Made by a program: the position numbers and the translations under genes. A DNA stretch of 64,000 nt from contig CAKQUG010000002.1 in the NCBI GenBank assembly GCA_934277545.1, positions 129,024 to 193,023 on the forward strand. The letters run 5' to 3'. Numbering within the stretch: position 1 is the stretch's first letter; each line of letters starts with the position of its first letter. The notes beneath the pieces were generated by a model, which was not told the DNA's origin, searched no databases, and saw only the letters and a list, made by a program, of their open reading frames with translations. Origin of the DNA: an uncultured Alphaproteobacteria bacterium (lineage in GTDB: Bacteria > Pseudomonadota > Alphaproteobacteria > RF32 > CAG-239). Below are positions 1 to 64,000 of the stretch, piece after piece.

Positions 1-75
1 AATCAACTGATTCGTATTGAAGAAGAATTGGGCGATATGGCCGTTTATGCCGGTAAATCTATTTTGAAAAAATAA
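1..75 (+). CDS. 3' end of an upstream gene (partial; ...NQLIRIEEELGDMAVYAGKSILKK*), product unknown
   Basis: Open frame enters from the window edge and stops at TAA 73-75. A hairpin and T-run follow immediately. Confidence 0.3.
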   Translation, partial: NQLIRIEEELGDMAVYAGKSILKK

Positions 76-98
76 TTTCAAATAGCTTGAATTGTTGA

Positions 99-126
99 AA
101 AGGAGTGTTGTTCGCACTCCTTTTTG
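99..126 (+). terminator. Rho-independent terminator (AAAGGAGTG-loop-CACTCCTTT + TTTTT)
   Basis: Perfect 9-bp stem (99-107 / 115-123) followed by a T-run, directly after the stop at 75. Confidence 0.6.
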
Positions 127-138
127 CATATATAAAAT

Positions 139-170
139 TCCTCCAGTTTATACTGGAGGAGTTTCATTTT
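139..170 (-). terminator. Rho-independent terminator for the minus-strand M48 peptidase gene
   Basis: Perfect 9-bp stem TCCTCCAGT / ACTGGAGGA (139-147 / 152-160) with a 4-nt loop. On the minus-strand RNA it is followed by a U-rich AUUUUAUAU tract. Confidence 0.55.
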
Positions 171-179
171 CCGCTGAAA

Positions 180-1544
180 TTAAAAAGTGCGGCGTTCTTT
201 TAGCTCTGCTTTAATCCGTTCTTCTAAATCTTCAAGTTTTAATAAAACAGATTTTGTCGGATTGGCATTTTTAGCGCGTTTAACCTGCTTTTGTGCCCCA
301 TCTAAATTGCCGATAGCATAGTTAAATTCGGCGGCGGCATAATAGGAAGCGGCCTTTTCACCGCATATATCATAAGCGCGGGCAAGTAATTGCCAGCCGG
401 TTGTAGTCGGTACGCTGATGAGCGACTGCTGCAATAAATCAGCCGCCTTTTGCGCTTGCGGTTTAGATGGTGAATTTTCTAAAATTGAGTGCGCCAAACT
501 AATTTTTAAGAGCGGTGAACCAGGTAAAAGTTTCAACGCTTTTTCATAAGCCGCCACACTTTTTGCCACTTGACCGCTTTCAAATAAAAATTGCCCTTTA
601 AGTTCATGAAAATACGGATTATTCGGCTGTTGAGCAATTAAATTGTCTATTTCCGCCAAGGCTCCGGCGACATTGCCTAATCTAAAGTCTAAAACTGCGT
701 GGGCGTAACGAGCCGGAGCGTCGTTTTTGCTCAAAGGGTACAAACGTTTCACTTTAGCTGTATCCAGCATAAAAGCGGTTAGTTTGGCTTTTATCATAGC
801 CAGATTGGCGTCTAGTGGATTCGCCGTGCTGAAGTTATTGTTTTTTGCCGCTTCGTTAAAGTGGCTGATACGCTCGGTCGTCATCGGGTGAGTGCGGAAG
901 TAGTCGCTTTCTTCAATACCGCTCAAAGCGTTTTGTTGCTTGATTTTGCGCATAAAACGCTTTAATCCTGCCGTTGATTGCTTGGTTTTAGCCAATAACT
1001 TGACGGCGCTTTCATCAGCGCTGCGTTCTTCTTCCACCTGATAATTCAGCATACTGTTCAAAGCAGAGCTTTGCGAGCCTAAAATAACCGCCATTGCGGC
1101 GTCTCCGCGTCCGGTGGATACTGCGGCGGCTCCGGCTGCAAGCATAGACCCCAGCATGACATATTGCATTTTTTCCATTTTTAATTTTTGTCGTACGATA
1201 TGACCACCTAAAATATGTCCGGTTTCGTGCGCCAAAATTCCGGCAAGTTCATTCGTATCGTCAATATTTAATAAAGTTCCCGTATTGACAAACAGATAGT
1301 TGCCGTCGCTGACAAAAGCGTTTAAAGAATTGTCGCTGACAATGAAAATATTGTTAGAATTAAAGTTGACGCCGGCAGCTTTGAAAAGCGGCTGCACCAC
1401 TTTAGCTAAATAGCTTTCGGTTTCGGCGTCGGAAATTAGCGTTATCCCTTGACTTAGCGCCGTCTTAAAAGGGAAGGCGGCGCATAAGCTCAAGAAAAAA
1501 AAGCAACAAATTTTTCGGATTAGCCGATAAGTTTTTTCCACCAT
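180..1544 (-). CDS. M48-family zinc metallopeptidase with C-terminal TPR repeats (BepA/YfgC-like periplasmic protease)
   Basis: HETGH zinc motif (HEXXH), N-terminal signal-like hydrophobic segment, TPR-like C-terminal half. The architecture is typical of BepA. The annotated start overlaps the rne 3' end by 25 nt. Confidence 0.7.
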   Translation of the reverse strand: MVEKTYRLIRKICCFFFLSLCAAFPFKTALSQGITLISDAETESYLAKVVQPLFKAAGVNFNSNNIFIVSDNSLNAFVSDGNYLFVNTGTLLNIDDTNELAGILAHETGHILGGHIVRQKLKMEKMQYVMLGSMLAAGAAAVSTGRGDAAMAVILGSQSSALNSMLNYQVEEERSADESAVKLLAKTKQSTAGLKRFMRKIKQQNALSGIEESDYFRTHPMTTERISHFNEAAKNNNFSTANPLDANLAMIKAKLTAFMLDTAKVKRLYPLSKNDAPARYAHAVLDFRLGNVAGALAEIDNLIAQQPNNPYFHELKGQFLFESGQVAKSVAAYEKALKLLPGSPLLKISLAHSILENSPSKPQAQKAADLLQQSLISVPTTTGWQLLARAYDICGEKAASYYAAAEFNYAIGNLDGAQKQVKRAKNANPTKSVLLKLEDLEERIKAELKERRTF

Positions 1545-3799
1545 GATTTTTTCTCCGGTTTTGGTTCTTCAACCGGTTGCTTAACAGTTTTTTCTTCACG
1601 TTCAAGCGGTCTTCTGTCTCGGCGGAAACGGCGTCCGCGTCCACCTTTGCGAAAACGGCGATTTTCCGCGTTGCTGTCTTCTGCTGATATTTCTTCGCTG
1701 CTTTCAACTTCTTCTTCAGTGGCTTCAATATTGTCAGTCTCATAGCAAGTTGTGGCAGCTTCCTTGCAAACAACCTGATTCGGTAATTTTTCGCGTTCAA
1801 TTTTGAAGTCGGAAGCATCTTTCATAGCGGTGTCGCCGGCAATGATTACGCAGATTTGATATTGTTCTTCCAAAGCTGTCAGCTGCTTGCGTTTTTGATT
1901 CAGTAAATATGCAGCAATGTCGGCCGGCACAGTCGCGGTAATTTTCATATTTTGACCGCGTACGGCTTCGCCTTCAATCGCGCGCAAAATCAAAGTGGCT
2001 CCGGATTCGATAGTGCGGACAACTCCATGACCATGGCAATACGGACAGGTTTCATAGTTGCTTTCCATAAAGGACGAGTGCATACGCTGGCGAGAAATTT
2101 CCAGCAGTCCGAAAATACTCATTTTAGCAATTTGAATACGGGCGCGGTCGTCTTTCATTGCTTCTTTCATACGTTTTTCAACAGCCACATTGTTTTGCGG
2201 CTCGTACATATCAATAAAATCGACCACTACCAAACCGGCTAAATCACGCATTTTCAGTTGTTTGGCAATTTCATCTGCCGCCTCAAGGTTGGTTTTGAGA
2301 GCGGTTTCTTCAATATCTTTTTCTTTGGTGGCGCGTCCGGAGTTTACATCAATAGAGACCAGAGCTTCGGTCGGGTTGATTACCAGATAGCCGCCGGATT
2401 CCAGCTGAACAATCGGATTATGCAGCTTATCCAGCTGAGCCTCAATTTGAAAGCGTTGGAACACCGGAGCTTCACCGGGACGACGGCATTTGATATGGCG
2501 CAGGTTATGCGGCGACAAAATCTTTACGAAATTGCGTGCAGTCTGATAAGCAGCGTCGCCGTCGATAATCACTTCGGAAATATCTTTGGTGTACATATCG
2601 CGCAAAGCACGCTTAATCAAGTTGCCTTCTTCATAAATGATTGCCGGCGGCTGATTGCGCAAGGCGCTGTAGCGAATGGCGTTCCAAGTGCGGATAAGAT
2701 AGTTATAGTCGCGCACTATGTCGGCCTTGGTTTTGTCTTCTCCGGCGGTGCGCACAATCAGCGACATTTCCGGATTAAGCGGAAGTTCTTTGATAATGCC
2801 TTTTAAGCGCTTGCGGTCGTTGGCGTTGGTAATTTTGCGGGAAACACCGCCGCTTTTAATGCGGTTAGGCATTAAAACGCAATAGCGTCCGGCCAAAGAA
2901 ATGTAGGTTGTGCAGGCGGCGCCTTTATTGCCGCGCTCTTCTTTGACAACCTGAACCATAAGAGTCTGACCTTCTCTGATTACCTCTTGAATGGTGCTGC
3001 GGTGAAACAGTTTGCGGGCACGTAAAAGTTTACGCTGTAAATCAAAATTGTATTCTGCGGATTCGCAATCTGTGTCTTCATCTTCATCATCGTCGATGCA
3101 GTCTTCTTCTATGGATTCGTCATCGGTGCCGGTGGCGTCGGCCATAGTCTTAGGCGATTCGGCTTTTTTACGCGGACGGCGAGTGTAGCGGCGGCGTTTT
3201 TTCGGAGCTTCCTCATTTTGGGATTCTTCAGCCGTATTTTCTTCAGAATTTTCTGCAGCCGTTGTTTCTTCATCTGCGATTTGTGCTTCAGTATTTTCTT
3301 CGGCTGTTGTTTCTGAAACAGATTCGTTATTTCCCTGTAAATAATCGTCATTTTCCGGAATAACGTTTTGTGCCGGTTCAAGCTGAGCTTCTTCTATTTC
3401 CTGAGCTTGTTCAGCTTCCAGCCGACGCTGTGCTTCCTGCGCTTCTTTTTCGGCTTTGTAACGGGCCTTTTCAGCTTCGCGTTCTTTTAAATATTGAATT
3501 TTATTGTTGATAATTTCATCAACTTCGGCATTGACTTCTTTCAATACTTCTTCTGAAACATTGTAATAATCAGGATGAATTTCATTAAAAGCCAAAAAAC
3601 CGTGTTTATTGCCGCCGTAATCAATAAAAGCGGCTTGCAAAGACGGTTCAATACGGATTACTTTAGCTGTGTAAATATTTCCTTTAATTTGTTTGCGTGA
3701 AGATGATTCGAATTCCACATCTTCAACTTTATTGCCATCAACAATCACAACGCGGGTTTCTTCCGGCTGCGTATCATCGATTAACATTCTTTTAGTCAT
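1520..3799 (-). CDS. rne: Ribonuclease E
   Basis: N-terminal S1/catalytic region matches RNase E/G, including the CPYCHGHG zinc-link motif. A long acidic/Arg-rich scaffold follows, with a C-terminal RRFRRDRR tract. 759 aa. Confidence 0.9.
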   Translation of the reverse strand: MTKRMLIDDTQPEETRVVIVDGNKVEDVEFESSSRKQIKGNIYTAKVIRIEPSLQAAFIDYGGNKHGFLAFNEIHPDYYNVSEEVLKEVNAEVDEIINNKIQYLKEREAEKARYKAEKEAQEAQRRLEAEQAQEIEEAQLEPAQNVIPENDDYLQGNNESVSETTAEENTEAQIADEETTAAENSEENTAEESQNEEAPKKRRRYTRRPRKKAESPKTMADATGTDDESIEEDCIDDDEDEDTDCESAEYNFDLQRKLLRARKLFHRSTIQEVIREGQTLMVQVVKEERGNKGAACTTYISLAGRYCVLMPNRIKSGGVSRKITNANDRKRLKGIIKELPLNPEMSLIVRTAGEDKTKADIVRDYNYLIRTWNAIRYSALRNQPPAIIYEEGNLIKRALRDMYTKDISEVIIDGDAAYQTARNFVKILSPHNLRHIKCRRPGEAPVFQRFQIEAQLDKLHNPIVQLESGGYLVINPTEALVSIDVNSGRATKEKDIEETALKTNLEAADEIAKQLKMRDLAGLVVVDFIDMYEPQNNVAVEKRMKEAMKDDRARIQIAKMSIFGLLEISRQRMHSSFMESNYETCPYCHGHGVVRTIESGATLILRAIEGEAVRGQNMKITATVPADIAAYLLNQKRKQLTALEEQYQICVIIAGDTAMKDASDFKIEREKLPNQVVCKEAATTCYETDNIEATEEEVESSEEISAEDSNAENRRFRKGGRGRRFRRDRRPLEREEKTVKQPVEEPKPEKKSWWKKLIG

Positions 3800-4230
3800 T
3801 ATATAACCCCATAATATGGCTCAGCATCAGAGCCGTTAATACAACGGGTATGATAATAAAATGCAAAAATCCGCCAACGGCGTAAACCAAAAATAATACC
3901 AAATCCGCCTGTGTTTTTTTTATTAAGACGGCGGCGTTGTTTTGCTTTTGCCTTTTCGTTATTTCTTCCTTATTCTTCTTACTTATTAGAAAATGCCGAA
4001 AAGGTTGTTATCTAACCCAAACTTTTTGCTTTCGTTAATGTTGAAAATGTCTTTTTCCTGTCTAATAAAAACTCTCAAATTTAAAATCATTTTCAACCGA
4101 AAAACAGTGTTAGCATAATAAAGAAAAATAAAAAAACAATATTTTTTTTAAAATTTTGCCAAAAAAATATAAATTTTAACAGATTGGTAATAAGTGAATT
4201 TTATAATTTTGAGCAAAATGAGGTACATTT

Positions 4231-5472
4231 ATGCGTAAATTTCTAAAAAAAATCACAAGCGCTTTGCTTTTATCGGCATGGGCATTGTTTTGTACTGTCG
4301 AGGCAAATGCGTCAGTACAGGTTAATGATTTCCGTATCGGCAATCAATCAGATGGTGTGCGTGTGGTTTTTGATATGAACCAAAGTGTGAACTATCGGGT
4401 GTTTTTGCTGGATTCTCCGCAGCGTTTGGTGATTGATTTGGATAACACGGCTATAAACAACGTGTTTACCGGTGTAAAGAATCAGATTGTTTCTAAAGCC
4501 CGGGTCGGAAAACTTGACGGCAACAATAAACGTGTGGTGCTGGAACTGGCTCGTCCTGTTGTCGTTAAAAAGGCTTTTATGCTGCAGCCGCAAAGCGGTA
4601 AACCGTGGCGGTTTGTGGTTGACGCCAAGCTGGCTACTGCGGCGGAATTTAAAAACCATATCGGCAATAAACATATTGTAACTAATGACACAAAATTTGT
4701 TCCGCAGGAAAGTAAAACTGATGAAAATTGGTTTGGTTTCGGCAGTCAGAATAATAATACTTCCGGCAAAGCGGCAAAACGTAAGCGCATTATTGTTTTA
4801 GACCCGGGGCATGGCGGTAAAGATCCTGGAGCTATCGGTGCTCACAGTAAAACTTATGAAAAAAACATTACCTTGGCGATGGGAAAAGAATTGCAGGAAA
4901 TTCTGCGCCGCAAAGGCTATACCGTTTATTTAACCCGCAATACAGATATTTTTATTCCGCTGCGCCAGCGTATTAAAATTGCGCAAAAATATAAAGCAGA
5001 TTTGTTTATGTCTTTGCATGCCGACAGCGCGCAAAACCGTTCGGCAACCGGCTTGTCGGTTTATACTCTTTCCGACAAGGCGTCCGACGCCGAGGCTGCG
5101 GCTTTGGCCGAGCGTGAAAATAAGGCTGATATTATCGGCGGTGTCGACTTAGGCGGAAATACCAAAGAAGTTAATGATATTCTGATTTCTTTGTCGCAGA
5201 CCGATAGCCGAAATAAATCATCTAAATATGCAACATATTTGGTAAAAGAAATGGCCAAAAGCGTTAAGCTCGTTAAAAATACCCACCGTTTTGCCGGCTT
5301 TGCCGTGCTGAAAGCGCCTGATATGCCGTCAGCTTTGCTGGAAATGGGGTATTTATCCAACAAAACCGAAGAGGCTAAATTGAGAACTCCTGCTTATCGT
5401 AAAAAATTAGCAAATTCGGCGGCATCTGCCATTGATAAATATTTTAATGACCCCGAAATTGCCTCAAATTAA
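4231..5472 (+). CDS. amiC: N-acetylmuramoyl-L-alanine amidase (AMIN domain + Amidase_3), AmiC-like
   Basis: Signal peptide, then an AMIN-like N-terminal domain, then an Amidase_3 core (VLDPGHGGKDPGA ... ADLFMSLHADS ... PSALLEMGYLSN). GAGGT ribosome-binding site upstream. Confidence 0.8.
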   Translation: MRKFLKKITSALLLSAWALFCTVEANASVQVNDFRIGNQSDGVRVVFDMNQSVNYRVFLLDSPQRLVIDLDNTAINNVFTGVKNQIVSKARVGKLDGNNKRVVLELARPVVVKKAFMLQPQSGKPWRFVVDAKLATAAEFKNHIGNKHIVTNDTKFVPQESKTDENWFGFGSQNNNTSGKAAKRKRIIVLDPGHGGKDPGAIGAHSKTYEKNITLAMGKELQEILRRKGYTVYLTRNTDIFIPLRQRIKIAQKYKADLFMSLHADSAQNRSATGLSVYTLSDKASDAEAAALAERENKADIIGGVDLGGNTKEVNDILISLSQTDSRNKSSKYATYLVKEMAKSVKLVKNTHRFAGFAVLKAPDMPSALLEMGYLSNKTEEAKLRTPAYRKKLANSAASAIDKYFNDPEIASN

Positions 5473-5564
5473 CATAAACTGCTGTAAACTGCGATATTTT
5501 TATTGCATTTTTTTAATATTGTAATAAATTTTCACTAAATTTTAATTCGCTTAAGTGAGTATAA

Positions 5565-7973
5565 ATGCTGAGAATTTTATCATATTTAGCCAGTATGGCT
5601 TTGTTTTTTTTAATTGTTTTGGTTGTCGTTATTACATACGGCATTACTAAAATCAATATTACGATTCCTGATTACCGTCAGCTGGAAACCTACGAACCTC
5701 CGGTTACAACACGTTTATTTGCCGGCGACGGACAAGTTATGATGGAGTACGCTGCCGAAAAGCGTTTGTTTGTGCCGATAGAAAAAATACCGGACAAAGT
5801 TAAACACGCTTTTATTGCCGCAGAAGACAAGCATTTTTATACTCACTCAGGTATAGATTATTTGGGGATTATCCGCGCGGTTTTGGGTAACTTGAAAAAA
5901 ATCGGCACCGGACGCCGTCCGGCAGGTGCTTCCACTATTACACAGCAGGTGGCAAAAAACTTTTTATTGAGTTCCGAGCTTTCATATACGCGAAAAATTA
6001 AAGAAGCCATTTTGGCGCGGCGTATAGACAAGGCTTTTTCAAAAGACCATATTTTAGAGCTGTATCTGAATGAAATTTATTTGGGCAACCGCTCATATGG
6101 TGTTGCCGCCGCGGCGATGAACTATTTTGGCAAATCTCTTGATGATTTGACTTTAGATGAAATAGCTTATTTGGCAGCTTTACCTAAAGGACCTAATAAT
6201 TATAATCCTAAAACTCGTTATGATGCCGCTGTTGCTCGTCGTAATTGGGTAATTTCCCGCATGGTTGAAGACGGATATGCCGATGAAAAAGAAGCTGAGG
6301 AAGCCCAAAAACGTCCGCTGAAAGTAGTTGAGCGCAAAAGCGGATTTTTGAAAGATACAGAATATTACAGCGAGGAAGTTCGTCGCACGATAAGCCGTAA
6401 TTTCGGCGATGATGCTCTTTACCAAGGCGGTTTGATTGTTCGTACGACCATAGACCCGCGCTTGCAGGAAATCGCTACTAAATCCTTGCGTAAAGGTTTG
6501 CTTGAATACGACCGCCGTCATGGTTGGCGTGGCGCTACAGCCAAAATAAAAATAGATGAGAACTATAAGAAGAGTCTGCAAGAGGCAAAACTTATCGGCG
6601 GAGCAGAAGAAAGCTGGCAAAAAGCCGTAGTTTTGAAAGTTACCAAAGATAAGGCGGAAATAGAAACCGTTGACGGTGCAAACGGTGTGATTCCGTTATC
6701 ATTGCTGGCTTGGGCACGCCATGCCGAAAAAAGGCAGAATCTTGGTGCAGCCCCAACCTCTGTGGAACAGGTTTTGCACAAAGGCGATGTGGTTTATGTT
6801 GAAAAAACCGCCGAAAAAGAAAACTATAACTTGCGGCAAATTCCCGAGGTTGAAGGCGGTATGGCGGTTATGGATCCGCACACAGGTAAGGTTTTGGCTT
6901 TAGTCGGTGGTTTTTCTTTTGCCAAATCACAATTTAACCGCGCTACACAGGCTTATCGTCAAACCGGTTCTACTTTCAAGCCGTTTGTTTATTTGACAGC
7001 GCTGGAACTCGGGTATTCGCCGACAGACTTGATTTTGGACGCACCTTTTGTTTTGGACCAAGGCGAGGGTATGCCTAAATGGAAACCGGTTAACTTTTCT
7101 AAAAAGTTTTACGGACTTATGACTTTGCGCCGCGGAGTTGAGCTTTCTAAAAACCTGATGACCGTGCGCTTGGCACAAGATATAGGTATGGATAAAATTG
7201 TAGATATGTCAAAACGTATTGGCGTAAACGACCATTTGGCTCCGTATCTGTCATCATCTTTGGGCGCCGCCGATACTCGCGTTATCAATATGGTTGCAGC
7301 TTATGCCGTGATTGTAAACGGCGGTAAGAAAGTGCCGCCTTATATGATTGAGCGTATCCAAGACCGTAAGGGACACACAATTTATCGTCATGAGCAGACA
7401 CCATGTCCTGAGTGTAATGCAACAAAATGGGAAAATCAGCCGGTGCCGGATTTTCATGTTGTGCGTGAACAGGTTGTTGACCCATTGTCGGCGTATCAGA
7501 TGACTTCTATTCTTGAAGGCGTGGCAACACGCGGAACCGGCGCCAGATTGAACGGTTTGCATCGCCATATTGCCGGAAAAACCGGTACAACCAACGAAAC
7601 TAAAGATGCTTGGTTTGTAGGATTTACTCCGGATTTGGTGGCCGGTGTTTATGTTGGTTTTGATGAACCGATTAGTTTGGGACGCAGTGAAACCGGCGCT
7701 CATTCAGCGTTACCTATTTTTTATGATTTTATGGCCGAAGCCTTGAAAAATACTCCGGATACAAATTTCCGTATACCGGAGGGAATTAAACTGGTGCGTG
7801 TTAACCCGCAAACCGGTAAGCCGTCGTCTCCAAGCGATTCGACTGTAATTATTGAGGCTTTGAAACCTGATTTTGAATTTAATAATAAGCAGCGTGTTAT
7901 CGGCGACGATGATGATAATATCGCCGGTCCGGAAGATGACGAGAGCGCAGTGCAAATGGGAGGCGAATACTAA
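5565..7973 (+). CDS. mrcA: Class A penicillin-binding protein 1A (transglycosylase/transpeptidase)
   Basis: N-terminal TM anchor, glycosyltransferase GT51 motifs (EDKHFYTHSGID, RKIKEA), and transpeptidase motifs STFKP (SxxK), SKN (SxN), KTGT. Confidence 0.9.
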   Translation: MLRILSYLASMALFFLIVLVVVITYGITKINITIPDYRQLETYEPPVTTRLFAGDGQVMMEYAAEKRLFVPIEKIPDKVKHAFIAAEDKHFYTHSGIDYLGIIRAVLGNLKKIGTGRRPAGASTITQQVAKNFLLSSELSYTRKIKEAILARRIDKAFSKDHILELYLNEIYLGNRSYGVAAAAMNYFGKSLDDLTLDEIAYLAALPKGPNNYNPKTRYDAAVARRNWVISRMVEDGYADEKEAEEAQKRPLKVVERKSGFLKDTEYYSEEVRRTISRNFGDDALYQGGLIVRTTIDPRLQEIATKSLRKGLLEYDRRHGWRGATAKIKIDENYKKSLQEAKLIGGAEESWQKAVVLKVTKDKAEIETVDGANGVIPLSLLAWARHAEKRQNLGAAPTSVEQVLHKGDVVYVEKTAEKENYNLRQIPEVEGGMAVMDPHTGKVLALVGGFSFAKSQFNRATQAYRQTGSTFKPFVYLTALELGYSPTDLILDAPFVLDQGEGMPKWKPVNFSKKFYGLMTLRRGVELSKNLMTVRLAQDIGMDKIVDMSKRIGVNDHLAPYLSSSLGAADTRVINMVAAYAVIVNGGKKVPPYMIERIQDRKGHTIYRHEQTPCPECNATKWENQPVPDFHVVREQVVDPLSAYQMTSILEGVATRGTGARLNGLHRHIAGKTGTTNETKDAWFVGFTPDLVAGVYVGFDEPISLGRSETGAHSALPIFYDFMAEALKNTPDTNFRIPEGIKLVRVNPQTGKPSSPSDSTVIIEALKPDFEFNNKQRVIGDDDDNIAGPEDDESAVQMGGEY

Positions 7974-7975
7974 AA

Positions 7976-9092
7976 ATGAAAGCCGAATTTTATAATTCAA
8001 TCAATGAAATCAAGCAATCGTTGGAATTGCTGAGGAGGTCTCTTTGACTATGACAACGCTGTGCAGCGCCGTGAGGAGCTGGAGGCTTTGTCTGCTGACC
8101 CCAATCTTTGGGATAATCAGGAAAAAGCGCAAAAACTGATGAGTGAAAAAAATACGTTGGAGGCCTCGTTAGACGCTTATGACGGCTATGTAAAATCTTT
8201 GGATGACTATGCCGAGATGGTTGAATTTGCCGAAAGTGAAAATGATGAAGCAATGCTTGATGATTTGCAACATAGTTTAGATGATTTGAAGACCACCGTC
8301 AAACATGCCGAGCTGGAAGCCTTGCTTTCCGGAGAGGCCGATGCTAACGACACTTATTTAGAAGTTCATGCCGGCAGCGGCGGAACCGAAGCTATGGATT
8401 GGGCGCAGATGCTTTTGCGAATGTATACGCGTTGGGCCGAAACCCACCATTATAAAGTTGAATATATAGAAGAAACCGAAGGCGAGGTGGCAGGCTTAAA
8501 ATCCGCAACCATAAAAATCAGCGGACATAATGCTTATGGTTGGTTAAAATCGGAAAGTGGAGTGCACCGCTTGGTGCGTATTTCTCCGTTTGACAGCGCC
8601 GCACGTCGTCACACCAGCTTTGCCTCTATCGGCGTCTATCCGGTAATTGATGACAATATTCAAATAGAAATAAATGAAGCTGATTGCCGAATTGATACCT
8701 ATCGCGCTTCAGGTGCCGGCGGACAGCATATTAACAAAACTGATTCGGCCGTGCGTATTACCCACATTCCGACCGGTATTGTCGTTTCCAGCCAAACCCA
8801 GCGTTCGCAATTTCAAAACCGTGATAACTGTTGGAAAATGCTGCGGGCGCGCTTATATGAAAGAGAAATGCAAAAACGTGCCGATAAGGCGCAGGAGGTG
8901 CGGGATAATCAAGGTGATAACGGCTGGGGCTTCCAGATTCGCTCTTATGTTCTGCAGCCGTACCGCTTGATAAAAGATTTGCGTACCGATGCGGAAACTG
9001 CTGATGTTAAAGGCGTTTTAGACGGAGACATAGACTTGTTTTTATCGGCTGCGTTGGCGCAGAAAATACAAGATGATACGTATGTTGTTTAG
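7976..9092 (+). CDS. prfB: Peptide chain release factor 2 (requires a programmed +1 ribosomal frameshift at 8045-8047)
   Basis: Frame 0 runs from ATG 7976 for 23 codons (MKAEFYNSINEIKQSLELLRRSL) to the in-frame UGA at 8045-8047 within CUU UGA C. The +1 frame continues DYDNAVQRREELEAL... through RF2 domains (GGQHINKTDSAVR, SPF). This matches the E. coli LRGYL*DYD junction. Confidence 0.9.
8033..8048 (+). other. RF2 programmed +1 frameshift site: internal SD-like AGGAGG, 3-nt spacer, CUU UGA C
   Basis: AGGAGG at 8033-8038, then TCT, then CTT TGA C (8042-8048). This is the canonical autoregulatory prfB recoding cassette. Confidence 0.85.
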
Positions 9093-9104
9093 TTGGGGAA
9101 AAAT

Positions 9105-12100
9105 ATGAAAAAGTTATCGCCGCAATTATATTTTCTTCGCAAGACCATAGATTTTTTTATGGTCGGAATGCTTGTGGTGGTACTTTTATTTTTTTGGACT
9201 TTATATAAAGGACCGATTTCTGTCCCATATTTAAAGCCGTATATCATTCAGGCTCTGAACTATGATGAAAGCGAATACAGTGTCAGTTTGGGCAAAGTCA
9301 ATTTGGAACTGGTGCGTTCGGTTCAGCCACTGCGCATTACGGCCGAAGATGTGAATTTGAAAAAGAAAGATGAAACTTTTTCTATCAGTGCGCCCAAACT
9401 TTATCTATCATTCAGCCTGCGCGCATTGCTTAAAGGTATTATCGCCCCAAGTGATGTGAGTTTGGACAGTCCGACAGTATATATTTTTGCCGATTACGGG
9501 GTAGAAAAAGAACATATAGATGAGGCAAATAAAAAGAAATTGGCGTTTTATGTTGATAAATTCAAGGATTTTCTGAACAACTATAATTCGCCTGAAAAAA
9601 TATATCCGGAAAGCTATGTTAACAACATCAATATCAAAGGCGCTGAAGTGGAATTTCATGAAATTGACCTGGGGCGTAAATGGATGCTTTCGGATTTAAA
9701 CTTTGAATTTAGCCGTAACCTGGTAAACTTGGAAATTAACGCCGACGCTTTGGTTAATCTTAACGACAAAGTTGCTTCGGTAGGGTTTGAAAGCGAATAT
9801 CATGCTTCAGATGATAAGTTGGATTTGGAAGTTTATTTTTCAGATTTAGTGCTATCGGATATTATGAGTAGTATTGATACTATGTCAACAGGTGAAGAAA
9901 CTCAATCCGGATTTAACATAAATGTTCCGGTTAACGGCAAAATTGATACGGAAATTGAACTTGCGGATATTTTGCAGCACCCTGAAAACGCCGCTGCCTA
10001 TTTAAGTGATGCGGTAAAGAAAATTAACTTTGAGCTGGATGGCGGTCATGGCTATGTGGCTTTTGACAGTGATGAAAAGTATAATTATGAAATAGATGAA
10101 GTGGTGTTATCCGGAGAGTTGACCGGCGGTTTTGATGAACTTAATATTAAAAACGCCGATTTTAAAATGGGGGGACAAACTGCGCAAATCAGTTTTGCCG
10201 CCAAAGGGTTGGAAAACTATTACCTTGAACATTCGCTTGAAGGCGTGAGCGCCGAATTTACTGCAAAAATTGATGAATTTTCTTTGGAATATTTATCCCG
10301 CTTTTGGCCAAGATATTTAGCTGAACCTGCTTGGCAATGGTGCAAGGACGGTTTGACCGGCGGACAAGCGAAAAACGGCAAGTTTGTGTTTAAGTTTGGC
10401 TATGATAATCAAGCCAAGTCCTTTGGTTTACTGAATTTAGACGGTGTTGCCGATTTGGAGGACGGCGACTTGCATTATCTGGAAGATATGCCTGAAGTAC
10501 ATAATGTTTACGGTCGTGCCAAATTCAGTATGCAAAATATTTCTATTGATGTGGATAAAGGCGTGAGCGACGGTGTTATCATAACCGGCGGCAATGTCAA
10601 TATTTATGACTTGGATAAGTATGATAACTTTATTTCCATAAATCTTGTCGGCAACTCCAGCATTACGGACGCGCTCAATTTGATAAATAATCCGCCTTTG
10701 AAAATAGCAACCGGCATGGGGGTTGACCCAAAAACAATTCATGGTAACGTTGATGTGCAGCTGAAATTGGACTTTGAACTGAAACAGGATTTAGACAGCG
10801 ACGAAATAAAAGTTGATGTAAAGGCCGATTTGCATGATGTGTCTAACTCCGATTTTTTGCCGGGGCATACTCTGTCGGCGCAGAATTTATTGCTTCTTGT
10901 CAATTCTGAGGGCTGGAGCTTGAGCGGGGAGGCTGATTATGATACTTTGCCGATAAAATTAGCCATAAATGAAAAATTTGCCGAGAAAAAATATAAGAGC
11001 AAATGTAACATTTCATTTAAACTTGACAATGCCGCTAAAAAAGCCCTGGGGTTGGATTGGGCTATTTTGCAGGAGCCGAATATTTCCGGCTATGCTTTGG
11101 TTGATGCGGACATAACCGTCCAGCAAAATGATGAGATTTCTGTAAAAGTTAAGGCGGATTTGAAAAATACGGCATTAGATTTTGCTTATTTGGGTTTTGT
11201 TAAACCGTTGAATCAAAATGCCGGTGCTAGTGCCGATGTTGTTTTGCTAAAAGATAAAGTTAAGTCTATAAAAAATATCAAACTGCAAAAGTCCGGCTTT
11301 AATATTGCCGGAGGATTAACTATGTATCCTAACGGCAGAGTGAAAACAGTGGATATTAACCAAATCAAAGGCCCGAAAACTTCGGCGCGCGCCAAAGTCA
11401 GCCTGAGTGATTCGGCAAATCCGTGGCTTAAGGTGGAAATTTCCGGTTTGAGTTATGATTTGTCTCCGTTTTTTGAGCAGATTAAAAATAAACGCCAAAA
11501 GAATGATAAACAGCTTCCTGTGCAGGCAAATGATGATGATGGATTGGAAAAGGCGAACAATACCGATATATTTATGACGGTTAACAGCTTGTGGACCAAC
11601 AATACCACGCCGATTCAAAACTTTGCCGGCAGTGCCAAAATCCGTAAGGGTATCGGTATGGAAGAGCTGCACATGGTCGGCAACTATGGTATTGATAAAT
11701 CAATTAAATTGAAATTGGACTATATTCCAAAAGGCAATAAAGAACATTATCTTTCTATTGACAGTAACAACGCCGGCAGCACTTTTAAGGTTTTGCGCCT
11801 GTATGACAATATGGTGGGCGGAACTATGAAAATTGAGGCTCGCCGCCAAGCCGATAAAAAGTTTATCGGACACATGCAGGTGCGTGATTTTAGTATTCAA
11901 AACGCGCCGGTAGTGGCAAAACTTTTGAGCGTGGCGTCTTTTACGGGTATGCTGGATTTGCTTAAAGGCGACGGTTTGACCTTTACGCATTTTAACGCAC
12001 CGTTTGAATATCAATATAAAATATTGACTCTGAAACAGGCTAAAGCCGAGGGCAACGTGGTTGGTATTACTACCAACGGCACCTATAACCGCGCTACCGA

Positions 12101-12341
12101 TGATATTAAAATGAACGGCGTTATTGCTCCGGCCTATAGTATTAACCGCTTTTTGGGTAAAATTCCGGTGGTTGGCAATCTGCTTGCCAGCAAGGATGGT
12201 ACGATTTTTGCCGCTACTTATAAAATTACCGGCAACGCCGACGATGCGAAAGTTGATATAAATTCTTTGTCAATGCTCAGCCCTAACTCATTAAAGGAAT
12301 GGTATGCAAAAAACTTTGGCGATTCAGCAAACGGATACTAA
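9105..12341 (+). CDS. AsmA-family / YhdP-TamB-like large envelope biogenesis protein (N-terminal TM anchor)
   Basis: 1078-aa protein with a single N-terminal TM helix and a long, periplasmic-looking body typical of the AsmA-like family. I placed the start at ATG 9105; the ORF track begins at TTG 9093. Confidence 0.45.
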   Translation: MKKLSPQLYFLRKTIDFFMVGMLVVVLLFFWTLYKGPISVPYLKPYIIQALNYDESEYSVSLGKVNLELVRSVQPLRITAEDVNLKKKDETFSISAPKLYLSFSLRALLKGIIAPSDVSLDSPTVYIFADYGVEKEHIDEANKKKLAFYVDKFKDFLNNYNSPEKIYPESYVNNINIKGAEVEFHEIDLGRKWMLSDLNFEFSRNLVNLEINADALVNLNDKVASVGFESEYHASDDKLDLEVYFSDLVLSDIMSSIDTMSTGEETQSGFNINVPVNGKIDTEIELADILQHPENAAAYLSDAVKKINFELDGGHGYVAFDSDEKYNYEIDEVVLSGELTGGFDELNIKNADFKMGGQTAQISFAAKGLENYYLEHSLEGVSAEFTAKIDEFSLEYLSRFWPRYLAEPAWQWCKDGLTGGQAKNGKFVFKFGYDNQAKSFGLLNLDGVADLEDGDLHYLEDMPEVHNVYGRAKFSMQNISIDVDKGVSDGVIITGGNVNIYDLDKYDNFISINLVGNSSITDALNLINNPPLKIATGMGVDPKTIHGNVDVQLKLDFELKQDLDSDEIKVDVKADLHDVSNSDFLPGHTLSAQNLLLLVNSEGWSLSGEADYDTLPIKLAINEKFAEKKYKSKCNISFKLDNAAKKALGLDWAILQEPNISGYALVDADITVQQNDEISVKVKADLKNTALDFAYLGFVKPLNQNAGASADVVLLKDKVKSIKNIKLQKSGFNIAGGLTMYPNGRVKTVDINQIKGPKTSARAKVSLSDSANPWLKVEISGLSYDLSPFFEQIKNKRQKNDKQLPVQANDDDGLEKANNTDIFMTVNSLWTNNTTPIQNFAGSAKIRKGIGMEELHMVGNYGIDKSIKLKLDYIPKGNKEHYLSIDSNNAGSTFKVLRLYDNMVGGTMKIEARRQADKKFIGHMQVRDFSIQNAPVVAKLLSVASFTGMLDLLKGDGLTFTHFNAPFEYQYKILTLKQAKAEGNVVGITTNGTYNRATDDIKMNGVIAPAYSINRFLGKIPVVGNLLASKDGTIFAATYKITGNADDAKVDINSLSMLSPNSLKEWYAKNFGDSANGY

Positions 12342-12801
12342 ACCTAAAATCGGCGTGGACTTTCATGGGGTGATAAATACCAAACCGGATTTTTTTCGGG
12401 AATTTTGCCGTGAAGCCTTAAAAATTGGTCTGGAAGTTTATATTATCAGCGGCGGACCGCGCGAAACAATTTTGTCCTATCTAAATCAATATCAAATTCC
12501 CTATACCAAACTTTGGTGCATATTCGATTATTATGAGCAGCGCCATCAGGTAGAATTTTATGACGACGGCTCATTTCATGTTGATGATGAATTGTGGAAT
12601 AAAGCAAAGGCAGAATATTGCAAAGAGCAGAATATTTGCATTCATATTGACGATAGCGCTATTTATGGCAGAGAGTTTGCAACGCCGTATTGCCGCTATG
12701 ATGAAAAAGCAAACAGCTGTGTTTTGAACGGGCAGCAAATTTATTTAGCCAATCCGGCGCAGGCTTTATCGCAAATTTTAGCACTGTGCCGACAAAAATA
12801 A
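12304..12801 (+). CDS. Hypothetical protein, possible degenerate HAD-like fold (GVDFHGVI)
   Basis: 165-aa ORF whose start overlaps the 3' end of the AsmA-like gene by 38 nt. The motif resembles HAD motif I, but the second Asp is replaced by His. Confidence 0.35.
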   Translation: MQKTLAIQQTDTKPKIGVDFHGVINTKPDFFREFCREALKIGLEVYIISGGPRETILSYLNQYQIPYTKLWCIFDYYEQRHQVEFYDDGSFHVDDELWNKAKAEYCKEQNICIHIDDSAIYGREFATPYCRYDEKANSCVLNGQQIYLANPAQALSQILALCRQK

Positions 12802-12849
12802 TTTTAACAAAAAAGCCGACAGGTCAGGTCTATCGGCTATTCAAAAATC

Positions 12850-13644
12850 TTAAGAAAAATTATTTTTTTCCAACTCGGAAAAATACTGCACTGTTTCTTG
12901 CGAGAGCAACTCTGTTGCTGTTTTGTCGCAGCCGATAATCCCATGCGGATGATGCTGCAGAGCGGTAATCGGCCAAACGTGAGAAACATAGCCCTCAATA
13001 GCGTGTTGCACAGCTTGTGCTTTTTTGGCGCCGGTGGCTAAAATCAAAACTTCTTCCGCCTCCATCATGGTTTCAATACCAATAGTCAGAGCTACGGTCG
13101 GGACTTTGCTCACATCGTTACCAAAAAAGCGAGAGTTGGCGCGCAAAGTGCTTGGTGCCAAAAGTTTGGCTCTGGTGCGAGAGTTTAGCGAAGAATACGG
13201 CTCGTTTAAAGCTATATGCCCGTCTTCGCCCAGTCCGCCAATAAATAAATTAACGCCGCCGCAATCTTTTAAGGCTTTTTCGTATGATGCACATTCTTTA
13301 GAAAAGTTTGTTGTCAAACCATCCAAAAAATGCACATGTTCTTTTTTGACGTTTACAAATTTCAAAAATTTATCCCACAAAGCATATTGAAATCCACGCT
13401 CATCACCGGCGCCGACGCCAACATATTCGCAGGTGCCGAAAAAGATTACATTTTCAAATGAAACTTTGCCTTCTTTATAGTATTTTGCCAAAACATTAAA
13501 CATCCCAAGCGGTGTAGAACCGGAAGGCAAGCCCAAAACAAACGGCTTTTTAGGCGTAGGACGGTGTTTGTTTATTCTATAAACGACATAATCTGCCGCC
13601 CAAGAAGATAAATCTTCGTATGTAGGTTTTATAACAACGCGCAT
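12850..13644 (-). CDS. nagB: Glucosamine-6-phosphate deaminase
   Basis: Full-length similarity to NagB (FVLGLPSGSTP, GGLGEDGHIALNEP, NSRFFGNDVSKVP, HHPHGII). Confidence 0.85.
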   Translation of the reverse strand: MRVVIKPTYEDLSSWAADYVVYRINKHRPTPKKPFVLGLPSGSTPLGMFNVLAKYYKEGKVSFENVIFFGTCEYVGVGAGDERGFQYALWDKFLKFVNVKKEHVHFLDGLTTNFSKECASYEKALKDCGGVNLFIGGLGEDGHIALNEPYSSLNSRTRAKLLAPSTLRANSRFFGNDVSKVPTVALTIGIETMMEAEEVLILATGAKKAQAVQHAIEGYVSHVWPITALQHHPHGIIGCDKTATELLSQETVQYFSELEKNNFS

Positions 13645-13656
13645 TTCAGTTCTCCT

Positions 13657-13866
13657 TTAATAGTGCGGCGGAGGTGTTTCTTCGCTCTGCGGTTTGACAA
13701 TATCCTGCGACAGCATACTTTTCAGTAAAGTATTTTGCGCGGTCAATGTATCTATAATTTTACCTTGCTTAACCACCATTTCGCTCAAATCATCAAGCGC
13801 TTTTTGTTGGTTGTCTAGCGTCATTTCAATATCTATCAAGCGCTGATTTATTTCCAAATCTATCAT
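13657..13866 (-). CDS. slyX: SlyX family protein
   Basis: 69-aa coiled-coil protein ending in ETPPPHY, the characteristic SlyX C-terminus. Confidence 0.75.
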   Translation of the reverse strand: MIDLEINQRLIDIEMTLDNQQKALDDLSEMVVKQGKIIDTLTAQNTLLKSMLSQDIVKPQSEETPPPHY

Positions 13867-13876
13867 AGCTTGCTCC

Positions 13877-16036
13877 CTAAAACAACGGTTGCACTTGCGG
13901 TTTTAAGTTTGAAAGCATTTTCAAATCCTGCTTTTCGGCTTCACGGTTGTCTATACGTTTCAATAATTCGGATTTTTCGGTTTCGGACAGTTTAACCATG
14001 GTTCCCGAACCGTTGTTTTTACGATAAACCGCGCCAAAGCCGTCATCGCTGATTTCGTAAGTCAGTTGACCGCTTTCATCATATTCTTTATATGATTTTC
14101 CGTCCCAAATCCCGCCTTTATAATTTTTAGTATATTTTACCTTGCCGTCAGGATAATAAGCGGTGCGGATTCCTTCAGGTTTGTTGTTGGCAAAACGCAT
14201 ACTGTAAATTTTGTTTCCGTTTTGGTCAAACGCCGATGCTTCGCCGCTGATAACGCCGTTTTTATACGGAACTTGCGCCAGCGGTTGATTGTTGTCATAA
14301 TAAAGCCGTAAATAGCCGTTCAGTTCACCGTTTTTATAAGTCGCTTCGGTAATTTTTTGGCCGTTTGCATCATATTCCGCATAGCTGCCGTCGCGCTTGC
14401 CGTTTTTGACTTCGCTTACTTCATTGACAGCGCCGCTTTCTTCAAAATAAGTTTTGATTTCACCGTTTTGCACGCCGTTTTTATACGGAATATCCGCCAT
14501 TTTGGCGCCGCTTTCATAAAACAGCGTAAGCGTGCCGTTCATATTGTCGGTTTTCGGTTTGCCGTCGGCGTTATATTGCAGCTGACTGCCTGAAAGTTCG
14601 CCGTTATCGGTTTTCAGCACATATTTAACCGTGCCGTTTTCATAATAACCGGTTTCGGTGCCGGCAAATTGACCATTTTTAAATAGAGCTTCAACCGCGG
14701 TGTTGCCGAAGTCGTCTTTCTTTTTGACAATTCCGTTAATGGTGTTGTCGGTAAAGTTCAGCTCTTCATTAACGGTTTTGCCGTCGGCTTTATAAGTTAT
14801 GACTTTGCCCGAAACTTTGCCGTTAGTCATAAAAACCTGTGCGGCTTTGTTACCGTTTTTGTTATAGGATACGACTTCGCCGTTTAATTCGCCGTTACTG
14901 TAGTTTGCGGTGCGTGACACGTTGCCGTTGTCATAATATTCAACGGACTTGCCGTTCATTACGCCGTCTTTATACATGGTGTCATACATCATTTTGCCGT
15001 TTTGATAAAATCCGATATCGTGTCCGTTCAGCTTGTTGTCGGCAAAATCGGCAACGGATTTCTTTTTGCCGTTTTCATAATACATTTTGGCCTGACCGTT
15101 TATAACACCGTCAACATACGGCAGTTCCGAATAAAGGTTGCCGTTTTTAAAATATGTTTTCATCAGTCCGTTCGGCTGGTCGTTGCTGAAATTAACTTCA
15201 TTTTCCAATTTACCGTTATCAAAATATTTTTTATAAACGCCGTTACGCATATTGTCGGCGAATGTCAAATATTCTTCCAGCTGTTTGTTGGGATAATAGG
15301 TTTTGGTAACGCCTTGCAGCACGCCGGCAACGTAGTTTGATTCGGCATAAAGCACGCCGTTGTCAAAATAGGTTTTCTGTACGCCGTCATACATATTGTT
15401 AACAAAGTTGTTCAGTTCTTTCAATTCGCCGTTTTCATAATAAACCTGCTCGGTTCCTTCTATTGAACCGTTGGTATACGGAGTTTCCGACGAAATTTTA
15501 CCGTTTTCAAAATATTGAATCAGCTTGCCGTCGATTTGTCCGTTTTCATTCATATTCAGTACATATTTAACTTTGCCGTTCGGATAATAGCCGGTTTCGG
15601 TGCCGTATTGCTCGTTATTTCTGAATTCGGCCGAAGATTCCAGTTTGCCGTTTTTGTCATAGGCTTTAACAGGACCGTTCAGCTGACCGTCGCGGTAAGT
15701 ATAAATTTTTTCCAAACCGCCGTCTTTGTAATAAGTTTTGGTTTCGCCTTCCTGTCTGCCGGCAATGTAATTTGTTTCGGACTTCACGTTTCCGTTGGCA
15801 AAATAAGAAACCAGCACGCCGTCTATCTTGTTGTTTTTATACGGAGTTTCGGTTTTGATATTACCGTTTTGATAATAGTCTTTCTGTATGCCGTCTTCAT
15901 GTTTTTCCGTCAGGGAATCAACATAGCCGTCTTCGTCATATAATGACGGTTTCAGGTTGGGCATTAAATTAAATTTTACGGCAACCAGCAGCATAACGCC
16001 CAAGGCAACCAATGCAATCAATCCGGTATTTTTCAT
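13877..16036 (-). CDS. MORN-repeat (YwqK-type repeat) exported protein, about 27 tandem repeats of about 23 aa
   Basis: Signal peptide, then repeated units of the form YYxNGxxKxExxYxxGxxDGxxKxYYENG. The repetitive DNA generates many spurious antisense ORFs. GGAGGAAT ribosome-binding site. Confidence 0.75.
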   Translation of the reverse strand: MKNTGLIALVALGVMLLVAVKFNLMPNLKPSLYDEDGYVDSLTEKHEDGIQKDYYQNGNIKTETPYKNNKIDGVLVSYFANGNVKSETNYIAGRQEGETKTYYKDGGLEKIYTYRDGQLNGPVKAYDKNGKLESSAEFRNNEQYGTETGYYPNGKVKYVLNMNENGQIDGKLIQYFENGKISSETPYTNGSIEGTEQVYYENGELKELNNFVNNMYDGVQKTYFDNGVLYAESNYVAGVLQGVTKTYYPNKQLEEYLTFADNMRNGVYKKYFDNGKLENEVNFSNDQPNGLMKTYFKNGNLYSELPYVDGVINGQAKMYYENGKKKSVADFADNKLNGHDIGFYQNGKMMYDTMYKDGVMNGKSVEYYDNGNVSRTANYSNGELNGEVVSYNKNGNKAAQVFMTNGKVSGKVITYKADGKTVNEELNFTDNTINGIVKKKDDFGNTAVEALFKNGQFAGTETGYYENGTVKYVLKTDNGELSGSQLQYNADGKPKTDNMNGTLTLFYESGAKMADIPYKNGVQNGEIKTYFEESGAVNEVSEVKNGKRDGSYAEYDANGQKITEATYKNGELNGYLRLYYDNNQPLAQVPYKNGVISGEASAFDQNGNKIYSMRFANNKPEGIRTAYYPDGKVKYTKNYKGGIWDGKSYKEYDESGQLTYEISDDGFGAVYRKNNGSGTMVKLSETEKSELLKRIDNREAEKQDLKMLSNLKPQVQPLF

Positions 16037-16132
16037 ATTTCCTCCGTTTGCTGAAAACTTTTAATAATTATATTCATTCATAACACTAAGATTTGTTATC
16101 TTCAAGTTTAATTGTTTTCATCAACAAAAAAA

Positions 16133-17497
16133 CTATGCGTGCATGGCTTGTTTGTTTTGCAGCAGCTTAATAACGGACGGACGCAGGTTTTGCTGCTGAT
16201 AATCGGCAATATAATTCAAATTTTCATTTTCTTTGTCGCTGAGGGCGGTAGTAATGCCGTAGCTTTGGTAGTAGTTAATGCTGTCTTGTTCCAAATTCAT
16301 GGCCGTGTCGGTTTTACCGCTTTTAGCATAATAAAGCGCCAATTTATGCTGAGCGTTGGCAATTTGCTGAGCATACATGATGTCATCGCCGTCTGCCACC
16401 GTTTGATAAGCGTACACGGCTTTGTCATAATTTTTTTGCTGCCAATAAATATCGCCGCAGCGGCTCCAGGCGTTTACGCTTTTCGGAGCCAATTCCAGCG
16501 CCAGTTCAAAAGAATTTTGCGCCAAGTCCGAATTGTCGGCGGCAATGGTGCCAAAAAGGCAAGCGTATGAAGATGCTTGCGCGTAAGCGATTTCTTTTAC
16601 TAAATTATCTTTAGATTCTGCGCTGTCTATTTGTTTTTTAATCAAATTTTCCAACAGGCTCAAACAATACGAATTGTCGCCGCGCGCCCAGGCTAAAATT
16701 GCTTCTTCATCAGTCGGAAGTTCATCCCTTGCCGGCAGATTGTCAAATTTTCCGGTGTTGCATAGGCTGATAAAGTCTCTGACCGCGTTTACGGTTTGCA
16801 AAATATCTTCTTTTTCGGTTTCACCCCGGTTGCGATAATATACGGCTTGAGCTATTTTTTCCGGCGAAACTTCACGGCTAAGCATATTTATAATCAGGAT
16901 GATAAGTTCGTTAATCGATTCTTTTTGCTGTTCATATCTTAAAGAGGTGTCGTTAGCCAGCTGTTCGTGCAGAGGTAAATCGTTTTTTTGCCAGTCAAGC
17001 GGCAACACGGAACTTTTGGCGGCTTGTTCTTTTAATTTTGTTTTCAGCTCTAAAATATCGTCGGTAACTGCGGAAGACTGCACTAAAGCCCTGGATATTG
17101 CTTTTTCTTTTTCCAGCCTGTCGCTTTCGCTTAAAGCCTGAAAATTCGTGTCTATGGTCAGCCGCGGTTTTTCATTTTCCATAAGTTCTTCCGCCGCGTC
17201 GGCCAAGGCGGAAGGTGCAGCGCCTCCGTTTTTACCGTCTTGTGTATAAAAAAGTCCGGCGTCAGAAGATTCTCCGTCGGCAATGCGGAAAGTGTCAATA
17301 ACGGACTTTATATAAATCAGCAGAATTATCGTTAAAAAACCGATAAACGCCCCCATAATATAAACGCCGTTGGGACCAAATTCATAAATTACGGCGCTGT
17401 GCAGTTTTTCAATTTTGGCGGCCGCTAAAGCCATAAAATCAGCCAAATCGGAATTTCCGGTTAAAGAAGCATCAGAAAAGGGATTTTGTTCTACCAT
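16133..17497 (-). CDS. Membrane-anchored TPR-repeat protein
   Basis: One TM helix (about residues 45-65), an acidic/coiled linker, and C-terminal TPR-like repeats (AWSRCGDIYWQQKNYDKAVYAYQ...). Confidence 0.55.
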   Translation of the reverse strand: MVEQNPFSDASLTGNSDLADFMALAAAKIEKLHSAVIYEFGPNGVYIMGAFIGFLTIILLIYIKSVIDTFRIADGESSDAGLFYTQDGKNGGAAPSALADAAEELMENEKPRLTIDTNFQALSESDRLEKEKAISRALVQSSAVTDDILELKTKLKEQAAKSSVLPLDWQKNDLPLHEQLANDTSLRYEQQKESINELIILIINMLSREVSPEKIAQAVYYRNRGETEKEDILQTVNAVRDFISLCNTGKFDNLPARDELPTDEEAILAWARGDNSYCLSLLENLIKKQIDSAESKDNLVKEIAYAQASSYACLFGTIAADNSDLAQNSFELALELAPKSVNAWSRCGDIYWQQKNYDKAVYAYQTVADGDDIMYAQQIANAQHKLALYYAKSGKTDTAMNLEQDSINYYQSYGITTALSDKENENLNYIADYQQQNLRPSVIKLLQNKQAMHA

Positions 17498-17595
17498 TTT
17501 TTAATATCCTTTTTTAGCGGCTGAGTGCATACAGATAAATAAACTGCCGACTTAACATTTTCACTCTACACAATGCGGTAGGTAAAGTAAAGAAT

Positions 17596-19071
17596 TTATT
17601 TATTATTTTCCGCGTTTTTAATAAGTTCTATCAAATCGGTATCGCCGGTTTTTTGTGCATATTCCAAAGCAATCTTGCGGTTTTCGGCAGCCGCATCTCG
17701 GTCTCCGGACAAATTTTCAACCAAAGCGATATTGGCATAGTCGGCGGCAAGTCCGTTGCAACGGTTATGATTTTGTTCAAGGTGTAAAGATTGCTGTAGC
17801 AGTGCTTTAGCACGGGATAAATCATGTTTTTGCAAATATATCAATCCCAATAAGCTGTATGCGTTGGCTGTATGAAAATTTAAACTGTGCAGCCTGCTTT
17901 CATGTAAAATTTGCCGTAAAATTTTTTCAGCCTTATCATATTGCTCAAGTTTGCACAAAGCTCTTGCCTCTAAATATAAAGATTCCGCATACGCCGAAAA
18001 ATTTTGTTGCCGTAAATAAATTTTGGCGGCTTTTAGCGCTTCGGAGGCGGCTTTTTGCGGAAATTCCGAGTTTAATAAAAAATGCCCGATAAGTTGCCGG
18101 CTGAAAGCAATACCGCGGTCGTTTTCGGCTTTTTGATGCAATTTTAACGCTGATTTTGCAATTTTAAGTGCATTTACTTCATCTTTTTGCGCTAATTTCA
18201 AAAGAGCCAGTTGGTTAAATATGTCGGCTTGCAACAATTTATCGTCATGAATTTTAAGCGCTTTATCAAATTTGTCCTCAGCCTCTTCCAGTCGGTTTTC
18301 AAACAGCATAAGCATTCCCGAGAGTGCGGTGGTTTGAGCCTGAAAAAGAGACAGTCCGGCTTCCTTAAAAATTTTTAAGGCAGATTCCAGCATGGTTTGT
18401 GCAATATCGTTCACACAGCTGATGCGGTAGATTTCGGCAAGAAGTAAATAAGTTTCGGCTTCTTCAAACACATAATGTTTTTTTTGAAAGATTCTTAAGG
18501 CGTGCGAGGCTTGTTCCGAGGCGGAAAGCATGTCTCCTTCCTGCAAATAGACAATGGCGGAAAGATATTTTCTTTTAGCCGAAAGAGCCAACGGTAAGCG
18601 CTGTTTTTTTAACTGTTTCAGCCAAAAATCTAAATCTTGGTCGGCAAATAAAAGATGAGCAATGGCTGCTGCTGCAATTTTATATGGGGGAGAAAGTTTT
18701 TTTCGGCGGCGTTTCAATTTTTGATAAATCGGCGCGGGGTCGTCTGTATACGCGCTTAAAAATAAAGCCGAAGTTTTATCTTTTGCGGAAAAATAAGCCG
18801 CGGCTTTTTCTGTGCGCCCTCCTGCTAAATTAGCCAAAGCTGCGCGTGATTTTTTTGAAAAACGCCAAAACAAGCTGTTAATTGCCGAATTTATAATGTA
18901 AGTAGAAAAATAGCGGCGACCGTTCATGAGCTGTTGCCGTTTTAAGATGTTTAAAAGTGCCAGTTTTTTCAAATGTCGCAGACGCCAGCAAATAACAATG
19001 CTTCCAAACAACAGAGCTATTAACAATAACGATGCGGCAAAAATGCCAAAAATAAAATATTTTTCCAACAT
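17596..19071 (-). CDS. Membrane-anchored TPR-repeat protein
   Basis: N-terminal TM helix (FGIFAASLLLIALLFGSIVICW) followed by multiple TPR-like repeats. Confidence 0.55.
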   Translation of the reverse strand: MLEKYFIFGIFAASLLLIALLFGSIVICWRLRHLKKLALLNILKRQQLMNGRRYFSTYIINSAINSLFWRFSKKSRAALANLAGGRTEKAAAYFSAKDKTSALFLSAYTDDPAPIYQKLKRRRKKLSPPYKIAAAAIAHLLFADQDLDFWLKQLKKQRLPLALSAKRKYLSAIVYLQEGDMLSASEQASHALRIFQKKHYVFEEAETYLLLAEIYRISCVNDIAQTMLESALKIFKEAGLSLFQAQTTALSGMLMLFENRLEEAEDKFDKALKIHDDKLLQADIFNQLALLKLAQKDEVNALKIAKSALKLHQKAENDRGIAFSRQLIGHFLLNSEFPQKAASEALKAAKIYLRQQNFSAYAESLYLEARALCKLEQYDKAEKILRQILHESRLHSLNFHTANAYSLLGLIYLQKHDLSRAKALLQQSLHLEQNHNRCNGLAADYANIALVENLSGDRDAAAENRKIALEYAQKTGDTDLIELIKNAENNK

Positions 19072-19139
19072 TTACACTCTATTAGCAATTTACGGTTTAT
19101 TATAAAAACACTCTATAAATTATAAAGGAAAATTTTAAA

Positions 19140-21575
19140 ATGGCTATTACAAAATTAACTTCCGACCAACTTTATCGCAAATGTGATCCGTCAAAATTTG
19201 ATTTTAACACAACTGCCGATTTGGAAGAGCGTTTATCCGCTTTGGGGCAAGATAGGGCTATTCATGCGGTGGAGCTTGGTATACATATCAAATCTCGCGG
19301 CTATAATTTATTTTGCTTAGGGCCTGAGGGGACCGGCAAAACCAGTTTGGTTAAACGTATTTTGGAAAAGGAAGCTAAAAATCGCAAAACTCCGGACGAT
19401 TGGGCGTATGTGTATAATTTTGATGAACCGTATAAACCGACTGCTATGAGTTTTCCGGCCGGTCAAGCCGCAGAATTTGCCAAAGATGTTGATGAATTAC
19501 TTGATGAATTGGCGGATTCGCTGCCGGAAATTATTGAGTCTGAGGAATATAAGGCAGCGCTTGGTATTATTCGCCAAAAATATAAGGCTAAAAAAGAAGA
19601 ATATATCAATGTGTTGCAGAAAAAAGCCAAAGGTAAGCGAGTTTCTTTGCTGCACATGCAAATGGGGCTTGTCGTGGCTCCGATGAAAGATGGCGAAGTT
19701 CTGAGCCCTGACGCGTTTGAACAGCTTCCGGAAGAAGAAAAGAAGCTGGTTATGGACGATTTGAACGCCATGCAGGAAGAAATTGAAAACGCTACTCAGG
19801 ATTTGCCGCGTTGGGAAGAAAAACAAAAACGCGAGATTACTGTTTTGCGTGAAAAATTTGTTCGTTCGGCCGTAAAAGATCCGATTGATGCCTTGCGTAA
19901 AAAATATAAAAGCCAACAGCCGTCCAGATTTTTGAAACAAATCCAAGACAATATTATGGACAATATTGATGATTTTGTACCGACTGATAGCGATAAACAA
20001 GCGGCGGCAAACGGTGCAGATGAAGATCCTTTACAGCAGCTTCTGAGTAAAATGAAACAGCCTGAGGAAGATAAATTTGCCAAATTTAAAATTAATGTGA
20101 TTGTTAAAAACGTGCCAAATTCCGGTGCGCCGATAATCACTGTTGATTATCCTACTCAGGGCAATTTAGTGGGAAAAGTAGAGCGTATTCAGCAATATGG
20201 CGCTTTACTGACCGATTTTACCTTGATTAAAGCCGGCGCACTGCATCAGGCTAACGGCGGATTTTTGTTGCTTGACGCTCGCAAAGTTTTGGAACAGCCG
20301 TTTGCTTGGGATTCTTTGAAGCGTGCAATAGCCTCAAAGCGTGTGAAAATTGAATCTCCGACTGAAGAAACCAGCTTTACGACCATATCTCTTGATCCTG
20401 AGCCAATTCCTTTGGATATAAAAGTTGTGCTGACCGGTGATTTTGAAATTTATGAGTTGCTGAGTGAAAGAGACCCGGATTTCCGTGACTTTTTCAAAGT
20501 TGAAGCCGATTTTGGCATGATTATGGATAGAAATGCCGAAAACGAGGTTGAATATGCTAAACTTATCGGTTCTCTTTCTAAGAAAAAACAACTGCGTTCG
20601 CTCAATCGTCAGGCAGTGGCCAGGGTAATTGAATATGCCTCTCGTTTGGCCGATGACGCCGGAAAATTGACCGCGCATATTTCTTCTATTGGCGATTTGT
20701 TGCGCGAGGCTGATTATTGGGCGCGTGTTTCCAACTCTAAGCAGATTGGTAAAAATCACATTGACCAAGCTATAGAAGCACAGATTTATCGTTCTGACCG
20801 CATTAAAAAAGCCATGCTGGAAGAAATTGACAAAGGCACTATTTTAATGGATGTCAAAGGCGAACGCGTGGGACAGATTAACGGCTTGGTTGTTTACGAT
20901 TTTTCTCGTTATTCATTCGGTAAACCGGCGCGCATTACCACACAGGTCCGTATCGGAAAAGGTGATTTTATGGATATTGAACGTGAAATTTCCATGAGCG
21001 GACCTATTCACACTAAAGGTGTGTTGATTTTAAAATCGCTTATTTCCAACCGTTTTGCCAAACATTCTCCGCTTTCCTTGTCGGCTTCCATTGTGTTTGA
21101 ACAATCCTATGGCGGTGTAGACGGAGACAGTGCGTCATCTACGGAATACTATTGCCTGTTGTCGGCGATTTCCAACCTGCCGATTAAACAAAGCATTGCC
21201 GTAACCGGTTCAATTAACCAGTTTGGAGAAATTCAGCCGATTGGCGGTGTGAACGAAAAAATAGAAGGTTTCTTTGATGTTTGCGCACACGATGGTTTAA
21301 CCGGCAAGCAAGGCGTTATTATTCCGCGCACCAATGTTGATAATCTGATGCTGCGGGCGGATATTGTGCAAGCTGTAGAGGAAGGGCGTTTTACCATTTA
21401 CGCTATTGATACTGTTGATGACGGTGTTGAAATTTTGACCGGTGTTAAAGCTGGAAAACCGGATAATAAAGGAAACTATCCGAAAGGTACGGTAAATTAT
21501 TTGGTTGAGGAAAATTTGCGTCAATACTATCAAGATTATGCCCGCTATGCCAAAGAAACTTTGGGCTGTTTATAA
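19140..21575 (+). CDS. Lon-like ATP-dependent protease (AAA+ ATPase + S16 peptidase domain; COG1067/LonB-like)
   Basis: Walker A GPEGTGKTS. C-terminal Lon S16 domain with a DGDSASS Ser motif and a downstream Lys region. 811 aa. No BREX genes nearby. Confidence 0.7.
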   Translation: MAITKLTSDQLYRKCDPSKFDFNTTADLEERLSALGQDRAIHAVELGIHIKSRGYNLFCLGPEGTGKTSLVKRILEKEAKNRKTPDDWAYVYNFDEPYKPTAMSFPAGQAAEFAKDVDELLDELADSLPEIIESEEYKAALGIIRQKYKAKKEEYINVLQKKAKGKRVSLLHMQMGLVVAPMKDGEVLSPDAFEQLPEEEKKLVMDDLNAMQEEIENATQDLPRWEEKQKREITVLREKFVRSAVKDPIDALRKKYKSQQPSRFLKQIQDNIMDNIDDFVPTDSDKQAAANGADEDPLQQLLSKMKQPEEDKFAKFKINVIVKNVPNSGAPIITVDYPTQGNLVGKVERIQQYGALLTDFTLIKAGALHQANGGFLLLDARKVLEQPFAWDSLKRAIASKRVKIESPTEETSFTTISLDPEPIPLDIKVVLTGDFEIYELLSERDPDFRDFFKVEADFGMIMDRNAENEVEYAKLIGSLSKKKQLRSLNRQAVARVIEYASRLADDAGKLTAHISSIGDLLREADYWARVSNSKQIGKNHIDQAIEAQIYRSDRIKKAMLEEIDKGTILMDVKGERVGQINGLVVYDFSRYSFGKPARITTQVRIGKGDFMDIEREISMSGPIHTKGVLILKSLISNRFAKHSPLSLSASIVFEQSYGGVDGDSASSTEYYCLLSAISNLPIKQSIAVTGSINQFGEIQPIGGVNEKIEGFFDVCAHDGLTGKQGVIIPRTNVDNLMLRADIVQAVEEGRFTIYAIDTVDDGVEILTGVKAGKPDNKGNYPKGTVNYLVEENLRQYYQDYARYAKETLGCL

Positions 21576-21585
21576 TAAAAAAGCA

Positions 21586-21629
21586 TAAAAAAAACACCGG
21601 TTAGTCTACGCTAAGCGGTGTTTTTTTTG
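21586..21629. terminator. Bidirectional rho-independent terminator between convergent genes
   Basis: A8 tract, then stem ACACCGGTTAG / CTAAGCGGTGT (one internal mismatch), then T8 tract. Confidence 0.65.
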
Positions 21630-21632
21630 TTT

Positions 21633-21989
21633 TTATGCGTCTGCTCTTTTTGCAGCGGCTTCAACCAACTCTTGGGCTTTCAGCATATTTTTATACTGTC
21701 TTGAGCCATGAGCTATTGCCGGACGATCGAAACACATGGTTGTAAACTCATATCCTTCAACAAAATCTTTAGCCGAAATAGATTGAGGGTCGTTTGCAAT
21801 TCCGTAGACAATCGACTCGTTTTTAATCAGCTGTGTATTGCCTAAAATACACGAAGGACCTGTCCAAAGGTAGCAAGATTCAACATGCCCGGTGACCTTG
21901 TTTTTCATATACAAGATGTTGTCATAGTCCTTCAATATATTGAAGGCGTACAAGAAAAATGTGTCAAAATAAATACGCTCTAATTCCAT
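21633..21989 (-). CDS. Hypothetical protein (118 aa)
   Basis: ORF with no recognisable motif. Convergent with the Lon-like gene and divergent from clpP. Confidence 0.4.
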   Translation of the reverse strand: MELERIYFDTFFLYAFNILKDYDNILYMKNKVTGHVESCYLWTGPSCILGNTQLIKNESIVYGIANDPQSISAKDFVEGYEFTTMCFDRPAIAHGSRQYKNMLKAQELVEAAAKRADA

Positions 21990-22220
21990 AAAAATAATTT
22001 TTAAAGGCGTTAATCTGATAATGTTATGCTTGCCAAAGGTATAACCGGATATTCATAATAATTAATTTATAAAATTAATATATGAAATTTTTTGTCTAAA
22101 GTCAATTTAAATTTGAAGATGGCGATGAAAAAACTTCAAAAAATGTTAATTATTTATAAAAAATTAAGTAATGATAGGCTTTAATAAAAGCAAAAAGAAT
22201 TTTGTAAAAGGAAAACAATT

Positions 22221-22835
22221 ATGAATAGTATAATGCCTACCGACGCTTTGGTGCCAATGGTGATAGAACAAACTCCAAAAGGTGAGCGCTCGTTTGATAT
22301 TTTTTCTCGTTTGCTGAAAGAAAGAATCATTTTTTTGACCGGTGAAGTTAATGACGAAACATCGGCTTTGGTTTGCGCACAGCTCTTGTTTTTGGAAGCC
22401 GAAAATCCGAAAAAAGATATTTTCTTGTATATTAACTCTCCGGGTGGCGTAGTAACTTCCGGTATGGCTATGTATGACACCATGCAATATATTTCTTGCG
22501 ATGTGGTAACAATATGTATCGGTCAAGCTTGTTCTATGGGGTCATTTTTACTTGCCGGCGGAACCAAAGGTAAGCGCTATTCTTTGCCAAACTCGCAGAT
22601 TATGATTCATCAACCGTCCGGCGGTGCCAAAGGACAAGCTGCGGATATTGAAATTCAAGCTAAATTGATTTTGGATTTGCGTAAGCGTTTAAATGCAATT
22701 TACGCCCAAAATACCGGTCAAAAAATTTCGGTCATTGAGCGCGCTATGGACAGAGATAATTTTATGACGCCGCAAGAAGCCTTGGATTTTGGTTTGATTG
22801 ACCATATTATTACCAACCGTGAAGAAGTTAAGTAG
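22221..22835 (+). CDS. clpP: ATP-dependent Clp protease proteolytic subunit
   Basis: Near-identical motifs to E. coli ClpP ([30 protein letters not shown]; catalytic-Ser region [11 protein letters not shown]; MIHQP). Confidence 0.95.
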
Positions 22836-22842
22836 GTGAAAA

Positions 22843-24111
22843 ATGAGTGAAGATAACGAAGAAATTTTGCATTGTTCGTTTTGCGGCAAAAGTCAGAAAG
22901 AAGTAAAAAAACTGGTTGCCGGACGCGGAGTTTATATTTGCAATGAGTGCATAGATGTTTGCCATTCCATTATGGAAGAAGAAACTGAACTTACTCCGGA
23001 AAATAAAACAGCGTCTGCTGATGAACCGTTGATGAACAGCCTGCCGACACCGTCAAAAATCAAAGAGTTTTTAGATGAATATGTGATTGGGCAGGATTAT
23101 GCGAAAAAAGTTTTATCAGTTGCCGTGTATAATCACTATAAACGTTTGAATAATCCTAAAAAAGACGAAGTGGATATTACCAAATCCAACGTGATTTTGA
23201 TTGGTTCCACCGGTTGCGGCAAAACTTTGTTGGCGCAGACATTGGCCAAAATTTTGAACGTGCCGTTCGCTATTGCCGACGCCACTACCTTAACCGAAGC
23301 CGGTTATGTTGGCGAAGATGTTGAAAATATAGTGCTGAAATTAGTGCAAAACGCTAATTATGACATTGAAAAGGCTCAGCGCGGTATCATTTATATTGAT
23401 GAAATCGATAAAATTTCCCGCAAAGGCGACGGACCGTCTATTACCCGCGATGTTTCGGGCGAGGGCGTGCAGCAGGCTTTGCTGAAAATTATTGAAGGCA
23501 CAATAGCCAATGTTCCTCCGCAAGGCGGACGCAAACACCCGCAGCAAGAGTTTTTGCACGTAGACACTAAAAATATTTTGTTTATTTGCGGCGGTGCGTT
23601 TGCCGGTTTGGAAAAAATTGTGGAAAAGCATGGCACGGAAAGCGGAAATTCCATCGGCTTCGGCGCTAAAGTGGAAAAAGATGAAAAAACTATCGGTCAG
23701 ATTTTGAAAGACGTTCGTCCGGAAGATTTGATTAAATACGGACTTATTCCGGAATTTACCGGACGTGTGCCGGTTATCGCCACTTTAGACGATTTGAATG
23801 AAGATGCTTTAATCCGTGTTTTGACCGAGCCGAAAAATGCCTTAGTCAGCCAATACGCCTCATTGTTCGGCATGGACAATGTCAAATTGACAATTACGCC
23901 TGAAGCCTTGCGCGCCATTGCTAAAAAAGCGATAGAGCGTAAGACAGGTGCTCGCGGATTGCGTGCTATCATGGAAGAAATTTTGATGGAATGGATGTAT
24001 GAACTGCCTGATGAAAAGGATATTTCTGAAATTGTGATAGATGAAAAAGTTATTACAGACGGCGAAAAGCCTAAGTTGATACATCAGTCTGAAGAAAAAA
24101 AATCTGCTTAA
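22843..24111 (+). CDS. clpX: ATP-dependent Clp protease ATP-binding subunit ClpX
   Basis: N-terminal C4 zinc finger (CSFCGK...CNECIDVC), Walker A GSTGCGKT, and the [16 protein letters not shown] and sensor motifs. Confidence 0.95.
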
Positions 24112-24112
24112 A

Positions 24113-24150
24113 CACAAAAAAACTTCCGATAAAATCGGAAGTTTTTTTGT
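24113..24150. terminator. Bidirectional rho-independent terminator (clpX / porin convergent pair)
   Basis: A-run, then perfect 10-bp stem AACTTCCGAT / ATCGGAAGTT with loop AAA, then T7. Confidence 0.7.
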
Positions 24151-24162
24151 TGTTACAAATTG

Positions 24163-25437
24163 TTAGAACGCGTAGTTCACAGAAAAAGCAAATACTTTCA
24201 CCGAGTTAGAATAGTCGGCCGAAACGTGCGAACCGTCGTTTCCGGTAACAGCCGAGTTCATTTTGGCGCTGTGGGCTTTAATGTAGGTGTAACCCATATC
24301 AAAGCTCAAGTTTTCATTATATTGATAGCCCAAACCCATAGAATACCAAATACGGTCAGAATCTGGAATACGCGGTGTGCGGTGAGCATAACGAACGGCG
24401 CTTTGGTCGTATGCTAAGCCCAAACGCAATTTCCATTGATTATCCAGCATATAGCTTGTACCGATGGAATAAAAGTTGGTGTCGCGCCAGTTTTCTTTTA
24501 CCTGAGCAATGTTGCCTTCCGGTTTGTTTAAGTTATCACCGACAAAAGTCAGGTTTTGGAAAGAGCTCCAGAACACGCGCTGATATTCGGCCATAACCGC
24601 CCATTTTTCATTGATGTCGTGATAAACACCCATAGAAAGCATGGCCGGAGTAGTTAATTTAGCGCTGATTTTTTGGTTCATCAAAGCGTCAGCTTTGGCT
24701 CCGGCAGGAATTCCCATTGCTGTATAAGCGCTGCCGCTTGATTTCATTTTACCTTTTAATTTGTGGTCTATTTTGCTGCGATAACCAACACCGACACGGG
24801 TTGCGTCGCTAAATTCATACATGGCGCCCAATTGGTAGCCCATGTCAAAATCGTTGCCGTTTTCGGTAACCAAACCTGTTCGAGAATATTTGTGGCTGCT
24901 GGTCAGGTGCGCCCAAACATATTGCATTTGCACGCCTGCGCCCAAAGACAATTTATCTGTTGCCTTATAAGCAAACATCGGGGTAATGGTGCCGGATTTC
25001 AAATCCGAGGTAATACCGTGGTCGGAACCGACCCAATCTCTGTCATATTTTGTAATCATGCCAAACGGAGAATTAACTGCGATAGCCGCAAAAGCTCTGT
25101 CGTTAAGTTGATATGATACTGTGCCGTTTGGCGAAACAGCTGCGTGAACCACGTTTTCAACGTCGGCTCCGCGGGTGCCGCTTTCACTCATAACATTTTT
25201 AGCTGTGGCGCGCGGTGCGATGTAGGTTGCGCCCAAGTTTACCTGCAAGCCTTTTTGGCGAGTTAAACCGGCGGCGTTATAATATGCGTAAGAACCGTTT
25301 TCTGCACCGGCAGTTGCGCCGGCATAAGCGTTACCTTGAGCGGCAGCTGACTGTTCTCTTAAATGGAAACCGGCGGCCATGGCGCTGGTAGAGAGCAGAA
25401 GGGTGCTCAAGGCGGTTAATGTAAGAACCTTTTTCAT
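24163..25437 (-). CDS. Outer-membrane transport protein, FadL/OmpP1 (long-chain fatty acid/hydrophobic compound) family
   Basis: Signal peptide MKKVLTLTALSTLLLSTSAMA, then AGFHLREQSAAAQGNAYAG (FadL N-terminal hatch motif), then a beta-barrel ending in a C-terminal Phe. Start reassigned to ATG 25437; the ORF track extends 34 codons upstream. Confidence 0.7.
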   Translation of the reverse strand: MKKVLTLTALSTLLLSTSAMAAGFHLREQSAAAQGNAYAGATAGAENGSYAYYNAAGLTRQKGLQVNLGATYIAPRATAKNVMSESGTRGADVENVVHAAVSPNGTVSYQLNDRAFAAIAVNSPFGMITKYDRDWVGSDHGITSDLKSGTITPMFAYKATDKLSLGAGVQMQYVWAHLTSSHKYSRTGLVTENGNDFDMGYQLGAMYEFSDATRVGVGYRSKIDHKLKGKMKSSGSAYTAMGIPAGAKADALMNQKISAKLTTPAMLSMGVYHDINEKWAVMAEYQRVFWSSFQNLTFVGDNLNKPEGNIAQVKENWRDTNFYSIGTSYMLDNQWKLRLGLAYDQSAVRYAHRTPRIPDSDRIWYSMGLGYQYNENLSFDMGYTYIKAHSAKMNSAVTGNDGSHVSADYSNSVKVFAFSVNYAF

Positions 25438-25647
25438 TTTAAACCTTTTTATTATTAAAACATGGTAACCCAAACAAGTTTGCGTTACGTAGGGCGCAAC
25501 ATACAGCAATATATCAATTTTGGCAAGTTTTTGGCGCAAATCTGGGGATAAAATTTTAAAAATGATGTAAAAACAGAAAGTTATACTTAGGAAATGACCT
25601 GTTGATGACTCTGGCGTTTTTTCTTTACAAATCGTTAATAATATTAT

Positions 25648-27870
25648 ATGGATAAGGTATTATTTAACAACAGAAAGGTTGGACTTGTGAAAGAGTTTGT
25701 CAGATTTTGCCTGCGAACGGTTTTGCGTTTGATGAAAGCAAAATGTATTTTTGAATTTGATGTGAACAATTTGCCGAAAAAAGGTGTTTATGTGGTTAAC
25801 CACGTTTCTTATTTGGACCCGATTTTGCTGTTTGCATTTCTTCCCGGAAATCCTGTGTTTGCCTTAAACGGACATTTATATCGCCGTCATTGGATTAGTT
25901 TTTTGATGGGGCGCGCCGATGTAATAAAGTTTAATCCGATTGAGCCGTCAGACATTAAAAAGCTGATAGCTAAAGTGGACGAGGGGCGCTTGGTGGTAAT
26001 TTTCGCCGAAGGGCGTATTACCGAAAACGGCGGTCTGATGAAGATTTATGAAGCTCCCGGGTTGGTGGCCGATAAATCTAAATCGCCGATTATTCCGGTT
26101 TGGATAGACGGTCCGCAATATGGCTATTTTTCTAAAACTAAAGGCAAACTGCCGCATCGTCCGCTGCCGAAAATGCGTATTTATGTGGGCGAGCCGCGCA
26201 GCTTTAAGCTGAAAGACGAACTGCGCCGTCAGCGTGATCACATCAGCAATGAAGTTTATATGATTTTGCGTGAAATGTGCTTTGATATTAACTATGACAA
26301 AAACATTTCATTGTTTGCGCAGCTTATGAAAACCGCCAAGGTTTATTCTCGCACCGGATTCTTTTCTAAGCGTCCGCGCATTATAGAAGATATTAACCGC
26401 AAGCAAAAGTCTTATAAAGATATTATTGTTGCGTCTTTTGCTTTAGGACGCAGCTTTAAAAAGTTTACCAAGGTTGATGAAAATGTCGGTATTCTGCTGC
26501 CTAACGCTATTGCCACGGTTTGCACGTTTTTCGGGCTTTCTGCCTATAACCGCACTCCGGTAATGATTAACTTTTCGGTCGGTTCCAAAAATATGATTTC
26601 CATGTGCAAAACCGCGCTGGTTAAAACTGTTTTGACATCACGCTCTTTTGTGATTAAAGCTAAAATGGAAAATGTGGTTGAAGATATGAAAAACGCCGGC
26701 TGCAATGTGGTTTATTTGGAAGATATTGCTAAAAAAATGTCGCTGTGCACTAAAATCGGCGCTTATATCAGCTATAAAATTAAGCACATTCCGCACAAAA
26801 CCGGCGGCGATAAAAAGGCTGTTATTCTGTTTACTTCCGGTTCGGAAGGCGCACCGAAAGGCGTGGTTCTGAGCCATGCCAACATTATCGCTAATATCAA
26901 ACAAATGACAGCGATTCAAACCATTAACTTCAAAGATTTGTTGTTTAATGCTTTGCCTATGTTTCATAGTTTCGGCTTGACTGTGGGGACTTTGTTTCCG
27001 TTGTTTGAAGGCTCTAAGCTGTTTTTGTATCCGTCTCCGCTGCACTATCGTGTGGTTGCCGAGCTGGTTTATGAACTGGGTGCCACTTTAATGCTTGGAA
27101 CAGATACTTTCTTGCGCGGTTATGCTAAAATTGCCCATCCGTATGATTTCCATAATATCCGCCTGATGTATTCCGGCGGCGAGGCGGCAAAGTCCGATAC
27201 TCGCAGCATGTGGATGGAGCATTCCGGTGTGCGCATGATGGAGGCTTACGGTGCTACTGAATGTTCTCCGGTTATGACCGCCAATAACGGAATTTTCAAC
27301 AAATTCGGTTCTATCGGGAAAATTATGCCGGGAATGCAGTTTAAAATTTTACCGGTTGATGGTATAGAAAACGGCGGTGAACTTTGTGTTAAAGGTCCAA
27401 ACGTGATGCAGGGATATTATATGCCGACTAATCCGGGTGTGCTGGTTCCGCCGGAAGACGGTTGGTATCACACCGGCGATGTGGTGGAAATGGACGAAAT
27501 CGGCTTCTTTACCATTAAAGACCGTATCAAGCGTTTTGCTAAAATCGGCGGCGAAATGGTTTCTCTGAATGCTGTTCATGATATGGTTGTGGATGCCACC
27601 AAAAATATGGAAGGTGAATATAGCTATGGCGTGGTTTCTATTCCGCATGAAAGTAAAGGTGAGCAGATTATTTTGGTAACTAATAATGAAAAAGTTACTT
27701 CGGCAATGCTGCATGAATATGTAAAAAACAACGGTATGTCAGAGCTTTATTTGCCGCGTGTGATTCTGTATCACGAAAAATTACCGGTATTTGCTACCGG
27801 TAAGGCCGATAATGTAACGCTGAAAAAAGAAGTTATGGCCGAGCTTTGCCCGGTTGACAGCGCCGCTTAA
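25648..27870 (+). CDS. aas: Bifunctional 2-acylglycerophosphoethanolamine acyltransferase / acyl-ACP synthetase
   Basis: N-terminal PlsC-type acyltransferase domain (NHVSYLD HxxxxD motif, FAEGRIT). C-terminal AMP-binding domain (FTSGSEGAPKGVVLSH, YGATE, WYHTGD). Confidence 0.75.
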   Translation: MDKVLFNNRKVGLVKEFVRFCLRTVLRLMKAKCIFEFDVNNLPKKGVYVVNHVSYLDPILLFAFLPGNPVFALNGHLYRRHWISFLMGRADVIKFNPIEPSDIKKLIAKVDEGRLVVIFAEGRITENGGLMKIYEAPGLVADKSKSPIIPVWIDGPQYGYFSKTKGKLPHRPLPKMRIYVGEPRSFKLKDELRRQRDHISNEVYMILREMCFDINYDKNISLFAQLMKTAKVYSRTGFFSKRPRIIEDINRKQKSYKDIIVASFALGRSFKKFTKVDENVGILLPNAIATVCTFFGLSAYNRTPVMINFSVGSKNMISMCKTALVKTVLTSRSFVIKAKMENVVEDMKNAGCNVVYLEDIAKKMSLCTKIGAYISYKIKHIPHKTGGDKKAVILFTSGSEGAPKGVVLSHANIIANIKQMTAIQTINFKDLLFNALPMFHSFGLTVGTLFPLFEGSKLFLYPSPLHYRVVAELVYELGATLMLGTDTFLRGYAKIAHPYDFHNIRLMYSGGEAAKSDTRSMWMEHSGVRMMEAYGATECSPVMTANNGIFNKFGSIGKIMPGMQFKILPVDGIENGGELCVKGPNVMQGYYMPTNPGVLVPPEDGWYHTGDVVEMDEIGFFTIKDRIKRFAKIGGEMVSLNAVHDMVVDATKNMEGEYSYGVVSIPHESKGEQIILVTNNEKVTSAMLHEYVKNNGMSELYLPRVILYHEKLPVFATGKADNVTLKKEVMAELCPVDSAA

Positions 27871-27882
27871 AATAATGTGCAG

Positions 27883-27924
27883 CAATGGCTTTTTGTGGTT
27901 GCGATTTTACAAAAAGCCATTATG
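27883..27924 (+). terminator. Strong stem-loop between aas and ssb (probable aas terminator)
   Basis: 13-14-bp stem CAATGGCTTTTTGT / ACAAAAAGCCATT. A T-rich tract follows about 15 nt later. Confidence 0.4.
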
Positions 27925-27960
27925 CTGTAACGAGTTTAATTTTTTTGTAAGGATAAAATA

Positions 27961-28446
27961 ATGGTTGGAATAAACAAAGTTATTCTGGTTGGTAATTTAG
28001 GGGCTGACCCGGTGGTTAATAACACTCAGTCAGGTACTAAAGTTGTTAATTTGAATGTGGCGACAACAGACAGCTGGAAAGACCGTAATACCGGCGAGCG
28101 CAAAGATAAAACCGAATGGCACCGCGTGGTAATTTTTAATTCTCAGCTGGCAGATACCGCCGAAAGATATTTGCGCAAAGGCTCAAAAGTATATTTGGAA
28201 GGTCAGCTGCAGACCCGTAAATGGACAGATAATAACGGTGTTGATCGCTATACCACCGAAGTTGTGCTGCAAAATTTCAACAGCGTGCTGGTTATGCTCG
28301 ATTCTAAAAACAGCAGCGGCGATGGTATGCCGGCCGGCGGCAATGATGTTTTCTCAGCGTCTCCGGCAGCAGGTGGAACTTCATCCGGCTGGGATAACAG
28401 CGCGGCTTCTGCTCCGTCAGATTTGGACGACGATATTCCGTTTTAA
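27961..28446 (+). CDS. ssb: Single-stranded DNA-binding protein
   Basis: OB-fold SSB with a Gly/Ser-rich tail and the C-terminal DDDIPF acidic tip. Close to alphaproteobacterial/Rickettsiales SSBs. Confidence 0.95.
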   Translation: MVGINKVILVGNLGADPVVNNTQSGTKVVNLNVATTDSWKDRNTGERKDKTEWHRVVIFNSQLADTAERYLRKGSKVYLEGQLQTRKWTDNNGVDRYTTEVVLQNFNSVLVMLDSKNSSGDGMPAGGNDVFSASPAAGGTSSGWDNSAASAPSDLDDDIPF

Positions 28447-28467
28447 TGAGGGACTTTATCCCAAGGG

Positions 28468-28505
28468 ACTTCGGATTTTGTTGTCCGGAGTTTCTTTATT
28501 TTAAA
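28468..28505 (+). terminator. Rho-independent terminator downstream of ssb
   Basis: 8-bp stem ACTTCGGA / TCCGGAGT (one G-U pair), loop UUUUGUUG, then a U-rich tract. Confidence 0.55.
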
Positions 28506-28522
28506 TAGTGCGAGGTAAAAGT

Positions 28523-29611
28523 ATGAAAGTTTTGGTAGGTTTAAGCGGCGGTGTGGATTCTTCGGTTACGGCTTGTTTGCTCAAACAACAAGGGTATGAA
28601 GTGATTGGTGCCACCATGTCTATTTGGGATAAAAACACGCATTTTAGCGGAGACGCCCATGCCGATTCTTGCTTTTCTCCGCATGAAGAACAAGACATTG
28701 AGGCTGCGCGCGCTTTGTGCCAAAAAATTGGTATTCCGTATTATGTTTTAGATTGTTCGGCTCGTTATAAACAGATGGTGCTGGAAAATTTCAAGCATGA
28801 ATATAAGGCCGGACGTACGCCTAACCCGTGCGTGATGTGCAATTCATATATCAAATTTAACGCTTTGCCTGAGGAGGCTGCCGCACAGGGAATTGAGTTT
28901 GATAAGTTTGCCACCGGACACTATGCGCAGGTTTGTTTTGATGAAAATCGCAATCGTTATGTGATTAAACGCGGTTTGGACCACACAAAAGACCAGTCGT
29001 ATTTTTTGTATCGCTTAAACCAAGAGCAACTGTCTCGGGTTTTAATGCCGCTTGGCGGACTGACTAAAAAGCGTGTGCGCGAGCTGGCTCAAGAGTTTGG
29101 TTTGGATGTTTCGGATAAACCCGATAGTCAGGATTTTTATACCGGCGATATTAACGATATTTTACAAAATGAACCGCAGGTTGGTAATTTTGTAACCAGC
29201 GACGGAAGAGTTTTGGGGCAGCACCAGGGAATTTGGCACTATACGGTTGGTCAGCGCCGCGGTATGGGAATAGCTGCCGAGCGTCCGCTTTATGTGTTGG
29301 GCTTTAATAAGGACAAAAATGAAGTTATTGTCGGTTTTGAAGAAGAGTGCGAGCGTTCCGGCTTAATTGCTTCGGATTTATGCGGCGAGGTTGTGAATTT
29401 GTCCGCGCCTTTGGAATGTGAAGCCAAAATCCGCTCTTCACAGCAGCCGACGCCGGTTAAAGTTTCGCCTTTGCCGGACGGTAAAATAGAGGTTTGTTTT
29501 TATTCTAAGCAAAAGGCTATCGCACCGGGGCAGTCTGTCGTGTTTTATCATAAAAACAGCGATACTGATGAAATTCTGCTTGGCGGCGGCATAATCGATT
29601 CTAATATGTAA
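28523..29611 (+). CDS. mnmA: tRNA-specific 2-thiouridylase (tRNA 2-thiouridine(34) synthase)
   Basis: PP-loop SGGVDSS, a Cys region (NPCVMCN), and a full-length MnmA-like sequence. Start moved to ATG 28523 downstream of a GAGGT SD; the ORF track begins at GTG 28508. Confidence 0.85.
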   Translation: MKVLVGLSGGVDSSVTACLLKQQGYEVIGATMSIWDKNTHFSGDAHADSCFSPHEEQDIEAARALCQKIGIPYYVLDCSARYKQMVLENFKHEYKAGRTPNPCVMCNSYIKFNALPEEAAAQGIEFDKFATGHYAQVCFDENRNRYVIKRGLDHTKDQSYFLYRLNQEQLSRVLMPLGGLTKKRVRELAQEFGLDVSDKPDSQDFYTGDINDILQNEPQVGNFVTSDGRVLGQHQGIWHYTVGQRRGMGIAAERPLYVLGFNKDKNEVIVGFEEECERSGLIASDLCGEVVNLSAPLECEAKIRSSQQPTPVKVSPLPDGKIEVCFYSKQKAIAPGQSVVFYHKNSDTDEILLGGGIIDSNM

Positions 29612-29764
29612 ATATAATAAATCACATACCTCTGTCTGATGTGTTTACATAGAAATGTACGGATAGAAGTTTTACGGAAAATCTCAATAAAAAGATAACC
29701 ATGCGTAAAAAGCATGGTTTAGTTGCATGGAAAATACGTTTAAAGTTAAGTTTTATACATACAA

Positions 29765-29800
29765 AAAAAGACCTAAGTATTAACTCAGGTCTTTTCAAAT
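29765..29800 (-). terminator. Rho-independent terminator downstream of tRNA-Ala
   Basis: On the minus strand: hairpin GACCTGAGT..ACTTAGGTC followed by U7. Confidence 0.55.
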
Positions 29801-29876
<76 letters not shown>

Positions 29877-29973
29877 AATAAAAGAGAATATCAACAAAAC
29901 ACGTATTCATTAACATATAGTTTGCGCTTTGTCAAATTTATTTTTCAATTTTTTGCAGTGGGGGCAAGATTAT

Positions 29974-30636
29974 TTATATCAGGGTAAAGTTATTGCGTGT
30001 CGGTAACGTGGAATTATCATCAAAATCTATGTTCTGCCGATTCTTCTTTATATAGTCGATATAATTATACAAGGTTTTGCGGTTACAGTTCAAAAGAGCT
30101 GCAATTCTGCAAACAGGCACATCATCATTCAGCAGTTCAACAATTTGACTAAGGTGCTTATCTAAGTTTTTCTTTTGATTTCTGCTGCCGTTGGGGCGAC
30201 CCAGCGGACGTCCTTCGTTCCGCACGCGGTTCAGAGCTTCTTTGGTACGCTGAGAAATCAGATTACGTTCAATTTCGGCTGAAAGTCCAAACGCAAAGGC
30301 TAAAACTTTGCTTTGAATATCCGCGCCCAAACGGTAGTTGTCTTTAATGGTCCAAACTTGGGCTTCTTTGTTTAGGCAATCGTGCAAAATACTCATAACC
30401 TGCAGCAGATTACGCCCGAGCCGGGAAAGTTCGGTGGCAACCATAATATCGTCTTTTTTCAGGTTTTGCAGCAACCCTCCGAGTTTACGCTTTTCTAAAG
30501 ACTTGGAGGCGCTTATTGTCTCCATAATCCAGCAGTCTACTTTCATTTTTTCACGCTTGCAAAATTGCTCGATTTCAAATTTTTGATTTTTTGTAGTTTG
30601 TTTGTCTGTGCTGACGCGGATATAACCGTATATCAT
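29974..30636 (-). CDS. Serine site-specific recombinase (resolvase/invertase family) with C-terminal HTH
   Basis: N-terminal YGYIRVSTDKQ catalytic Ser motif with RLGR and E-helix motifs. AAGGAGAA SD 6 nt upstream of ATG 30636; the ORF track starts 6 codons earlier. Confidence 0.8.
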   Translation of the reverse strand: MIYGYIRVSTDKQTTKNQKFEIEQFCKREKMKVDCWIMETISASKSLEKRKLGGLLQNLKKDDIMVATELSRLGRNLLQVMSILHDCLNKEAQVWTIKDNYRLGADIQSKVLAFAFGLSAEIERNLISQRTKEALNRVRNEGRPLGRPNGSRNQKKNLDKHLSQIVELLNDDVPVCRIAALLNCNRKTLYNYIDYIKKNRQNIDFDDNSTLPTRNNFTLI

Positions 30637-30715
30637 TTTTTTCTCCTTTAACATTTTGTTGTGTATAAAGGGTATTAAAGTATATGCAAAAAAGTTACCA
30701 GTCTGAGATTAACAA

Positions 30716-30958
30716 TTAGGAGTGAGCGTTATTGACTGAATTGATAACGTTGCCGATTTCAACGCCTAAATATTCGGAAATTAGAATAACAGTATAAAGC
30801 GTTGGGTGTTGCGAACCGTTTTCTATGTAAAGAATAGAGCTTTTGCTCATTCCGGTATCTTTTGCCAGCTTATACTGGCTGATACCTTTTTTTATGCGTT
30901 CTTCTTTGAGAACGGCAACAATTTTGTTGCTTATATCTTGAGCTTCTCTTTTATTCAT
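30716..30958 (-). CDS. XRE-family helix-turn-helix transcriptional regulator
   Basis: 80-aa protein with a canonical HTH_3 (ISQYKLAKDTGMSKSSILYIENGSQHPTL). Confidence 0.7.
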   Translation of the reverse strand: MNKREAQDISNKIVAVLKEERIKKGISQYKLAKDTGMSKSSILYIENGSQHPTLYTVILISEYLGVEIGNVINSVNNAHS

Positions 30959-31039
30959 GAATCTATATATAAAACACTTGACTTTTTATTAGTAGTTCTG
31001 TTTAATGAACTATATTAAATAAACTGAAGAGGAAAAATA

Positions 31040-31681
31040 ATGCTGAAACACAGCCGTGAAATCGGACGCAGTATGATAGAAATGTTGGGAGTGCTGGCCA
31101 TTATTGCCGTATTAAGCGTAGGCGGAATATCCGGTTACTCCAAAGCTATGGAAAAGTTTAAAGTTAACAAAGCTATCAGTGAATACAGCTATTTAATTTT
31201 CGGGCTGCTGCAAAATTTGGATTATATTCAAGGCTTGAATGCAGCTAATGATAACGGAGCGTCAAACGCAGGGATTGTTGATTTTGTGCAGGCGACAAAT
31301 TTAGTGCCTGATACCTGGAAAAAGGTGCTGGCACGCCGTATGCTTGACCCCTATGGAAATATCATTCAGTTGTTTTCACGTAACAATCGTTTGGTTATAG
31401 ATTTTTATTTGGGCGGAGCTATGGATGAAAACGGCAATTTAACGGTTAATACGCATTTTTCATATCAGTTATGTCAAAACTTAATGACTGACCTTGTGCA
31501 GCCGCTGCATTATTCGTTATATTATGCTGGGTTTACGCAGAAATGGGCAACAAAATATTACGGCGACCAATTCTGTAACAGTGATGTCAGTTGTTTGTCC
31601 GGCTTAAATTTAACTGAAATAAATGAACTTTGTCGCTCGTGCACCGAAGGTAAAATGTGCGCTATCGTGCTTGAGTTTTAG
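31040..31681 (+). CDS. Type IV pilin-like protein (prepilin-type N-terminal cleavage/methylation domain), orphan
   Basis: Leader MLKHSREIG followed by RSMIEMLGVLAIIAVLSVGG (G|xxxxE class III signal with Glu at +5). C-terminal Cys pairs are typical of a pilin D-region. No pilus assembly genes nearby. Confidence 0.5.
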   Translation: MLKHSREIGRSMIEMLGVLAIIAVLSVGGISGYSKAMEKFKVNKAISEYSYLIFGLLQNLDYIQGLNAANDNGASNAGIVDFVQATNLVPDTWKKVLARRMLDPYGNIIQLFSRNNRLVIDFYLGGAMDENGNLTVNTHFSYQLCQNLMTDLVQPLHYSLYYAGFTQKWATKYYGDQFCNSDVSCLSGLNLTEINELCRSCTEGKMCAIVLEF

Positions 31682-32062
31682 TTTTGGAAACGCTTGCCGA
31701 CTGACTTTCTGTAAACGGTGTGGCAATTAAAAATTTTCAAAAGCGTTCAGATTTAACAAGAAATCTTTTAATCCGATAATGCCTATGCCTTTTCATCATA
31801 ATAAGGTTTGATATTATCTTTAACAATAACAATTTTCTTAAATGAATCAGCAATTTTTAATAGAGGGCGTTTTTCCTGTTCTTGTTTTTCATGGGTTGGC
31901 ATTTGAAGAGCAGACTGAATATAATATTTTTTATTGCCCTTGTTAGCAATAAAATCAACCTCGATTTTTTTCTGAATGTATTTTTTCTACAATAGAAACA
32001 ATTTTTATAAAATCGTGCAGAAATTATAAAAGGCGGTTGATTATTTGACGGAACACGCTATT

Positions 32063-33382
32063 ATGCCGTTTATGATTGATATGACACCGGAAATAAAAGA
32101 ATATACTGTCAGCGAAATTTCTGCCGCTATTAAAAAGCTGGTGGAAAATTCGTTTGCTTTTGTGCGGGTTAAAGGCGAGATTTTTGGAGCCAAACGAGCG
32201 GATTCCGGACATTGGTATTTGTCGCTGAAAGATGAAAACTCGCTGCTTGCCGCCGTTTGCTGGCGTGGTGTGGCAAATACTCTGCCGCTTAAAATTGAAG
32301 ACGGCATAGAAGTGATTGCCAGCGGACGAATCACAACTTTTAACGGGCGTTCGTCCTATCAGCTGGTAATTGAAAAACTGGAAATCGCCGGCGAAGGCGC
32401 GTTGCTGAAACTTTTGGAAGAACGCAAACAAAAATTTTTGGCCGAGGGTTTGTTTGCTCAAGAGCATAAAAAGGCTATTCCATATCTTCCGCAGACTATC
32501 GGGGTGATTACCAGTCCGACCGGCGCGGTTATCCGAGATATTATTCATCGGGTGCGCGATAGATTTCCCAGCCGCATTATTGTGTGGCCGACGCCGGTGC
32601 AAGGCGAGGGAGCTGCCGAAAAAATTGCCGCGGCGATTAAGGGATTTAACGCTTTGCCGTTGGGGGATAAAAATCGTCCGGACGTATTGATTGTGGCGCG
32701 CGGCGGCGGTAGTTTGGAAGATTTGTGGCCGTTTAATGAAGAAGTTGTGGTGCGGGCGGTTTATGATTCGGTTATTCCGCTGATTTCGGCGGTTGGGCAT
32801 GAAACCGACACTATGTTAATTGACTATGCGGCGGATTTGCGGGCTCCGACACCAACAGGTGCGGCGGAGTTGGCTGTTCCGGTCAAAAAAGACATATACA
32901 ACACATTGCTGACGGCAGATTTACGTATGCAGAATGCGGTTACTCGTTATATGAGTGAATTTAAGCAATACGTTGAAGCGCTGGGGCGGGGGATTCCGCC
33001 GCTGGAGCAGTTGGTGTTAGAAAATCAGCAAAAAATTGATGACCGCAGCGAACGGCTGAAGTTGGCGTTTGCAAATTTGCTGAAAGATAAAGATAATTTA
33101 TTAAAATTGACGAATTTGAAACCTTTTTATATTAAGAATCTGTTTGACGCTAAGAAAGAAAGCCTGAAAAATTTGGCTCTGCGTTTGGATTCCGTTTCGG
33201 TAGAATCGGTGCTGAAACGCGGATTTGCTTGGGTTTCGGATGGTCAATTTAAAACGCTGTATTCAACTACCCAGGCTAAACGCTGTGATGAATTGCACAT
33301 TCGATTTGTGGACGGAATCGTTAAGGTTAAAATGATGGAGAAACACAATGCCGTGCAAGGCGATTTGTTTGACGATTTGTAG
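32063..33382 (+). CDS. xseA: Exodeoxyribonuclease VII large subunit
   Basis: OB-fold N-terminus (VSEIS..VRVKGEI...GHWYLSLKD), a catalytic core, and a coiled C-terminal region. Start chosen at ATG 32063; the ORF track begins at TTG 32045. Confidence 0.85.
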   Translation: MPFMIDMTPEIKEYTVSEISAAIKKLVENSFAFVRVKGEIFGAKRADSGHWYLSLKDENSLLAAVCWRGVANTLPLKIEDGIEVIASGRITTFNGRSSYQLVIEKLEIAGEGALLKLLEERKQKFLAEGLFAQEHKKAIPYLPQTIGVITSPTGAVIRDIIHRVRDRFPSRIIVWPTPVQGEGAAEKIAAAIKGFNALPLGDKNRPDVLIVARGGGSLEDLWPFNEEVVVRAVYDSVIPLISAVGHETDTMLIDYAADLRAPTPTGAAELAVPVKKDIYNTLLTADLRMQNAVTRYMSEFKQYVEALGRGIPPLEQLVLENQQKIDDRSERLKLAFANLLKDKDNLLKLTNLKPFYIKNLFDAKKESLKNLALRLDSVSVESVLKRGFAWVSDGQFKTLYSTTQAKRCDELHIRFVDGIVKVKMMEKHNAVQGDLFDDL

Positions 33383-34181
33383 TTTGTTGGCGGCGCTGCC
33401 GGCCGAGGCGCTTACTATGTGCGGTGCGGCGCAGCAGGGCGGAATTATTCGTTTACAGGACAATAATTTGGCTAAAGTTAAGCTAAACGGCAAAACGTAT
33501 AAAGCCGATAAAAGCGGCGAGCTGGCTATTGCTTTCGCTCGGGACGCCGAATTGTGGCAGCCGTTGAAAATTTTTTATAAAGACGGTGCGATGCGGACAT
33601 ATAATCTGCAAATAGCTCAAACTAAATGGGACGTGCAAGAGATAAATGGTTTGCCGAGTTCTAAAGTTGCACCGGCAAAAACCGATTGGACGGCTATTCA
33701 AAAAGAGCAAAAAGACGTTGGCGGTGCGCTGAATGAATTTAGCGATGCCGAAAGCTGGAAAGCCGATATGCTGAAACCGGCAGAAGGACGTACCAGCGGT
33801 AATTTTGGCGGACAGCGCATTATGAACGGACAAAAGAAAAATCCGCATCAGGGCTGGGATATTGCTGTGCCGGAGGGAACAGAAATTAAAGCGCCGGCTG
33901 ACGGAATTGTTACTTTGAGCGACGGACCGTATTTTTATAGCGGCAATGTGGTTGTTTTGGAACACGGACAGAATTTGAGTACGGTTTATGCGCATTTGCA
34001 AAAAACTTTAGTAAAAAAAGGCGATAAGGTGCAAAGAGGGCAGGTTATCGGGCTGGCCGGTAAAACCGGCAGAGCGACCGGCTCACATCTGCATTGGGGC
34101 GCTTCGCTGAACGGTGCGCGTTTTGACGCTAAAAATCTGTTGAATTTTTATGATAAAAACTGCAAAAAAATAGAGGACTGA
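33348..34181 (+). CDS. M23 family metallopeptidase (LytM/lysostaphin-like), exported
   Basis: HxxxD / HxH motifs (HQGWDIAV ... GSHLHWG) in an M23 fold with an N-terminal signal or lipobox-like segment. The 5' end overlaps the xseA stop by 35 nt, so the start is uncertain. Confidence 0.7.
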   Translation: MPCKAICLTICSLLAALPAEALTMCGAAQQGGIIRLQDNNLAKVKLNGKTYKADKSGELAIAFARDAELWQPLKIFYKDGAMRTYNLQIAQTKWDVQEINGLPSSKVAPAKTDWTAIQKEQKDVGGALNEFSDAESWKADMLKPAEGRTSGNFGGQRIMNGQKKNPHQGWDIAVPEGTEIKAPADGIVTLSDGPYFYSGNVVVLEHGQNLSTVYAHLQKTLVKKGDKVQRGQVIGLAGKTGRATGSHLHWGASLNGARFDAKNLLNFYDKNCKKIED

Positions 34182-34182
34182 T

Positions 34183-35010
34183 ATGACGACTTTTCATTTG
34201 ACAATGTTGGCTTTATTGCAAGGAATTACCGAATTTTTGCCGGTTAGTTCCTCCGGACATCTGATTTTATTTTCTAAATTTACTTCTTTTCCCGACCAAG
34301 GGTTGGAGATAGACGTTGCTTTGCATATCGGCTCTATTATTGCCGTGATGATTTATTTTTGGCGCGATATTTGGTATATGGCTGTCGGTGTGGCTAAAAG
34401 CAAATTGCTTCCGGATTTTAAAATATATGGCTGCAAGGTGTTTTATTTGGTATTGATTGCCACTATTCCGGCGCTTGTCTGCGGTTTGGCTCTGAAAATT
34501 ATAGGTACGGAAGAATTACGCAGTACCAAGTTAATCGGCTGGAATATTTTGCTGTATGGTCTTTTGCTGTGGATTATCGACAGAATGTCGCTGACAGCTT
34601 TAAAAATCCGTAATCTGGAAGTGAAAGACGCTGTTTTAATCGGTTTGGCGCAATGTTTAGCTTTGCTTCCTGGAACAAGCCGCTCGGGCATTACCATAAC
34701 CATGGGGAGATTTTTGGGCTTGGAACGCCGTGAAGCAGCTAAATTTTCAATGTTGCTTTCTATTCCGACGATTGTTGTCGCCGGTTTGGTTGAAGGTTAT
34801 GAAATTTGGCAAAGCGGAGATATGGCGCTGATTTTGAGAGCGTTTGACGGTGTACTTTATTCTTTCGGTTTTTCGTTGATGGCGATTTTTGTTTTGATGC
34901 AATGGCTCAAAAAATGGTCGTTTTTCCCGTTTGTGCTGTATCGTGTAGCTCTTGGTACGATGCTTCTCCTGGACGCCTATGGAATTTATGACATAAAAAC
35001 ATTATTTTAA
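34183..35010 (+). CDS. uppP: Undecaprenyl-diphosphatase
   Basis: Polytopic membrane protein with BacA/UppP motifs (GITEFLPVSSSGHL, PGTSRSG). Confidence 0.85.
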   Translation: MTTFHLTMLALLQGITEFLPVSSSGHLILFSKFTSFPDQGLEIDVALHIGSIIAVMIYFWRDIWYMAVGVAKSKLLPDFKIYGCKVFYLVLIATIPALVCGLALKIIGTEELRSTKLIGWNILLYGLLLWIIDRMSLTALKIRNLEVKDAVLIGLAQCLALLPGTSRSGITITMGRFLGLERREAAKFSMLLSIPTIVVAGLVEGYEIWQSGDMALILRAFDGVLYSFGFSLMAIFVLMQWLKKWSFFPFVLYRVALGTMLLLDAYGIYDIKTLF

Positions 35011-35052
35011 TCAAGAGCTTATAAAAAAACTTTCAAAAAAATACAGTATGCA

Positions 35053-35081
35053 CTTGCATAGGAAAAAATCGCTCCCTATAT
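35053..35081 (+). promoter_or_regulatory. Sigma-32 (RpoH)-type heat-shock promoter upstream of dnaK
   Basis: CTTGCAT, a 14-nt spacer, then CCCTATAT (consensus CTTGAAA-N13-15-CCCCATNT), about 35 nt upstream of the dnaK start. Confidence 0.5.
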
Positions 35082-35115
35082 ACATTTTTAGAAATGAAAT
35101 GGAGGATTTAAAATT

Positions 35116-37032
35116 ATGAGTAATAAAGTTATAGGTATTGACCTCGGTACAACAAACTCTTGCTTTGCCGTTATGGAAGGTAAAGATGCAAAAGTTTTGG
35201 AAAACTCTGAAGGCGCGCGCACAACGCCGTCTATGGTCGCTTTTACGGATACTGAGCGTTTGGTTGGTTATCCGGCAAAGCGTCAGGCTGTTACCAATCC
35301 TGAAAATACCTTGTTTGCTATTAAAAGATTGATTGGCCGTCGTTATGATTCGGCAGAAGTAGAAAAATTCAAAGAACATTGTCCGTTTAAGATTGTTCCG
35401 GGCGACAATGGCGATGCTTGGGTAGAAGTTAAAGGGCAAAAATATGCTCCGTCTCAAATTTCGGCTATCGTTTTGCAAAAAATTAAAGAATATGCCGAGA
35501 GTTATTTGGGCGAAAAAGTAGAAAAAGCTGTTATTACAGTTCCGGCTTATTTCAACGACTCACAACGTCAGGCTACTAAAGACGCCGGTAAAATTGCCGG
35601 ATTGGAAGTTTTGCGTATCATCAACGAGCCGACTGCTGCTGCTTTGGCTTACGGTATGGATAAAAAGGCTTCCGGTACAATCGTTGTATACGACCTTGGC
35701 GGCGGTACATTCGATGTTTCCATTTTGGAAATAGGCGATGGTGTGTTTGAAGTTAAAGCTACAAACGGCGATACATTCTTGGGCGGTGAAGACTTTGACC
35801 AACGTATTGTCAACTATTTGGCTGATGAGTTCAAAAAAGAAAACGGCATTGACTTGCGCGGCGACAGACTTGCTTTACAACGCTTGAAAGAAGCTGCCGA
35901 AAAAGCTAAAATTGAATTGTCTTCTACAACTCAAACCGAAATCAACTTGCCGTTTATTACTGCGGATTCAACAGGTCCTAAACACTTAAACATCAAATTG
36001 ACTCGCGCTAAACTGGAATCTTTGGTTGACGATTTGATTGAAAAAACCGCTATTCCTTGCCAAAAGGCTTTAGCCGACGCCGGATTGAAAGCCAGCGACA
36101 TCAGCGAAGTTATTTTGGTTGGTGGTATGACTCGTATGCCGAAAGTTCAAGAAAAAGTTAAAGAAATTTTCGGACGCGAACCGCATAAAGGCGTAAACCC
36201 TGATGAAGTTGTGGCTGTTGGTGCAGCTATTCAAGGCGGCGTGTTGATGGGCGACGTTAAAGACGTATTGCTGTTGGATGTTACCCCATTGTCTTTGGGT
36301 ATTGAAACTTTGGGCGGCGTGTTTACTCGTTTGATTGACCGTAACACCACTATTCCGACCAGAAAGTCGCAGGTATTCTCTACGGCCGAAGACGGTCAGA
36401 CCGCTGTAACCATCAGAGTGTTCCAAGGCGAGCGTGAAATTGCCGCACACAACAAATTGCTTGGTCAGTTTGACTTGGTAGGTATTCCGCCTGCACCGCG
36501 TGGTATGCCGCAAATTGAGGTAACTTTTGATATTGACGCCAATGGTATTGTAAACGTATCGGCTAAAGATAAAGCTACTAACAAAGAGCAAGCAATTCGT
36601 ATTCAGGCTTCCGGCGGTTTGAGCGATGCGGAAATTGACAAGATGGTTAAAGACGCAGAAGCCAATGCCGAATCTGATAAAAAACAGAAAGAGTTGGTAG
36701 ACGCTAAAAACCGTGCCGAAGGCTTGGTTCACGAAGTTGAAAAGAACCTCAAAGAATTTGGCGACAAAGTCGCCGAAGCCGATAAAAACAGCATTACTGC
36801 TGCGGTTGAAGCCGTAAAAGCCAGCATGGAAAAAGAAGACCTTGAAGACTTGAAGTCTAAGACCGACGCTCTAATGCAGGCTTCTATGAAACTTGGCGAA
36901 GCTATGTATAAAACACAGCAGGCTCAAGGCGCACAGGGTGCGGCACAGGGTGCTGATACCGGTGCGGCTTCCGGCGAACAGCCAAAGAAAGATGACAACG
37001 TGGTTGACGCTGATTTTGAAGAAGTTAAATAA
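35116..37032 (+). CDS. dnaK: Molecular chaperone DnaK (Hsp70)
   Basis: Full-length Hsp70 with signatures [27 protein letters not shown] and a C-terminal EEVK. Confidence 0.97.
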
Positions 37033-37055
37033 CGTTGCTTTGTCAAAAAAAATAT

Positions 37056-37090
37056 CCGTTTCAGAAATGAAACGGGTATTTTTTTGTTTG
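37056..37090 (+). terminator. Rho-independent terminator after dnaK
   Basis: Stem CCGTTTC / GAAACGG with a 6-nt loop, then a T-run (GTATTTTTTTG). Confidence 0.65.
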
Positions 37091-37153
37091 TTGACATTTA
37101 TCCTGAAAAATATATACTCAAGTTAGATGTTAAATTTTTAATTCTTAATTTTT

Positions 37154-37861
37154 ATGACAAACAATATTATTAAATTTTCGCAGAAAAACATTCCGAAAAT
37201 TAAAGCCGGTATGTTTTGGTATGACGACGACACTTTTTCGGCAGATTTAATTGCAGATAAAAAAGTTAAAGCCGTCGTTGAGTTGGTGGATATCAACAAT
37301 CAGATTGTGTATGGCGACATTTTTGTTCAGGCAAAAAGAATGCTCTATTCAGAGGCTTTGAAATATATCAAATTCTTTAACGAGTTTTGCCAGATGCCGG
37401 ATTATTTGGTGCGGCAGGTTTTATATGATAAGATGGTGAAAATTTTTACGTTTCGGCAAACCGAGAGTTTTATTGCTGAATTTACCGAGTATAAGAATAA
37501 TTACACAATAAAACCTAACTCAAAAATTTGCATGTATGACAGTTTTCAGCATTTAAAGGTGGCAAAGTCGCAGAAAAAAATTGATGACGCCTGCATAAAA
37601 CTGCATAAAACAGTTCGCAGCGATGCGTTCAGCACTGCGGATTGTCTCTATTATGTTTGGCTGGACTTTTGGAAAGAAGCAAGTCCCTATTGGATGACAG
37701 ATGACGCCTTGTTTGGTGACAATACAATAGAGGAAAAATTTGTCTATCCGGTCTTAGCTATGAAACTTCCTGAAAAGAAGGGGCAGTTTCTGGATGAGTT
37801 GGAAAAGATGGAAATTGATAATCAGATTGCAGCTGATTGGCGTGAGGCGGATTCTGAGTGA
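37154..37861 (+). CDS. Hypothetical protein (235 aa) inserted between dnaK and dnaJ
   Basis: ORF with no recognisable motif. It sits between a terminator after dnaK and a separate promoter region before dnaJ. Confidence 0.45.
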   Translation: MTNNIIKFSQKNIPKIKAGMFWYDDDTFSADLIADKKVKAVVELVDINNQIVYGDIFVQAKRMLYSEALKYIKFFNEFCQMPDYLVRQVLYDKMVKIFTFRQTESFIAEFTEYKNNYTIKPNSKICMYDSFQHLKVAKSQKKIDDACIKLHKTVRSDAFSTADCLYYVWLDFWKEASPYWMTDDALFGDNTIEEKFVYPVLAMKLPEKKGQFLDELEKMEIDNQIAADWREADSE

Positions 37862-37997
37862 TAATTGCAAAAAACAGTTCTGAAATTGATTTTCAGAGCT
37901 GGTTTTGCTTTAAAATCGTGTAAGATTTTGTTTTAGTCTTGCATTCGGCAAATAAAAAAACTAAGTAGATGGTGTATGGAATTTTTGGACGAGAAAA

Positions 37998-39137
37998 ATG
38001 GTTGAAACAGAATATTATGACCTGCTGGAAGTGAGTACGACAGCCAGCGCTGATGAAATTAAAAAAGCCTTTAGAAAACAGGCGATGAAATATCATCCTG
38101 ATAGAAATCCTGATAATAAAGAGGCTGAACAAAAGTTTAAACAAATAAATGAAGCGTATGAGGTTTTGAAAGACGAGCAAAAACGCGCGGCCTATGACCG
38201 CTATGGTAAAAACGCGTTTGCTGGCGGCGGCATGGGCGGTGGTAATCCGTTTGGCGGCGGATTTGATTTCAACGGCGGCGGATTTGCCGATGTGTTTAAC
38301 GATATTTTCTCGGAATTTATGGGCGGAAACGCCGGTCGTCAGCGCTCATACAGCCAACGCGGCAGCGACTTGCGCTATAATCTGAATATCACGCTGGAAG
38401 ACGCTTTTAACGGTGTGGAAAAAGAAATTGTTATTCCAACCACCAAAGAATGTGAAACCTGTCACGGTCACGGTACTAAAGACGGCAAAGAGCCAGAAGT
38501 TTGCCCGACTTGTAAAGGCAGCGGCAAAGTGCGTACCCAGCAAGGCGGATTTTTTGTTTTTGAAACTGCTTGCCCAAATTGTAAAGGTTCGGGCCGTGTA
38601 ATTAAAGAACCTTGTCCTGATTGCCGCGGAGCCGGTCAGGTAAAAATCAATAAGAAGCTGAAAATAAACATCAAAGCCGGTATTGAAAGCAATATGCGTA
38701 TCCGCGTTGCCGGCGAGGGCATGGCTGGTGTGCATGGCGGAGAAAACGGTGATTTGTATGTTGGTATCGTGGTTGAACCGCATAAGCTCTATGAGCGTCA
38801 TGGCGATGATTTATACACGGCGATTCCAATTTCTGTCAGCTGCGCCATTTTAGGAGGTACGGTGGAAATTCCGGCGATTGACGGAACAAAGGTAAAAGTA
38901 GAAGTGCCGGCCGGTACTCAAAACGACACCCTGATAAAAGTTAAAGGGCAGGGCATGCACCTTTATGATTCGGAACGCCGCGGCGATTTGTATGTTAGTG
39001 CGAAAGTGATTATTCCGACTAAGCTAAACGCCAAACAAAAAGAACTGATTGAGGCTTTCCGCGCCGAAAATAAAGATGATTCTTGCCAACCGGAATTGAA
39101 AAGTTTCTTTGACCGCATAAAAGATTTGTTTAAGTGA
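37998..39137 (+). CDS. dnaJ: Molecular chaperone DnaJ (Hsp40)
   Basis: J-domain with HPD (KYHPDRN), a G/F-rich linker, and four CxxCxGxG zinc-finger repeats. Confidence 0.95.
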
Positions 39138-39160
39138 TTATTCTTGGCTTAAACTGGATA

Positions 39161-40579
39161 TTACGGTTTAAGCGGCAGATATACCGTGAAAGTAGTGCCG
39201 TTATAGGCTGTGGATGCGACGGTTAAGTTGCCGTGGTGGTGCAAAATAATTTGCTTGGCAATCGCCAAACCCAAGCCGGTGCCGCGGATTTTCATATCTT
39301 TGTGTATTTGCATGCGGTAAAATTTTTCGGTCAGGCGTGCAAGGTCTTCTTTGGCAATTTTCGGTCCTTTATTGTTAATGGCGATACTCACGGCTTTGCC
39401 GGCTGCCACGTTTTGCCCGCTGCCCGCCGGAATTTCCGCCACGGTTTTTATATCTACCGTAACTTCGGAATTTTCTTGAGCATATTTTATGGCATTATCC
39501 AAAAGGTTTTGCAAAATTTGATGTACTTCCTGCTTGTCGCCGATAATTTTTGGAATGCGTCCCTGTTCCGAGACTTTTAAATTAACTGAATGATGAAAGG
39601 CTTTGATTTTTAAGGCTTCTGTAACATCGTCTATCACTTCCGAAATGTTGACTTTATCTTTCAGCTCTTTGTCTTGCGCCATTTCCAAACGCGAAAGCGA
39701 GAGCAGATTTTCTATCAGGTTGGACATGTAATCGGCTTGTTCTTTCATAATGCCTAAAAAAGCCTCGCGGGCGTCGTCGTCATCTTTGGCCGAAGTTTGC
39801 AAAGTTTCAATAAACCCTGAAATAACCGACAGCGGAGTCCGTAGCTCATGACTGGCGTTTGCTACAAAATCCGACTGCATTTTTTCCAAACTCAACACCT
39901 TGCTGAGGTCATAAATAGAAACCACAGCGACGGCGCGTCCTTTAGAATACCACGGCAGTTTGGTGATGTGGGCATAAATGCGTTTGCTTATTTTAGCGCC
40001 GGCGTGAAAAATCAGGCTTTCGGATTCGCTTTTGCCTTTTAACACTTTTTCTACCGAGGCCACAAAAATATTTACACTGAAAACCGAGGCGATATTGCGT
40101 CCGGTAATGTCATCTCCCAACAAATTGCGGGCGGAAAGATTGCTGCCGGTTATGACTCCTTCGCCGTCGAGCATCAAAATCGGGTCGGGCAGGGTGTCTA
40201 AAACCGCCGCATCGGACATGGTTTGCGCCTCCAATGATTCGGCTTTGGATGTCCAAAAACGATGAATGGAATTAACCGCGTCAGCAATTTTTTGTGCATC
40301 TTTTTCTGAAAAATTCAGCTTTGAACCGTCCTCCTGCTCGTTGGCCAGTGAATAAATATATTGCTTGAGCGACTGCATTTCATAGCTGAGCGGAAAAAGC
40401 GAAAACATATTGAAAATAATTATCACTACATAGCAAATCAGCGCCGTTATCGGGGTTACCAGGCTAAAATACGCCAACAAGGTAAACAAAACCGCCGAGG
40501 GCAGCGACAATATCAGCACGCGTGTAGAAAATGAAGAATCTTTTTCCAGTCCCAAAAGGCGTTTCATGTTTTTCAGCAT
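39161..40579 (-). CDS. Sensor histidine kinase (TM + PAS-like + HisKA + HATPase_c), PhoR/NtrY-like, no cognate regulator in window
   Basis: H-box ASHELRTPL, N-box NLLDNAIKY, G-boxes GTGLGLAIAK, and two N-terminal TM segments. Confidence 0.8.
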   Translation of the reverse strand: MLKNMKRLLGLEKDSSFSTRVLILSLPSAVLFTLLAYFSLVTPITALICYVVIIIFNMFSLFPLSYEMQSLKQYIYSLANEQEDGSKLNFSEKDAQKIADAVNSIHRFWTSKAESLEAQTMSDAAVLDTLPDPILMLDGEGVITGSNLSARNLLGDDITGRNIASVFSVNIFVASVEKVLKGKSESESLIFHAGAKISKRIYAHITKLPWYSKGRAVAVVSIYDLSKVLSLEKMQSDFVANASHELRTPLSVISGFIETLQTSAKDDDDAREAFLGIMKEQADYMSNLIENLLSLSRLEMAQDKELKDKVNISEVIDDVTEALKIKAFHHSVNLKVSEQGRIPKIIGDKQEVHQILQNLLDNAIKYAQENSEVTVDIKTVAEIPAGSGQNVAAGKAVSIAINNKGPKIAKEDLARLTEKFYRMQIHKDMKIRGTGLGLAIAKQIILHHHGNLTVASTAYNGTTFTVYLPLKP

Positions 40580-40672
40580 AGGCGTTATCCCGTATGATAA
40601 AGTTAATAAAGTGCTAGACTTGATATATAATTATTGTAGTATACAATAAGTTTAAATAGGTTTAATATCGCA

Positions 40673-43345
40673 ATGACTGAAAAAAGTAATTTAACACCGG
40701 CAATGACCCAATATATGGAGCTGAAAAAGGCTCATCAGGACTATTTGCTGTTTTATCGCATGGGTGATTTTTATGAGCTATTTTTTGACGACGCAATCAC
40801 GGCGTCAAAGGCTTTGGATATTGCTTTAACCAAACGCGGCAAGGCGGACGGAAAAGACGTGCCAATGTGCGGAGTGCCTTTTCACGCCTATGAGAGTTAT
40901 ATGGCAAAGCTGATGAAACAGGGCTTTAAAGTGGCTATTTGCGAACAAATGGAAGACCCTGCCGAAGCTAAAAAACGCGGCTATAAAGCTATTGTGCGGC
41001 GTGATGTGGTTCGCTTGGTTACCCCGGGAACCATTACCGAAGACACAATTTTGGATTCTCGAAAAAATAACTATCTTTTGTGCGTGGCAAAAACAAGCGG
41101 CGAGTTCGGTTTGGCGTGGATAGACCTTTCTACCGGCGTGTTTTATACTCAGCTTTTGGAAGTTAACGCCAAAAACGAAGCTGCGGAGCTGCATACGGCG
41201 ATTGACAGGCTGGCTCCAAGCGAAATTTTGGTAGCGGACACGCTGCTGCAAAATTCCGAGCTGTTTCATTTGTTGAACGAATATAAAGAAAAACTTTCGG
41301 TTTTGCCGCAGGCGCGCTTTAACAGCAACAATGCGCAAAAAAGAATTTTAGAATTTTATCAGGTAAACACGCTGGATTCTTTCGGCAGTTTCAGTAAAAC
41401 GGAAATTTCTGCTGCCGGAATTTTGCTGGATTATGTTGAAAATACACAAAAAGGCAAAATGCCGCGCATTGCCCGCCCGGTTAAAATTTTAAGCAGCCAG
41501 TATATGGAAATAGACGCGGCGACACGCCATAATTTGGATTTGCTGGAAGGCCCGCGCGGTAGCACGCTGATTTCCGTTTTGGATAGAACTGTCAGCGGCG
41601 CCGGTGCCCGATTACTGGCTAACCGCTTGGCCAATCCGCTTTTGAACGTTGATAAAATCAATCAGCGTTTGGATGTAGTGGAATTTTTCTTAAAACATCA
41701 GGATGTGCGGGAAAAACTTCGCACCATGCTGAAAAATTGTCCCGACGTTGAACGTGCGGTTTCAAGACTTGGTGTGGGGCGTGGCGGACCGCGTGATTTG
41801 CTTGCTATCGGCGTAACTTTGGGTTGTCTGCCGAAATTAAAAATCTTGATAGAAACTTTTAAGCCGATTGACGTGCTTGATGAGCTGCCGCCGGCAGTGG
41901 CAAAAGTTTTGCAACGCTTCGGCAATCATTCCATGCTGGTTAATATGCTGGCCAATGCTCTGTGGGTTGAAGACAGAACAAACGAATTGCCTTTGCTGGC
42001 ACGCGACGGAGATTTTATTAAGGCGGGCTACAGTCCAGAACTGGATGCCGTGCGCGATTTGAAAAATAAAGGCCATAACTATATTTTGAATTTGCAAAGC
42101 AAATATGCAGAGCAAACCGGTATAGAGCATTTGAAAATAAAATATAATAATGTGATTGGTTATTTTATTGAAATTTCTAATAAAGATTCGGCACAAGTGC
42201 TTGGTAATCCGGAATTTATACATCGTCAGTCGGTGCTGAACGCGGTGCGCTTTACCACTGTGGAATTGACTGAGTTGGAAAATGAAATCCGCGGCGCCGC
42301 CGAAAAGGCATTGGGTTTGGAATTGGCGATTTTTGATGATTTGGTGCATAGTGTTTTGCTGGCCGCCGATGATATTACCCGTACGGCAAATGCGTTGGCA
42401 GAGCTGGATGTGGGCGCGGCTTTGGCTGACTTGGCGTTGGAAAATAATTATTGCCGCCCGGAAATTGACGACAGTTATGCGTTTGAAGTGGAAGACGGTC
42501 GTCATCCGGTGGTTGAAGAGGCGATTCGCCGCGGTCATGAAGGCAGTTTTGTGGGTAATAACTGTACTTTGGATGTTGAAGATAATCGGATTTGGCTGCT
42601 GACCGGTCCGAATATGGCCGGTAAATCAACATTTTTACGGCAAAATGCCATAATTGCGATTATGGCGCAGATGGGATCGTATGTTCCGGCTAAATCAGCT
42701 CATATCGGTTATGTGAATAAAGTTTTTTCCCGTGTCGGTGCTTCAGATGATTTGGCGCGCGGACGTTCTACTTTTATGGTTGAAATGGTTGAAACTGCGT
42801 CTATTTTGAATCGAGCCGACCGCCGTTCGTTTGTAATTCTTGATGAAATCGGGCGAGGAACTGCCACTTTTGACGGGCTGTCAATCGCTTGGGCGGTGGT
42901 GGAATATTTGCATGAAGTCAACAAATGCCGGGCTTTGTTTGCCACACATTATCATGAACTGACCGATTTGGTGGGGCGTTTGAAAGCAATGACGCTGCAT
43001 TGTATGAAAATTAAGGAGTTTAAGGGCGAAGTTATTTTTTTGCATGAGGTCATAGACGGCGCCGCCGATCGCTCGTACGGTATTCATGTGGCAAAGCTCG
43101 CCGGTTTGCCGAGTGCGGTTTTGGAACGCGCCGAACAAGTGCTGTCTAAGCTGGAAAATGAAAATCAGCATAAAAAGCTGAACGGTTTGGATGATGAATT
43201 GCCGCTGTTTTCGTTTGCCCCGAAAGAGGTTAAAAAATCGCCGGTTATTGAGGAATTGGAAAAAATAAATCCTGATGATTTAACAGCGCGCGAGGCTTTG
43301 CAGAAGTTATATGATTTGAAAGATTTGCTGAATAAGGAAATATAA
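40673..43345 (+). CDS. mutS: DNA mismatch repair protein MutS
   Basis: N-terminal mismatch-binding motif ([12 protein letters not shown]...GDFYELF), Walker [10 protein letters not shown], and a DE..GRGT motif. Confidence 0.95.
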
Positions 43346-43347
43346 AC

Positions 43348-43752
43348 ATGGAAGAAAAAGAATATTTTGCCGCATACCGGAGTTTTGTTGACGGAGTAAC
43401 GTCGGAAACTGCTAAAAATGATGAAGTTTTTGCTCAAAATTTTGCCAAGCTGTCTAAGCAACTAAATGGCAATTACGCTCGTCTAGACCACGCGATTTCC
43501 GGTTTGTGCGGCGAGGTTGGCGAAGTTGACGATGTTTGGAAAAAAATTAAATTTATGGGGTTGAATTATACTGATGAGACCCGTGATATGTTTATAAAAG
43601 AGCTGGGAGATGTTTGTTGGTATATGTTTCAGGCTTGTCTGGCTCTTGATATTCCGTTTGAAGAAATTATCAACCGTAATGTCGAAAAGTTGAAAAAACG
43701 TCATCCCAACGGTTATTCGTCGGAATATTTTCATCAAAAAAAAGGAGCGTAA
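43348..43752 (+). CDS. MazG-like nucleoside triphosphate pyrophosphohydrolase domain protein
   Basis: All-alpha NTP-PPase signature (LCGEVGEVDD ... ELGDVCWYMFQ) with the EExxE/D metal motif. 134 aa. Confidence 0.6.
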   Translation: MEEKEYFAAYRSFVDGVTSETAKNDEVFAQNFAKLSKQLNGNYARLDHAISGLCGEVGEVDDVWKKIKFMGLNYTDETRDMFIKELGDVCWYMFQACLALDIPFEEIINRNVEKLKKRHPNGYSSEYFHQKKGA

Positions 43753-43755
43753 ATT

Positions 43756-45927
43756 TTGCTGGTCGGAATTTTGCTGCCGCTGCCGTTTAATCAGCCGTTT
43801 ACCTATAAAACGGCTGAGGTGTTGAAACTCGGACAGTTGGTGGAAGTTCCGTTTGGGCGCGATAAGCAAATCGGAGTGGTTTATGACTTGTCGCCGCAAA
43901 ATGATGTTCCTGCCGAAAAAATAAAAAGTATAAGCAAAGTCTATGATTTTCCGCCGCTTTCGGAAAAACTATTGAAATTTATCGCCTGGGTGGCGCGCTA
44001 TAACATGGCGCCGCTGGGATTGGTTTTTAAAATGGCGATAAGTGTCAAAGCCGCGTTTGAGCCGTCGCCGCTGACGGTTTTATATAAACTTTCCGGCAAA
44101 ACTTTAGCTGAAGCTAAACTTAAAAATTCGGACGCGCGCTGGCATGTTATGGATTTGCTGAAACACGCGCCGTATACCAGGCAAGAAATTGCCAAAGGTG
44201 CAGGTGTTGGACAAAGCGTAATAAAAACTCTTATTGATAGCGGCGTGTTGGAACCGATTTATGTGGAGAATAAACTTGAGTTTTTGGAACCTGTCGGCGA
44301 TTATGTAAAAGTTGATTTGACAGCAGAACAACAGCACGCGGCGGAATTACTGTGTCAAAAAATAGGTAGCGGATTTTCGGTTACGCTGTTGGACGGTATT
44401 ACCGGTTCCGGTAAAACCGAAGTTTATTTTGAAGCAGTGGCTAAAACTATAGAAAGCGGAAAACAGGTGCTTATTTTGGTGCCGGAAATTTCGCTGACGA
44501 CACAATGGCTTGAGCGTTTTCAAAAACGATTCGGCGTGCGTCCGGCAAATTGGCATTCGGGCTTGAGCTTAAAAGAACGCGTCGATACCTGGAAAGCCAT
44601 TGTTGAAGGGCGTGTGAAAGTAATTGTCGGAGCGCGTTCGGCACTGTTTTTGCCATATACAAATCTGGGGCTGATAGTTATTGATGAAAGCCACGACCAT
44701 TCGTTTAAACAAGAAGATATGGTTAATTATCAGGGGCGAGATATGGCGATTGTGCGGGCAAAAATAGAGCATTTGCCGCTTATTCTTTCTACTGCCACGC
44801 CGGATTTGGAAACCATGGTGAATGTTGAAGAAGGCAAATATGACTGTGTGAAACTGCAAAGCCGTTACGCCAATGCCAGCCTGCCGGATATTAAAATTAT
44901 AGATTTGAAAAAAGATAAGCCGCAAAAAGGCGAATGGGGTGTTTCTTGGCTGGCGCCGAGTTTGGTACAGGCTTTGGGCGAAAATTTGGAGCGCCGCGAG
45001 CAATCGGTTTTGTTTTTAAACCGCCGCGGCTATGCTCCGCTGATGATTTGCCGCGACTGCGGACACCGTATGCAATGTCCAAGCTGCAGTGCCTGGTTGA
45101 CCGAACATAAAAGCGCTCATAAGTTAATGTGCCATCATTGCGGATATGTAGAGGAAATTCCTGAAATATGCCCGCATTGCGGCTCTGCAGACGGACTGAC
45201 TGCTTGCGGTCCGGGGGTGGAACGTGTGGCCGAAGAAGTGAAACATCGTTTTCCGTATGCCAAAACCGAGATACTTTCCAGCGATAATGCCGGTTCGTTT
45301 ACGGCAGTGTCGCAAATTATTGCCCGCATGGAACGTCGGGAGATTGATATTTTGGTTGGAACACAGATTATCGCAAAAGGGCATCATTTTCCTGATTTGA
45401 CATTGGTGGGTATTGTTGATGCCGATTTGGGGCTTATGGGCAGTGATTTGCGGGCGTCCGAACAAACCTATCAGCTGCTGTCGCAGGTTTCGGGGCGTGC
45501 CGGCCGCGGCGAAAAAAAAGGTACGGTTTATTTGCAGACTTTGTATCCTGAAAACAATGTGTTGAAAGCTCTTTTAAATAATGACCGTGAAAGTTTTATG
45601 GATTTTGAAAAGCAGTCGCGTCAAATGTTGAAATATCCGCCGTACGGCAAACTTGCGGCGTTGATAATTTCCGGTACTGACCAGCGCTTAACCGGAGCTG
45701 TGGCGGAGGAATTTGGTAAAACTGCACCGCACACGGATTATGTTTCGGTGTTGGGACCGGCTCCGGCGCCGTTGTTTTTGCTTCGCGATCGTTATCGCTA
45801 TCGGTTGATGTTAAAAACCGATAAAAATATCAATATCCAACAAGTACTGGCTAAGTGGCTGCAAATGGTCAAAGTCCCTTCCTCTGTCAAAGTAGAAGTG
45901 GATATTGACCCGTATTCTTTTATGTAG
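43756..45927 (+). CDS. priA: Primosomal protein N' (replication restart helicase PriA)
   Basis: Walker A GITGSGKTEVY, DEAH-like DESHD, and Cys4 zinc-binding insert (CRDCGHRMQCPSCS...CHHCG...CPHCG). TTG start. Confidence 0.9.
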   Translation: MLVGILLPLPFNQPFTYKTAEVLKLGQLVEVPFGRDKQIGVVYDLSPQNDVPAEKIKSISKVYDFPPLSEKLLKFIAWVARYNMAPLGLVFKMAISVKAAFEPSPLTVLYKLSGKTLAEAKLKNSDARWHVMDLLKHAPYTRQEIAKGAGVGQSVIKTLIDSGVLEPIYVENKLEFLEPVGDYVKVDLTAEQQHAAELLCQKIGSGFSVTLLDGITGSGKTEVYFEAVAKTIESGKQVLILVPEISLTTQWLERFQKRFGVRPANWHSGLSLKERVDTWKAIVEGRVKVIVGARSALFLPYTNLGLIVIDESHDHSFKQEDMVNYQGRDMAIVRAKIEHLPLILSTATPDLETMVNVEEGKYDCVKLQSRYANASLPDIKIIDLKKDKPQKGEWGVSWLAPSLVQALGENLERREQSVLFLNRRGYAPLMICRDCGHRMQCPSCSAWLTEHKSAHKLMCHHCGYVEEIPEICPHCGSADGLTACGPGVERVAEEVKHRFPYAKTEILSSDNAGSFTAVSQIIARMERREIDILVGTQIIAKGHHFPDLTLVGIVDADLGLMGSDLRASEQTYQLLSQVSGRAGRGEKKGTVYLQTLYPENNVLKALLNNDRESFMDFEKQSRQMLKYPPYGKLAALIISGTDQRLTGAVAEEFGKTAPHTDYVSVLGPAPAPLFLLRDRYRYRLMLKTDKNINIQQVLAKWLQMVKVPSSVKVEVDIDPYSFM

Positions 45928-45994
45928 CCTGTATATGGCTTGGCTTATGCGATTAGCATGTGTCGCCTGTTTTATGCAGACGGCAAAATATGCC

Positions 45995-46210
45995 TCAGCG
46001 CAGGCACAAAAAACAAATTAAAAAGCTGAGCAAAAACAGCAGGTGCAAAGCGCCGGTTCCTACCACAATATTTTGATTTCCGACCACGTTTATTCCAAAA
46101 TTAAACGGAGTTGGCAGCGGTGTCGGCTGCGGTTTAGGGGTAGAATTATCATTTATCGGAGTACTTTTCATTAAAATATCCCGAATTTGCGCGTCAATAT
46201 CATTATCCAT
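45995..46210 (-). CDS. Small Pro-rich, C-terminally membrane-anchored protein co-transcribed with the prophage repressor
   Basis: 71 aa with a PKPQPTPLPTP linker and a C-terminal TM (ALHLLFLLSFLICFLCL). It starts 22 nt downstream of the repressor stop with an AAGGAC SD. Confidence 0.5.
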   Translation of the reverse strand: MDNDIDAQIRDILMKSTPINDNSTPKPQPTPLPTPFNFGINVVGNQNIVVGTGALHLLFLLSFLICFLCLR

Positions 46211-46232
46211 TACGCATAGTCCTTAAATTTAA

Positions 46233-46676
46233 TCAGTTTACTTTACGAAATTCGTCATAAATATCCATATAGTCTTTAATTTTTGCATTGGCGTTATCTA
46301 AAGATTCGTTACAGATTTTAGAATAAAGCAAGCGGATTAGTTCGGCTTTATCATGCGGTGTCATTTTAGCTTCTCGTTTTTCCAGCCAGGTTTCAACATT
46401 TTCTATTACCAAACACAAAACATCTTGATTAACGGTTGATGCGAACCCTGAAGAAACCTTAAGCGGCAAGTCAGTCAGCTCTTGTTCGTCCACTTTTAAC
46501 AGACGAGCCAGTTTCTGACGTTCTACTTCACCCAGGCGGCGAGGTGAGCCGTTTTTAATAAATTGTTGAATATATGCGATATTTTTGCCTAAACTTAAAG
46601 AAACTTTGGCGAAATTCAAACCTCGCTCGTTAATTAAACGGGCGATTTTTTTTCTTATTTCTTCTGTATCATCCAT
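46233..46676 (-). CDS. Prophage repressor-like XRE-family HTH protein (cI-like, no S24 peptidase domain)
   Basis: N-terminal HTH (IARLINERGLNFAKVSLSLGKNIAYIQQFIKNG). It is divergent from the early/late genes across an AT-rich switch region. Confidence 0.65.
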   Translation of the reverse strand: MDDTEEIRKKIARLINERGLNFAKVSLSLGKNIAYIQQFIKNGSPRRLGEVERQKLARLLKVDEQELTDLPLKVSSGFASTVNQDVLCLVIENVETWLEKREAKMTPHDKAELIRLLYSKICNESLDNANAKIKDYMDIYDEFRKVN

Positions 46677-46799
46677 TTTTTGACCTCTAAAGTTGTTATT
46701 ATAAGTATTATATAATATATATCTTAGAAAGTAAAATGATATTTTTCTTATTGACTTTATAATATTTATCTTATATCTTTAAGAAAAATGGAGAGTAAA

Positions 46800-47294
46800 A
46801 TGATTGATGAAGAATATATATCAAAAGAAGAAGCCTTGAAAAAAGGCTATAGACGCCGTCGCAGCAAAGGATTGTATAAAACGTCAGTGCTGGAAAAATA
46901 CTATGAAAACGGCGTGTTGGAGCTGTGCGGAAGTCCATTCAGCGCTGCCGACCGCAAACGAGCCGGCGAACAGCTGGTAAAAGATTTTTATTTAGGAAAT
47001 TATAATAATTTACAGTCTGTATCCTTAATAAGAACCGGAACCTGCACAGGCGGCAGGGATGAGGCTTTAATCTATCAAGAGCGTTATATAAAGGCCATGC
47101 AAAGCGTGCCGAAAGAGTTTTGGCCGGTGGTCAGATATGTTTGTATAGAGGACAAAGAGTTAAAAGCAGATAAGAATATTATACCTCACAGCCTTTTAAG
47201 CAAACAGGTGGTGTATCACTTAAAATCCTTGCTGGTGCTGGGTTTGGAACGATTAGTAAAATATTATTTGCAAAAAAATGAAAAAAGTTCTTGA
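46800..47294 (+). CDS. Phage early protein, candidate late-gene regulator (Q-like antiterminator hypothesis)
   Basis: 164-aa protein from ATG 46800 with a GGAGAG SD 7 nt upstream (the ORF track starts at 46788). Basic N-terminus (KKGYRRRRSKG), 4 Cys. Its stop codon lies inside a TTGACA -35 element. Confidence 0.4.
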   Translation: MIDEEYISKEEALKKGYRRRRSKGLYKTSVLEKYYENGVLELCGSPFSAADRKRAGEQLVKDFYLGNYNNLQSVSLIRTGTCTGGRDEALIYQERYIKAMQSVPKEFWPVVRYVCIEDKELKADKNIIPHSLLSKQVVYHLKSLLVLGLERLVKYYLQKNEKSS

Positions 47295-47319
47295 CATCAG
47301 GTAACCTGTGTGCTAATAA
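47291..47319 (+). promoter_or_regulatory. Candidate sigma-70 promoter (TTGACA-N17-TAATAA) reading into a terminator then the late genes
   Basis: TTGACA at 47291-47296, a 17-nt spacer, and TAATAA at 47314-47319. This is a sequence match only. Confidence 0.35.
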
Positions 47320-47364
47320 AATTACTATGATGTAAAATTGTATTTAGAAAAAACTTATATTTTA

Positions 47365-47404
47365 AGAGATTAAGCTCAGTGTTCTGCTTAATCTCTGTTT
47401 TTTT
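47365..47404 (+). terminator. Strong intrinsic terminator immediately upstream of the structural-gene cluster
   Basis: Perfect 11-bp stem AGAGATTAAGC / GCTTAATCTCT with a 10-nt loop, then GTTTTTTT. It ends 14 nt before the GroES-like gene RBS (AGGAGA). Confidence 0.75.
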
Positions 47405-47418
47405 AGGAGAAATATAAA

Positions 47419-47664
47419 ATGCTGAAAGCAATAGCAGACAGGCTTATTGTTAAGCCTGATAAAACTTTGCCGTCCGTGTTGATTGGAGTTGAAACTGAAA
47501 AAAAGTTTACTAATCAAGGCGTTGTACAAAGTGTCGGCGACAAGGTAACAATGGCGTCCGTCGGTGAACATATAATTTTTCATCGCTTTGACGAATTGCC
47601 ATTACCGCAGAATGATTTAGTGGTTATTCGGGAAAAAAGCCTTTTGGGCAAAATCTCGGAATAA
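47419..47664 (+). CDS. GroES/Cpn10-like co-chaperonin homolog (phage-encoded, truncated roof hairpin)
   Basis: 81 aa. LKAIADRLIVK matches GroES IRPLHDRVIVK, followed by a mobile-loop-length segment, QSVGDKV (like LAVGNG), ASVGEHIIF (like VKVGDIVIF) and NDLVVIREKSLLGKI (like EEVLIMSESDILAIV). Confidence 0.5.
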   Translation: MLKAIADRLIVKPDKTLPSVLIGVETEKKFTNQGVVQSVGDKVTMASVGEHIIFHRFDELPLPQNDLVVIREKSLLGKISE

Positions 47665-47684
47665 TCTTAATATTTTTTAATCTG

Positions 47685-47722
47685 ACAGACCGTGTAGTTT
47701 TTACCGGTCTGTTTTTGTTTGG
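47685..47722 (+). terminator. Second intrinsic terminator between the GroES-like gene and the portal gene
   Basis: 8-bp stem ACAGACCG / CGGTCTGT with a 12-nt loop, then TTTTGTTTGG. Confidence 0.5.
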
Positions 47723-47731
47723 GAGAAAATT

Positions 47732-49471
47732 ATGGAAAAACAAGATAACAACAAGCTGTATAAAGAGTGGCTTGCCAAAATCCGCTCATCGGAAAAAGCC
47801 TATGAGGATTATTATGAATTGGTTGAGGAAATTCGCAAATATTACCGCAACGAACGAAAACGCAACAAACAAAGCATTTTTTGGTCGTCGGTGGAAACTT
47901 TAAAACCATTTTTATATTTCAAACAGCCGCAGCCTTTTATTATTCGCAGCAACAAAAAGTCAGACGCTGTTGAAAACACCGCTTGCCGAATTTTGGAAAA
48001 GGCGCTGGAATGGGATATGAAACAGTTTGATTTTGACAGTGTCGTCAAATATGCCCGCAATGATTTTTTGCTTTCCGGCATGGGAATTTTGTGGGAGCAA
48101 TATCACTCTAGTTTCAAATATATCGGCAATGTTACTTTAAAAGACAAAGAGCAGGTTACCACTCAATATGTTAATCCGATGTCATTTTTGGCAGATGTCG
48201 ATAAAGTTAATGTTTGGGAAGATGTGGAATGGATTGCCCGCAAAACGTTTATGAACGTTAATGAAATTTATTGTAATTTCGGCGAAGAATTGGCTGATTA
48301 TTTTTGGCAGCATAATTTTACCGATAAAAGTATTTCCGTTTATGAAATTTGGGATAAAAAAACACGCAAAATTTATTATCTGAGCCCAGAATTGCCTGAT
48401 ACTTTTTTACAAATTAACGAAGATACCCTGCATTTGAGCGGATTTTTTCCGTGTCCGAAACCGATTATGGCGACTTTAACCAACGACGGTATTGTTCCGG
48501 TTCCCGATTATGTGGAAATAAAGAGCCTGCTTGATGAACTGGACGGAGTTAACAGCCGCATGCGCTTGACCATGCAGGCGCTGAAAGTTTCAGGCTGTTA
48601 CGACAGTTCTTTTCCGGAACTGGCAAACATTTTGGATAAGGATGTAACGCTGATTGCCTTAAATGATTTTGACAAACTCAAAGACGCCGGCGGCATTAAC
48701 GGAATTATCGATTTTGCACCGATTGAACAATATGTCAACACCTTGCAGGTTTTGGCGGAACGCCGCAAAATTTTGATTGATTCCATTTATGAAGTAACCG
48801 GCGTCAGCGATATTATGCGCGGTGCTTCAAATTCGCAGGACACGGCAACGGCAGTGGTTAAAAAGACCAATTTCGGCACGTTGCGCAATCAAGACCGTCA
48901 AAATGACATGCAGCGTTTTTTGAAAGATTTGCTGCACATTAAAGCCGAGATTATCTGTGAACAATTTTCGCCGGATACTTTGGCGGCTTTTGTGGCGGAT
49001 GAGACGGCGCAAACCCCGGATGTTGTTGCGCATGCTGTCGATTTACTGAAAACTCAAAAACTCCGCGGTATGGTTATTGAACTGGTAACCGACGGCAGTT
49101 TTGATATTGATAAACAGGAAGAAAATGTTTTGCAGGTGCTGGAGCATATTCATGAAATGGTCAGCCAGGCGTTCGGCCTTGTTTCGCAGCAGCCTGCGCT
49201 TTTGCCTTTGTATCGGCAAATGATTGAAGCGGCGGCGGCGACGCTTTCTAATGCCAGACAGTTTGAAAATGTGCTGGAACATGTTTTTGATAAAATCAGC
49301 GCTGAACTGAACGCGCCCGACCCTCAGGTTCAGCAGGCGGAAGACAAGATGGTAGCCTTGCAATCGCAAAAAATACAGCAGGATTTTGCCATTAAACAGG
49401 AACAAAATCAAATCAAGCGCGAAGAGCTGGATTTGAAGAAAATTACTGAATTGAACAAAATTTCAAAATAA
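47732..49471 (+). CDS. Putative phage portal (head-tail connector) protein
   Basis: 579 aa. Its size and position at the head of the morphogenesis block, and its acidic helical C-terminal region, are typical of podovirus portals. There is no definitive motif. Confidence 0.45.
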   Translation: MEKQDNNKLYKEWLAKIRSSEKAYEDYYELVEEIRKYYRNERKRNKQSIFWSSVETLKPFLYFKQPQPFIIRSNKKSDAVENTACRILEKALEWDMKQFDFDSVVKYARNDFLLSGMGILWEQYHSSFKYIGNVTLKDKEQVTTQYVNPMSFLADVDKVNVWEDVEWIARKTFMNVNEIYCNFGEELADYFWQHNFTDKSISVYEIWDKKTRKIYYLSPELPDTFLQINEDTLHLSGFFPCPKPIMATLTNDGIVPVPDYVEIKSLLDELDGVNSRMRLTMQALKVSGCYDSSFPELANILDKDVTLIALNDFDKLKDAGGINGIIDFAPIEQYVNTLQVLAERRKILIDSIYEVTGVSDIMRGASNSQDTATAVVKKTNFGTLRNQDRQNDMQRFLKDLLHIKAEIICEQFSPDTLAAFVADETAQTPDVVAHAVDLLKTQKLRGMVIELVTDGSFDIDKQEENVLQVLEHIHEMVSQAFGLVSQQPALLPLYRQMIEAAAATLSNARQFENVLEHVFDKISAELNAPDPQVQQAEDKMVALQSQKIQQDFAIKQEQNQIKREELDLKKITELNKISK

Positions 49472-49483
49472 AGGAGAATATAA

Positions 49484-50251
49484 ATGCCATACGACAGTAA
49501 CGGATTGTTTACCAGAATGCACAACTGGGAAGACGATAGAAAAAATGAAATAGACATTGTGTCTGACCGGCACGATGAAGAAGACGATAATTTTGCCGAC
49601 GGCTTGAGCGAGTGTTTGTTAAAAGACGGAAGGGCACCGATGAAAGGCGAGCTGAAAATGGGCGGTTTCCAAATCAGAAACCTGGCTAAAGGTACTTCAG
49701 AAAAAGACGCCGTAAATAAAGAACAGCTGGAGGAAACGAAAAAATTGCTTACCGAAGTGATGAATAAAGTTTTTTGTGTGGGCGATATTAAAGCGTCGGT
49801 GCAAACCGCTGACCACGATAATTGGCTTTTATGCAACGGGCATGAAGTAAGCCGCACGGCTTATTCCGAATTATTTGCTTTAATCGGCACTGGTTTTGGT
49901 GCCGGAGACGGCTTAAACACCTTTAATCTGCCGGATTATCGCGGTAAATTTTTGCGTGGTTTGGGCGGAGATTCGGCGCCAAATTTGCAAACAACTCAAG
50001 ATGAAGGCTTGCCGAACATTACCGGTCAGTCTCAGGCGCAGGACGGCTATTTATACGGCACTCCGCCGACAACAGGCGCTATCCGCATGGTTAATCCGCG
50101 TACCGGAAACACTCGTTCCGGCGACGGCGGCGGCGCTTATTATTTTACGTTTGATGCCAGTTTATCAAATTCAATTTACGGTGCCAGCAACCATGTAACG
50201 CCGATAAATCAGGCGGTAAACTATTTTATTAAGGCCAAAAAGGAGGAATAG
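49484..50251 (+). CDS. Phage tail fibre/collar protein with C-terminal Phage_Tail_Collar domain
   Basis: WLLCNGHEVSRTAYSELFALIGTGFGAGDGLNTFNLPDYRGKFLRG matches the tail-collar (PF07484) signature. AGGAGA RBS. Confidence 0.65.
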   Translation: MPYDSNGLFTRMHNWEDDRKNEIDIVSDRHDEEDDNFADGLSECLLKDGRAPMKGELKMGGFQIRNLAKGTSEKDAVNKEQLEETKKLLTEVMNKVFCVGDIKASVQTADHDNWLLCNGHEVSRTAYSELFALIGTGFGAGDGLNTFNLPDYRGKFLRGLGGDSAPNLQTTQDEGLPNITGQSQAQDGYLYGTPPTTGAIRMVNPRTGNTRSGDGGGAYYFTFDASLSNSIYGASNHVTPINQAVNYFIKAKKEE

Positions 50252-50254
50252 GCG

Positions 50255-50614
50255 ATGACTGGAAGAATTTTGCCCGGCGCAGATATTATTGAAGTGCGTC
50301 AGGGCGACAGCTTTAATATAAAATTGCGATTTAAGGCAAAAAATAAAGCATTGGATTTATCTGCTTTAAAAGTAATTATGCAGGTGCGCAAAAACGAAAA
50401 CGATTCTTTGGTTTTTGAAAAAGAGGCCGAAGCGGTTGAGGCGGCTCAGGGAATATATTTGCTGCGTTTGACTCCCGCTGAAACTTCGGCGCCGGCCGGC
50501 AATTATAAAACGGACATTCAGGTAATGTTTGCTAACGGCGAAGTAAACACGATTTTTCCGCAGAGCGTGGCAAAAATCGGAGTGTTTCGTTTAACTCCGC
50601 AAGTAACCAAGTGA
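50255..50614 (+). CDS. Hypothetical phage structural protein (119 aa)
   Basis: Tightly packed between fibre genes. No motif recognised. Confidence 0.4.
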   Translation: MTGRILPGADIIEVRQGDSFNIKLRFKAKNKALDLSALKVIMQVRKNENDSLVFEKEAEAVEAAQGIYLLRLTPAETSAPAGNYKTDIQVMFANGEVNTIFPQSVAKIGVFRLTPQVTK

Positions 50615-50621
50615 GGGACCC

Positions 50622-51590
50622 ATGCAGGAAAATATTATGGCGGTTAACGTTGCCGACGCGCAGACGATTGATGTGTATTGGCAGGATGAAGTTGTTTTTG
50701 ATTTGGATGTGCAGCTGATGTGGATAAAATCCGGTCAGCAGGAGATTAGCAAATATGTCTCTGAAGTCTCGCTGCCGAAAATAGAAGAGTTTGCCGCTCA
50801 AAAAATGACTGATTATGTAGTCAGAGCTGAAAATGCGGCGGTTTCGGCCGAAGATGCAATGATTGAGGCTCAAAAACAGGCCAAAAACACGGCTTTGAAC
50901 CGTGAAATGGCGGAAAACAGCGCTGCAGCGGCGTCGGAAAGCGTAAATAAGGTAACTGCCGAAGCTCAGCAGGCCTTGCAGGAAATGTCCAATTACGCTG
51001 ATACGGTAAAAACTGAAATAAACACGTCGGCAGAAAACGCGAAAACATCTGTTACAAATACTGCGGATAAAGCGGCAGCCGAGGCCGGGAAAAATATAAA
51101 TGACTATGTAGAACAAACGGTAAAACCGGAAATGCAGTCTTATACCGATAAAGCAGAAAATGCCGCGTCTTCGGCTGCTGCAAGTGCAGCGTCGGCAAAG
51201 GAAAACGCGGCGGCAGCGGCGGACAGTATGCAAAACAAAGCCGATACCGACGCTGCTGATTTTTCGGCAGCCGGAAAAAGTTTGCTGTCCGGTTTAAGCC
51301 TGCCGGGCGGCAAATTGGTTGATTTGACTTTTTCACACGGTCAGAACTATACGGCACCGGCAAACGGATATTTTGCTTTGCAGGGATATATGAGTAATCC
51401 GACTTTCAGTAGCGTTATCGGTTTGTATAACGAGACCGGAAAATTCGGCATGAGTGTTCAAACTCCGGGAGCAGAAGTTTCAAAACGAGATGTTTTTATT
51501 CCGGTTTCAAGAGGCGATGTCGTCCAGGCTTACGGCTATAAAGCGACTGTAACGTATCTTAAATTTATTTATGCGCGGGGAGAAGTGTAA
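50622..51590 (+). CDS. Phage tail fibre protein with Ala/Ser/Asn-rich coiled-coil shaft
   Basis: Repeated AENAA(V/S)SA..., AENSAAAASESV and AENAASSAAASAASAKENAAAAADS heptad-like segments resembling the T7 gp17 / lambda Stf shaft. C-terminal globular tip. Confidence 0.5.
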   Translation: MQENIMAVNVADAQTIDVYWQDEVVFDLDVQLMWIKSGQQEISKYVSEVSLPKIEEFAAQKMTDYVVRAENAAVSAEDAMIEAQKQAKNTALNREMAENSAAAASESVNKVTAEAQQALQEMSNYADTVKTEINTSAENAKTSVTNTADKAAAEAGKNINDYVEQTVKPEMQSYTDKAENAASSAAASAASAKENAAAAADSMQNKADTDAADFSAAGKSLLSGLSLPGGKLVDLTFSHGQNYTAPANGYFALQGYMSNPTFSSVIGLYNETGKFGMSVQTPGAEVSKRDVFIPVSRGDVVQAYGYKATVTYLKFIYARGEV

Positions 51591-51968
51591 ATGTTTATCG
51601 CATTAAAAGACAATAAAATAATAGCATATAATAAAACAGGGGAATTTCCTTGTTTGGTTTGTGATGAAATTAAAGAAACAGAAAATATGGATTTGCTGAA
51701 TGTCGGCGAAGAGTTTTTACCAAAGACGGATGAACGCGCCGTTGCAAAAATTAAAGAGGATATTCGGGCGGTGCGTAACTTTTATTTGCGTGAGACCGAT
51801 AAATATATGATTGCAGATTATCCGCTGACCGAAGCAGAGCGGCAGAGCATTAAAGCGTATCGGAAGTATCTGCGGGATTATACTTTAGCCGAAAATTGGT
51901 GGCAAACCGAACCGCTAGGCTTTGGAGAATGGACCAATGTGGTAACAAATAATAAGTTAAACGGATAA
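51591..51968 (+). CDS. Tail fibre assembly protein-like (Tfa/Caudo_TAP-like C-terminus)
   Basis: C-terminal IKAYRKYLRDYTLAENWWQTEP resembles the conserved Tfa end (WKKYRVLLNRVD..AP.IEWP). It lies immediately downstream of a fibre gene, and its start overlaps the fibre gene's stop codon. Confidence 0.45.
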   Translation: MFIALKDNKIIAYNKTGEFPCLVCDEIKETENMDLLNVGEEFLPKTDERAVAKIKEDIRAVRNFYLRETDKYMIADYPLTEAERQSIKAYRKYLRDYTLAENWWQTEPLGFGEWTNVVTNNKLNG

Positions 51969-52037
51969 AGCCGGTTGCAACTTCAAGGACAACAAGTGAG
52001 ATTAAAATATGTTTTTTTATAATATTTAAGAGGTTCT

Positions 52038-52331
52038 ATGATTGATGATTTAAAAACAATCGTGCTGTTTGTGCTGATGGCGATTGCGTCGGCCTACGTG
52101 CACTACAAAGGCTTTTTTCAAGCCACTCTGGACGCCGTGCTGGCGTTTTGCATGGGTTACATAATGTATTTACTTTTAGATTATGCCGCACTTTCGGGAG
52201 CAACGAGAAGCGGCATTTCTTGTGTGGTGATTTTATTCAGCCGTTCTCTATATGAGTGGGGAAACGAATTTATCAAAACTAAATTATCGGCTTTAATAGC
52301 CGGAAAGGCGGGAAAAAATGACAGAGAATGA
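52038..52331 (+). CDS. Holin (two predicted TM helices, charged C-terminus)
   Basis: 97 aa with two hydrophobic helices and a KAGKNDRE tail. Its 3' end overlaps the endolysin start by 14 nt. Confidence 0.55.
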   Translation: MIDDLKTIVLFVLMAIASAYVHYKGFFQATLDAVLAFCMGYIMYLLLDYAALSGATRSGISCVVILFSRSLYEWGNEFIKTKLSALIAGKAGKNDRE

Positions 52332-52749
52332 TTTGCAGATTTTGGCACGCACTTTGTTTGGAGAAGCACGAGGCGAGGGCGATGAAGGATTGGAGGCTGT
52401 GGCATGTGTGATTATGAACCGATTTAAGGCAAACAAATGGTATACCGGTTATGAAATACACAACGGTAAAAAAGTTCCGAGCGTGGCGCAGACTTGTTTG
52501 AAAAAAGCGCAGTTCAGTTGCTGGAATAAAAATGACCCTAATTATAAGCAGTTGAATCAAAAAACAATTATTGCTTACGGATTTCAAAAATGCCTGCAAG
52601 CGGCGCAAAAAGCCTTGTCAGGAAATTTGCAAGATTTTACCAACGGTGCGCTGTTTTATCATACCAAACAGATAAAACCTAAGTGGGCAGTCGGCAAAAC
52701 TCCGTGTTATGTTGCCGGCAACCATCTGTTTTATAACGACATTGAATAG
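52318..52749 (+). CDS. Cell-wall hydrolase, SleB/Hydrolase_2 family (endolysin)
   Basis: ARTLFGEARGEG...AVACVIMNR...ALFYH motifs match PF07486. Confidence 0.7.
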   Translation: MTENDLQILARTLFGEARGEGDEGLEAVACVIMNRFKANKWYTGYEIHNGKKVPSVAQTCLKKAQFSCWNKNDPNYKQLNQKTIIAYGFQKCLQAAQKALSGNLQDFTNGALFYHTKQIKPKWAVGKTPCYVAGNHLFYNDIE

Positions 52750-52758
52750 GGAGGATCA

Positions 52759-53034
52759 ATGGCTAAGAAAAAATTGAAAGCGTATTCTTTCAGTGAAAGC
52801 CTGGAAATGCTGAATCGTCTGCAGCAAATGGCTGTTGATGAAGGTAATATCAATTTGGCTTTGAAAGCAGAAGAGTTGAAATGTAAAATTGCCGCTATGC
52901 AGACGGATAAAGAAAGTTCGCAATCGGCGGAAAATTTAACAAAAATATTGGTGGATTTTATAAATGACAAACAAAATGATTGCAAAAATACCGAAAATTT
53001 TTGCGCCTCTGATGAAGCTGAAACGCCGCTATAA
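52759..53034 (+). CDS. Hypothetical protein, possible terminase small subunit
   Basis: 91-aa helical protein immediately upstream of, and overlapping, the large terminase. The assignment is positional only. Confidence 0.3.
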   Translation: MAKKKLKAYSFSESLEMLNRLQQMAVDEGNINLALKAEELKCKIAAMQTDKESSQSAENLTKILVDFINDKQNDCKNTENFCASDEAETPL

Positions 53035-54289
53035 ACTTTATTACGGCGGACGGGCCGGCGGAAAATCGTATGCTTTTGCCGACAGCCTGCTGTTTTTGGG
53101 GCGGATGAAAAAACTTCGGATTGCCTGTATGCGCGAGGTGCAGGACAGTATTAAAGATTCTGTTTACAAACTCTTAAGCGATAGGATTAGTTTTTATGGC
53201 TTAACTGATTATAAAATCAGCGAAACTAAGATTGTAAACCGGCTGAGCGGTACGGCTTTTATATTTAAAGGCTTGCGCGAGCAAGATTCAAACAATATCA
53301 AGTCTTTGGAAGGCATAGATATTGTATGGCTGGAAGAAGCGCAGAAAATCAGCAAAAAAAGCTGGGATATTTTAGACCCGACAATTCGTAAAGCCGGTTC
53401 GGAAATTTGGATTTCTATGAACAGAGAAGAAGAAAACGACCCGGTTTGGCTGGCTGTCGGCGCAAAACCTGACGAGCGGACTTTGGTTGTTAAGGTCAAC
53501 TATACCGATAATCCGTTTTGTCCGGAAGAAATGCGTTATCTGGCGCAAAAATGTCAAAAGGAAAATCCCGAAGACTATAATCATATTTGGCTTGGTGCTC
53601 CGGTTTCTGTTGGCAGTTATAAACTTATTGCGCCGAAGTTGGTGCGTCAGGCTTTTGAAACCAAACTTGAAAATCCGTCATCGCCGCTGATTATCGGGCT
53701 GGACGTGGCGCGTTTCGGCGATGATAAAAGCGTGTTTTGCTTTCGACGCGGGCGAGTGTGTTTGTTTTTTGAAAGCTATGCCCGTTTGGATAATGTGGAA
53801 GTGGCAAATCGAGCCACTTTTTTTATCCGCCAATATAAACCGGCGCGGGTGTTTGTTGATGCCGGCGGCGTGGGCGGCGGTGTGGTGGATATTTTGAACG
53901 ACCGCGGTTTTAAGCGGATAGTGCGGCCGATTATGTTCGGAGCCAAGGCGTTGGCTGACGACCGCTATCATAACCGCCGCGCTGAAATGTGGGACGAACT
54001 GCGGATATGGCTGAGCGGAGAGCAAAAGGTTGAACTGCCGAATGATGAAAATTTGGCAAACGAACTTTGTGCCGTTAACAAAAAATATGACAGCCGAGGG
54101 CGCTTGCAGCTGGAGGAAAAAGAAGAAATTAAAAAACGGTTGGGCAAGTCGCCGGATATGGCGGACGCATTGGCGCTGACTTTTGCCGAGCCGGTTTTTG
54201 AACGGCCGGACACAGAGTGCGGACGTCTGCCGGGCGACAGCATAGAAAGTATGTTTCGCGCCAATAAATCCACCGATGATAAATGGTAA
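52964..54289 (+). CDS. Phage terminase large subunit (PBSX/XtmB-like)
   Basis: Walker A YGGRAGGKS near the N-terminus, and a C-terminal RNaseH-like nuclease region with acidic residues (IGLDVARFGDD, VDAGG). An alternative start is ATG 53012. Confidence 0.8.
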   Translation: MTNKMIAKIPKIFAPLMKLKRRYKLYYGGRAGGKSYAFADSLLFLGRMKKLRIACMREVQDSIKDSVYKLLSDRISFYGLTDYKISETKIVNRLSGTAFIFKGLREQDSNNIKSLEGIDIVWLEEAQKISKKSWDILDPTIRKAGSEIWISMNREEENDPVWLAVGAKPDERTLVVKVNYTDNPFCPEEMRYLAQKCQKENPEDYNHIWLGAPVSVGSYKLIAPKLVRQAFETKLENPSSPLIIGLDVARFGDDKSVFCFRRGRVCLFFESYARLDNVEVANRATFFIRQYKPARVFVDAGGVGGGVVDILNDRGFKRIVRPIMFGAKALADDRYHNRRAEMWDELRIWLSGEQKVELPNDENLANELCAVNKKYDSRGRLQLEEKEEIKKRLGKSPDMADALALTFAEPVFERPDTECGRLPGDSIESMFRANKSTDDKW

Positions 54290-54318
54290 TTTAATTAAAA
54301 GAAAAAGGAGAAAATAAA

Positions 54319-54987
54319 ATGACTTATAGACCAAGAATGGTACGTGAAAACGAGGCTTACGGCTGGTTGCCAGAAGATGAAGCCTATGGCAGAGTTTCTA
54401 ATGTTTCTACACAGCAGGAACAGGAAGATGAAAACGCTTACAGCGACAATGAACTTGCTCCGGAAAGAAGTTTTGAAGAACAAAAACTATTTGAAAGAGT
54501 GCAAAATGATCCAGATTGGTGGAGTAAAAATTCAGGTTTAAGAGCAAGTTTTGATGGTTATAATTTTTTTGTTAAAAATAATGGAGAATTAATAGGAGAA
54601 TATCCGGCGATTTCAGGAAGAGATGAATATCAAACAAAAGAAGCGACTATTTTTCAAGATAGAGGTCCTATTCCCGAAGGTTCATACACATTAAATTATA
54701 ATGATTATGAAATGTATGATGAAAATAAAGCTAAAGAAGGTGGGCGTTTTAGTTGGATGAATAAACCGGATAGTTGGGGAAGTGAACGTTTAGCTATTAC
54801 AGCAGATAAAAATACCAATACTTATGGAAGAGGTGGATTTTATGTTCATGGTGGTAGTACACCAGGTTCTAATGGTTGTATAGATTTAACAACTTATATG
54901 CCTGACTTTGGTAAGATTGTTAGAGAATATCAAGAAGATATTCCCCTTATTGTTAAATATCGAGATGATTTTGGTGAAAAAAAATAA
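54319..54987 (+). CDS. Tlde1/DUF2778-like (YkuD L,D-transpeptidase-fold) domain protein, candidate peptidoglycan-targeting effector
   Basis: C-terminal GGFYVHGGSTPGSNGCIDL contains the His ... S-x-G-C-I catalytic signature of L,D-transpeptidase-like enzymes. GC falls from about 45% to about 30% from about 54480 onward. Confidence 0.4.
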   Translation: MTYRPRMVRENEAYGWLPEDEAYGRVSNVSTQQEQEDENAYSDNELAPERSFEEQKLFERVQNDPDWWSKNSGLRASFDGYNFFVKNNGELIGEYPAISGRDEYQTKEATIFQDRGPIPEGSYTLNYNDYEMYDENKAKEGGRFSWMNKPDSWGSERLAITADKNTNTYGRGGFYVHGGSTPGSNGCIDLTTYMPDFGKIVREYQEDIPLIVKYRDDFGEKK

Positions 54988-55015
54988 AAGAATAGCTTGC
55001 ATTTAAGATATATTT

Positions 55016-55417
55016 ATGTATTATATTGGTGTAAATACAATTATATGGTGTGTAATGAGTGATAAGTTAAAAAGTATGATAAAAGAAAATCCAGAATTGA
55101 TAATGATATTTTTTATAATCTTAATATCATTTATAACAAGTATTTTTTGTTTTCGAGATTATGTATATCGTCAACGAGATATGAGTTTGCATATATGGAA
55201 TTTAACTTTGCATTGGCGTACTATATCAATTATAATACATAACATAGTATATATAATGTTGGCAGTTTCATTTTTCTTTGTGCCGCACAGAATTAAATTT
55301 ATGTATATAGGATTTATTGTTGGATATTTTTTATTTTGTTCAAATCATAATTGTTTTATGGCTATAAATTCCAAAAATGAAGTTTTATGGACTTTAGGGA
55401 GCGTTTGGTTAAAATGA
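55016..55417 (+). CDS. Polytopic membrane protein (low-GC moron)
   Basis: 133 aa, at least 3 hydrophobic helices, GC about 28%. Confidence 0.45.
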   Translation: MYYIGVNTIIWCVMSDKLKSMIKENPELIMIFFIILISFITSIFCFRDYVYRQRDMSLHIWNLTLHWRTISIIIHNIVYIMLAVSFFFVPHRIKFMYIGFIVGYFLFCSNHNCFMAINSKNEVLWTLGSVWLK

Positions 55418-55767
55418 TTCTACAAACATGGGATTATAAAGTTGTCAAACTCTTATTTATAGGCTTTTTAACTATATCAGTTGTTTTAGTTGTCGAGGGT
55501 TTACTGCATTATTTTCTTGCACCGGATACGCCAAAGACAAATGAAATTTTAGCTGCAATATTTATGCACTTAATTCCTTGTCTGTATATTCCATTGATAG
55601 GTTTGTGGTGTTTGCCGCGTCATTTGAATATGGGATATTTTTTGTGCGGAGTAGATGTTGTATATTTAATATTTCAACTACATTGTTTACTGTATCGCTA
55701 TCTATGGCCGGATTATGGTGATTGGTGGATTTGGAAATATACTATAGGTAAGTTATTTAAGGAATAA
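55387..55767 (+). CDS. Polytopic membrane protein (low-GC moron)
   Basis: 126 aa, 3-4 hydrophobic helices. It overlaps the preceding ORF by 31 nt. GC about 28%. Confidence 0.45.
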   Translation: MDFRERLVKMILQTWDYKVVKLLFIGFLTISVVLVVEGLLHYFLAPDTPKTNEILAAIFMHLIPCLYIPLIGLWCLPRHLNMGYFLCGVDVVYLIFQLHCLLYRYLWPDYGDWWIWKYTIGKLFKE

Positions 55768-55773
55768 AAATAT

Positions 55774-55998
55774 ATGAAACGGGTATTTTATTTTGCAGCA
55801 GCATTTATCGTTTTGGCGGTTATCGGTTTTGTCGGATATTTGTTTTTTGATAAACAAGCCTATTGCTTGGATATTGGAAAAATCTATGATTCGGTGCAAA
55901 AAATCTGCCGTGATGACTGCTTGAGTTGGAACGATCAAACCGGCTGCGTGCCGATAACAGATGAAAACCGGCAGAAAAAAGCCGCCGGAAAACTGTAG
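55774..55998 (+). CDS. Small signal-anchored Cys-rich protein (4 Cys), candidate periplasmic immunity/accessory protein
   Basis: 74 aa with an N-terminal TM/signal anchor and four Cys (CLD...CRDDC...GC). Confidence 0.4.
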   Translation: MKRVFYFAAAFIVLAVIGFVGYLFFDKQAYCLDIGKIYDSVQKICRDDCLSWNDQTGCVPITDENRQKKAAGKL

Positions 55999-56013
55999 AA
56001 AATAATCATTGGC

Positions 56014-56049
56014 TTTATGGAACAAACGCTTTGTTTAACTGAAAACAAG
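56014..56049 (+). terminator. Rho-independent terminator closing the moron cassette
   Basis: 13-bp stem AAACGCTTTGTTT / AAACAAGGCGTTT (one mismatch), loop AACTGA, then TTTT. Confidence 0.55.
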
Positions 56050-56080
56050 GCGTTTTTTTATACCCGAAATTTGGAGAAAG

Positions 56081-56311
56081 ATGATGACCTACATCAGCAG
56101 GCAATTCGCGGAAGAGGTGCTTCTTCCGGACGGATCTGTCGCGTCTTCTGTCGCGGACGTTGACAAGTATTTACGCGCCACGGGCTTAGCTCTGGCCGGC
56201 GACTATTCAGCCGAATATTATCAAAATATTCGCAATCAACAAGAAAGAGAACGGCAGCAATCTTTGTTTGCCGATTTTCTTTATAACTACAAAAGGATGA
56301 TATGGAAATGA
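56081..56311 (+). CDS. Hypothetical phage protein (76 aa)
   Basis: ORF with a GGAGAAAG RBS. Its 3' end overlaps the next gene. Confidence 0.35.
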   Translation: MMTYISRQFAEEVLLPDGSVASSVADVDKYLRATGLALAGDYSAEYYQNIRNQQERERQQSLFADFLYNYKRMIWK

Positions 56312-57177
56312 ATGATTTAAGAAAAGAACTTGAACGTCAGTTCAAAGCGTTCGGTTTATCTGAGCCGGACAAAAAAACAATAGATGAAATTCCGGCGGAA
56401 GCTGATGAGAATGCTCAAAACGGGCTGATTGCCGCTCCTGCCGATTTTGAACCGGAATATGCGGCGGCGTTCAGCGAACTTTCGCCCAAGTGGCAGAATT
56501 ATTTAAACAAGCGAGAAGAAAAACTAAAAGCCGAGCGCAAGGAATTGTCGGCAAAAATCGGGCTTTTGGACAGCCTGAAAAATTTGGACGGTGCTTTTCA
56601 AAAACGTAAAACCGAAAACAACATACATAGCTTGCGCGAATGGCTGGAAGGTTTGGTTTATATTGACGAGCAAATGCACCGCCGTCCGGTGGAAACCTTA
56701 AACGCCATTGCTCAGGTGTTTAAGGTAAAGGCGCAGTTTACCGAAACTCCGCAAACCGAAATTTCTGACCGAATTTTAAAAAGACTGACGGAACTCGATT
56801 TGAGTTTTCACAGCCTCCGAGACTATTTGCAGCAAAGCGAACAGAAAAGTTTTTACAGTCAAATACAAGACTTCGGTCTGCAAAAAGATGAAACAGGACA
56901 TCTGCTTCATCCGTATTTTGACGCTGTTTACAAACAAATGCAGACTTTGTTGCAAAACGGACTGGCTTCAAGCATTGAAGACGCCTACAAGCAGGCGGTT
57001 TGGCTTAATGCCGATGTCCGTAAAGAGCTGATTGCCAAACAAATCAACTCTGACGCTGCCGAAGCGCAAAAGGCGCAGAAAGCGGCGTTTTCTCCGAAAG
57101 GAAAAGCAAAAGCGCCGGAAAGACCTCTGACTTTGAGGGAAGAAATTGAAAAAAATATGGCTGCTTTTTTGGATTAA
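56302..57177 (+). CDS. Putative scaffolding protein
   Basis: 291-aa charged, helical/coiled protein immediately upstream of the putative major capsid gene. Confidence 0.4.
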   Translation: MEMNDLRKELERQFKAFGLSEPDKKTIDEIPAEADENAQNGLIAAPADFEPEYAAAFSELSPKWQNYLNKREEKLKAERKELSAKIGLLDSLKNLDGAFQKRKTENNIHSLREWLEGLVYIDEQMHRRPVETLNAIAQVFKVKAQFTETPQTEISDRILKRLTELDLSFHSLRDYLQQSEQKSFYSQIQDFGLQKDETGHLLHPYFDAVYKQMQTLLQNGLASSIEDAYKQAVWLNADVRKELIAKQINSDAAEAQKAQKAAFSPKGKAKAPERPLTLREEIEKNMAAFLD

Positions 57178-57201
57178 CTTAAAATTTTAAAAGGATAAAA
57201 A

Positions 57202-58167
57202 ATGATAAATAAAGATTATAATGAAGTGTTTACCGTAACTTTGAACAACCGTTCAAAAGAAATGGCTGATAATATTTCTAAAAATAATGCGCTTTTAACC
57301 CGCTTAAAAGACAAGGGCAAAATGCGTCAGCTGACCGGCGGTGTAAAAATTTTGGAAGAACTGGAATACGGCGAGGGCGATATGGTATGGTATTCAGGTT
57401 ATGATACCATTAACTATACTCCTAAGCAACTGTTTACGGCTGCTGAATATGCACTAAAACTGTGTGCGGTACCGGTGGCTGTTTCCGGTGAAGAATTACT
57501 GATGAACAGCGGTCCGGAACAAGTTATGGATTTGTTTGAAAAACGTATTTCCAATGCTGAAAAAACTTTGAAAAATCAAATGTCAGTTGCTTTGTACAGC
57601 GATGGCACCGGTTCTTCGGGTAAGGAAATCGGCGGTTTGGCTTTGCTGGTTGCCGATGATCCGACTTCCGGCACGGTCGGAGGTATTGACCGTTCGGCTG
57701 CCGGAAGCGAATTTTGGCGCAACCAATCAGTTAGTGCGGATATTGATTCATCCAACATTCGCCAGATGATGAACAGCTTGTATCACAAATGCTGCCGCAA
57801 TTCTGACAAACCGGATTTGATTGTCTGCGATGACGCTTTGTATACTTTGTTTGATGAATCTTTGTCGGTTTTACAGCGTTTCTCTGACCCTAAAATGGCG
57901 GACGCCGGTTTTACCAGCCTCAAATTCAAGGGCGCCGATGTAATTTTTGACGGCGGCCAGGGCGGTCATTGTCCGGAAAAACACATGTACTTTTTGAACA
58001 CTAACTACATTTATCTGCGTACTCATAAAGATCGCAATATGAAAATTATCGGTGGCGACAGATTAGCGATAAATCAGGATGCGCTATATCGCATTATCGG
58101 TTGGGCCGGCAATATGACTATGTCTAACGCGGCGGTTCAAGGCGTGTTGATTAACACTAAAGAATAA
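57202..58167 (+). CDS. Putative major capsid protein
   Basis: 321 aa following the scaffold-like gene. Strong GGAT-rich RBS. No decisive motif. The assignment rests on size and position. Confidence 0.45.
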   Translation: MINKDYNEVFTVTLNNRSKEMADNISKNNALLTRLKDKGKMRQLTGGVKILEELEYGEGDMVWYSGYDTINYTPKQLFTAAEYALKLCAVPVAVSGEELLMNSGPEQVMDLFEKRISNAEKTLKNQMSVALYSDGTGSSGKEIGGLALLVADDPTSGTVGGIDRSAAGSEFWRNQSVSADIDSSNIRQMMNSLYHKCCRNSDKPDLIVCDDALYTLFDESLSVLQRFSDPKMADAGFTSLKFKGADVIFDGGQGGHCPEKHMYFLNTNYIYLRTHKDRNMKIIGGDRLAINQDALYRIIGWAGNMTMSNAAVQGVLINTKE

Positions 58168-58253
58168 TCGTTAAACCACAGAAAAGGAGTGAAATAAAAA
58201 AATCACTCCTTTTCAAATCGTTACAAAAATAAGATAAAGTAAAGGAATAGACT

Positions 58254-58838
58254 ATGGATATGGATTTTGCCTTGTTTCAACAGGTAATCGGCGCAAAAGA
58301 AACCGAAAAAAACGTGGCGGCGAGATTTTATGACAAAGCCGTTAAAACCAGTGAAGTGTCGGCTAACGGTTTGCCGATTTTTAAAAATGTTACATATATT
58401 GAAATCCGCTTGAAAGATAATAACACTGAAGTATTTAATCAGCCGGCGACAGCGGAAAAAATTCGGCGTTTTCCGCAGGAATACGCGTTGTATCAGCTTT
58501 CTAAAAAGCAAGCAGAAAACGGTACTCCGCTGGAACAGTTTGCCTTTTTGACTGCGGCGGAAATTGCCACTTGTAAAAGCCGTGGCGTGTTTACGGTGGA
58601 AACTTTAGCAGGTTTGGATTTTGATAAAGTGCAAAGCCTGGGCTTGCAGGATGAGCATGTTTTAGCGCAAATGTTTTTGGAAAAATCAGAAAATAACAAA
58701 ATGTTAGACGATTTTGCTAAAAAAGAGCTTGAATATGAAAGAGAAATTGAATCTTTGCGCGAACAGCTGGCAGCCATGCAAAGAGCGCTTAGTGAAGAGC
58801 GTAAAAAACATGCCGACGCCAAAGCAGGAGAAAAATAA
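58254..58838 (+). CDS. Hypothetical phage structural protein (194 aa; coiled-coil C-terminus)
   Basis: Downstream of the capsid gene. Coiled C-terminal segment (ELEYEREIESLREQLAAMQRAL). Confidence 0.35.
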   Translation: MDMDFALFQQVIGAKETEKNVAARFYDKAVKTSEVSANGLPIFKNVTYIEIRLKDNNTEVFNQPATAEKIRRFPQEYALYQLSKKQAENGTPLEQFAFLTAAEIATCKSRGVFTVETLAGLDFDKVQSLGLQDEHVLAQMFLEKSENNKMLDDFAKKELEYEREIESLREQLAAMQRALSEERKKHADAKAGEK

Positions 58839-59560
58839 TGAAGACAATTTTGGAAATTTGCCGCGAGGTTGCGGATTTGGCAGCGACCAAGCGCCCGAAT
58901 GATTTATTTGATGCCAACAGCCAGCAGGAAAGTATTTTTTTGAGCGTGGCAAAATCGGCTCTCGACAGTCTGCTGCGTTACGGCGATTGGCAGGAGCTGA
59001 CAAAAGAAGGATGTCTGCGCACGGTTGAGGGACGTACTCAATATCCTATTTCCGAGTTTTTGCCGGATTTTTTTTGTCTTCTGAACAATACGATTTTTAT
59101 TAAAGACGGCAAAGAACGCATAATCGGCGCCATTACGCCGGAACAATGGATGCGGGAAAAATATTTTTCCAGTCCGAGCAATGAATTGAAATTTAAAATT
59201 CAAAACGGACGTTTTGTGTTTTTAACTCCTCCGGCCGGTGGTTTACGGATTGTTTTTCAATATCGCTCCAACGGAATTGTTTGGGATTTTGATACATTTG
59301 AAGAAAAAAGTTCGCTCACCGCCAATACTGATGTTCCGGTTTTTGACGAATATCTGGTTAAGCTGAATATTTTATGGCGGTGGCTGAAACGCAGCGGATT
59401 GGACTATGGCGAAGAATATGATGAATTTCAGCGCGAATTGAAAAAGCGTTTTGGTTCCGAACACGCCGCTGCCAACATAAATTTGACAAAGTCGGATAAC
59501 GGTTTGAGCGAAACAGGAGTAATAATCAATGAAGTTAAAATTAGCAGTACGGGGCAATAA
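58838..59560 (+). CDS. Hypothetical phage structural protein (240 aa)
   Basis: Translationally coupled (ATGA overlap) with the upstream gene. Confidence 0.35.
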   Translation: MKTILEICREVADLAATKRPNDLFDANSQQESIFLSVAKSALDSLLRYGDWQELTKEGCLRTVEGRTQYPISEFLPDFFCLLNNTIFIKDGKERIIGAITPEQWMREKYFSSPSNELKFKIQNGRFVFLTPPAGGLRIVFQYRSNGIVWDFDTFEEKSSLTANTDVPVFDEYLVKLNILWRWLKRSGLDYGEEYDEFQRELKKRFGSEHAAANINLTKSDNGLSETGVIINEVKISSTGQ

Positions 59561-61088
59561 GTCGGTAAGCTATACTTTGCCGGCACCGATAAAAGGTTTG
59601 AATGTGCGCGACGGTTGGGCGAATATGGACGCAGGTTACGCCATTGTGATGGATAACTATATGCCGCTGGACACTAAAGTGGCGCTGCGTAAAGGTTATG
59701 TTGAATATGTAGGGTTGCCGGAAAAAGTATGTACGCTGACCGAATATAAAGTCGGCGGCAACAATTATTTTATAGCTGTTTCCGGCGGCGCTGCCTATAA
59801 CATCAGCTCGCGCAAAAATATTTACGTCTATGAAAATGTTAAGTTTACAAACAGTTATTGCCGTACTCAGCAATACAAAAACTATTTGTATTTTGTGAAC
59901 GGTAGCGATACCCCGAAAGTTTATTACCGCGGTGAAGATGGAACCGAGCATTTTGAAGATTGGGGCTTTACGGCCGAAAATTTGAATGCCACCCGTATTG
60001 CCGGTGTCGGACTTTCCAAGCAGCGCTTGTGGTTTATCGAAAGCGGCACTCTTAAAGTCTGGTATCCCGAAACCGCCGGCAATATTGCCGGAAAGCTGAA
60101 TTATTTTGATTTAGCGCAGGTTGCGCGTTTCGGCGGCGAACTGGTGGCGGTTGCCAACTGGACGCAGGACGGCGGGCAGGGAATTGACGATTTGACGGTG
60201 TTTATCACTTCAGAAGGCGAAGCGCTGGTTTATGTGGGGTCGGATATTAACAATGCCGATAGCTGGCAGCTGCGCGGTTCCTATAAAATCAGTCGTCCGA
60301 TTGGATATGATTGCCTGGTGCCGTATCAAGGCGATGTGGTGATAATTTCCGAAGATGGCTATATTCCGCTGTCCAAAGCCTTGCCGCTGGAACAGGCCAA
60401 CGCTTCGCAAATTGCGTTCAGCGATGCCATCCGTGGGTTGGTGTTATCGCGGACTGCGCATAATTTGAAACGTTATGGCTGGCAGGGTGTAATTTACAGC
60501 CGCGGCGGTTATGGATTGTTTAATGTTCCGGTATCTAATCAATACGAACAGCATGTTATCAATTTAAATACCGGGGCTTGGTGCCGTTTTACCGGCATCC
60601 GCGCGCATTGTTGGGGGTTATATAATCAGCGGCTTTATTTCGGTTCGGACCGAGGTGTTTATTTGTTTGATGAAAGCTATGCGGATAACGGCACCGAAAT
60701 CAGCGGCTGCGTGGAGCAGGCGTATAATGATTTAGGCAGTAACAGTGTTAAAAAAATTCAGCTGCTTAATCCCCGCACCAAATCAAGCACCGGGTATTCA
60801 TTGGTTATTTATACCAATATGGATATGGAAAGCCGTAAAATTGACTATCAGGAAAACTTATCGTCTTCCGGCTTGCACAAGTGGAATGAAACCAAATGGT
60901 CGAGTTCGTTTAATCCGCTTGGTATCAAGTGGGGAGCTGCCGACAGCACTTCAATCCGCAGTCAGTGGATAGCCAATTCTGCCACCGGCTACAAAGCCGG
61001 CATAGTGTTTAAAACCAAAACCAAAGGCAATTTGATAGAATGGTTTGAAACCGGTATTCGCTATGAAGTAGGGAGCGGCGTGCTATGA
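59529..61088 (+). CDS. Phage structural protein (519 aa; beta-rich, possible tail tubular/nozzle or receptor-binding protein)
   Basis: Large protein rich in Gly/aromatic residues, in the late block. No motif recognised. Confidence 0.35.
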   Translation: MKLKLAVRGNKSVSYTLPAPIKGLNVRDGWANMDAGYAIVMDNYMPLDTKVALRKGYVEYVGLPEKVCTLTEYKVGGNNYFIAVSGGAAYNISSRKNIYVYENVKFTNSYCRTQQYKNYLYFVNGSDTPKVYYRGEDGTEHFEDWGFTAENLNATRIAGVGLSKQRLWFIESGTLKVWYPETAGNIAGKLNYFDLAQVARFGGELVAVANWTQDGGQGIDDLTVFITSEGEALVYVGSDINNADSWQLRGSYKISRPIGYDCLVPYQGDVVIISEDGYIPLSKALPLEQANASQIAFSDAIRGLVLSRTAHNLKRYGWQGVIYSRGGYGLFNVPVSNQYEQHVINLNTGAWCRFTGIRAHCWGLYNQRLYFGSDRGVYLFDESYADNGTEISGCVEQAYNDLGSNSVKKIQLLNPRTKSSTGYSLVIYTNMDMESRKIDYQENLSSSGLHKWNETKWSSSFNPLGIKWGAADSTSIRSQWIANSATGYKAGIVFKTKTKGNLIEWFETGIRYEVGSGVL

Positions 61089-61528
61089 ATGATGAATATG
61101 AAATTCTGCCCGATAAAAACAATATTATCGCCAAATGGGTTTGCAAGGGTTTAGGCGAGGGCACTGATTGGCTTGACCAGTATATAACTTATGGTTTTGC
61201 CCAAGGCGGAAAAATGCTCGGCGGCTTAATTTTTCACAGCTATCGTCCTAACACCGAAGTTTGGTGGACAGTATACACCGTTGACAAACGTTGGTGTAAC
61301 CGCCGCATGTTAAAAGTTATGTTTGACATCGCTTTTAACAAATTAAAATGCCGGCGCATATCGCTTTTAGTCAGCAAAAGTAATGTCGCCGGCATAAATT
61401 TTGTAAAGAAACTTGGATTTCAGCAAGAAGGAATGTTCAGAGTCTATCGTGAAAACGGGGAAGATTGTTACATTTTCGGTATGCTGAAAAACGAATGTAA
61501 ATGGATTAAAAATGGAGAAAATAAATGA
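61085..61528 (+). CDS. GNAT-family N-acetyltransferase
   Basis: Acetyl-CoA binding pattern (RRISLLVSKSNVAGINFVKKLGFQQEG). It has 4-nt overlaps with both neighbouring genes. Confidence 0.55.
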   Translation: MNDEYEILPDKNNIIAKWVCKGLGEGTDWLDQYITYGFAQGGKMLGGLIFHSYRPNTEVWWTVYTVDKRWCNRRMLKVMFDIAFNKLKCRRISLLVSKSNVAGINFVKKLGFQQEGMFRVYRENGEDCYIFGMLKNECKWIKNGENK

Positions 61529-62190
61529 GTAAATCAATTGGCAAAGTTTTTGCAAATTCTTCAACCGATAAATACGGTTATGAAAAGAACTATTTGAATT
61601 ATTTAGGTAATTACGATACTTCAAATTATGACAATACATTGAAAAATATGACAGGTCAGGCTTTTGACATGAGTAAAAATTTGAGCAGGATGCCGGAATA
61701 TCAGTTTTCGATAAACGGCTCGGATGACGCTCGTCAGCGCATGGAAAACGCCGTATATCAATCGGCAGTGGACAAACTTAATCCGCAATATCAGCAGCAG
61801 CGCGCCGATTTGGAAACAAGTTTGGCCAACAAAGGTATCAGCGTTGGCAGCGAGGCTTATCAGCGTGCGATGAACAACTTGCAGCAAAAACAGAATGAGG
61901 CGCTTAATCAGGCGGCTTATCAAAGTATTGCGGCCGGGCAGGGTGCTTATAGCCAAAGTTTGAACGATAGTATCAATAGCGCAAATTTCAATAATAATTC
62001 GCAGTTGAACTACATTCAGCAAATTAAAGCGCTGTTGGAAGGCTCTGTTTCAGGTTATCAGAATCAGGCAAATTTGTATAATGTTAACAAAAATGTCGAG
62101 AATCGCCAGACCTCGGCTCGCCAAAGCGGGTGGAATAATATGTTTAAAACTGCAGAAATCACCGAAAAACTTGCTGATACATTTAAATAG
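61525..62190 (+). CDS. Hypothetical Gln/Asn-rich phage protein (221 aa)
   Basis: Low-complexity Q/N/S-rich sequence. It is the last gene of the phage block before a stem-loop. Confidence 0.35.
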   Translation: MSKSIGKVFANSSTDKYGYEKNYLNYLGNYDTSNYDNTLKNMTGQAFDMSKNLSRMPEYQFSINGSDDARQRMENAVYQSAVDKLNPQYQQQRADLETSLANKGISVGSEAYQRAMNNLQQKQNEALNQAAYQSIAAGQGAYSQSLNDSINSANFNNNSQLNYIQQIKALLEGSVSGYQNQANLYNVNKNVENRQTSARQSGWNNMFKTAEITEKLADTFK

Positions 62191-62426
62191 CTTGTCAATG
62201 TCGGCTGTAAAAACCTAAATAATATAAAAAACTCGGAAGTAGTTTTTTTTAATGAAACTCCATCGGCTTATGCCGGTGGAGTTTCATGGTGTTGATGAAG
62301 AGGGTGGTTCATATTTTAAAAGCTATTTAACAAAGCAGTTTGCAGATAATTTCTTATCCTTTTTTGATAATCACAAAACTTTTGTTTTTGCAACTCCTTA
62401 AAAACATACATACAAAACTTTAATCA

Positions 62427-64000
62427 TCACGCTTCCATAATATTGTCTGTCCAAAGCTCGCATTGTGTCATAACAGTTTGTACGGCGTCTTCAACACCTT
62501 CAGGTGGATATTTGTGCTTTTTAAGTAATCTTTTTATAAGCATACGCATTTTGGCTCGAGCCGTTTCTTTTTTCTGCCAATCTATCGTTTTATTTTTACG
62601 CAAAGTTTCGGTAAGTTCTTTTGTTATAGCAATCAATTCGTCATTTTCATAAAAATCCTTAACAGCTTGCGGACGCGTCAAGGCATCATAAAAAGCCGCT
62701 TCTTCGGCATTAAGACCTAAATCTTCGCCTTCTTTTTGTGCCGAGGCGATTTGTTTTGCCAGATTAAGCAGCTCTTCGATAACTTGCTCATTAGTCAACA
62801 TACCGTTCAAATAGCGATTCATAGACTCTTGTATCATTTCGCTGAACTTTTCCGAACGCACAACATTGGTATGGCGATAAATAGAAATCTGCTCAGCTAT
62901 CAGCTTTTTTAATAATTCTACGGCTAAGTTTTTCTCTTTCATTTTGGATATTTCTTCCAAAAACTTTGGATCAAACAGCGAAAATTCTTCTTTTATATCC
63001 GAAAACAGGTTGATAACGCCATCGCTCTTTATGCTCTGTTCCAACAGTTCGTTAATGCGCTTATTCATTTCCGGCAATGATATTTTTTTACCGCCTCCGC
63101 TTTCGGTTAAACGCAAAATCATAATTCTGACAGCCTCTAAAAATGCCGCCTCAATACGTGAGTTTTCTTCAACAATAGATGAGCAAAGCGATAGCGCCTG
63201 ATGTAACATAAGAGCTTGCTTAATAAAGGCATCTTTTTCTTTATTTTTCTCTCTAGCAATGATAAAGTTTGTGGCACCGCTTATCAATCTTGCTCTGACT
63301 AAATTTGAACCGGTAGCAAATTCGCTATAATCAAAATCACGTAATAAATCGCGGCATACCTGCAATTTTTCCCTGAATTTATTATATGCTGTGCTGGCAA
63401 TGTCCATATTGCCGTAGTTCTTTCTATCGCGGATAGTATAATCATTCATAGCCTTTTTCAAAGCGCTGGCAATACCGATATAATCAACCACCAAACCGCC
63501 TTCTTTATCTTCAAACACGCGATTAACCCGCGCAATCGCTTGCATCAGGTTATGCCCTTCCATCGGCTTATAAACATACATTGTCGCCAATGACGGCACA
63601 TCAAAACCGGTTAGCCACATATCAACGACAATGGCAATTTTCAGCGGATCGTTATTATCCTTAAATTTGCGCGCCAATTCTTCTTTATGCGATTTATTGC
63701 CAATAATGGCACGCCAGTCTTCGGGGTCATTATTGCTTGAAGTCATAACCACGGCAATTTTATCTTGCCAGTTTGGACGCAATTCCAAAATACGATGATA
63801 AATTTTCAGGGCAATCGGACGAGAATAGGCCACAATCATGGCTTTACCGGTCAATAAATTTTCGCGATAGTTCTCGTAGTGGTCCAAAATATCGCAGACA
63901 AGTGAATTGATAGTGTCATCATCACTCAAAATAGTTTCCATTTGCCCAAGCTGTTTTTTGCTTTTTTCTATAACTTCTGGCTCGGCATTTTGCGCCATTA
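62427..64000 (-). CDS. hsdR: Type I restriction enzyme R subunit, C-terminal portion (5' end lies beyond the window)
   Basis: Helicase C-terminal motifs (WLTGFDVPSLATMYVYKPMEGHNLMQAIARVNRV) and the HsdR C-terminal helical domain. The open frame continues off the window end. Confidence 0.75.
   Translation of the reverse strand, partial: MAQNAEPEVIEKSKKQLGQMETILSDDDTINSLVCDILDHYENYRENLLTGKAMIVAYSRPIALKIYHRILELRPNWQDKIAVVMTSSNNDPEDWRAIIGNKSHKEELARKFKDNNDPLKIAIVVDMWLTGFDVPSLATMYVYKPMEGHNLMQAIARVNRVFEDKEGGLVVDYIGIASALKKAMNDYTIRDRKNYGNMDIASTAYNKFREKLQVCRDLLRDFDYSEFATGSNLVRARLISGATNFIIAREKNKEKDAFIKQALMLHQALSLCSSIVEENSRIEAAFLEAVRIMILRLTESGGGKKISLPEMNKRINELLEQSIKSDGVINLFSDIKEEFSLFDPKFLEEISKMKEKNLAVELLKKLIAEQISIYRHTNVVRSEKFSEMIQESMNRYLNGMLTNEQVIEELLNLAKQIASAQKEGEDLGLNAEEAAFYDALTRPQAVKDFYENDELIAITKELTETLRKNKTIDWQKKETARAKMRMLIKRLLKKHKYPPEGVEDAVQTVMTQCELWTDNIMEA

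Follow-up and report, generated by a model that had tools for sequence, protein, structure and literature searches.

A podovirus-derived, putative particle-production locus behind priA in an uncultured gut Alphaproteobacterium, a candidate gene transfer agent

The gene transfer agent (GTA) of Bartonella, BaGTA (bgtA-K, Bartogtaviriformidae), is encoded by a cluster of ~14 kb that contains a small ORF followed by genes for TerL (447 aa), a portal (620 aa), a ~280-aa protein, the capsid, a ~490-aa protein and fibers (Guy 2013, Table 2). Antitermination control has been reported for BaGTA (10.1101/2024.11.20.624540) and for the Caulobacter agent CcGTA (PMC11150451). GafA homologues carry a DUF6456 annotation (PMC9638019), and GafZ, the counterpart of the GafA C-terminal domain, has a role in antitermination (PMC11150451). 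Loss of the N-terminal part has been proposed as a defining feature of the small terminase (TerS) of GTAs (PMC6854486). Here we describe a locus from an uncultured Alphaproteobacterium that shares several of these features. It lies in a stretch of 64,000 nucleotides, referred to as the window, and we estimate a probability of about 0.6 that it is a domesticated prophage of podovirus lineage and a candidate GTA (Table 1). The host is not a Bartonella. All host sources are metagenome assemblies from human gut and rumen, which leaves the idea of an intracellular host, raised in the preliminary description, unsupported.

Table 1. Features of the element, with positions counted from the first nucleotide of the window
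Feature	Position	Strand	Assignment or remark
Whole element	45995-62190		~16 kb; 71-aa gene through 221-aa virion protein gene
71-aa protein	45995-46210	-	leftmost gene; C-terminal hydrophobic segment (residues 46-71); co-oriented with repressor
Repressor-like HTH protein, 147 aa	46233-46676	-	no S24 autocleavage domain
Divergent promoter/operator region	46677-46787	.	repressor versus regulator; predicted back-to-back sigma-70-like sites
DUF6456 (GafA C-terminal/GafZ-type) regulator	46788-47294	+	candidate late-operon activator or antiterminator
Late promoter (predicted)	47291-47319	+	conserved; -35 TTGACA over regulator stop codon, 17-nt spacer, -10 TAATAA
Promoter-proximal intrinsic terminator (predicted)	47365-47404	+	in leader, 15 nt before first late gene
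GroES-like co-chaperonin	47419-47664	+	Cpn10, 8.8e-6
Portal protein	47732-49471	+	phrog_12082, 4.7e-112
Fiber module	49484-51968	+	the four genes below
Collar-domain fiber	49484-50251	+	Pfam Collar, 3.7e-18
BppU_N protein	50255-50614	+	BppU_N, 8e-5
Variable distal fiber	50622-51590	+	
Tfa chaperone	51591-51968	+	Phage_tail_APC, 7.6e-10
Holin candidate, 97 aa	52038-52331	+	hydrophobic segments sole basis
Endolysin, SleB-type, 143 aa	52318-52749	+	Hydrolase_2, 6.2e-17
TerS, 91 aa	52759-53034	+	overlaps TerL gene directly downstream
TerL, Sf6/P22-like headful type (predicted)	52964-54289	+	Terminase_3, 6.8e-35
Variable low-GC cargo	54319-55998	+	Tlde1/YkuD-like protein (Tlde1_dom 1.6e-10, YkuD 1.3e-8), two multi-pass membrane proteins, 74-aa protein
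Terminator-like hairpin	56024-56055	+	13-bp stem, then T-run; between cargo and head genes
76-aa conserved protein and scaffold candidate	56081-57177	+	position between portal and capsid
Scaffold candidate, 291 aa	56302-57177	+	called by position and size only
Major capsid protein, podovirus type	57202-58167	+	NF033394 capsid_maj_Podo, 6.9e-96; phrog_9953, 4.8e-107
Tail-hub/head-completion module	58254-62190	+	194-aa, 240-aa tail, 519-aa, GNAT (147 aa; Acetyltransf_4) and 221-aa virion proteins
Tail-hub genes	58838-59560, 59529-61088, 61525-62190	+	

Gene calls and profile searches agree on a full podovirus-type set of head, tail-hub, fiber, lysis and terminase genes in this block, and bear out the boundaries and gene list of the preliminary description. 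The same holds for the genes reported missing. No integrase, excisionase or replication protein was found among the ORFs within or beside the block. Upstream lie the host genes hisK, mutS, mazG and priA, and downstream lies hsdR, a gene of type I restriction. All ten integrase-sized ORFs scanned in the first 40 kb of the window (29 ORFs) are housekeeping genes. A search for att repeats found that the longest direct repeat common to both ends measures 9 nt, which is chance level. Tail-tube and tape-measure genes are indeed absent as well, but this is no defect, because the architecture is that of a podovirus and the tail-hub genes are present. The unusual order of the late genes is real: relatives show the canonical order, which has been rearranged specifically in this lineage.

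The structural genes place the element, module by module, in what appears to be a podovirus lineage related to Mx8, ppBjS10J-1 and Sf6. The capsid protein is 45-48% identical to those of the 39-53-kb phages ppBjS10J-1, Mx8, Mx9 and BUCT555, and the portal shares 32% identity with that of the Bradyrhizobium phage ppBjS10J-1. The nearest cultured relatives of TerL come from Acinetobacter, Hafnia and Vibrio phages (32-33%), followed by the P22-like phages Sf6, HK620 and CUS-3 (31%). The region encoding the 76-aa protein and the scaffold candidate, whose placement with portal on one side and capsid on the other is conserved in 68 loci, gives a partial 33% match to a ppBjS10J-1 protein encoded upstream of the capsid gene. 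The tail-hub module matches phrog_20268, phrog_6013 (tail protein, 5e-30), phrog_5107 (2.3e-73) and phrog_6121, and its gene order recurs in ppBjS10J-1, in Sulfitobacter phage pCB2047-C and in 35-40-kb IMG/VR contigs; the specific roles of these proteins are suggested by synteny. The GroES-like gene falls into a homologue group conserved in 57 of 84 loci, and in both type A and type B it stands directly upstream of the portal gene.

Prophages of full size that share this structural module occur in the same bacterial group. In three of them (L061, L070 and L071), the stretch from repressor to terminase still encodes Sak, a methylase, a PD-(D/E)XK nuclease, DUF6291, HNH and Mom, and the reduced state in the window is therefore derived. 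Compared to these prophages, the window lineage has lost all early genes, and differs further by a repressor without S24 domain, a 91-aa TerS and the rearranged late operon. What remains are genes predicted to serve in building, filling and releasing particles. The repressor shares its N-terminal HTH region with homologues of 211-281 aa in an alignment. Both of the long homologues that were scanned, one from type B and one from a prophage, contain Peptidase_S24 (3e-15 and 5e-20), in place of which the window lineage has a short unrelated C-terminus; the LexA-like autocleavage domain has been lost. Residues 8-69 of TerS align to residues 62-126 of the Terminase_2-type TerS of related elements (hhalign, probability 78%, E 1.8e-5), and the C-terminal motif ILVDFIN/VLVKFVE is common to the window protein and this long form. 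The alignment suggests that the window TerS has lost its N-terminal, DNA-binding half.

The control region is well preserved. In every type A locus, the 71-aa protein gene adjoins the repressor gene (85-96% identity); it is missing from empty sites. The divergent promoter/operator region is strongly conserved among type A loci, with a TTGAC motif and the palindrome ATTATATAAT among the preserved elements, despite flanking-gene dS values near or above 1. The preliminary description had recognized an early regulator, and its family can now be specified as DUF6456 (GafA-type): 8 of 24 family members match PF20057 (best E 9.8e-11), with the window protein alone giving a weak match below the Pfam cut-off (E 0.0015). 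In full prophages, the regulator gene sits upstream of TerS/TerL with 0-5 small genes in between. The late promoter was identified in the sequence itself and in alignments covering 13-17 type A loci. The leader hairpin behind it (47365-47396, -14.9 kcal/mol, z -2.5, followed by a T7 run) is present with its T-run in 17/17 type A loci, where both arms have changed and pairing is kept. Analogous promoters, followed after ~70 nt by a terminator ahead of TerS, were found in 11 of 12 type B loci. The hairpin within the late operon may also act as a terminator. With a DUF6456 regulator encoded ahead of a promoter, leader and intrinsic terminator that are all conserved, this arrangement would imply control by antitermination, like that of the GTAs in Caulobacter and Bartonella.

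The block follows priA directly in every genome-collection locus in which the contig reaches this gene (L007, L008, L010-L015, L017-L020, L025, L062, L075 and L080), in three loci sampled by way of priA (L086, L089 and L092), and in all four contigs that carry the exact window PriA. At 77-82% PriA identity, the site is empty in four of seven lineages sampled by way of priA (L087, L088, L090 and L091), and on the priA tree, lineages with and without the block are intermixed. The locus is therefore conserved in many related species without being a core locus throughout the group, and this partial conservation speaks against a recent mobile insert and for domestication. The divergence of the block tracks that of priA (Spearman 0.93 over 55 pairs, which are non-independent), and the divergence of type B elements follows that of the genes flanking them (r = 0.99). 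Relative to the three closest species, dS is 0.5-1.3 for the element and 0.75-0.93 for priA, and dN/dS falls within 0.01-0.32 in all element genes tested. The element genes are thus under purifying selection, and the block appears to be inherited vertically with the host.

Could the block nevertheless be an inert prophage that persists only because deletion is slow? The absence of integrase and replication genes, the loss from four of the seven deeper lineages, and a split terL in a same-species contig (L006) and a truncated Tfa in another contig would fit such decay. However, all element genes are otherwise intact even between species with PriA differences of up to ~24%, the low dN/dS holds at dS of ~0.5 or more, and even the noncoding switch, promoter and leader terminator are conserved, with paired changes in both hairpin arms. 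We consider this the least probable explanation: a defective prophage may be the origin of the block, but the block is not decaying. A still-mobile phage or satellite that depends on a helper for integration and replication, for instance on its full-size prophage relatives, is also quite improbable. Reduced and full forms do coexist in one MAG (L065 and L071), and a 17-kb scaffold from human feces, deposited as 'Bacteriophage sp.' (MT835830.1), carries a related module. Yet identity to this scaffold is no more than 64-68% and its ends give no information, att repeats are absent, the chromosomal position is identical, the element co-diverges with priA, the core-gene GC3 (0.45-0.51) is fully that of host genes, and TerS lacks a domain for recognizing its own DNA. 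A PICI-like satellite, as had also been considered, is not supported, as the block contains neither integrase nor replication module nor att site.

Particles or lysis might instead serve a purpose other than transfer, either as a PBSX-like killer or as programmed lysis that releases a Tlde1-like cargo toxin. The operon does encode a Tlde1/YkuD-like protein next to membrane proteins with a possible role in immunity, and the distal fiber cassettes differ between species as if swapped, which would fit targeting devices. On the other hand, the cargo appears to be recently acquired (GC3 0.17-0.29 versus 0.45-0.51 for core genes), varies even between same-species contigs and is missing from many loci, whereas the terminase, TerS and portal genes are the most conserved of the element. 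That the packaging machinery is kept suggests that filling particles with DNA matters, and makes this explanation unlikely. The domesticated particle producer, one of the options in the preliminary description, is favored by the position after priA, co-divergence, purifying selection, the truncated TerS and the GafA-type regulator; a new GTA is accordingly a better description of this candidate than an ordinary prophage, with the uncertainty given above.

From gene content, missing integration and replication genes, position, co-divergence, selection, domain losses and promoter-leader-terminator anatomy, we infer every functional step of such an agent, including particle production, the packaged DNA and transfer to recipients. 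The HTH repressor would keep the divergent promoter region shut. As it lacks a LexA-like S24 domain, its release probably does not occur by RecA-stimulated self-cleavage. Once repression is lifted, the DUF6456 regulator would be produced and, at the late promoter, would allow RNA polymerase to pass the leader and internal terminators, so that the late operon of ~15 kb is expressed. Procapsids may then assemble from the portal, scaffold and capsid proteins with help of the GroES-like protein. TerL, together with a TerS devoid of a DNA-recognition domain, would perform headful packaging from the unexcised, unreplicated chromosome, and such particles would therefore carry host DNA. After addition of tail-hub proteins and exchangeable fibers, holin and endolysin would lyse the cell. 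Since autonomous relatives package 35-53 kb, one headful of an unchanged capsid could hold the whole 16-kb element, which departs from the textbook GTA criterion.

Among described systems, RcGTA and CcGTA share the regulator family with the window element, as DUF6456 corresponds to GafA and GafZ. A TerS without the N-terminal DNA-binding half, as seems to be present in the window element, is a hallmark of RcGTA. RcGTA derives from a siphovirus-like ancestor with a tape measure, and has a small T=3 head that packages ~4 kb; in contrast, the window element is podovirus-type with an Sf6-like TerL and hence a different virus ancestor. Unlike in both agents, the regulator is encoded inside the element along with its own repressor, and the window shows no link to CtrA or quorum sensing. 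The temperate podoviruses ppBjS10J-1 (Bradyrhizobium), Mx8 (Myxococcus) and pCB2047-C (Sulfitobacter) have homologous head and tail-hub modules in the same order; the window capsid is 47-48% identical to those of ppBjS10J-1 and Mx8, the portal reaches 32% and the 519-aa protein 26-30% identity, and the GNAT gene is common. Unlike the window element, these phages have autonomous genomes of 40-50 kb, with annotated replication and recombination genes in ppBjS10J-1 and pCB2047-C, an integrase in pCB2047-C, and, behind the 221-aa homologue, several proteins of 400-670 aa that lack a window counterpart. FpGTA of Faecalibacterium (PMC12946183) resembles the window element, by description, in that it is GTA-like, has a podovirus-like morphology and belongs to a bacterium of the human gut. 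It differs by its Firmicute host and 10.5-kb operon, and is backed by read mapping of capsid DNA, whereas the window element is described at gene level.

BaGTA differs from the window element by an adjacent run-off replication module and by a Q21-like regulator, BrrG, instead of DUF6456; the window host belongs to a gut commensal lineage, and only part of its clade carries the locus. The TerL of pCB2047-C, which nests in the BaGTA clade, shares 29% identity over half its length with the window TerL, a weak and indirect test, and no hit was obtained with the capsid and portal of this phage. Both elements reside in alphaproteobacterial hosts and, going by the published description, are similar in gene order and sizes; the particles of BaGTA, too, are tailless or short-tailed according to some early reports. 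The late cluster of BaGTA combines a leader terminator with a processive antiterminator, as the window combines a leader terminator with a candidate antiterminator, and BaGTA also has duplicate and prophage relatives in the same genus. BaGTA was identified by a conserved site, Ka/Ks values like those of flanking core genes, and co-divergence, the same criteria that are used here.

Gene calls and profile matches reproduced both the bounds (45995–62190) and the gene list that the preliminary description had assigned to this block, which is flanked by hisK, mutS, mazG and priA upstream and by the type I restriction gene hsdR downstream (see the table). Only the 71-aa protein and the HTH repressor are encoded on the minus strand; all other genes run on the plus strand. 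The gene content amounts to a complete cluster for particle formation, packaging and lysis, as is generally expected of a gene transfer agent (GTA). Likewise, the ORFs in and beside the block and a search for att sites revealed no means of self-replication, excision or integration. No ORF in the block is left as a candidate integrase, excisionase, replication protein, tape measure or tail tube protein, and none was found beside it, in agreement with the preliminary description. Same-species contigs likewise carry neither integrase nor replication genes within the 6 kb that follow the element, and the ten ORFs of integrase-like size that were scanned among the 29 ORFs of the first 40 kb of the window are all housekeeping genes. 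The longest direct repeat common to both ends measures 9 nt, which is at chance level, so the earlier remark that att repeats are not obvious holds as well.

Features of the element in window coordinates, from the left end to the tail-hub end
Feature	Position	Strand	Remark
71-aa protein, C-terminal hydrophobic segment		minus	element left end, with repressor
Repressor (HTH protein, 147 aa)	46233–46676	minus	
Regulator (168 aa)	46788–47294	plus	
Late sigma-70-like promoter	TTGACA 47291–47296; TAATAA 47314–47319		conserved; overlaps stop codon of regulator
Leader			about 45 nt, between late promoter and terminator
Intrinsic terminator	47365–47396 (hairpin)		followed by seven T; −14.9 kcal/mol, z −2.5
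GroES-like gene	starts at 47419	plus	first late gene
Portal		plus	after GroES-like gene
Collar-domain fibre, BppU_N protein, 322-aa fibre, Tfa chaperone	50622–51590 (322-aa fibre)	plus	after portal
Holin candidate, SleB-type endolysin		plus	after Tfa chaperone
91-aa ORF (small terminase)		plus	after endolysin; overlaps start of large terminase
Large terminase (TerL)		plus	after 91-aa ORF
Four low-GC cargo genes	54319–55998	plus	between terminase and head genes
Second terminator-like hairpin	56024–56055		inside operon, past cargo
76-aa ORF, scaffold-sized protein (scaffold candidate)		plus	after cargo
Major capsid protein, podovirus type		plus	NF033394, 6.9e-96
194-aa protein, 240-aa "tail protein", 519-aa protein, GNAT acetyltransferase, 221-aa virion protein	61085–61528 (GNAT)	plus	tail-hub end

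A search of the block against Rfam returned zero matches, sequence profile searches against solved structures were uninformative for the regulator and for the 240-aa and 519-aa proteins, and an AlphaFold2 model of the capsid protein from 37 close homologues was poor (pLDDT 46). A weak PHROG match of the repressor to "DNA transposition protein" can be traced to a DNA-binding domain that the two have in common; a transposase is absent. In sibling species (loci L010, L012 and L014), a 226-aa serine recombinase (Resolvase and HTH_7 domains) is encoded two genes past the 221-aa gene, and the same protein occurs at L026. We considered this recombinase as a hidden integrase and rejected it: it is of the resolvase/invertase type, does not occur in the window and is missing from most loci.

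We found the identical capsid protein on 22 contigs, whose named sources include gut metagenomes from the Hadza and others. A terminase-based scan with one genome per species returned 78 loci, and nearly all lie in metagenome-assembled genomes (MAGs) labeled "uncultured Alphaproteobacteria" that stem from human gut, rumen or the guts of other animals. Besides ordinary housekeeping genes, the window has genes for FadL-type and β-barrel outer-membrane proteins. Neither the genes of the window nor the contig sources give any indication of an intracellular lifestyle; the earlier view of the host as an intracellular bacterium was wrong. A GC content of about 42% and the layout of the cluster had also raised the suspicion that we were looking at Bartonella and its GTA (BaGTA). 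This identification was discarded since every source contig comes from an uncultured gut or rumen alphaproteobacterium.

Mapping of the window proteins onto 84 fetched loci recovered the same gene set in most of them, with identities to the window of 57–95% for TerL and 60–96% for the capsid protein. The architecture of the window (type A) reads priA, repressor, regulator, GroES, portal, fibres, lysis genes, small terminase (TerS), TerL, cargo, scaffold, capsid and tail hub. The commonest architecture (type B) has the canonical order repressor, regulator, TerS, TerL, GroES, portal, scaffold, capsid, tail hub and fibres, and lies at another host site, where flavodoxin, phosphodiesterase, CrcB and HSP20 genes are among the preceding genes. 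This comparison shows that the unusual gene order remarked on earlier is real and that it is a rearrangement of one lineage. Rumen MAGs hold additional rearranged types. Three loci (L061, L070 and L071), and probably also L058 and L082, are ordinary prophages. The early module of these three, which comprises Sak recombinase, DNA methylase, PD-(D/E)XK nuclease, DUF6291, HNH and Mom genes, is located between the repressor and the regulator or terminase. In a tree based on concatenated TerL, portal, capsid and 519-aa proteins, the architecture types separate into clades of their own with the prophages placed between them, which indicates that the reduced state is derived. Reduction may have happened more than once.

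Two further reduced architectures occupy other conserved host sites. The first (L029–L031, L034 and L056) has a 500-aa TerL, and the place after the repressor is taken not by the DUF6456 regulator but by a 149-aa protein unrelated to it. The second (L032, L047, L048 and L054) has neither repressor nor regulator and carries a PAPS-reductase-like gene and an SNF2-like helicase gene upstream of a Terminase_2-type TerS. At four further loci (L007, L011, L013 and L062), the GroES-portal-fibre block is more diverged from the window (portal 84–86%, GroES 62–72% identity) than TerL and capsid (91–95%). This mosaicism suggests recombination between lineages inside the element. The distal fibre slot after the BppU_N gene of type A loci is filled by at least six unrelated families of 270–800 aa, which are swapped between species; the genes on either side remain orthologous.

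Wherever a type A locus extends upstream to priA, the element directly follows this gene. Seven PriA homologues with 76–82% identity were picked independently of the element. Three of the corresponding loci carry it at the priA junction (L086, L089 and L092). At the other four (L087, L088, L090 and L091), this comparison with related genomes found an empty site within intact hisK-mutS-mazG-priA synteny, and the element is dispensable in such lineages. Presence and absence are interleaved on the PriA tree, a pattern that is most readily explained by an ancestral element that was lost repeatedly. The exact PriA of the window is encoded on four contigs, and each of them carries the element. Pairwise identities of the element core and of PriA correlate with a Spearman coefficient of 0.93 (11 genomes, 55 pairs), and type B elements correlate with their own flanking genes at r = 0.99; since the pairs are not independent, these values describe a pattern rather than test it. 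The fixed site and the co-divergence correspond to what is seen in GTAs generally, though four of the seven deeper lineages are empty. The gene for a MazG-family nucleotide pyrophosphohydrolase (43348–43752 in the window) occupies the interval from mutS to priA in every relative, whether the element is present or not, and hence is a host gene outside the element.

The dN/dS ratios against 11 related species range from 0.01 to 0.32 for every element gene tested, a set that leaves out the small terminase. Relative to the three closest species, dS is 0.5–1.3 for the element, 0.75–0.93 for priA and 1.25–1.44 for mazG. The GC3 of the core genes (0.45–0.51) equals that of host genes (0.46–0.51); that of the cargo is 0.17–0.29. 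As is expected of a GTA, dN/dS, dS and GC3 point to purifying selection like that on the host core. In two contigs of the same species, terL is split into ORFs of 287 and 165 aa (L006, 5779–7093) and Tfa is truncated to 100 aa (L003, 5081–5383); these are either assembly errors or signs of strain-level decay.

Three changes, in the early genes, the repressor and the small terminase, set the lineage of the window apart from its phage relatives. Every gene between repressor and regulator is gone, so the rightward early promoter would now drive the regulator directly. The repressor has kept its HTH N-terminus and carries a short unrelated sequence in place of the C-terminal domain. Repressors of type B, type C and prophage elements align across this C-terminal domain with its GDSM-type motif, and the two that were scanned, one from type B and one from a prophage, both match Peptidase_S24, the autocleavage domain of LexA and CI. 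Since the S24 domain is missing, induction of the element is probably uncoupled from RecA-mediated self-cleavage. Finally, the TerS proteins of related elements are 111–189 aa long and of the GP3_package or Terminase_2 type; the counterpart at the same position in the window has 91 residues. It aligns solely to the C-terminal half of Terminase_2-type TerS (hhalign probability 78%, E value 1.8e-5) and retains a C-terminal motif common to its TerS relatives. Sherlock and colleagues proposed that a TerS without the N-terminal DNA-binding domain marks a GTA and accounts for random packaging (PMC6854486). The absence of this half from the TerS of the element is indirect evidence that its particles would take up host DNA with no preference for the genes of the element. 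TerL is a headful terminase of the P22-like kind. Among cultured phages, its closest relatives come from Acinetobacter, Hafnia and Vibrio phages (32–33% identity), closely followed by those of Sf6, HK620 and CUS-3 (31%).

The regulator belongs to a family in which 8 of 24 members match DUF6456 (best E value 9.8e-11); the window copy alone stays under Pfam's cut-off. [quoted passage not shown] The promoter, leader and terminator ahead of the late genes follow the layout of the lambda Q system. The same layout was recently reported for BaGTA, with BrrG overriding the leader terminator (10.1101/2024.11.20.624540). The leader hairpin and T-run are retained in 17 of 17 type A loci despite changes in both arms, and a promoter-leader-terminator arrangement precedes TerS in 11 of 12 type B loci. 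We infer that the DUF6456 protein is a late-operon activator or antiterminator. The region between repressor and regulator (46677–46787) is highly conserved among type A loci and contains palindromes. The palindromes of type B differ, which matches the divergent type B repressor.

The cargo genes encode a Tlde1/YkuD-like protein with L,D-transpeptidase fold, two multi-pass membrane proteins and a 74-aa protein whose N-terminal segment is hydrophobic. The content varies even within the species, where contigs carry either the full 222-aa gene, a remnant of 70 aa or, instead, a 161-aa protein that is unrelated. The cargo could be a toxin-immunity pair or a cell-wall-acting accessory. The downstream flank (62427–63998 and the same-species contigs L001–L006) is a strain-variable defence island next to an element that is 98–100% identical. 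Here hsdR is either truncated (561–636 aa) or full length (1017 aa) and accompanied by hsdS. What comes after hsdR varies between contigs: a large AAA_11/AAA_12 helicase gene with an SLFN-like gene, AAA_14/DUF4143, or AbiEii-DUF6088-RloB-AAA_15. The gap between the last element gene and hsdR contains a perfect 14-bp inverted repeat (GAAACTCCATCGGC...GCCGGTGGAGTTTC, 62254–62285). Since a run of eight T precedes rather than follows this repeat, it does not make a canonical terminator on either strand.

The description that fits the element best is that of a candidate GTA with podovirus ancestry, hosted by uncultured Alphaproteobacteria of the gut and rumen. Of the possibilities raised by the preliminary description, a domesticated particle producer is the one that is supported. 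Alternatively, the block may be an inert remnant, a mobile element that depends on a helper, or a device for killing or lysis. Each of these three has one observation against it, be it the pattern of conservation, the fixed position or the retention of the packaging genes. A point against the GTA assignment is the capacity of the capsid. Relatives with 45–48% identical capsid proteins hold 39–53 kb, and GTAs package DNA too short to include the locus that encodes them. The element may lack this feature: if its capsid holds about 40 kb, one headful could contain the whole 16-kb block and the strict definition of a GTA would not apply.

Other classes of elements fit less well. A PICI, which the preliminary description had also suggested, or a capsid-forming PICI is unsupported, for the block has no integrase or replication genes and encodes its own tail hub, fibres and lysis genes. 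A tailocin would not carry capsid, portal and terminase genes, which here are among the most conserved. A functional temperate prophage is at odds with the absence from the block of integrase, att sites and a replication module and with a repressor that has no S24 domain; unlike the element, the relatives L061, L070 and L071 do have early modules.

A bolder reading, to which we give a probability of roughly one in four, is a previously unrecognised family of podovirus-derived GTAs that resides at different chromosomal sites in several lineages of gut and rumen Alphaproteobacteria, arose by repeated reduction of one temperate-phage family, is controlled by a GafZ-type antiterminator and preferentially transfers the downstream defence island. 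This preference for the strain-variable island would arise because packaging would begin on a chromosome from which the element is not excised, and because there may be room for about 40 kb in the capsid. Such a fixed platform for lateral transduction would have an effect comparable to that of BaGTA with its run-off replication origin.

Only a handful of independent GTA lineages are known. According to the survey that reported the Faecalibacterium agent FpGTA, no GTA had been described in human gut commensals before (PMC12946183). If the element is a GTA, it adds a further alphaproteobacterial lineage, of podovirus origin, to the types represented by RcGTA (Rhodobacter) and CcGTA (Caulobacter) and by BaGTA. 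Full prophage, reduced element and rearranged element would then form a natural series that displays domestication stepwise, with loss of the early genes, of the SOS-cleavable repressor domain and of the DNA-binding domain of TerS. Control by GafA/GafZ-type antitermination would reach beyond RcGTA-like elements, which backs the recent proposal that antitermination is a general principle of GTA control in Alphaproteobacteria. Finally, a common uncultured bacterium of the human and ruminant gut would possess a route for gene exchange, possibly for defence islands.

Protein comparison places the head and tail-hub module of the element with that of autonomous temperate podoviruses. Bradyrhizobium phage ppBjS10J-1 (44.6 kb) shares the capsid protein (48% identity), portal (32%) and 519-aa protein (30%), and also has the 194-aa and 240-aa proteins and the GNAT gene. 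The capsid proteins of the Myxococcus phages Mx8 and Mx9 are 45–47% identical. Sulfitobacter phage pCB2047-C (40.9 kb) shares the 519-aa protein (26%), TerL (29%), the GNAT gene and the 221-aa protein, and many IMG/VR contigs of 35–40 kb contain the module, too. As a fixed member of the tail-hub module, the GNAT gene separates the genes of the 519-aa and 221-aa proteins not only in the element but also in ppBjS10J-1, in pCB2047-C and in many IMG/VR podovirus contigs. Following the 221-aa homologue, the podovirus relatives encode several proteins of 400–670 aa, some annotated as peptidoglycan hydrolases, which have no counterpart in the window; the element may be devoid of internal or ejection proteins. 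The faecal scaffold MT835830.1 contains a related module in canonical order. We set it aside as evidence on packaging by the element, as it is 64–68% identical and its ends are uninformative.

Among known GTAs, the siphovirus cluster of RcGTA-like elements (Rhodogtaviriformidae; g1–g15 with tape measure) has no match in the element, which contains no tape-measure or tube genes. With a capsid protein of the podovirus type (NF033394) and an Sf6-like TerL, the element has only the DUF6456 regulator family in common with RcGTA. BaGTA is characterized by a run-off replication module (ror, brrA–G), and neither the window nor the 10-kb flanks of related loci contain replication genes. The TerL of pCB2047-C is said to nest in the BaGTA clade. 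By this proxy similarity is remote: TerL of the element is 29% identical to it over residues 8–228, no closer than to Sf6 (31%). Membership of the element in the BaGTA family (Bartogtaviriformidae) therefore seems unlikely on present evidence. The two systems resemble each other in the class of their hosts, in the size of the cluster and in the order and size of the genes, and they were recognized in the same way: BaGTA was itself defined by the same kind of evidence, namely position, co-divergence and selection (Guy 2013).

Follow-up and report, generated by a model that had tools for sequence, protein, structure and literature searches.

Tlde1 enzymes are known as cell-wall toxins that are delivered by the T6SS. 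Tlde1a of Salmonella Typhimurium is toxic in the periplasm through its LD-carboxypeptidase/exchange activity, and orphan immunity genes that remain after effector loss are a described pattern of Tlde1 loci (founding Tlde1 paper). In the same work, the immunity proteins of the third Tlde1 family (Tae7/Tai7) were found to have at least one TM domain. The H129A variant of Tlde1a keeps D-amino-acid exchange and loses most of its crosslinking and part of its carboxypeptidase activity. The phage-borne polymorphic toxins described to date, namely the MuF toxins and Bxa, carry cytoplasm-acting domains, and the text of Jamet et al. 2017 (PMC5576092) on MuF toxins mentions neither peptidoglycan nor transpeptidase. 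The locus described here would be a weapon of a type already familiar from bacteria, borne by an unusual carrier.

The locus lies in a small phage-like element within a 64-kb stretch of DNA (the window) from an uncultured gut alphaproteobacterium. It occupies an accessory segment of 1791 bp that runs from the stop codon of the large terminase gene (TerL) to the start of p76 (54290-56080), on the forward strand like all features within it and the genes on both sides. TerL (52964-54289) matches Terminase_3 (6.8e-35) and phrog_3717 (1e-55). The right flank (56081-58167) comprises p76, a putative scaffold gene (56302-57177), and the gene of the major head protein (57202-58167; phrog_9953, 4.8e-107). 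The scaffold label reflects position only, as the protein has no family match; the order p76-scaffold-head is syntenic across all relatives. The surrounding genes code for phage terminase, portal, capsid, tail, and lysis functions, among them a holin-like gene and a SleB-type endolysin of the element (52038-52749), and priA and a type I restriction gene form the flanks. No T6SS, VgrG, PAAR, or Rhs locus was found in the element or its immediate flanks, nor was an integrase found in the element. Relatives carry an S24 repressor.

A first-pass annotation of the sequence had described a low-GC cassette of four genes with a catalytic-type motif and a GC break within the first gene. The four ORFs, the motif, and the break are all present. 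Between 54481 and 55767, GC is 0.294, whereas the window averages 0.421 (z = -3.95 over 64 kb); this is the global GC minimum, and the sole stretch of the same length below 0.345 within the 64 kb. The profile in 100-nt windows is not uniform, with GC at 0.42-0.62 on the upstream side, 0.19-0.37 between ~54500 and 55850, and 0.42-0.49 from 55850 onwards. The break at ~54480 corresponds to codon 54/55 of ORF1; GC3 drops there from 0.33 (leader) to 0.11 (remainder of ORF1). The Tlde1 domain, ORF2, and ORF3 have GC3 values of 0.11, 0.20, and 0.27, respectively, versus 0.36-0.51 for backbone genes. The low-GC cassette thus takes in the C-terminal part of ORF1, ORF2, and ORF3 as described, and leaves out ORF4. 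Since the GC of ORF4 is 0.413 (GC3 0.44), the compositional island consists of three genes and not four.

ORF1 (54319-54987) encodes a protein of 222 aa, in which a leader precedes a Tlde1-family LD-peptidase domain, and is preceded by a good ribosome binding site (aaaggaga). The protein matches Pfam Tlde1_dom (PF10908) with 41.9 bits (GA 30.1) over residues 95-194, and Pfam YkuD with 36 bits (GA 23.4). Its AF2 model has an overall pLDDT of 80.9, with values above 90 across most of residues ~72-215, the predicted Tlde1/LD-transpeptidase-fold catalytic domain (54532-54963). The top three Foldseek matches of the model are all Tlde1a (7uo8, 7uma, and 7uo3; E 2e-8 to 7e-8; TM 0.62 on the target). 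YkuD and Ldt enzymes (LdtMt) come next in the list, and Tlde1a is also the best PDB sequence match, with ~23% identity. A Tlde1/YkuD assignment had been proposed from the motif, with a structure search named in advance as its test, and both the Pfam scores above cut-off and the fold matches bear it out. The motif GGFYVHGGSTPGSNGCIDL was confirmed in ORF1. In the alignment, the catalytic motif RGGFYVH(177)GGSTPGS(184)N(185)GC(187)IDL (54829-54888) pairs with RGGFYIH121DSTKGYS128H129GC131IEV of Tlde1a, with equal H-x9-C spacing. Across 68 homologs, C187, S184, and G186 are invariant and H177 is conserved in at least 90%. Position 185 is Asn in ORF1, Ala in most close homologs, and in Tlde1a it is His129 of the catalytic pocket; because the equivalent of H129 is Asn185, the chemistry of ORF1 may differ from that of Tlde1a. 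On the strength of the model and the alignment, ORF1 is a Tlde1-family LD-peptidase in fold and catalytic dyad.

The hydropathy scan of ORF1 revealed no TM segment, signal peptide, or hydrophobic N-terminal segment, as the first reading had also noted for the signal peptide. PADLOC and NCBIfam gave no matches for ORF1-4, and PHROGs gave only two families of unknown function for ORF1 (E = 0.001). Close relatives of ORF1, its leader, or P0022 were not found in IMG/VR; only a profile search retrieved Tlde1 domains there, distant ones carried by 23 viral contigs. The ORF1 subfamily is deployed in polymorphic toxins, with homologs joined to Phage_Mu_F, RHS, the eCIS core domain, LysM, or PG_binding_1. 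ORF1 itself has no Pfam match to Phage_Mu_F (PF04233) at E up to 1 and, by this search, is not a MuF toxin.

The leader (residues 1-54; 54319-54480), set apart by pLDDT and GC3, contains the motif ENEAYGWLPEDEAYGR and is predicted to be disordered (pLDDT ~50). It tracks the backbone, with 76-91% identity among relatives, and in toxin-less loci it persists as a stub ORF of 55-62 aa. A leader search, which also looked for other cargo domains at close range, returned 36 clusters, all of them short ORFs of 45-76 aa and mostly stub forms, one of which occurs on 135 contigs. The single clear case of the leader with different cargo is a 315-aa lysozyme/pesticin-like protein of relative L086, with which it shares 25 N-terminal residues (52% identity, pairwise E 6e-6). 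A relationship of the leader to MuF was considered and rejected: hhalign gave a probability of 0.1% against the MuF-type leaders of L029, L039, L047, and L086, which include the 'PIKREN...YYY' leaders found in L029, L039, and L086.

The locus was compared across 78 related elements of gut and rumen Alphaproteobacteria. The TerL-p76 gap is only 4-41 bp in seven of them (L018, L019, L020, L021, L023, L024, and L081), and variable states of the segment occur within the window's own clade. Because some relatives have TerL lying directly against the following gene, the region 54290-56080 is accessory. A fixed site, presence or absence among relatives, deviant composition, and a co-travelling terminator together characterize the segment as a moron with its own terminator, which is what the first-pass annotation had called it.

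Within the segment, the Tlde1 domain, ORF2, and ORF3 make up a compositionally foreign block (54481-55767). Relative to L017, the block has 94-98% nucleotide identity and the backbone 80-88%; relative to L014, the block has 68-75% and the backbone 85-92%. The dS values follow the same pattern: 0.11 for the Tlde1 domain, 0.16 for ORF3, and 1.07 for TerL versus L017, and 1.16, 1.34, and 0.61, respectively, versus L014. Judged by GC, GC3, identities, and dS, the three form one recombining block with two old alleles (types A and B) and a recent transfer between backbones. The catalytic domain has also been lost repeatedly. A type-B in-frame toxin deletion has the junction ...EEE|YRDDFGKK with a 3-bp microhomology, and a separate type-A in-frame deletion has the junction ...ENAY|MPDFGKIV. 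ORF1 has also been disrupted by a frameshift, by a nonsense mutation, and by truncation to 55 aa. These junctions point to at least two losses through separate in-frame deletions, and the genes of the membrane proteins have often been retained; five loci (L008, L009, L012, L013, and L063) lack the toxin domain and keep ORF2' and ORF3. We also asked whether the 60-62-aa stub might be an ancestral small gene that received the domain by later insertion, and rejected this, as both flanks of the junction are type-B with an AAT microhomology. As the stub is type-B on both sides, even on an L017-like backbone, it is a deletion derivative. The comparison bears out the C-terminal domain swap suggested by the GC break: the leader follows the backbone, and the Tlde1 domain occurs in two divergent alleles that have been exchanged and deleted in-frame.

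ORF2 (55016-55417) encodes a polytopic membrane protein of 133 aa and is a candidate immunity gene. Its hydropathy scan shows two clear hydrophobic segments and a third, C-terminal one that is conserved in the family and lies below the threshold. The start codon is uncertain because the ribosome binding site is weak, and an alternative start at Met14 (55055) would give 120 aa. The type-B allele of ORF2 has just 67 aa, which correspond to residues 70-133 of ORF2 with 63% identity. ORF3, also a candidate immunity gene, encodes a protein with three hydrophobic segments in the same scan, read here as a 3-TM membrane protein of 117 aa (55414-55767). It may start at 55387 (126 aa) or at 55414 (117 aa), the latter forming an ATGA overlap with the ORF2 stop. 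No family was matched by ORF2 in Pfam, PHROGs, PADLOC, or NCBIfam, and a homolog search with ORF3 gave seven lineage-restricted matches. Neither protein matches known immunity families, including DUF2195. To judge by dN/dS, intact copies of the Tlde1 domain (0.11-0.20) and ORF3 (0.14-0.19) are under purifying selection; the value for the ORF2 C-terminus in the window-L017 comparison was a coordinate artefact and was left out.

Both genes are adjacent to ORF1, co-vary with the toxin (ORF3 with the Tlde1 allele), and persist as orphans in some loci. In all four non-phage relatives sampled, a Tlde1 gene is followed by a polytopic membrane protein of ~100 aa, and in the phage relative L086, three tandem paralogous membrane proteins are encoded 3' of the Tlde1 gene. 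Homology of ORF2 or ORF3 to the 3-TM partners of chromosomal Tlde1 genes was rejected (hhalign 1%, 0.2%, and 0.3%). As ORF2, ORF3, and the other Tlde1 membrane partners have no detectable mutual homology, the argument for a family of partners is one of architecture only. ORF2 and ORF3 are probably the cognate immunity proteins of ORF1.

ORF4 (55774-55998) encodes a 74-aa protein with an N-terminal TM anchor and a 4-Cys domain. Across the clade, its identity is 85-93%. It stands beside a stub alone in L016 and L076, and adjoins SAA-like genes in L011 and L031. Its family is widespread and comprises 75 representative clusters, in which C31, C45, and C49 are invariant and C58 is conserved. The AF2 model is confident (pLDDT 89), yet no fold match was found in the PDB; Pfam matches of ORF4-like repeat proteins were dismissed as spurious. 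By its backbone-like composition and conservation, and its occurrence in toxin-free loci and elsewhere, ORF4 is a separate conserved accessory gene outside the toxin block, and the earlier notion of a four-gene unit has to be given up. An intrinsic-terminator-like hairpin with a T run (56024-56062) marks the end of the segment. The hairpin (56024-56055) has a 13-bp stem with 4 GC pairs, a 6-nt loop, and TTTTTTT; a terminator had been expected at 56014-56049, which is a few bases off. It is kept in the stub-only locus L073 and in L016, and missing where TerL abuts p76.

We regard it as slightly better than an even chance that a phage here carries a polymorphic cassette of effector and immunity genes belonging to the Tlde1 (DUF2778) family, for which we infer toxicity, immunity, and delivery. 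ORF1 would then combine a disordered, 54-residue leader of the phage backbone with an LD-carboxypeptidase/LD-transpeptidase domain (nucleophile Cys187, with His177). By analogy with Salmonella Tlde1a, this domain would act on the fourth residue of the tetrapeptide stems in peptidoglycan, either trimming it off or exchanging it. It would be harmful in the periplasm only and, as it has no signal peptide, is expected to be harmless in the cytoplasm of the producer. It would leave the cell only after lysis of the producer by the holin and endolysin of the element, or as cargo of a particle. ORF2 and ORF3, which are inherited and exchanged together with the Tlde1 domain and diverge alongside it, would act as immunity proteins in the inner membrane that guard sibling lysogens. 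Some observations speak against this reading. Physical linkage by itself could explain why ORF2 and ORF3 co-vary with the toxin, and L039 and L047 have the same downstream membrane protein despite different C-terminal domains. A 25-kDa protein released by lysis has no evident route across the outer membrane of a target. The promoter scan did not identify a promoter for the immunity genes during lysogeny: sigma-70-like matches were at chance level (17 versus 15.9 expected) in AT-rich DNA, with alphaproteobacterial promoters unmodelled.

The position of the gene directly after TerL, in the head-morphogenesis module, would also suit a virion-associated wall-remodelling enzyme whose leader loads it into the capsid or onto the portal. 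After ejection into the periplasm of an infected cell it would aid DNA entry, and ORF2 and ORF3 would function in superinfection exclusion or shield the lysogen against particles that arrive from outside. The missing signal peptide fits ejection. Two relatives have other genes at this hot spot: L039 one for a genuine Phage_Mu_F head protein (51 bits), and L047 one for an SLT lytic transglycosylase on the same N-terminus. The pesticin/lysozyme-like protein of L086 carries an ORF1-type leader, and outside the lineage, the closest Tlde1 domains belong to MuF fusions; a 579-aa hot-spot protein of MT835830.1 matches no Pfam family. We nevertheless consider an ejected enzyme unlikely, because the catalytic domain is dispensable, being deleted or absent in most close relatives in which structural genes are 85-97% conserved, and a relation between the leader and MuF is undetectable by Pfam or hhalign. 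A bolder extension is that the 'EAYG' leader of 54 residues is a particle-loading signal for interchangeable peptidoglycan-attacking domains, Tlde1 in the window and the lysozyme/pesticin-like domain in L086. The element, podovirus-like, under repressor control, and fixed in the chromosome, could on this view be a phage that gut Alphaproteobacteria have domesticated, similar to PBSX or to a GTA. Its particles would then be toxin-delivering weapons, and the polytopic membrane proteins a new class of Tlde1 immunity; we hold this to be a long shot.

A peptidoglycan enzyme that lacks a signal peptide, and downstream of it small 3-TM proteins whose start is translationally coupled, could alternatively form an auxiliary lysis or export module, in which holin-like ORF2 and ORF3 pass ORF1 to the periplasm of the producer late in induction. 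There, ORF1 would weaken or edit the wall beside the SleB-type endolysin. A Phage_lysozyme gene does lie near the pair of Tlde1 and membrane-protein genes in the chromosomal relatives L004 and L116. However, a holin-like gene and an endolysin gene are already present in the element, neither ORF2 nor ORF3 matches a holin family in Pfam or PHROGs, their C-termini are not highly charged, and known Tlde1 chemistry blocks crosslinking and does not lyse directly (founding Tlde1 paper). The triple paralogs of L086 and the membrane genes that outlast the enzyme also fit immunity better than export, and this role appears rather improbable. Decay of horizontally acquired DNA that is functionless in the present genome would account for the foreign composition and for the deletions, frameshifts, or nonsense mutations in ORF1 of most relatives. 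It is very hard to reconcile with four intact ORFs and conserved catalytic residues in the window, with the low dN/dS of intact copies, and with a type-A cassette that recently moved intact between diverged backbones, and we give it hardly any credence.

The locus, the MuF-Tlde1 fusions, and the IMG/VR matches show that the Tlde1 domain has been recruited by phage-like elements. The hosts are abundant, uncultured gut Alphaproteobacteria, and the site is a recombining hot spot at which toxin alleles swap between backbones and are repeatedly deleted, while the presumed immunity genes stay. If the effector-immunity reading is true, phage-mediated interbacterial antagonism extends to periplasmic, peptidoglycan-targeting effectors, and the locus yields candidate membrane-embedded Tlde1 immunity proteins. 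Strains with the toxin, without it, and with immunity only would also form a natural series in which the maintenance of such cassettes could be studied.

The first-pass annotation could not assign the architecture to any known family; comparison with described systems shows that it can be placed. With Tlde1a/Tldi1a of the Salmonella Typhimurium SPI-6 T6SS (Tae5/Tai5, 7UMA), the locus has in common PF10908 and the S-x-G-C and His-x9-Cys motifs of ORF1, an effector without a signal peptide, periplasmic peptidoglycan tetrapeptide stems as the expected target, and orphan immunity genes, here candidates, that outlast the effector. ORF1 differs from Tlde1a in its phage head module context, its extra 54-residue leader and linker, and the Asn in place of H129. 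Immunity differs as well: Tldi1a is a Sec-exported DUF2195 protein encoded upstream, whereas the candidates here are polytopic membrane proteins encoded downstream. The effectors of the third Tlde1 family (Tae7/Tai7, DUF2778 superfamily) are T6SS- or Rhs-associated and have no phage association.

Among phage systems, the MuF toxins (PMC5576092) likewise occupy a head-module position near the terminase or portal, and have a conserved N-terminal part and a variable C-terminal toxin followed by small ORFs; unlike them, ORF1 lacks a MuF domain. In Bacteroides stercoris, a gut bacterium, a prophage encodes the polymorphic toxin system Bxa/Bsi/BAH (PMC11699363), as proposed for the present locus; the conserved N-terminal domain of its toxin is dispensable, and the cognate immunity proteins are two in number. 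However, Bxa is a cytoplasm-acting ADP-ribosyltransferase with soluble immunity proteins and has no sequence relationship to ORF1. Like ORF1, gp41 of the Burkholderia podophage JC1 (PMC9144972) is encoded by a DUF2778 gene near a podovirus terminase. Together with the Tlde1-like ORFs of IMG/VR, it represents mostly stand-alone domains of 120-136 aa that are leader-less and for which no partner membrane proteins were noted, whereas ORF1 combines the domain with a leader of the phage backbone and is followed by two genes for candidate membrane-protein partners.

The accessory segment spans positions 54290-56080 of the window. It lies between the stop codon of the large terminase gene TerL (Terminase_3, 52964-54289) and a right flank formed by a 76-aa gene (p76), a putative scaffold gene, so named from its position alone, and the gene for a major head protein (phrog_9953). 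The four open reading frames of the first-pass annotation were confirmed in position: ORF1 (54319-54987), ORF2 (55016-55417, start codon uncertain), ORF3 (from 55387 or 55414, alternative starts, to 55767) and ORF4 (55774-55998). The GC drop that it reported is also real; in 100-nt windows, GC is 0.19-0.37 across ~54500-55850, down from 0.42-0.62. The stretch 54481-55767 has a GC of 0.294 versus 0.421 for the window (z = -3.95), the lowest value overall; all other stretches of equal length in the window are at 0.345 or above. The anomaly is sharper by codon position than by plain GC: GC3 is 0.11 in ORF1 residues 55-222, 0.20 in ORF2 and 0.27 in ORF3; all backbone genes lie at 0.36-0.51. This low GC3 is not seen in the leader of ORF1 (residues 1-54; 0.33) or in ORF4 (0.44), and the proposed four-gene unit therefore does not extend to ORF4. 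A promoter scan assigned no promoter to the cassette.

By sequence and predicted fold, ORF1 belongs to the Tlde1/DUF2778 family, as the Tlde1/YkuD assignment made at first reading had proposed. Residues 95-194 match the Pfam families Tlde1_dom (41.9 bits, GA 30.1) and YkuD (36 bits, GA 23.4). The best PDB sequence match is Salmonella Tlde1a (7UMA), in which RGGFYIH121DSTKGYS128H129GC131IEV aligns with RGGFYVH177GGSTPGS184N185GC187IDL of ORF1. The catalytic dyad is in place; C187, S184 and G186 are invariant among 68 homologs and H177 is conserved in at least 90%. An AlphaFold2 model built with these homologs has a mean pLDDT of 80.9, with residues 1-50 near 50 and the domain from ~72 to 215 mostly above 90. 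A Foldseek search of the PDB with this model placed the three entries for Tlde1a first (E 2e-8 to 7e-8, with a TM of 0.62 on the target), ahead of B. subtilis YkuD and mycobacterial LD-transpeptidases. The catalytic-pocket residue His129 of Tlde1a is replaced by Asn in ORF1 and by Ala in most relatives; the H129A variant of Tlde1a keeps wild-type D-amino-acid exchange, loses most crosslinking and partly loses carboxypeptidase activity. A hydropathy scan found no hydrophobic segment at the ORF1 N-terminus. Classification of ORF1 as a MuF toxin was rejected, with no PF04233 hit and an hhalign value of 0.1% against MuF-type leaders.

TerL was used to scan one genome per species, which returned 78 loci at 57-95% identity, nearly all from uncultured gut or rumen Alphaproteobacteria (comparison loci carry L-numbers). 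All share a compact podovirus-like gene set of ~16-17 kb, comprising portal (phrog_12082, 4.7e-112), collar fibre, a holin-like gene, a SleB-type endolysin, TerS, TerL, the putative scaffold gene, major head protein, tail proteins and a GNAT acetyltransferase.

The post-TerL interval is the variable part of this element. TerL abuts p76 (gap of 4-41 bp) in seven relatives whose TerL is 76-87% identical; a distant clade has a GroES-like gene and the portal there, sometimes with extra genes, and the clade that includes the window (TerL identity of 92% or more) has the cassette in differing states. The segment 54290-56080 is therefore accessory, which upholds its description as a moron. The terminator said to close it is a hairpin (56024-56055) whose 13-bp stem is followed by a T run. 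This hairpin also belongs to the accessory segment, because it is kept in L073, where only a short leader remnant of ORF1 (a stub) is left, and is absent where TerL abuts p76. Other occupants of the hot spot include a MuF protein (L039), an SLT domain on the same N-terminus (L047), SAA-like proteins and unannotated soluble proteins, and polytopic membrane proteins recur after several of these genes (L029, L039/L047, L067/L069). The L039 and L047 genes (L039:11413-12276, L047:11332-12189) lie directly 3' of TerL. Their proteins have the first ~65 residues in common and continue as a Phage_Mu_F domain with coiled coil and as an SLT lytic-transglycosylase domain, respectively, and the same 164-aa 4-TM protein is encoded next after both. 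The pair makes up another polymorphic series at this hot spot.

In the window, the element covers ~45990-62200, only ~16 kb, with a regulator and head, tail and lysis genes; integrase, replication genes and a nearby tRNA were not found there. It is flanked by priA (43756-45927) and a type I restriction gene (62427-63998, minus strand). priA adjoins the element in every relative with at least 75% TerL identity whose locus extends far enough, and the identity of PriA rises and falls with that of TerL. The divergent regulator of the distant clade is a CI/LexA-type HTH and Peptidase_S24 protein, with ordinary chromosomal genes on either side of it. The element may be a particle locus that has been domesticated (PBSX- or GTA-like) or an integrase-less phage. 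A 17-kb 'Bacteriophage sp.' scaffold from human faecal samples (L119; MT835830.1, 1-16998) runs collinear with the element over its full extent and has the ancestral gene order, TerS first and endolysin last. Its ends are those of the element, which means that a stand-alone genome of this size has been recovered. Its TerL-portal interval encodes a 579-aa hot-spot protein without a Pfam match, the N-terminus of which (MSYDRFRNQREAYEE) is faintly like the ORF1 leader. Five loci (L013, L014, L015, L062, L073) are in records labelled Bacteroidaceae, [Ruminococcus] gnavus, Eubacteriales or Acutalibacteraceae, probably through metagenomic mis-binning of alphaproteobacterial contigs; the adjacent priA of L013-L015 is 96-97% identical to that of the window.

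Module order is permuted between clades (window 47732-62190 versus L030, L034, L027 and L086). The order is TerS-TerL-GroES-portal-p76...g221-collar...lysis in the distant clade, GroES-portal-collar...lysis-TerS-TerL-[cassette]-p76...g221 in the window clade, and lysis-[cassette]-p76...g221-TerS-TerL in L027, where the cassette lies between endolysin and p76; in each order it sits at a module junction. A GroES/Cpn10-like gene (PF00166, 47 bits in L031; window 47419-47664, L031:9964-10221) lies directly 5' of the portal gene throughout the family. The GNAT acetyltransferase gene (Acetyltransf_4, 61085-61528) is conserved in all relatives at its place between g519 and g221, within the structural block.

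The Tlde1 domain, ORF2 and ORF3 occur as two alleles, type A in the window and L017, and type B in L014, L010 and L002. Compared with the window, type B has ORF1 at 69-71% and ORF3 at 69-72% identity, and its ORF2 (ORF2') measures just 67 aa and matches residues 70-133 (63% identity). Nucleotide identity to L017 is 80-88% in the backbone and 94-98% in the cassette, and this profile is inverted for L014 (85-92% and 68-75%). dS for the Tlde1 domain, ORF3 and TerL is 1.16, 1.34 and 0.61 against L014, and 0.11, 0.16 and 1.07 against L017. These inverted profiles indicate that the alleles are older than their carrier backbones and have been moved between them by recombination. The left breakpoint is the ORF1 leader/domain junction, exactly at the GC drop, in keeping with the C-terminal domain swap suggested at first reading. 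In intact copies, dN/dS is 0.11-0.20 for the Tlde1 domain and 0.14-0.19 for ORF3, values that point to purifying selection.

The enzyme is nevertheless inactivated in 10 of the 14 species-representative loci of the close clade. Nine carry a 60-62-aa ORF in which leader residue 54 is fused in-frame to the last eight residues (APERSEEE joined to YRDDFGKK), and the tenth (L011) has a 55-aa truncated stub. DNA alignment traces the in-frame form to a deletion in the type-B allele with 3-bp microhomology, and it retains the type-B 3' flank even with an L017-like backbone. Type A was independently inactivated by a different in-frame deletion (ENAY joined to MPDFGKIV; P0158, P0160), and further independent events include a frameshifted form (P0161), a nonsense variant (L002) and 55-aa truncations. 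A leader search of a 5.8-billion-protein collection returned 36 clusters, all of 45-76 aa and mostly stub forms, one of them on 135 contigs. ORF2' and ORF3 are retained in five toxin-less loci, and others keep ORF4 alone or nothing.

ORF2 is a polytopic membrane protein with two clear hydrophobic segments in a hydropathy scan and a third, conserved and C-terminal, below threshold; ORF3 has three such segments and an ATGA-coupled start. Neither matches Pfam, PHROGs, NCBIfam or PADLOC, and a homolog search found ORF3 only within this lineage. ORF4 has backbone composition, is 85-93% identical across the clade, occurs with the stub alone and, in L029, is found upstream of TerS; the toxin unit should be taken to exclude it. 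Its family (75 representative clusters) combines a TM anchor with an invariant C-x13-CRxDC-x8-C domain, and its confident predicted model (pLDDT 89) has no fold match in the PDB. SAA-like proteins (PF00277, 48-60 bits) fill the hot spot in two distant clades (L011:11704-12267, L031:12408-13417; also L030, L032, L035). Because an ORF4-like TM and 4-Cys protein immediately follows each, ORF4 of the window may be the leftover partner of a lost SAA-like gene.

Only three full-length relatives of ORF1 were found. Further homologs match the domain alone (~40% identity), fused to Phage_Mu_F, RHS, the eCIS core domain, LysM or PG_binding_1; such fusions are the pattern of polymorphic toxins. A polytopic membrane protein of ~100 aa is encoded next after the Tlde1 gene in all four sampled non-phage relatives (L004, L115, L116, L117; uncalled in L115). 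Tlde1 proteins of gut Alphaproteobacteria, MuF-Tlde1 fusions among them (L004-L007, L115, L116, L117), are encoded amid housekeeping genes with no evident prophage, each likewise with such a membrane protein next after it and, in L004 and L116, with a Phage_lysozyme gene nearby. Among 23 IMG/VR contigs with Tlde1-like domains, L086 is a relative of the element (MCP 76% identical) and encodes a 282-aa Tlde1 protein at another module junction, that of g221 with the collar fibre gene. On its 3' side are three membrane proteins of 114-125 aa, tandem paralogs that share a ETFKLLWQFKWY motif (L086:6654-7794), a trio that resembles an immunity-gene array. After them comes a 315-aa protein whose N-terminus matches the ORF1 leader (13/25 residues, pairwise E 6e-6) and whose pesticin/lysozyme-like domain scores 23.2 bits, just below GA 25.8; it is the one clear example of an ORF1-type leader with other cargo. 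The membrane-partner argument is architectural, as homology between the partners is not detectable by hhalign.

The evidence best supports a polymorphic effector-immunity cassette carried by a phage, a reading that follows the Tlde1 precedent. [quoted passage not shown] The fold, catalytic dyad, accessory status, recombination, selection and decay pattern are established by the analysis, and toxicity, immunity and delivery are inferred on the following model: ORF1 would be harmless in the producer's cytoplasm, would be released at host lysis by the element or carried in particles, and would then attack peptidoglycan stem peptides of cells without ORF2 and ORF3. The main rival is that ORF1 is a virion-associated wall-remodelling enzyme. 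Its favourable points are the location in the head module, the links to MuF and the presence of other cargoes that are peptidoglycan enzymes; the evident dispensability of the Tlde1 domain weakens it. That ORF2 and ORF3 are holin-like export proteins is less likely, since lysis genes are already present in the element and the genes for the membrane proteins persist where the enzyme has been lost.

In phages, DUF2778 genes such as gp41 of JC1 (PMC9144972) are known from annotation only. ORF1 shares its Tlde1/DUF2778 family with T6SS effectors, but its context differs and, judged by that context, it is not one of them. As an effector-immunity unit, the cassette would work like the prophage polymorphic toxins of the MuF and Bxa types (PMC5576092, PMC11699363). 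The text of the MuF paper (PMC5576092) mentions neither peptidoglycan nor transpeptidase, and ORF1 differs from both types in carrying a predicted periplasm-acting peptidoglycan domain.
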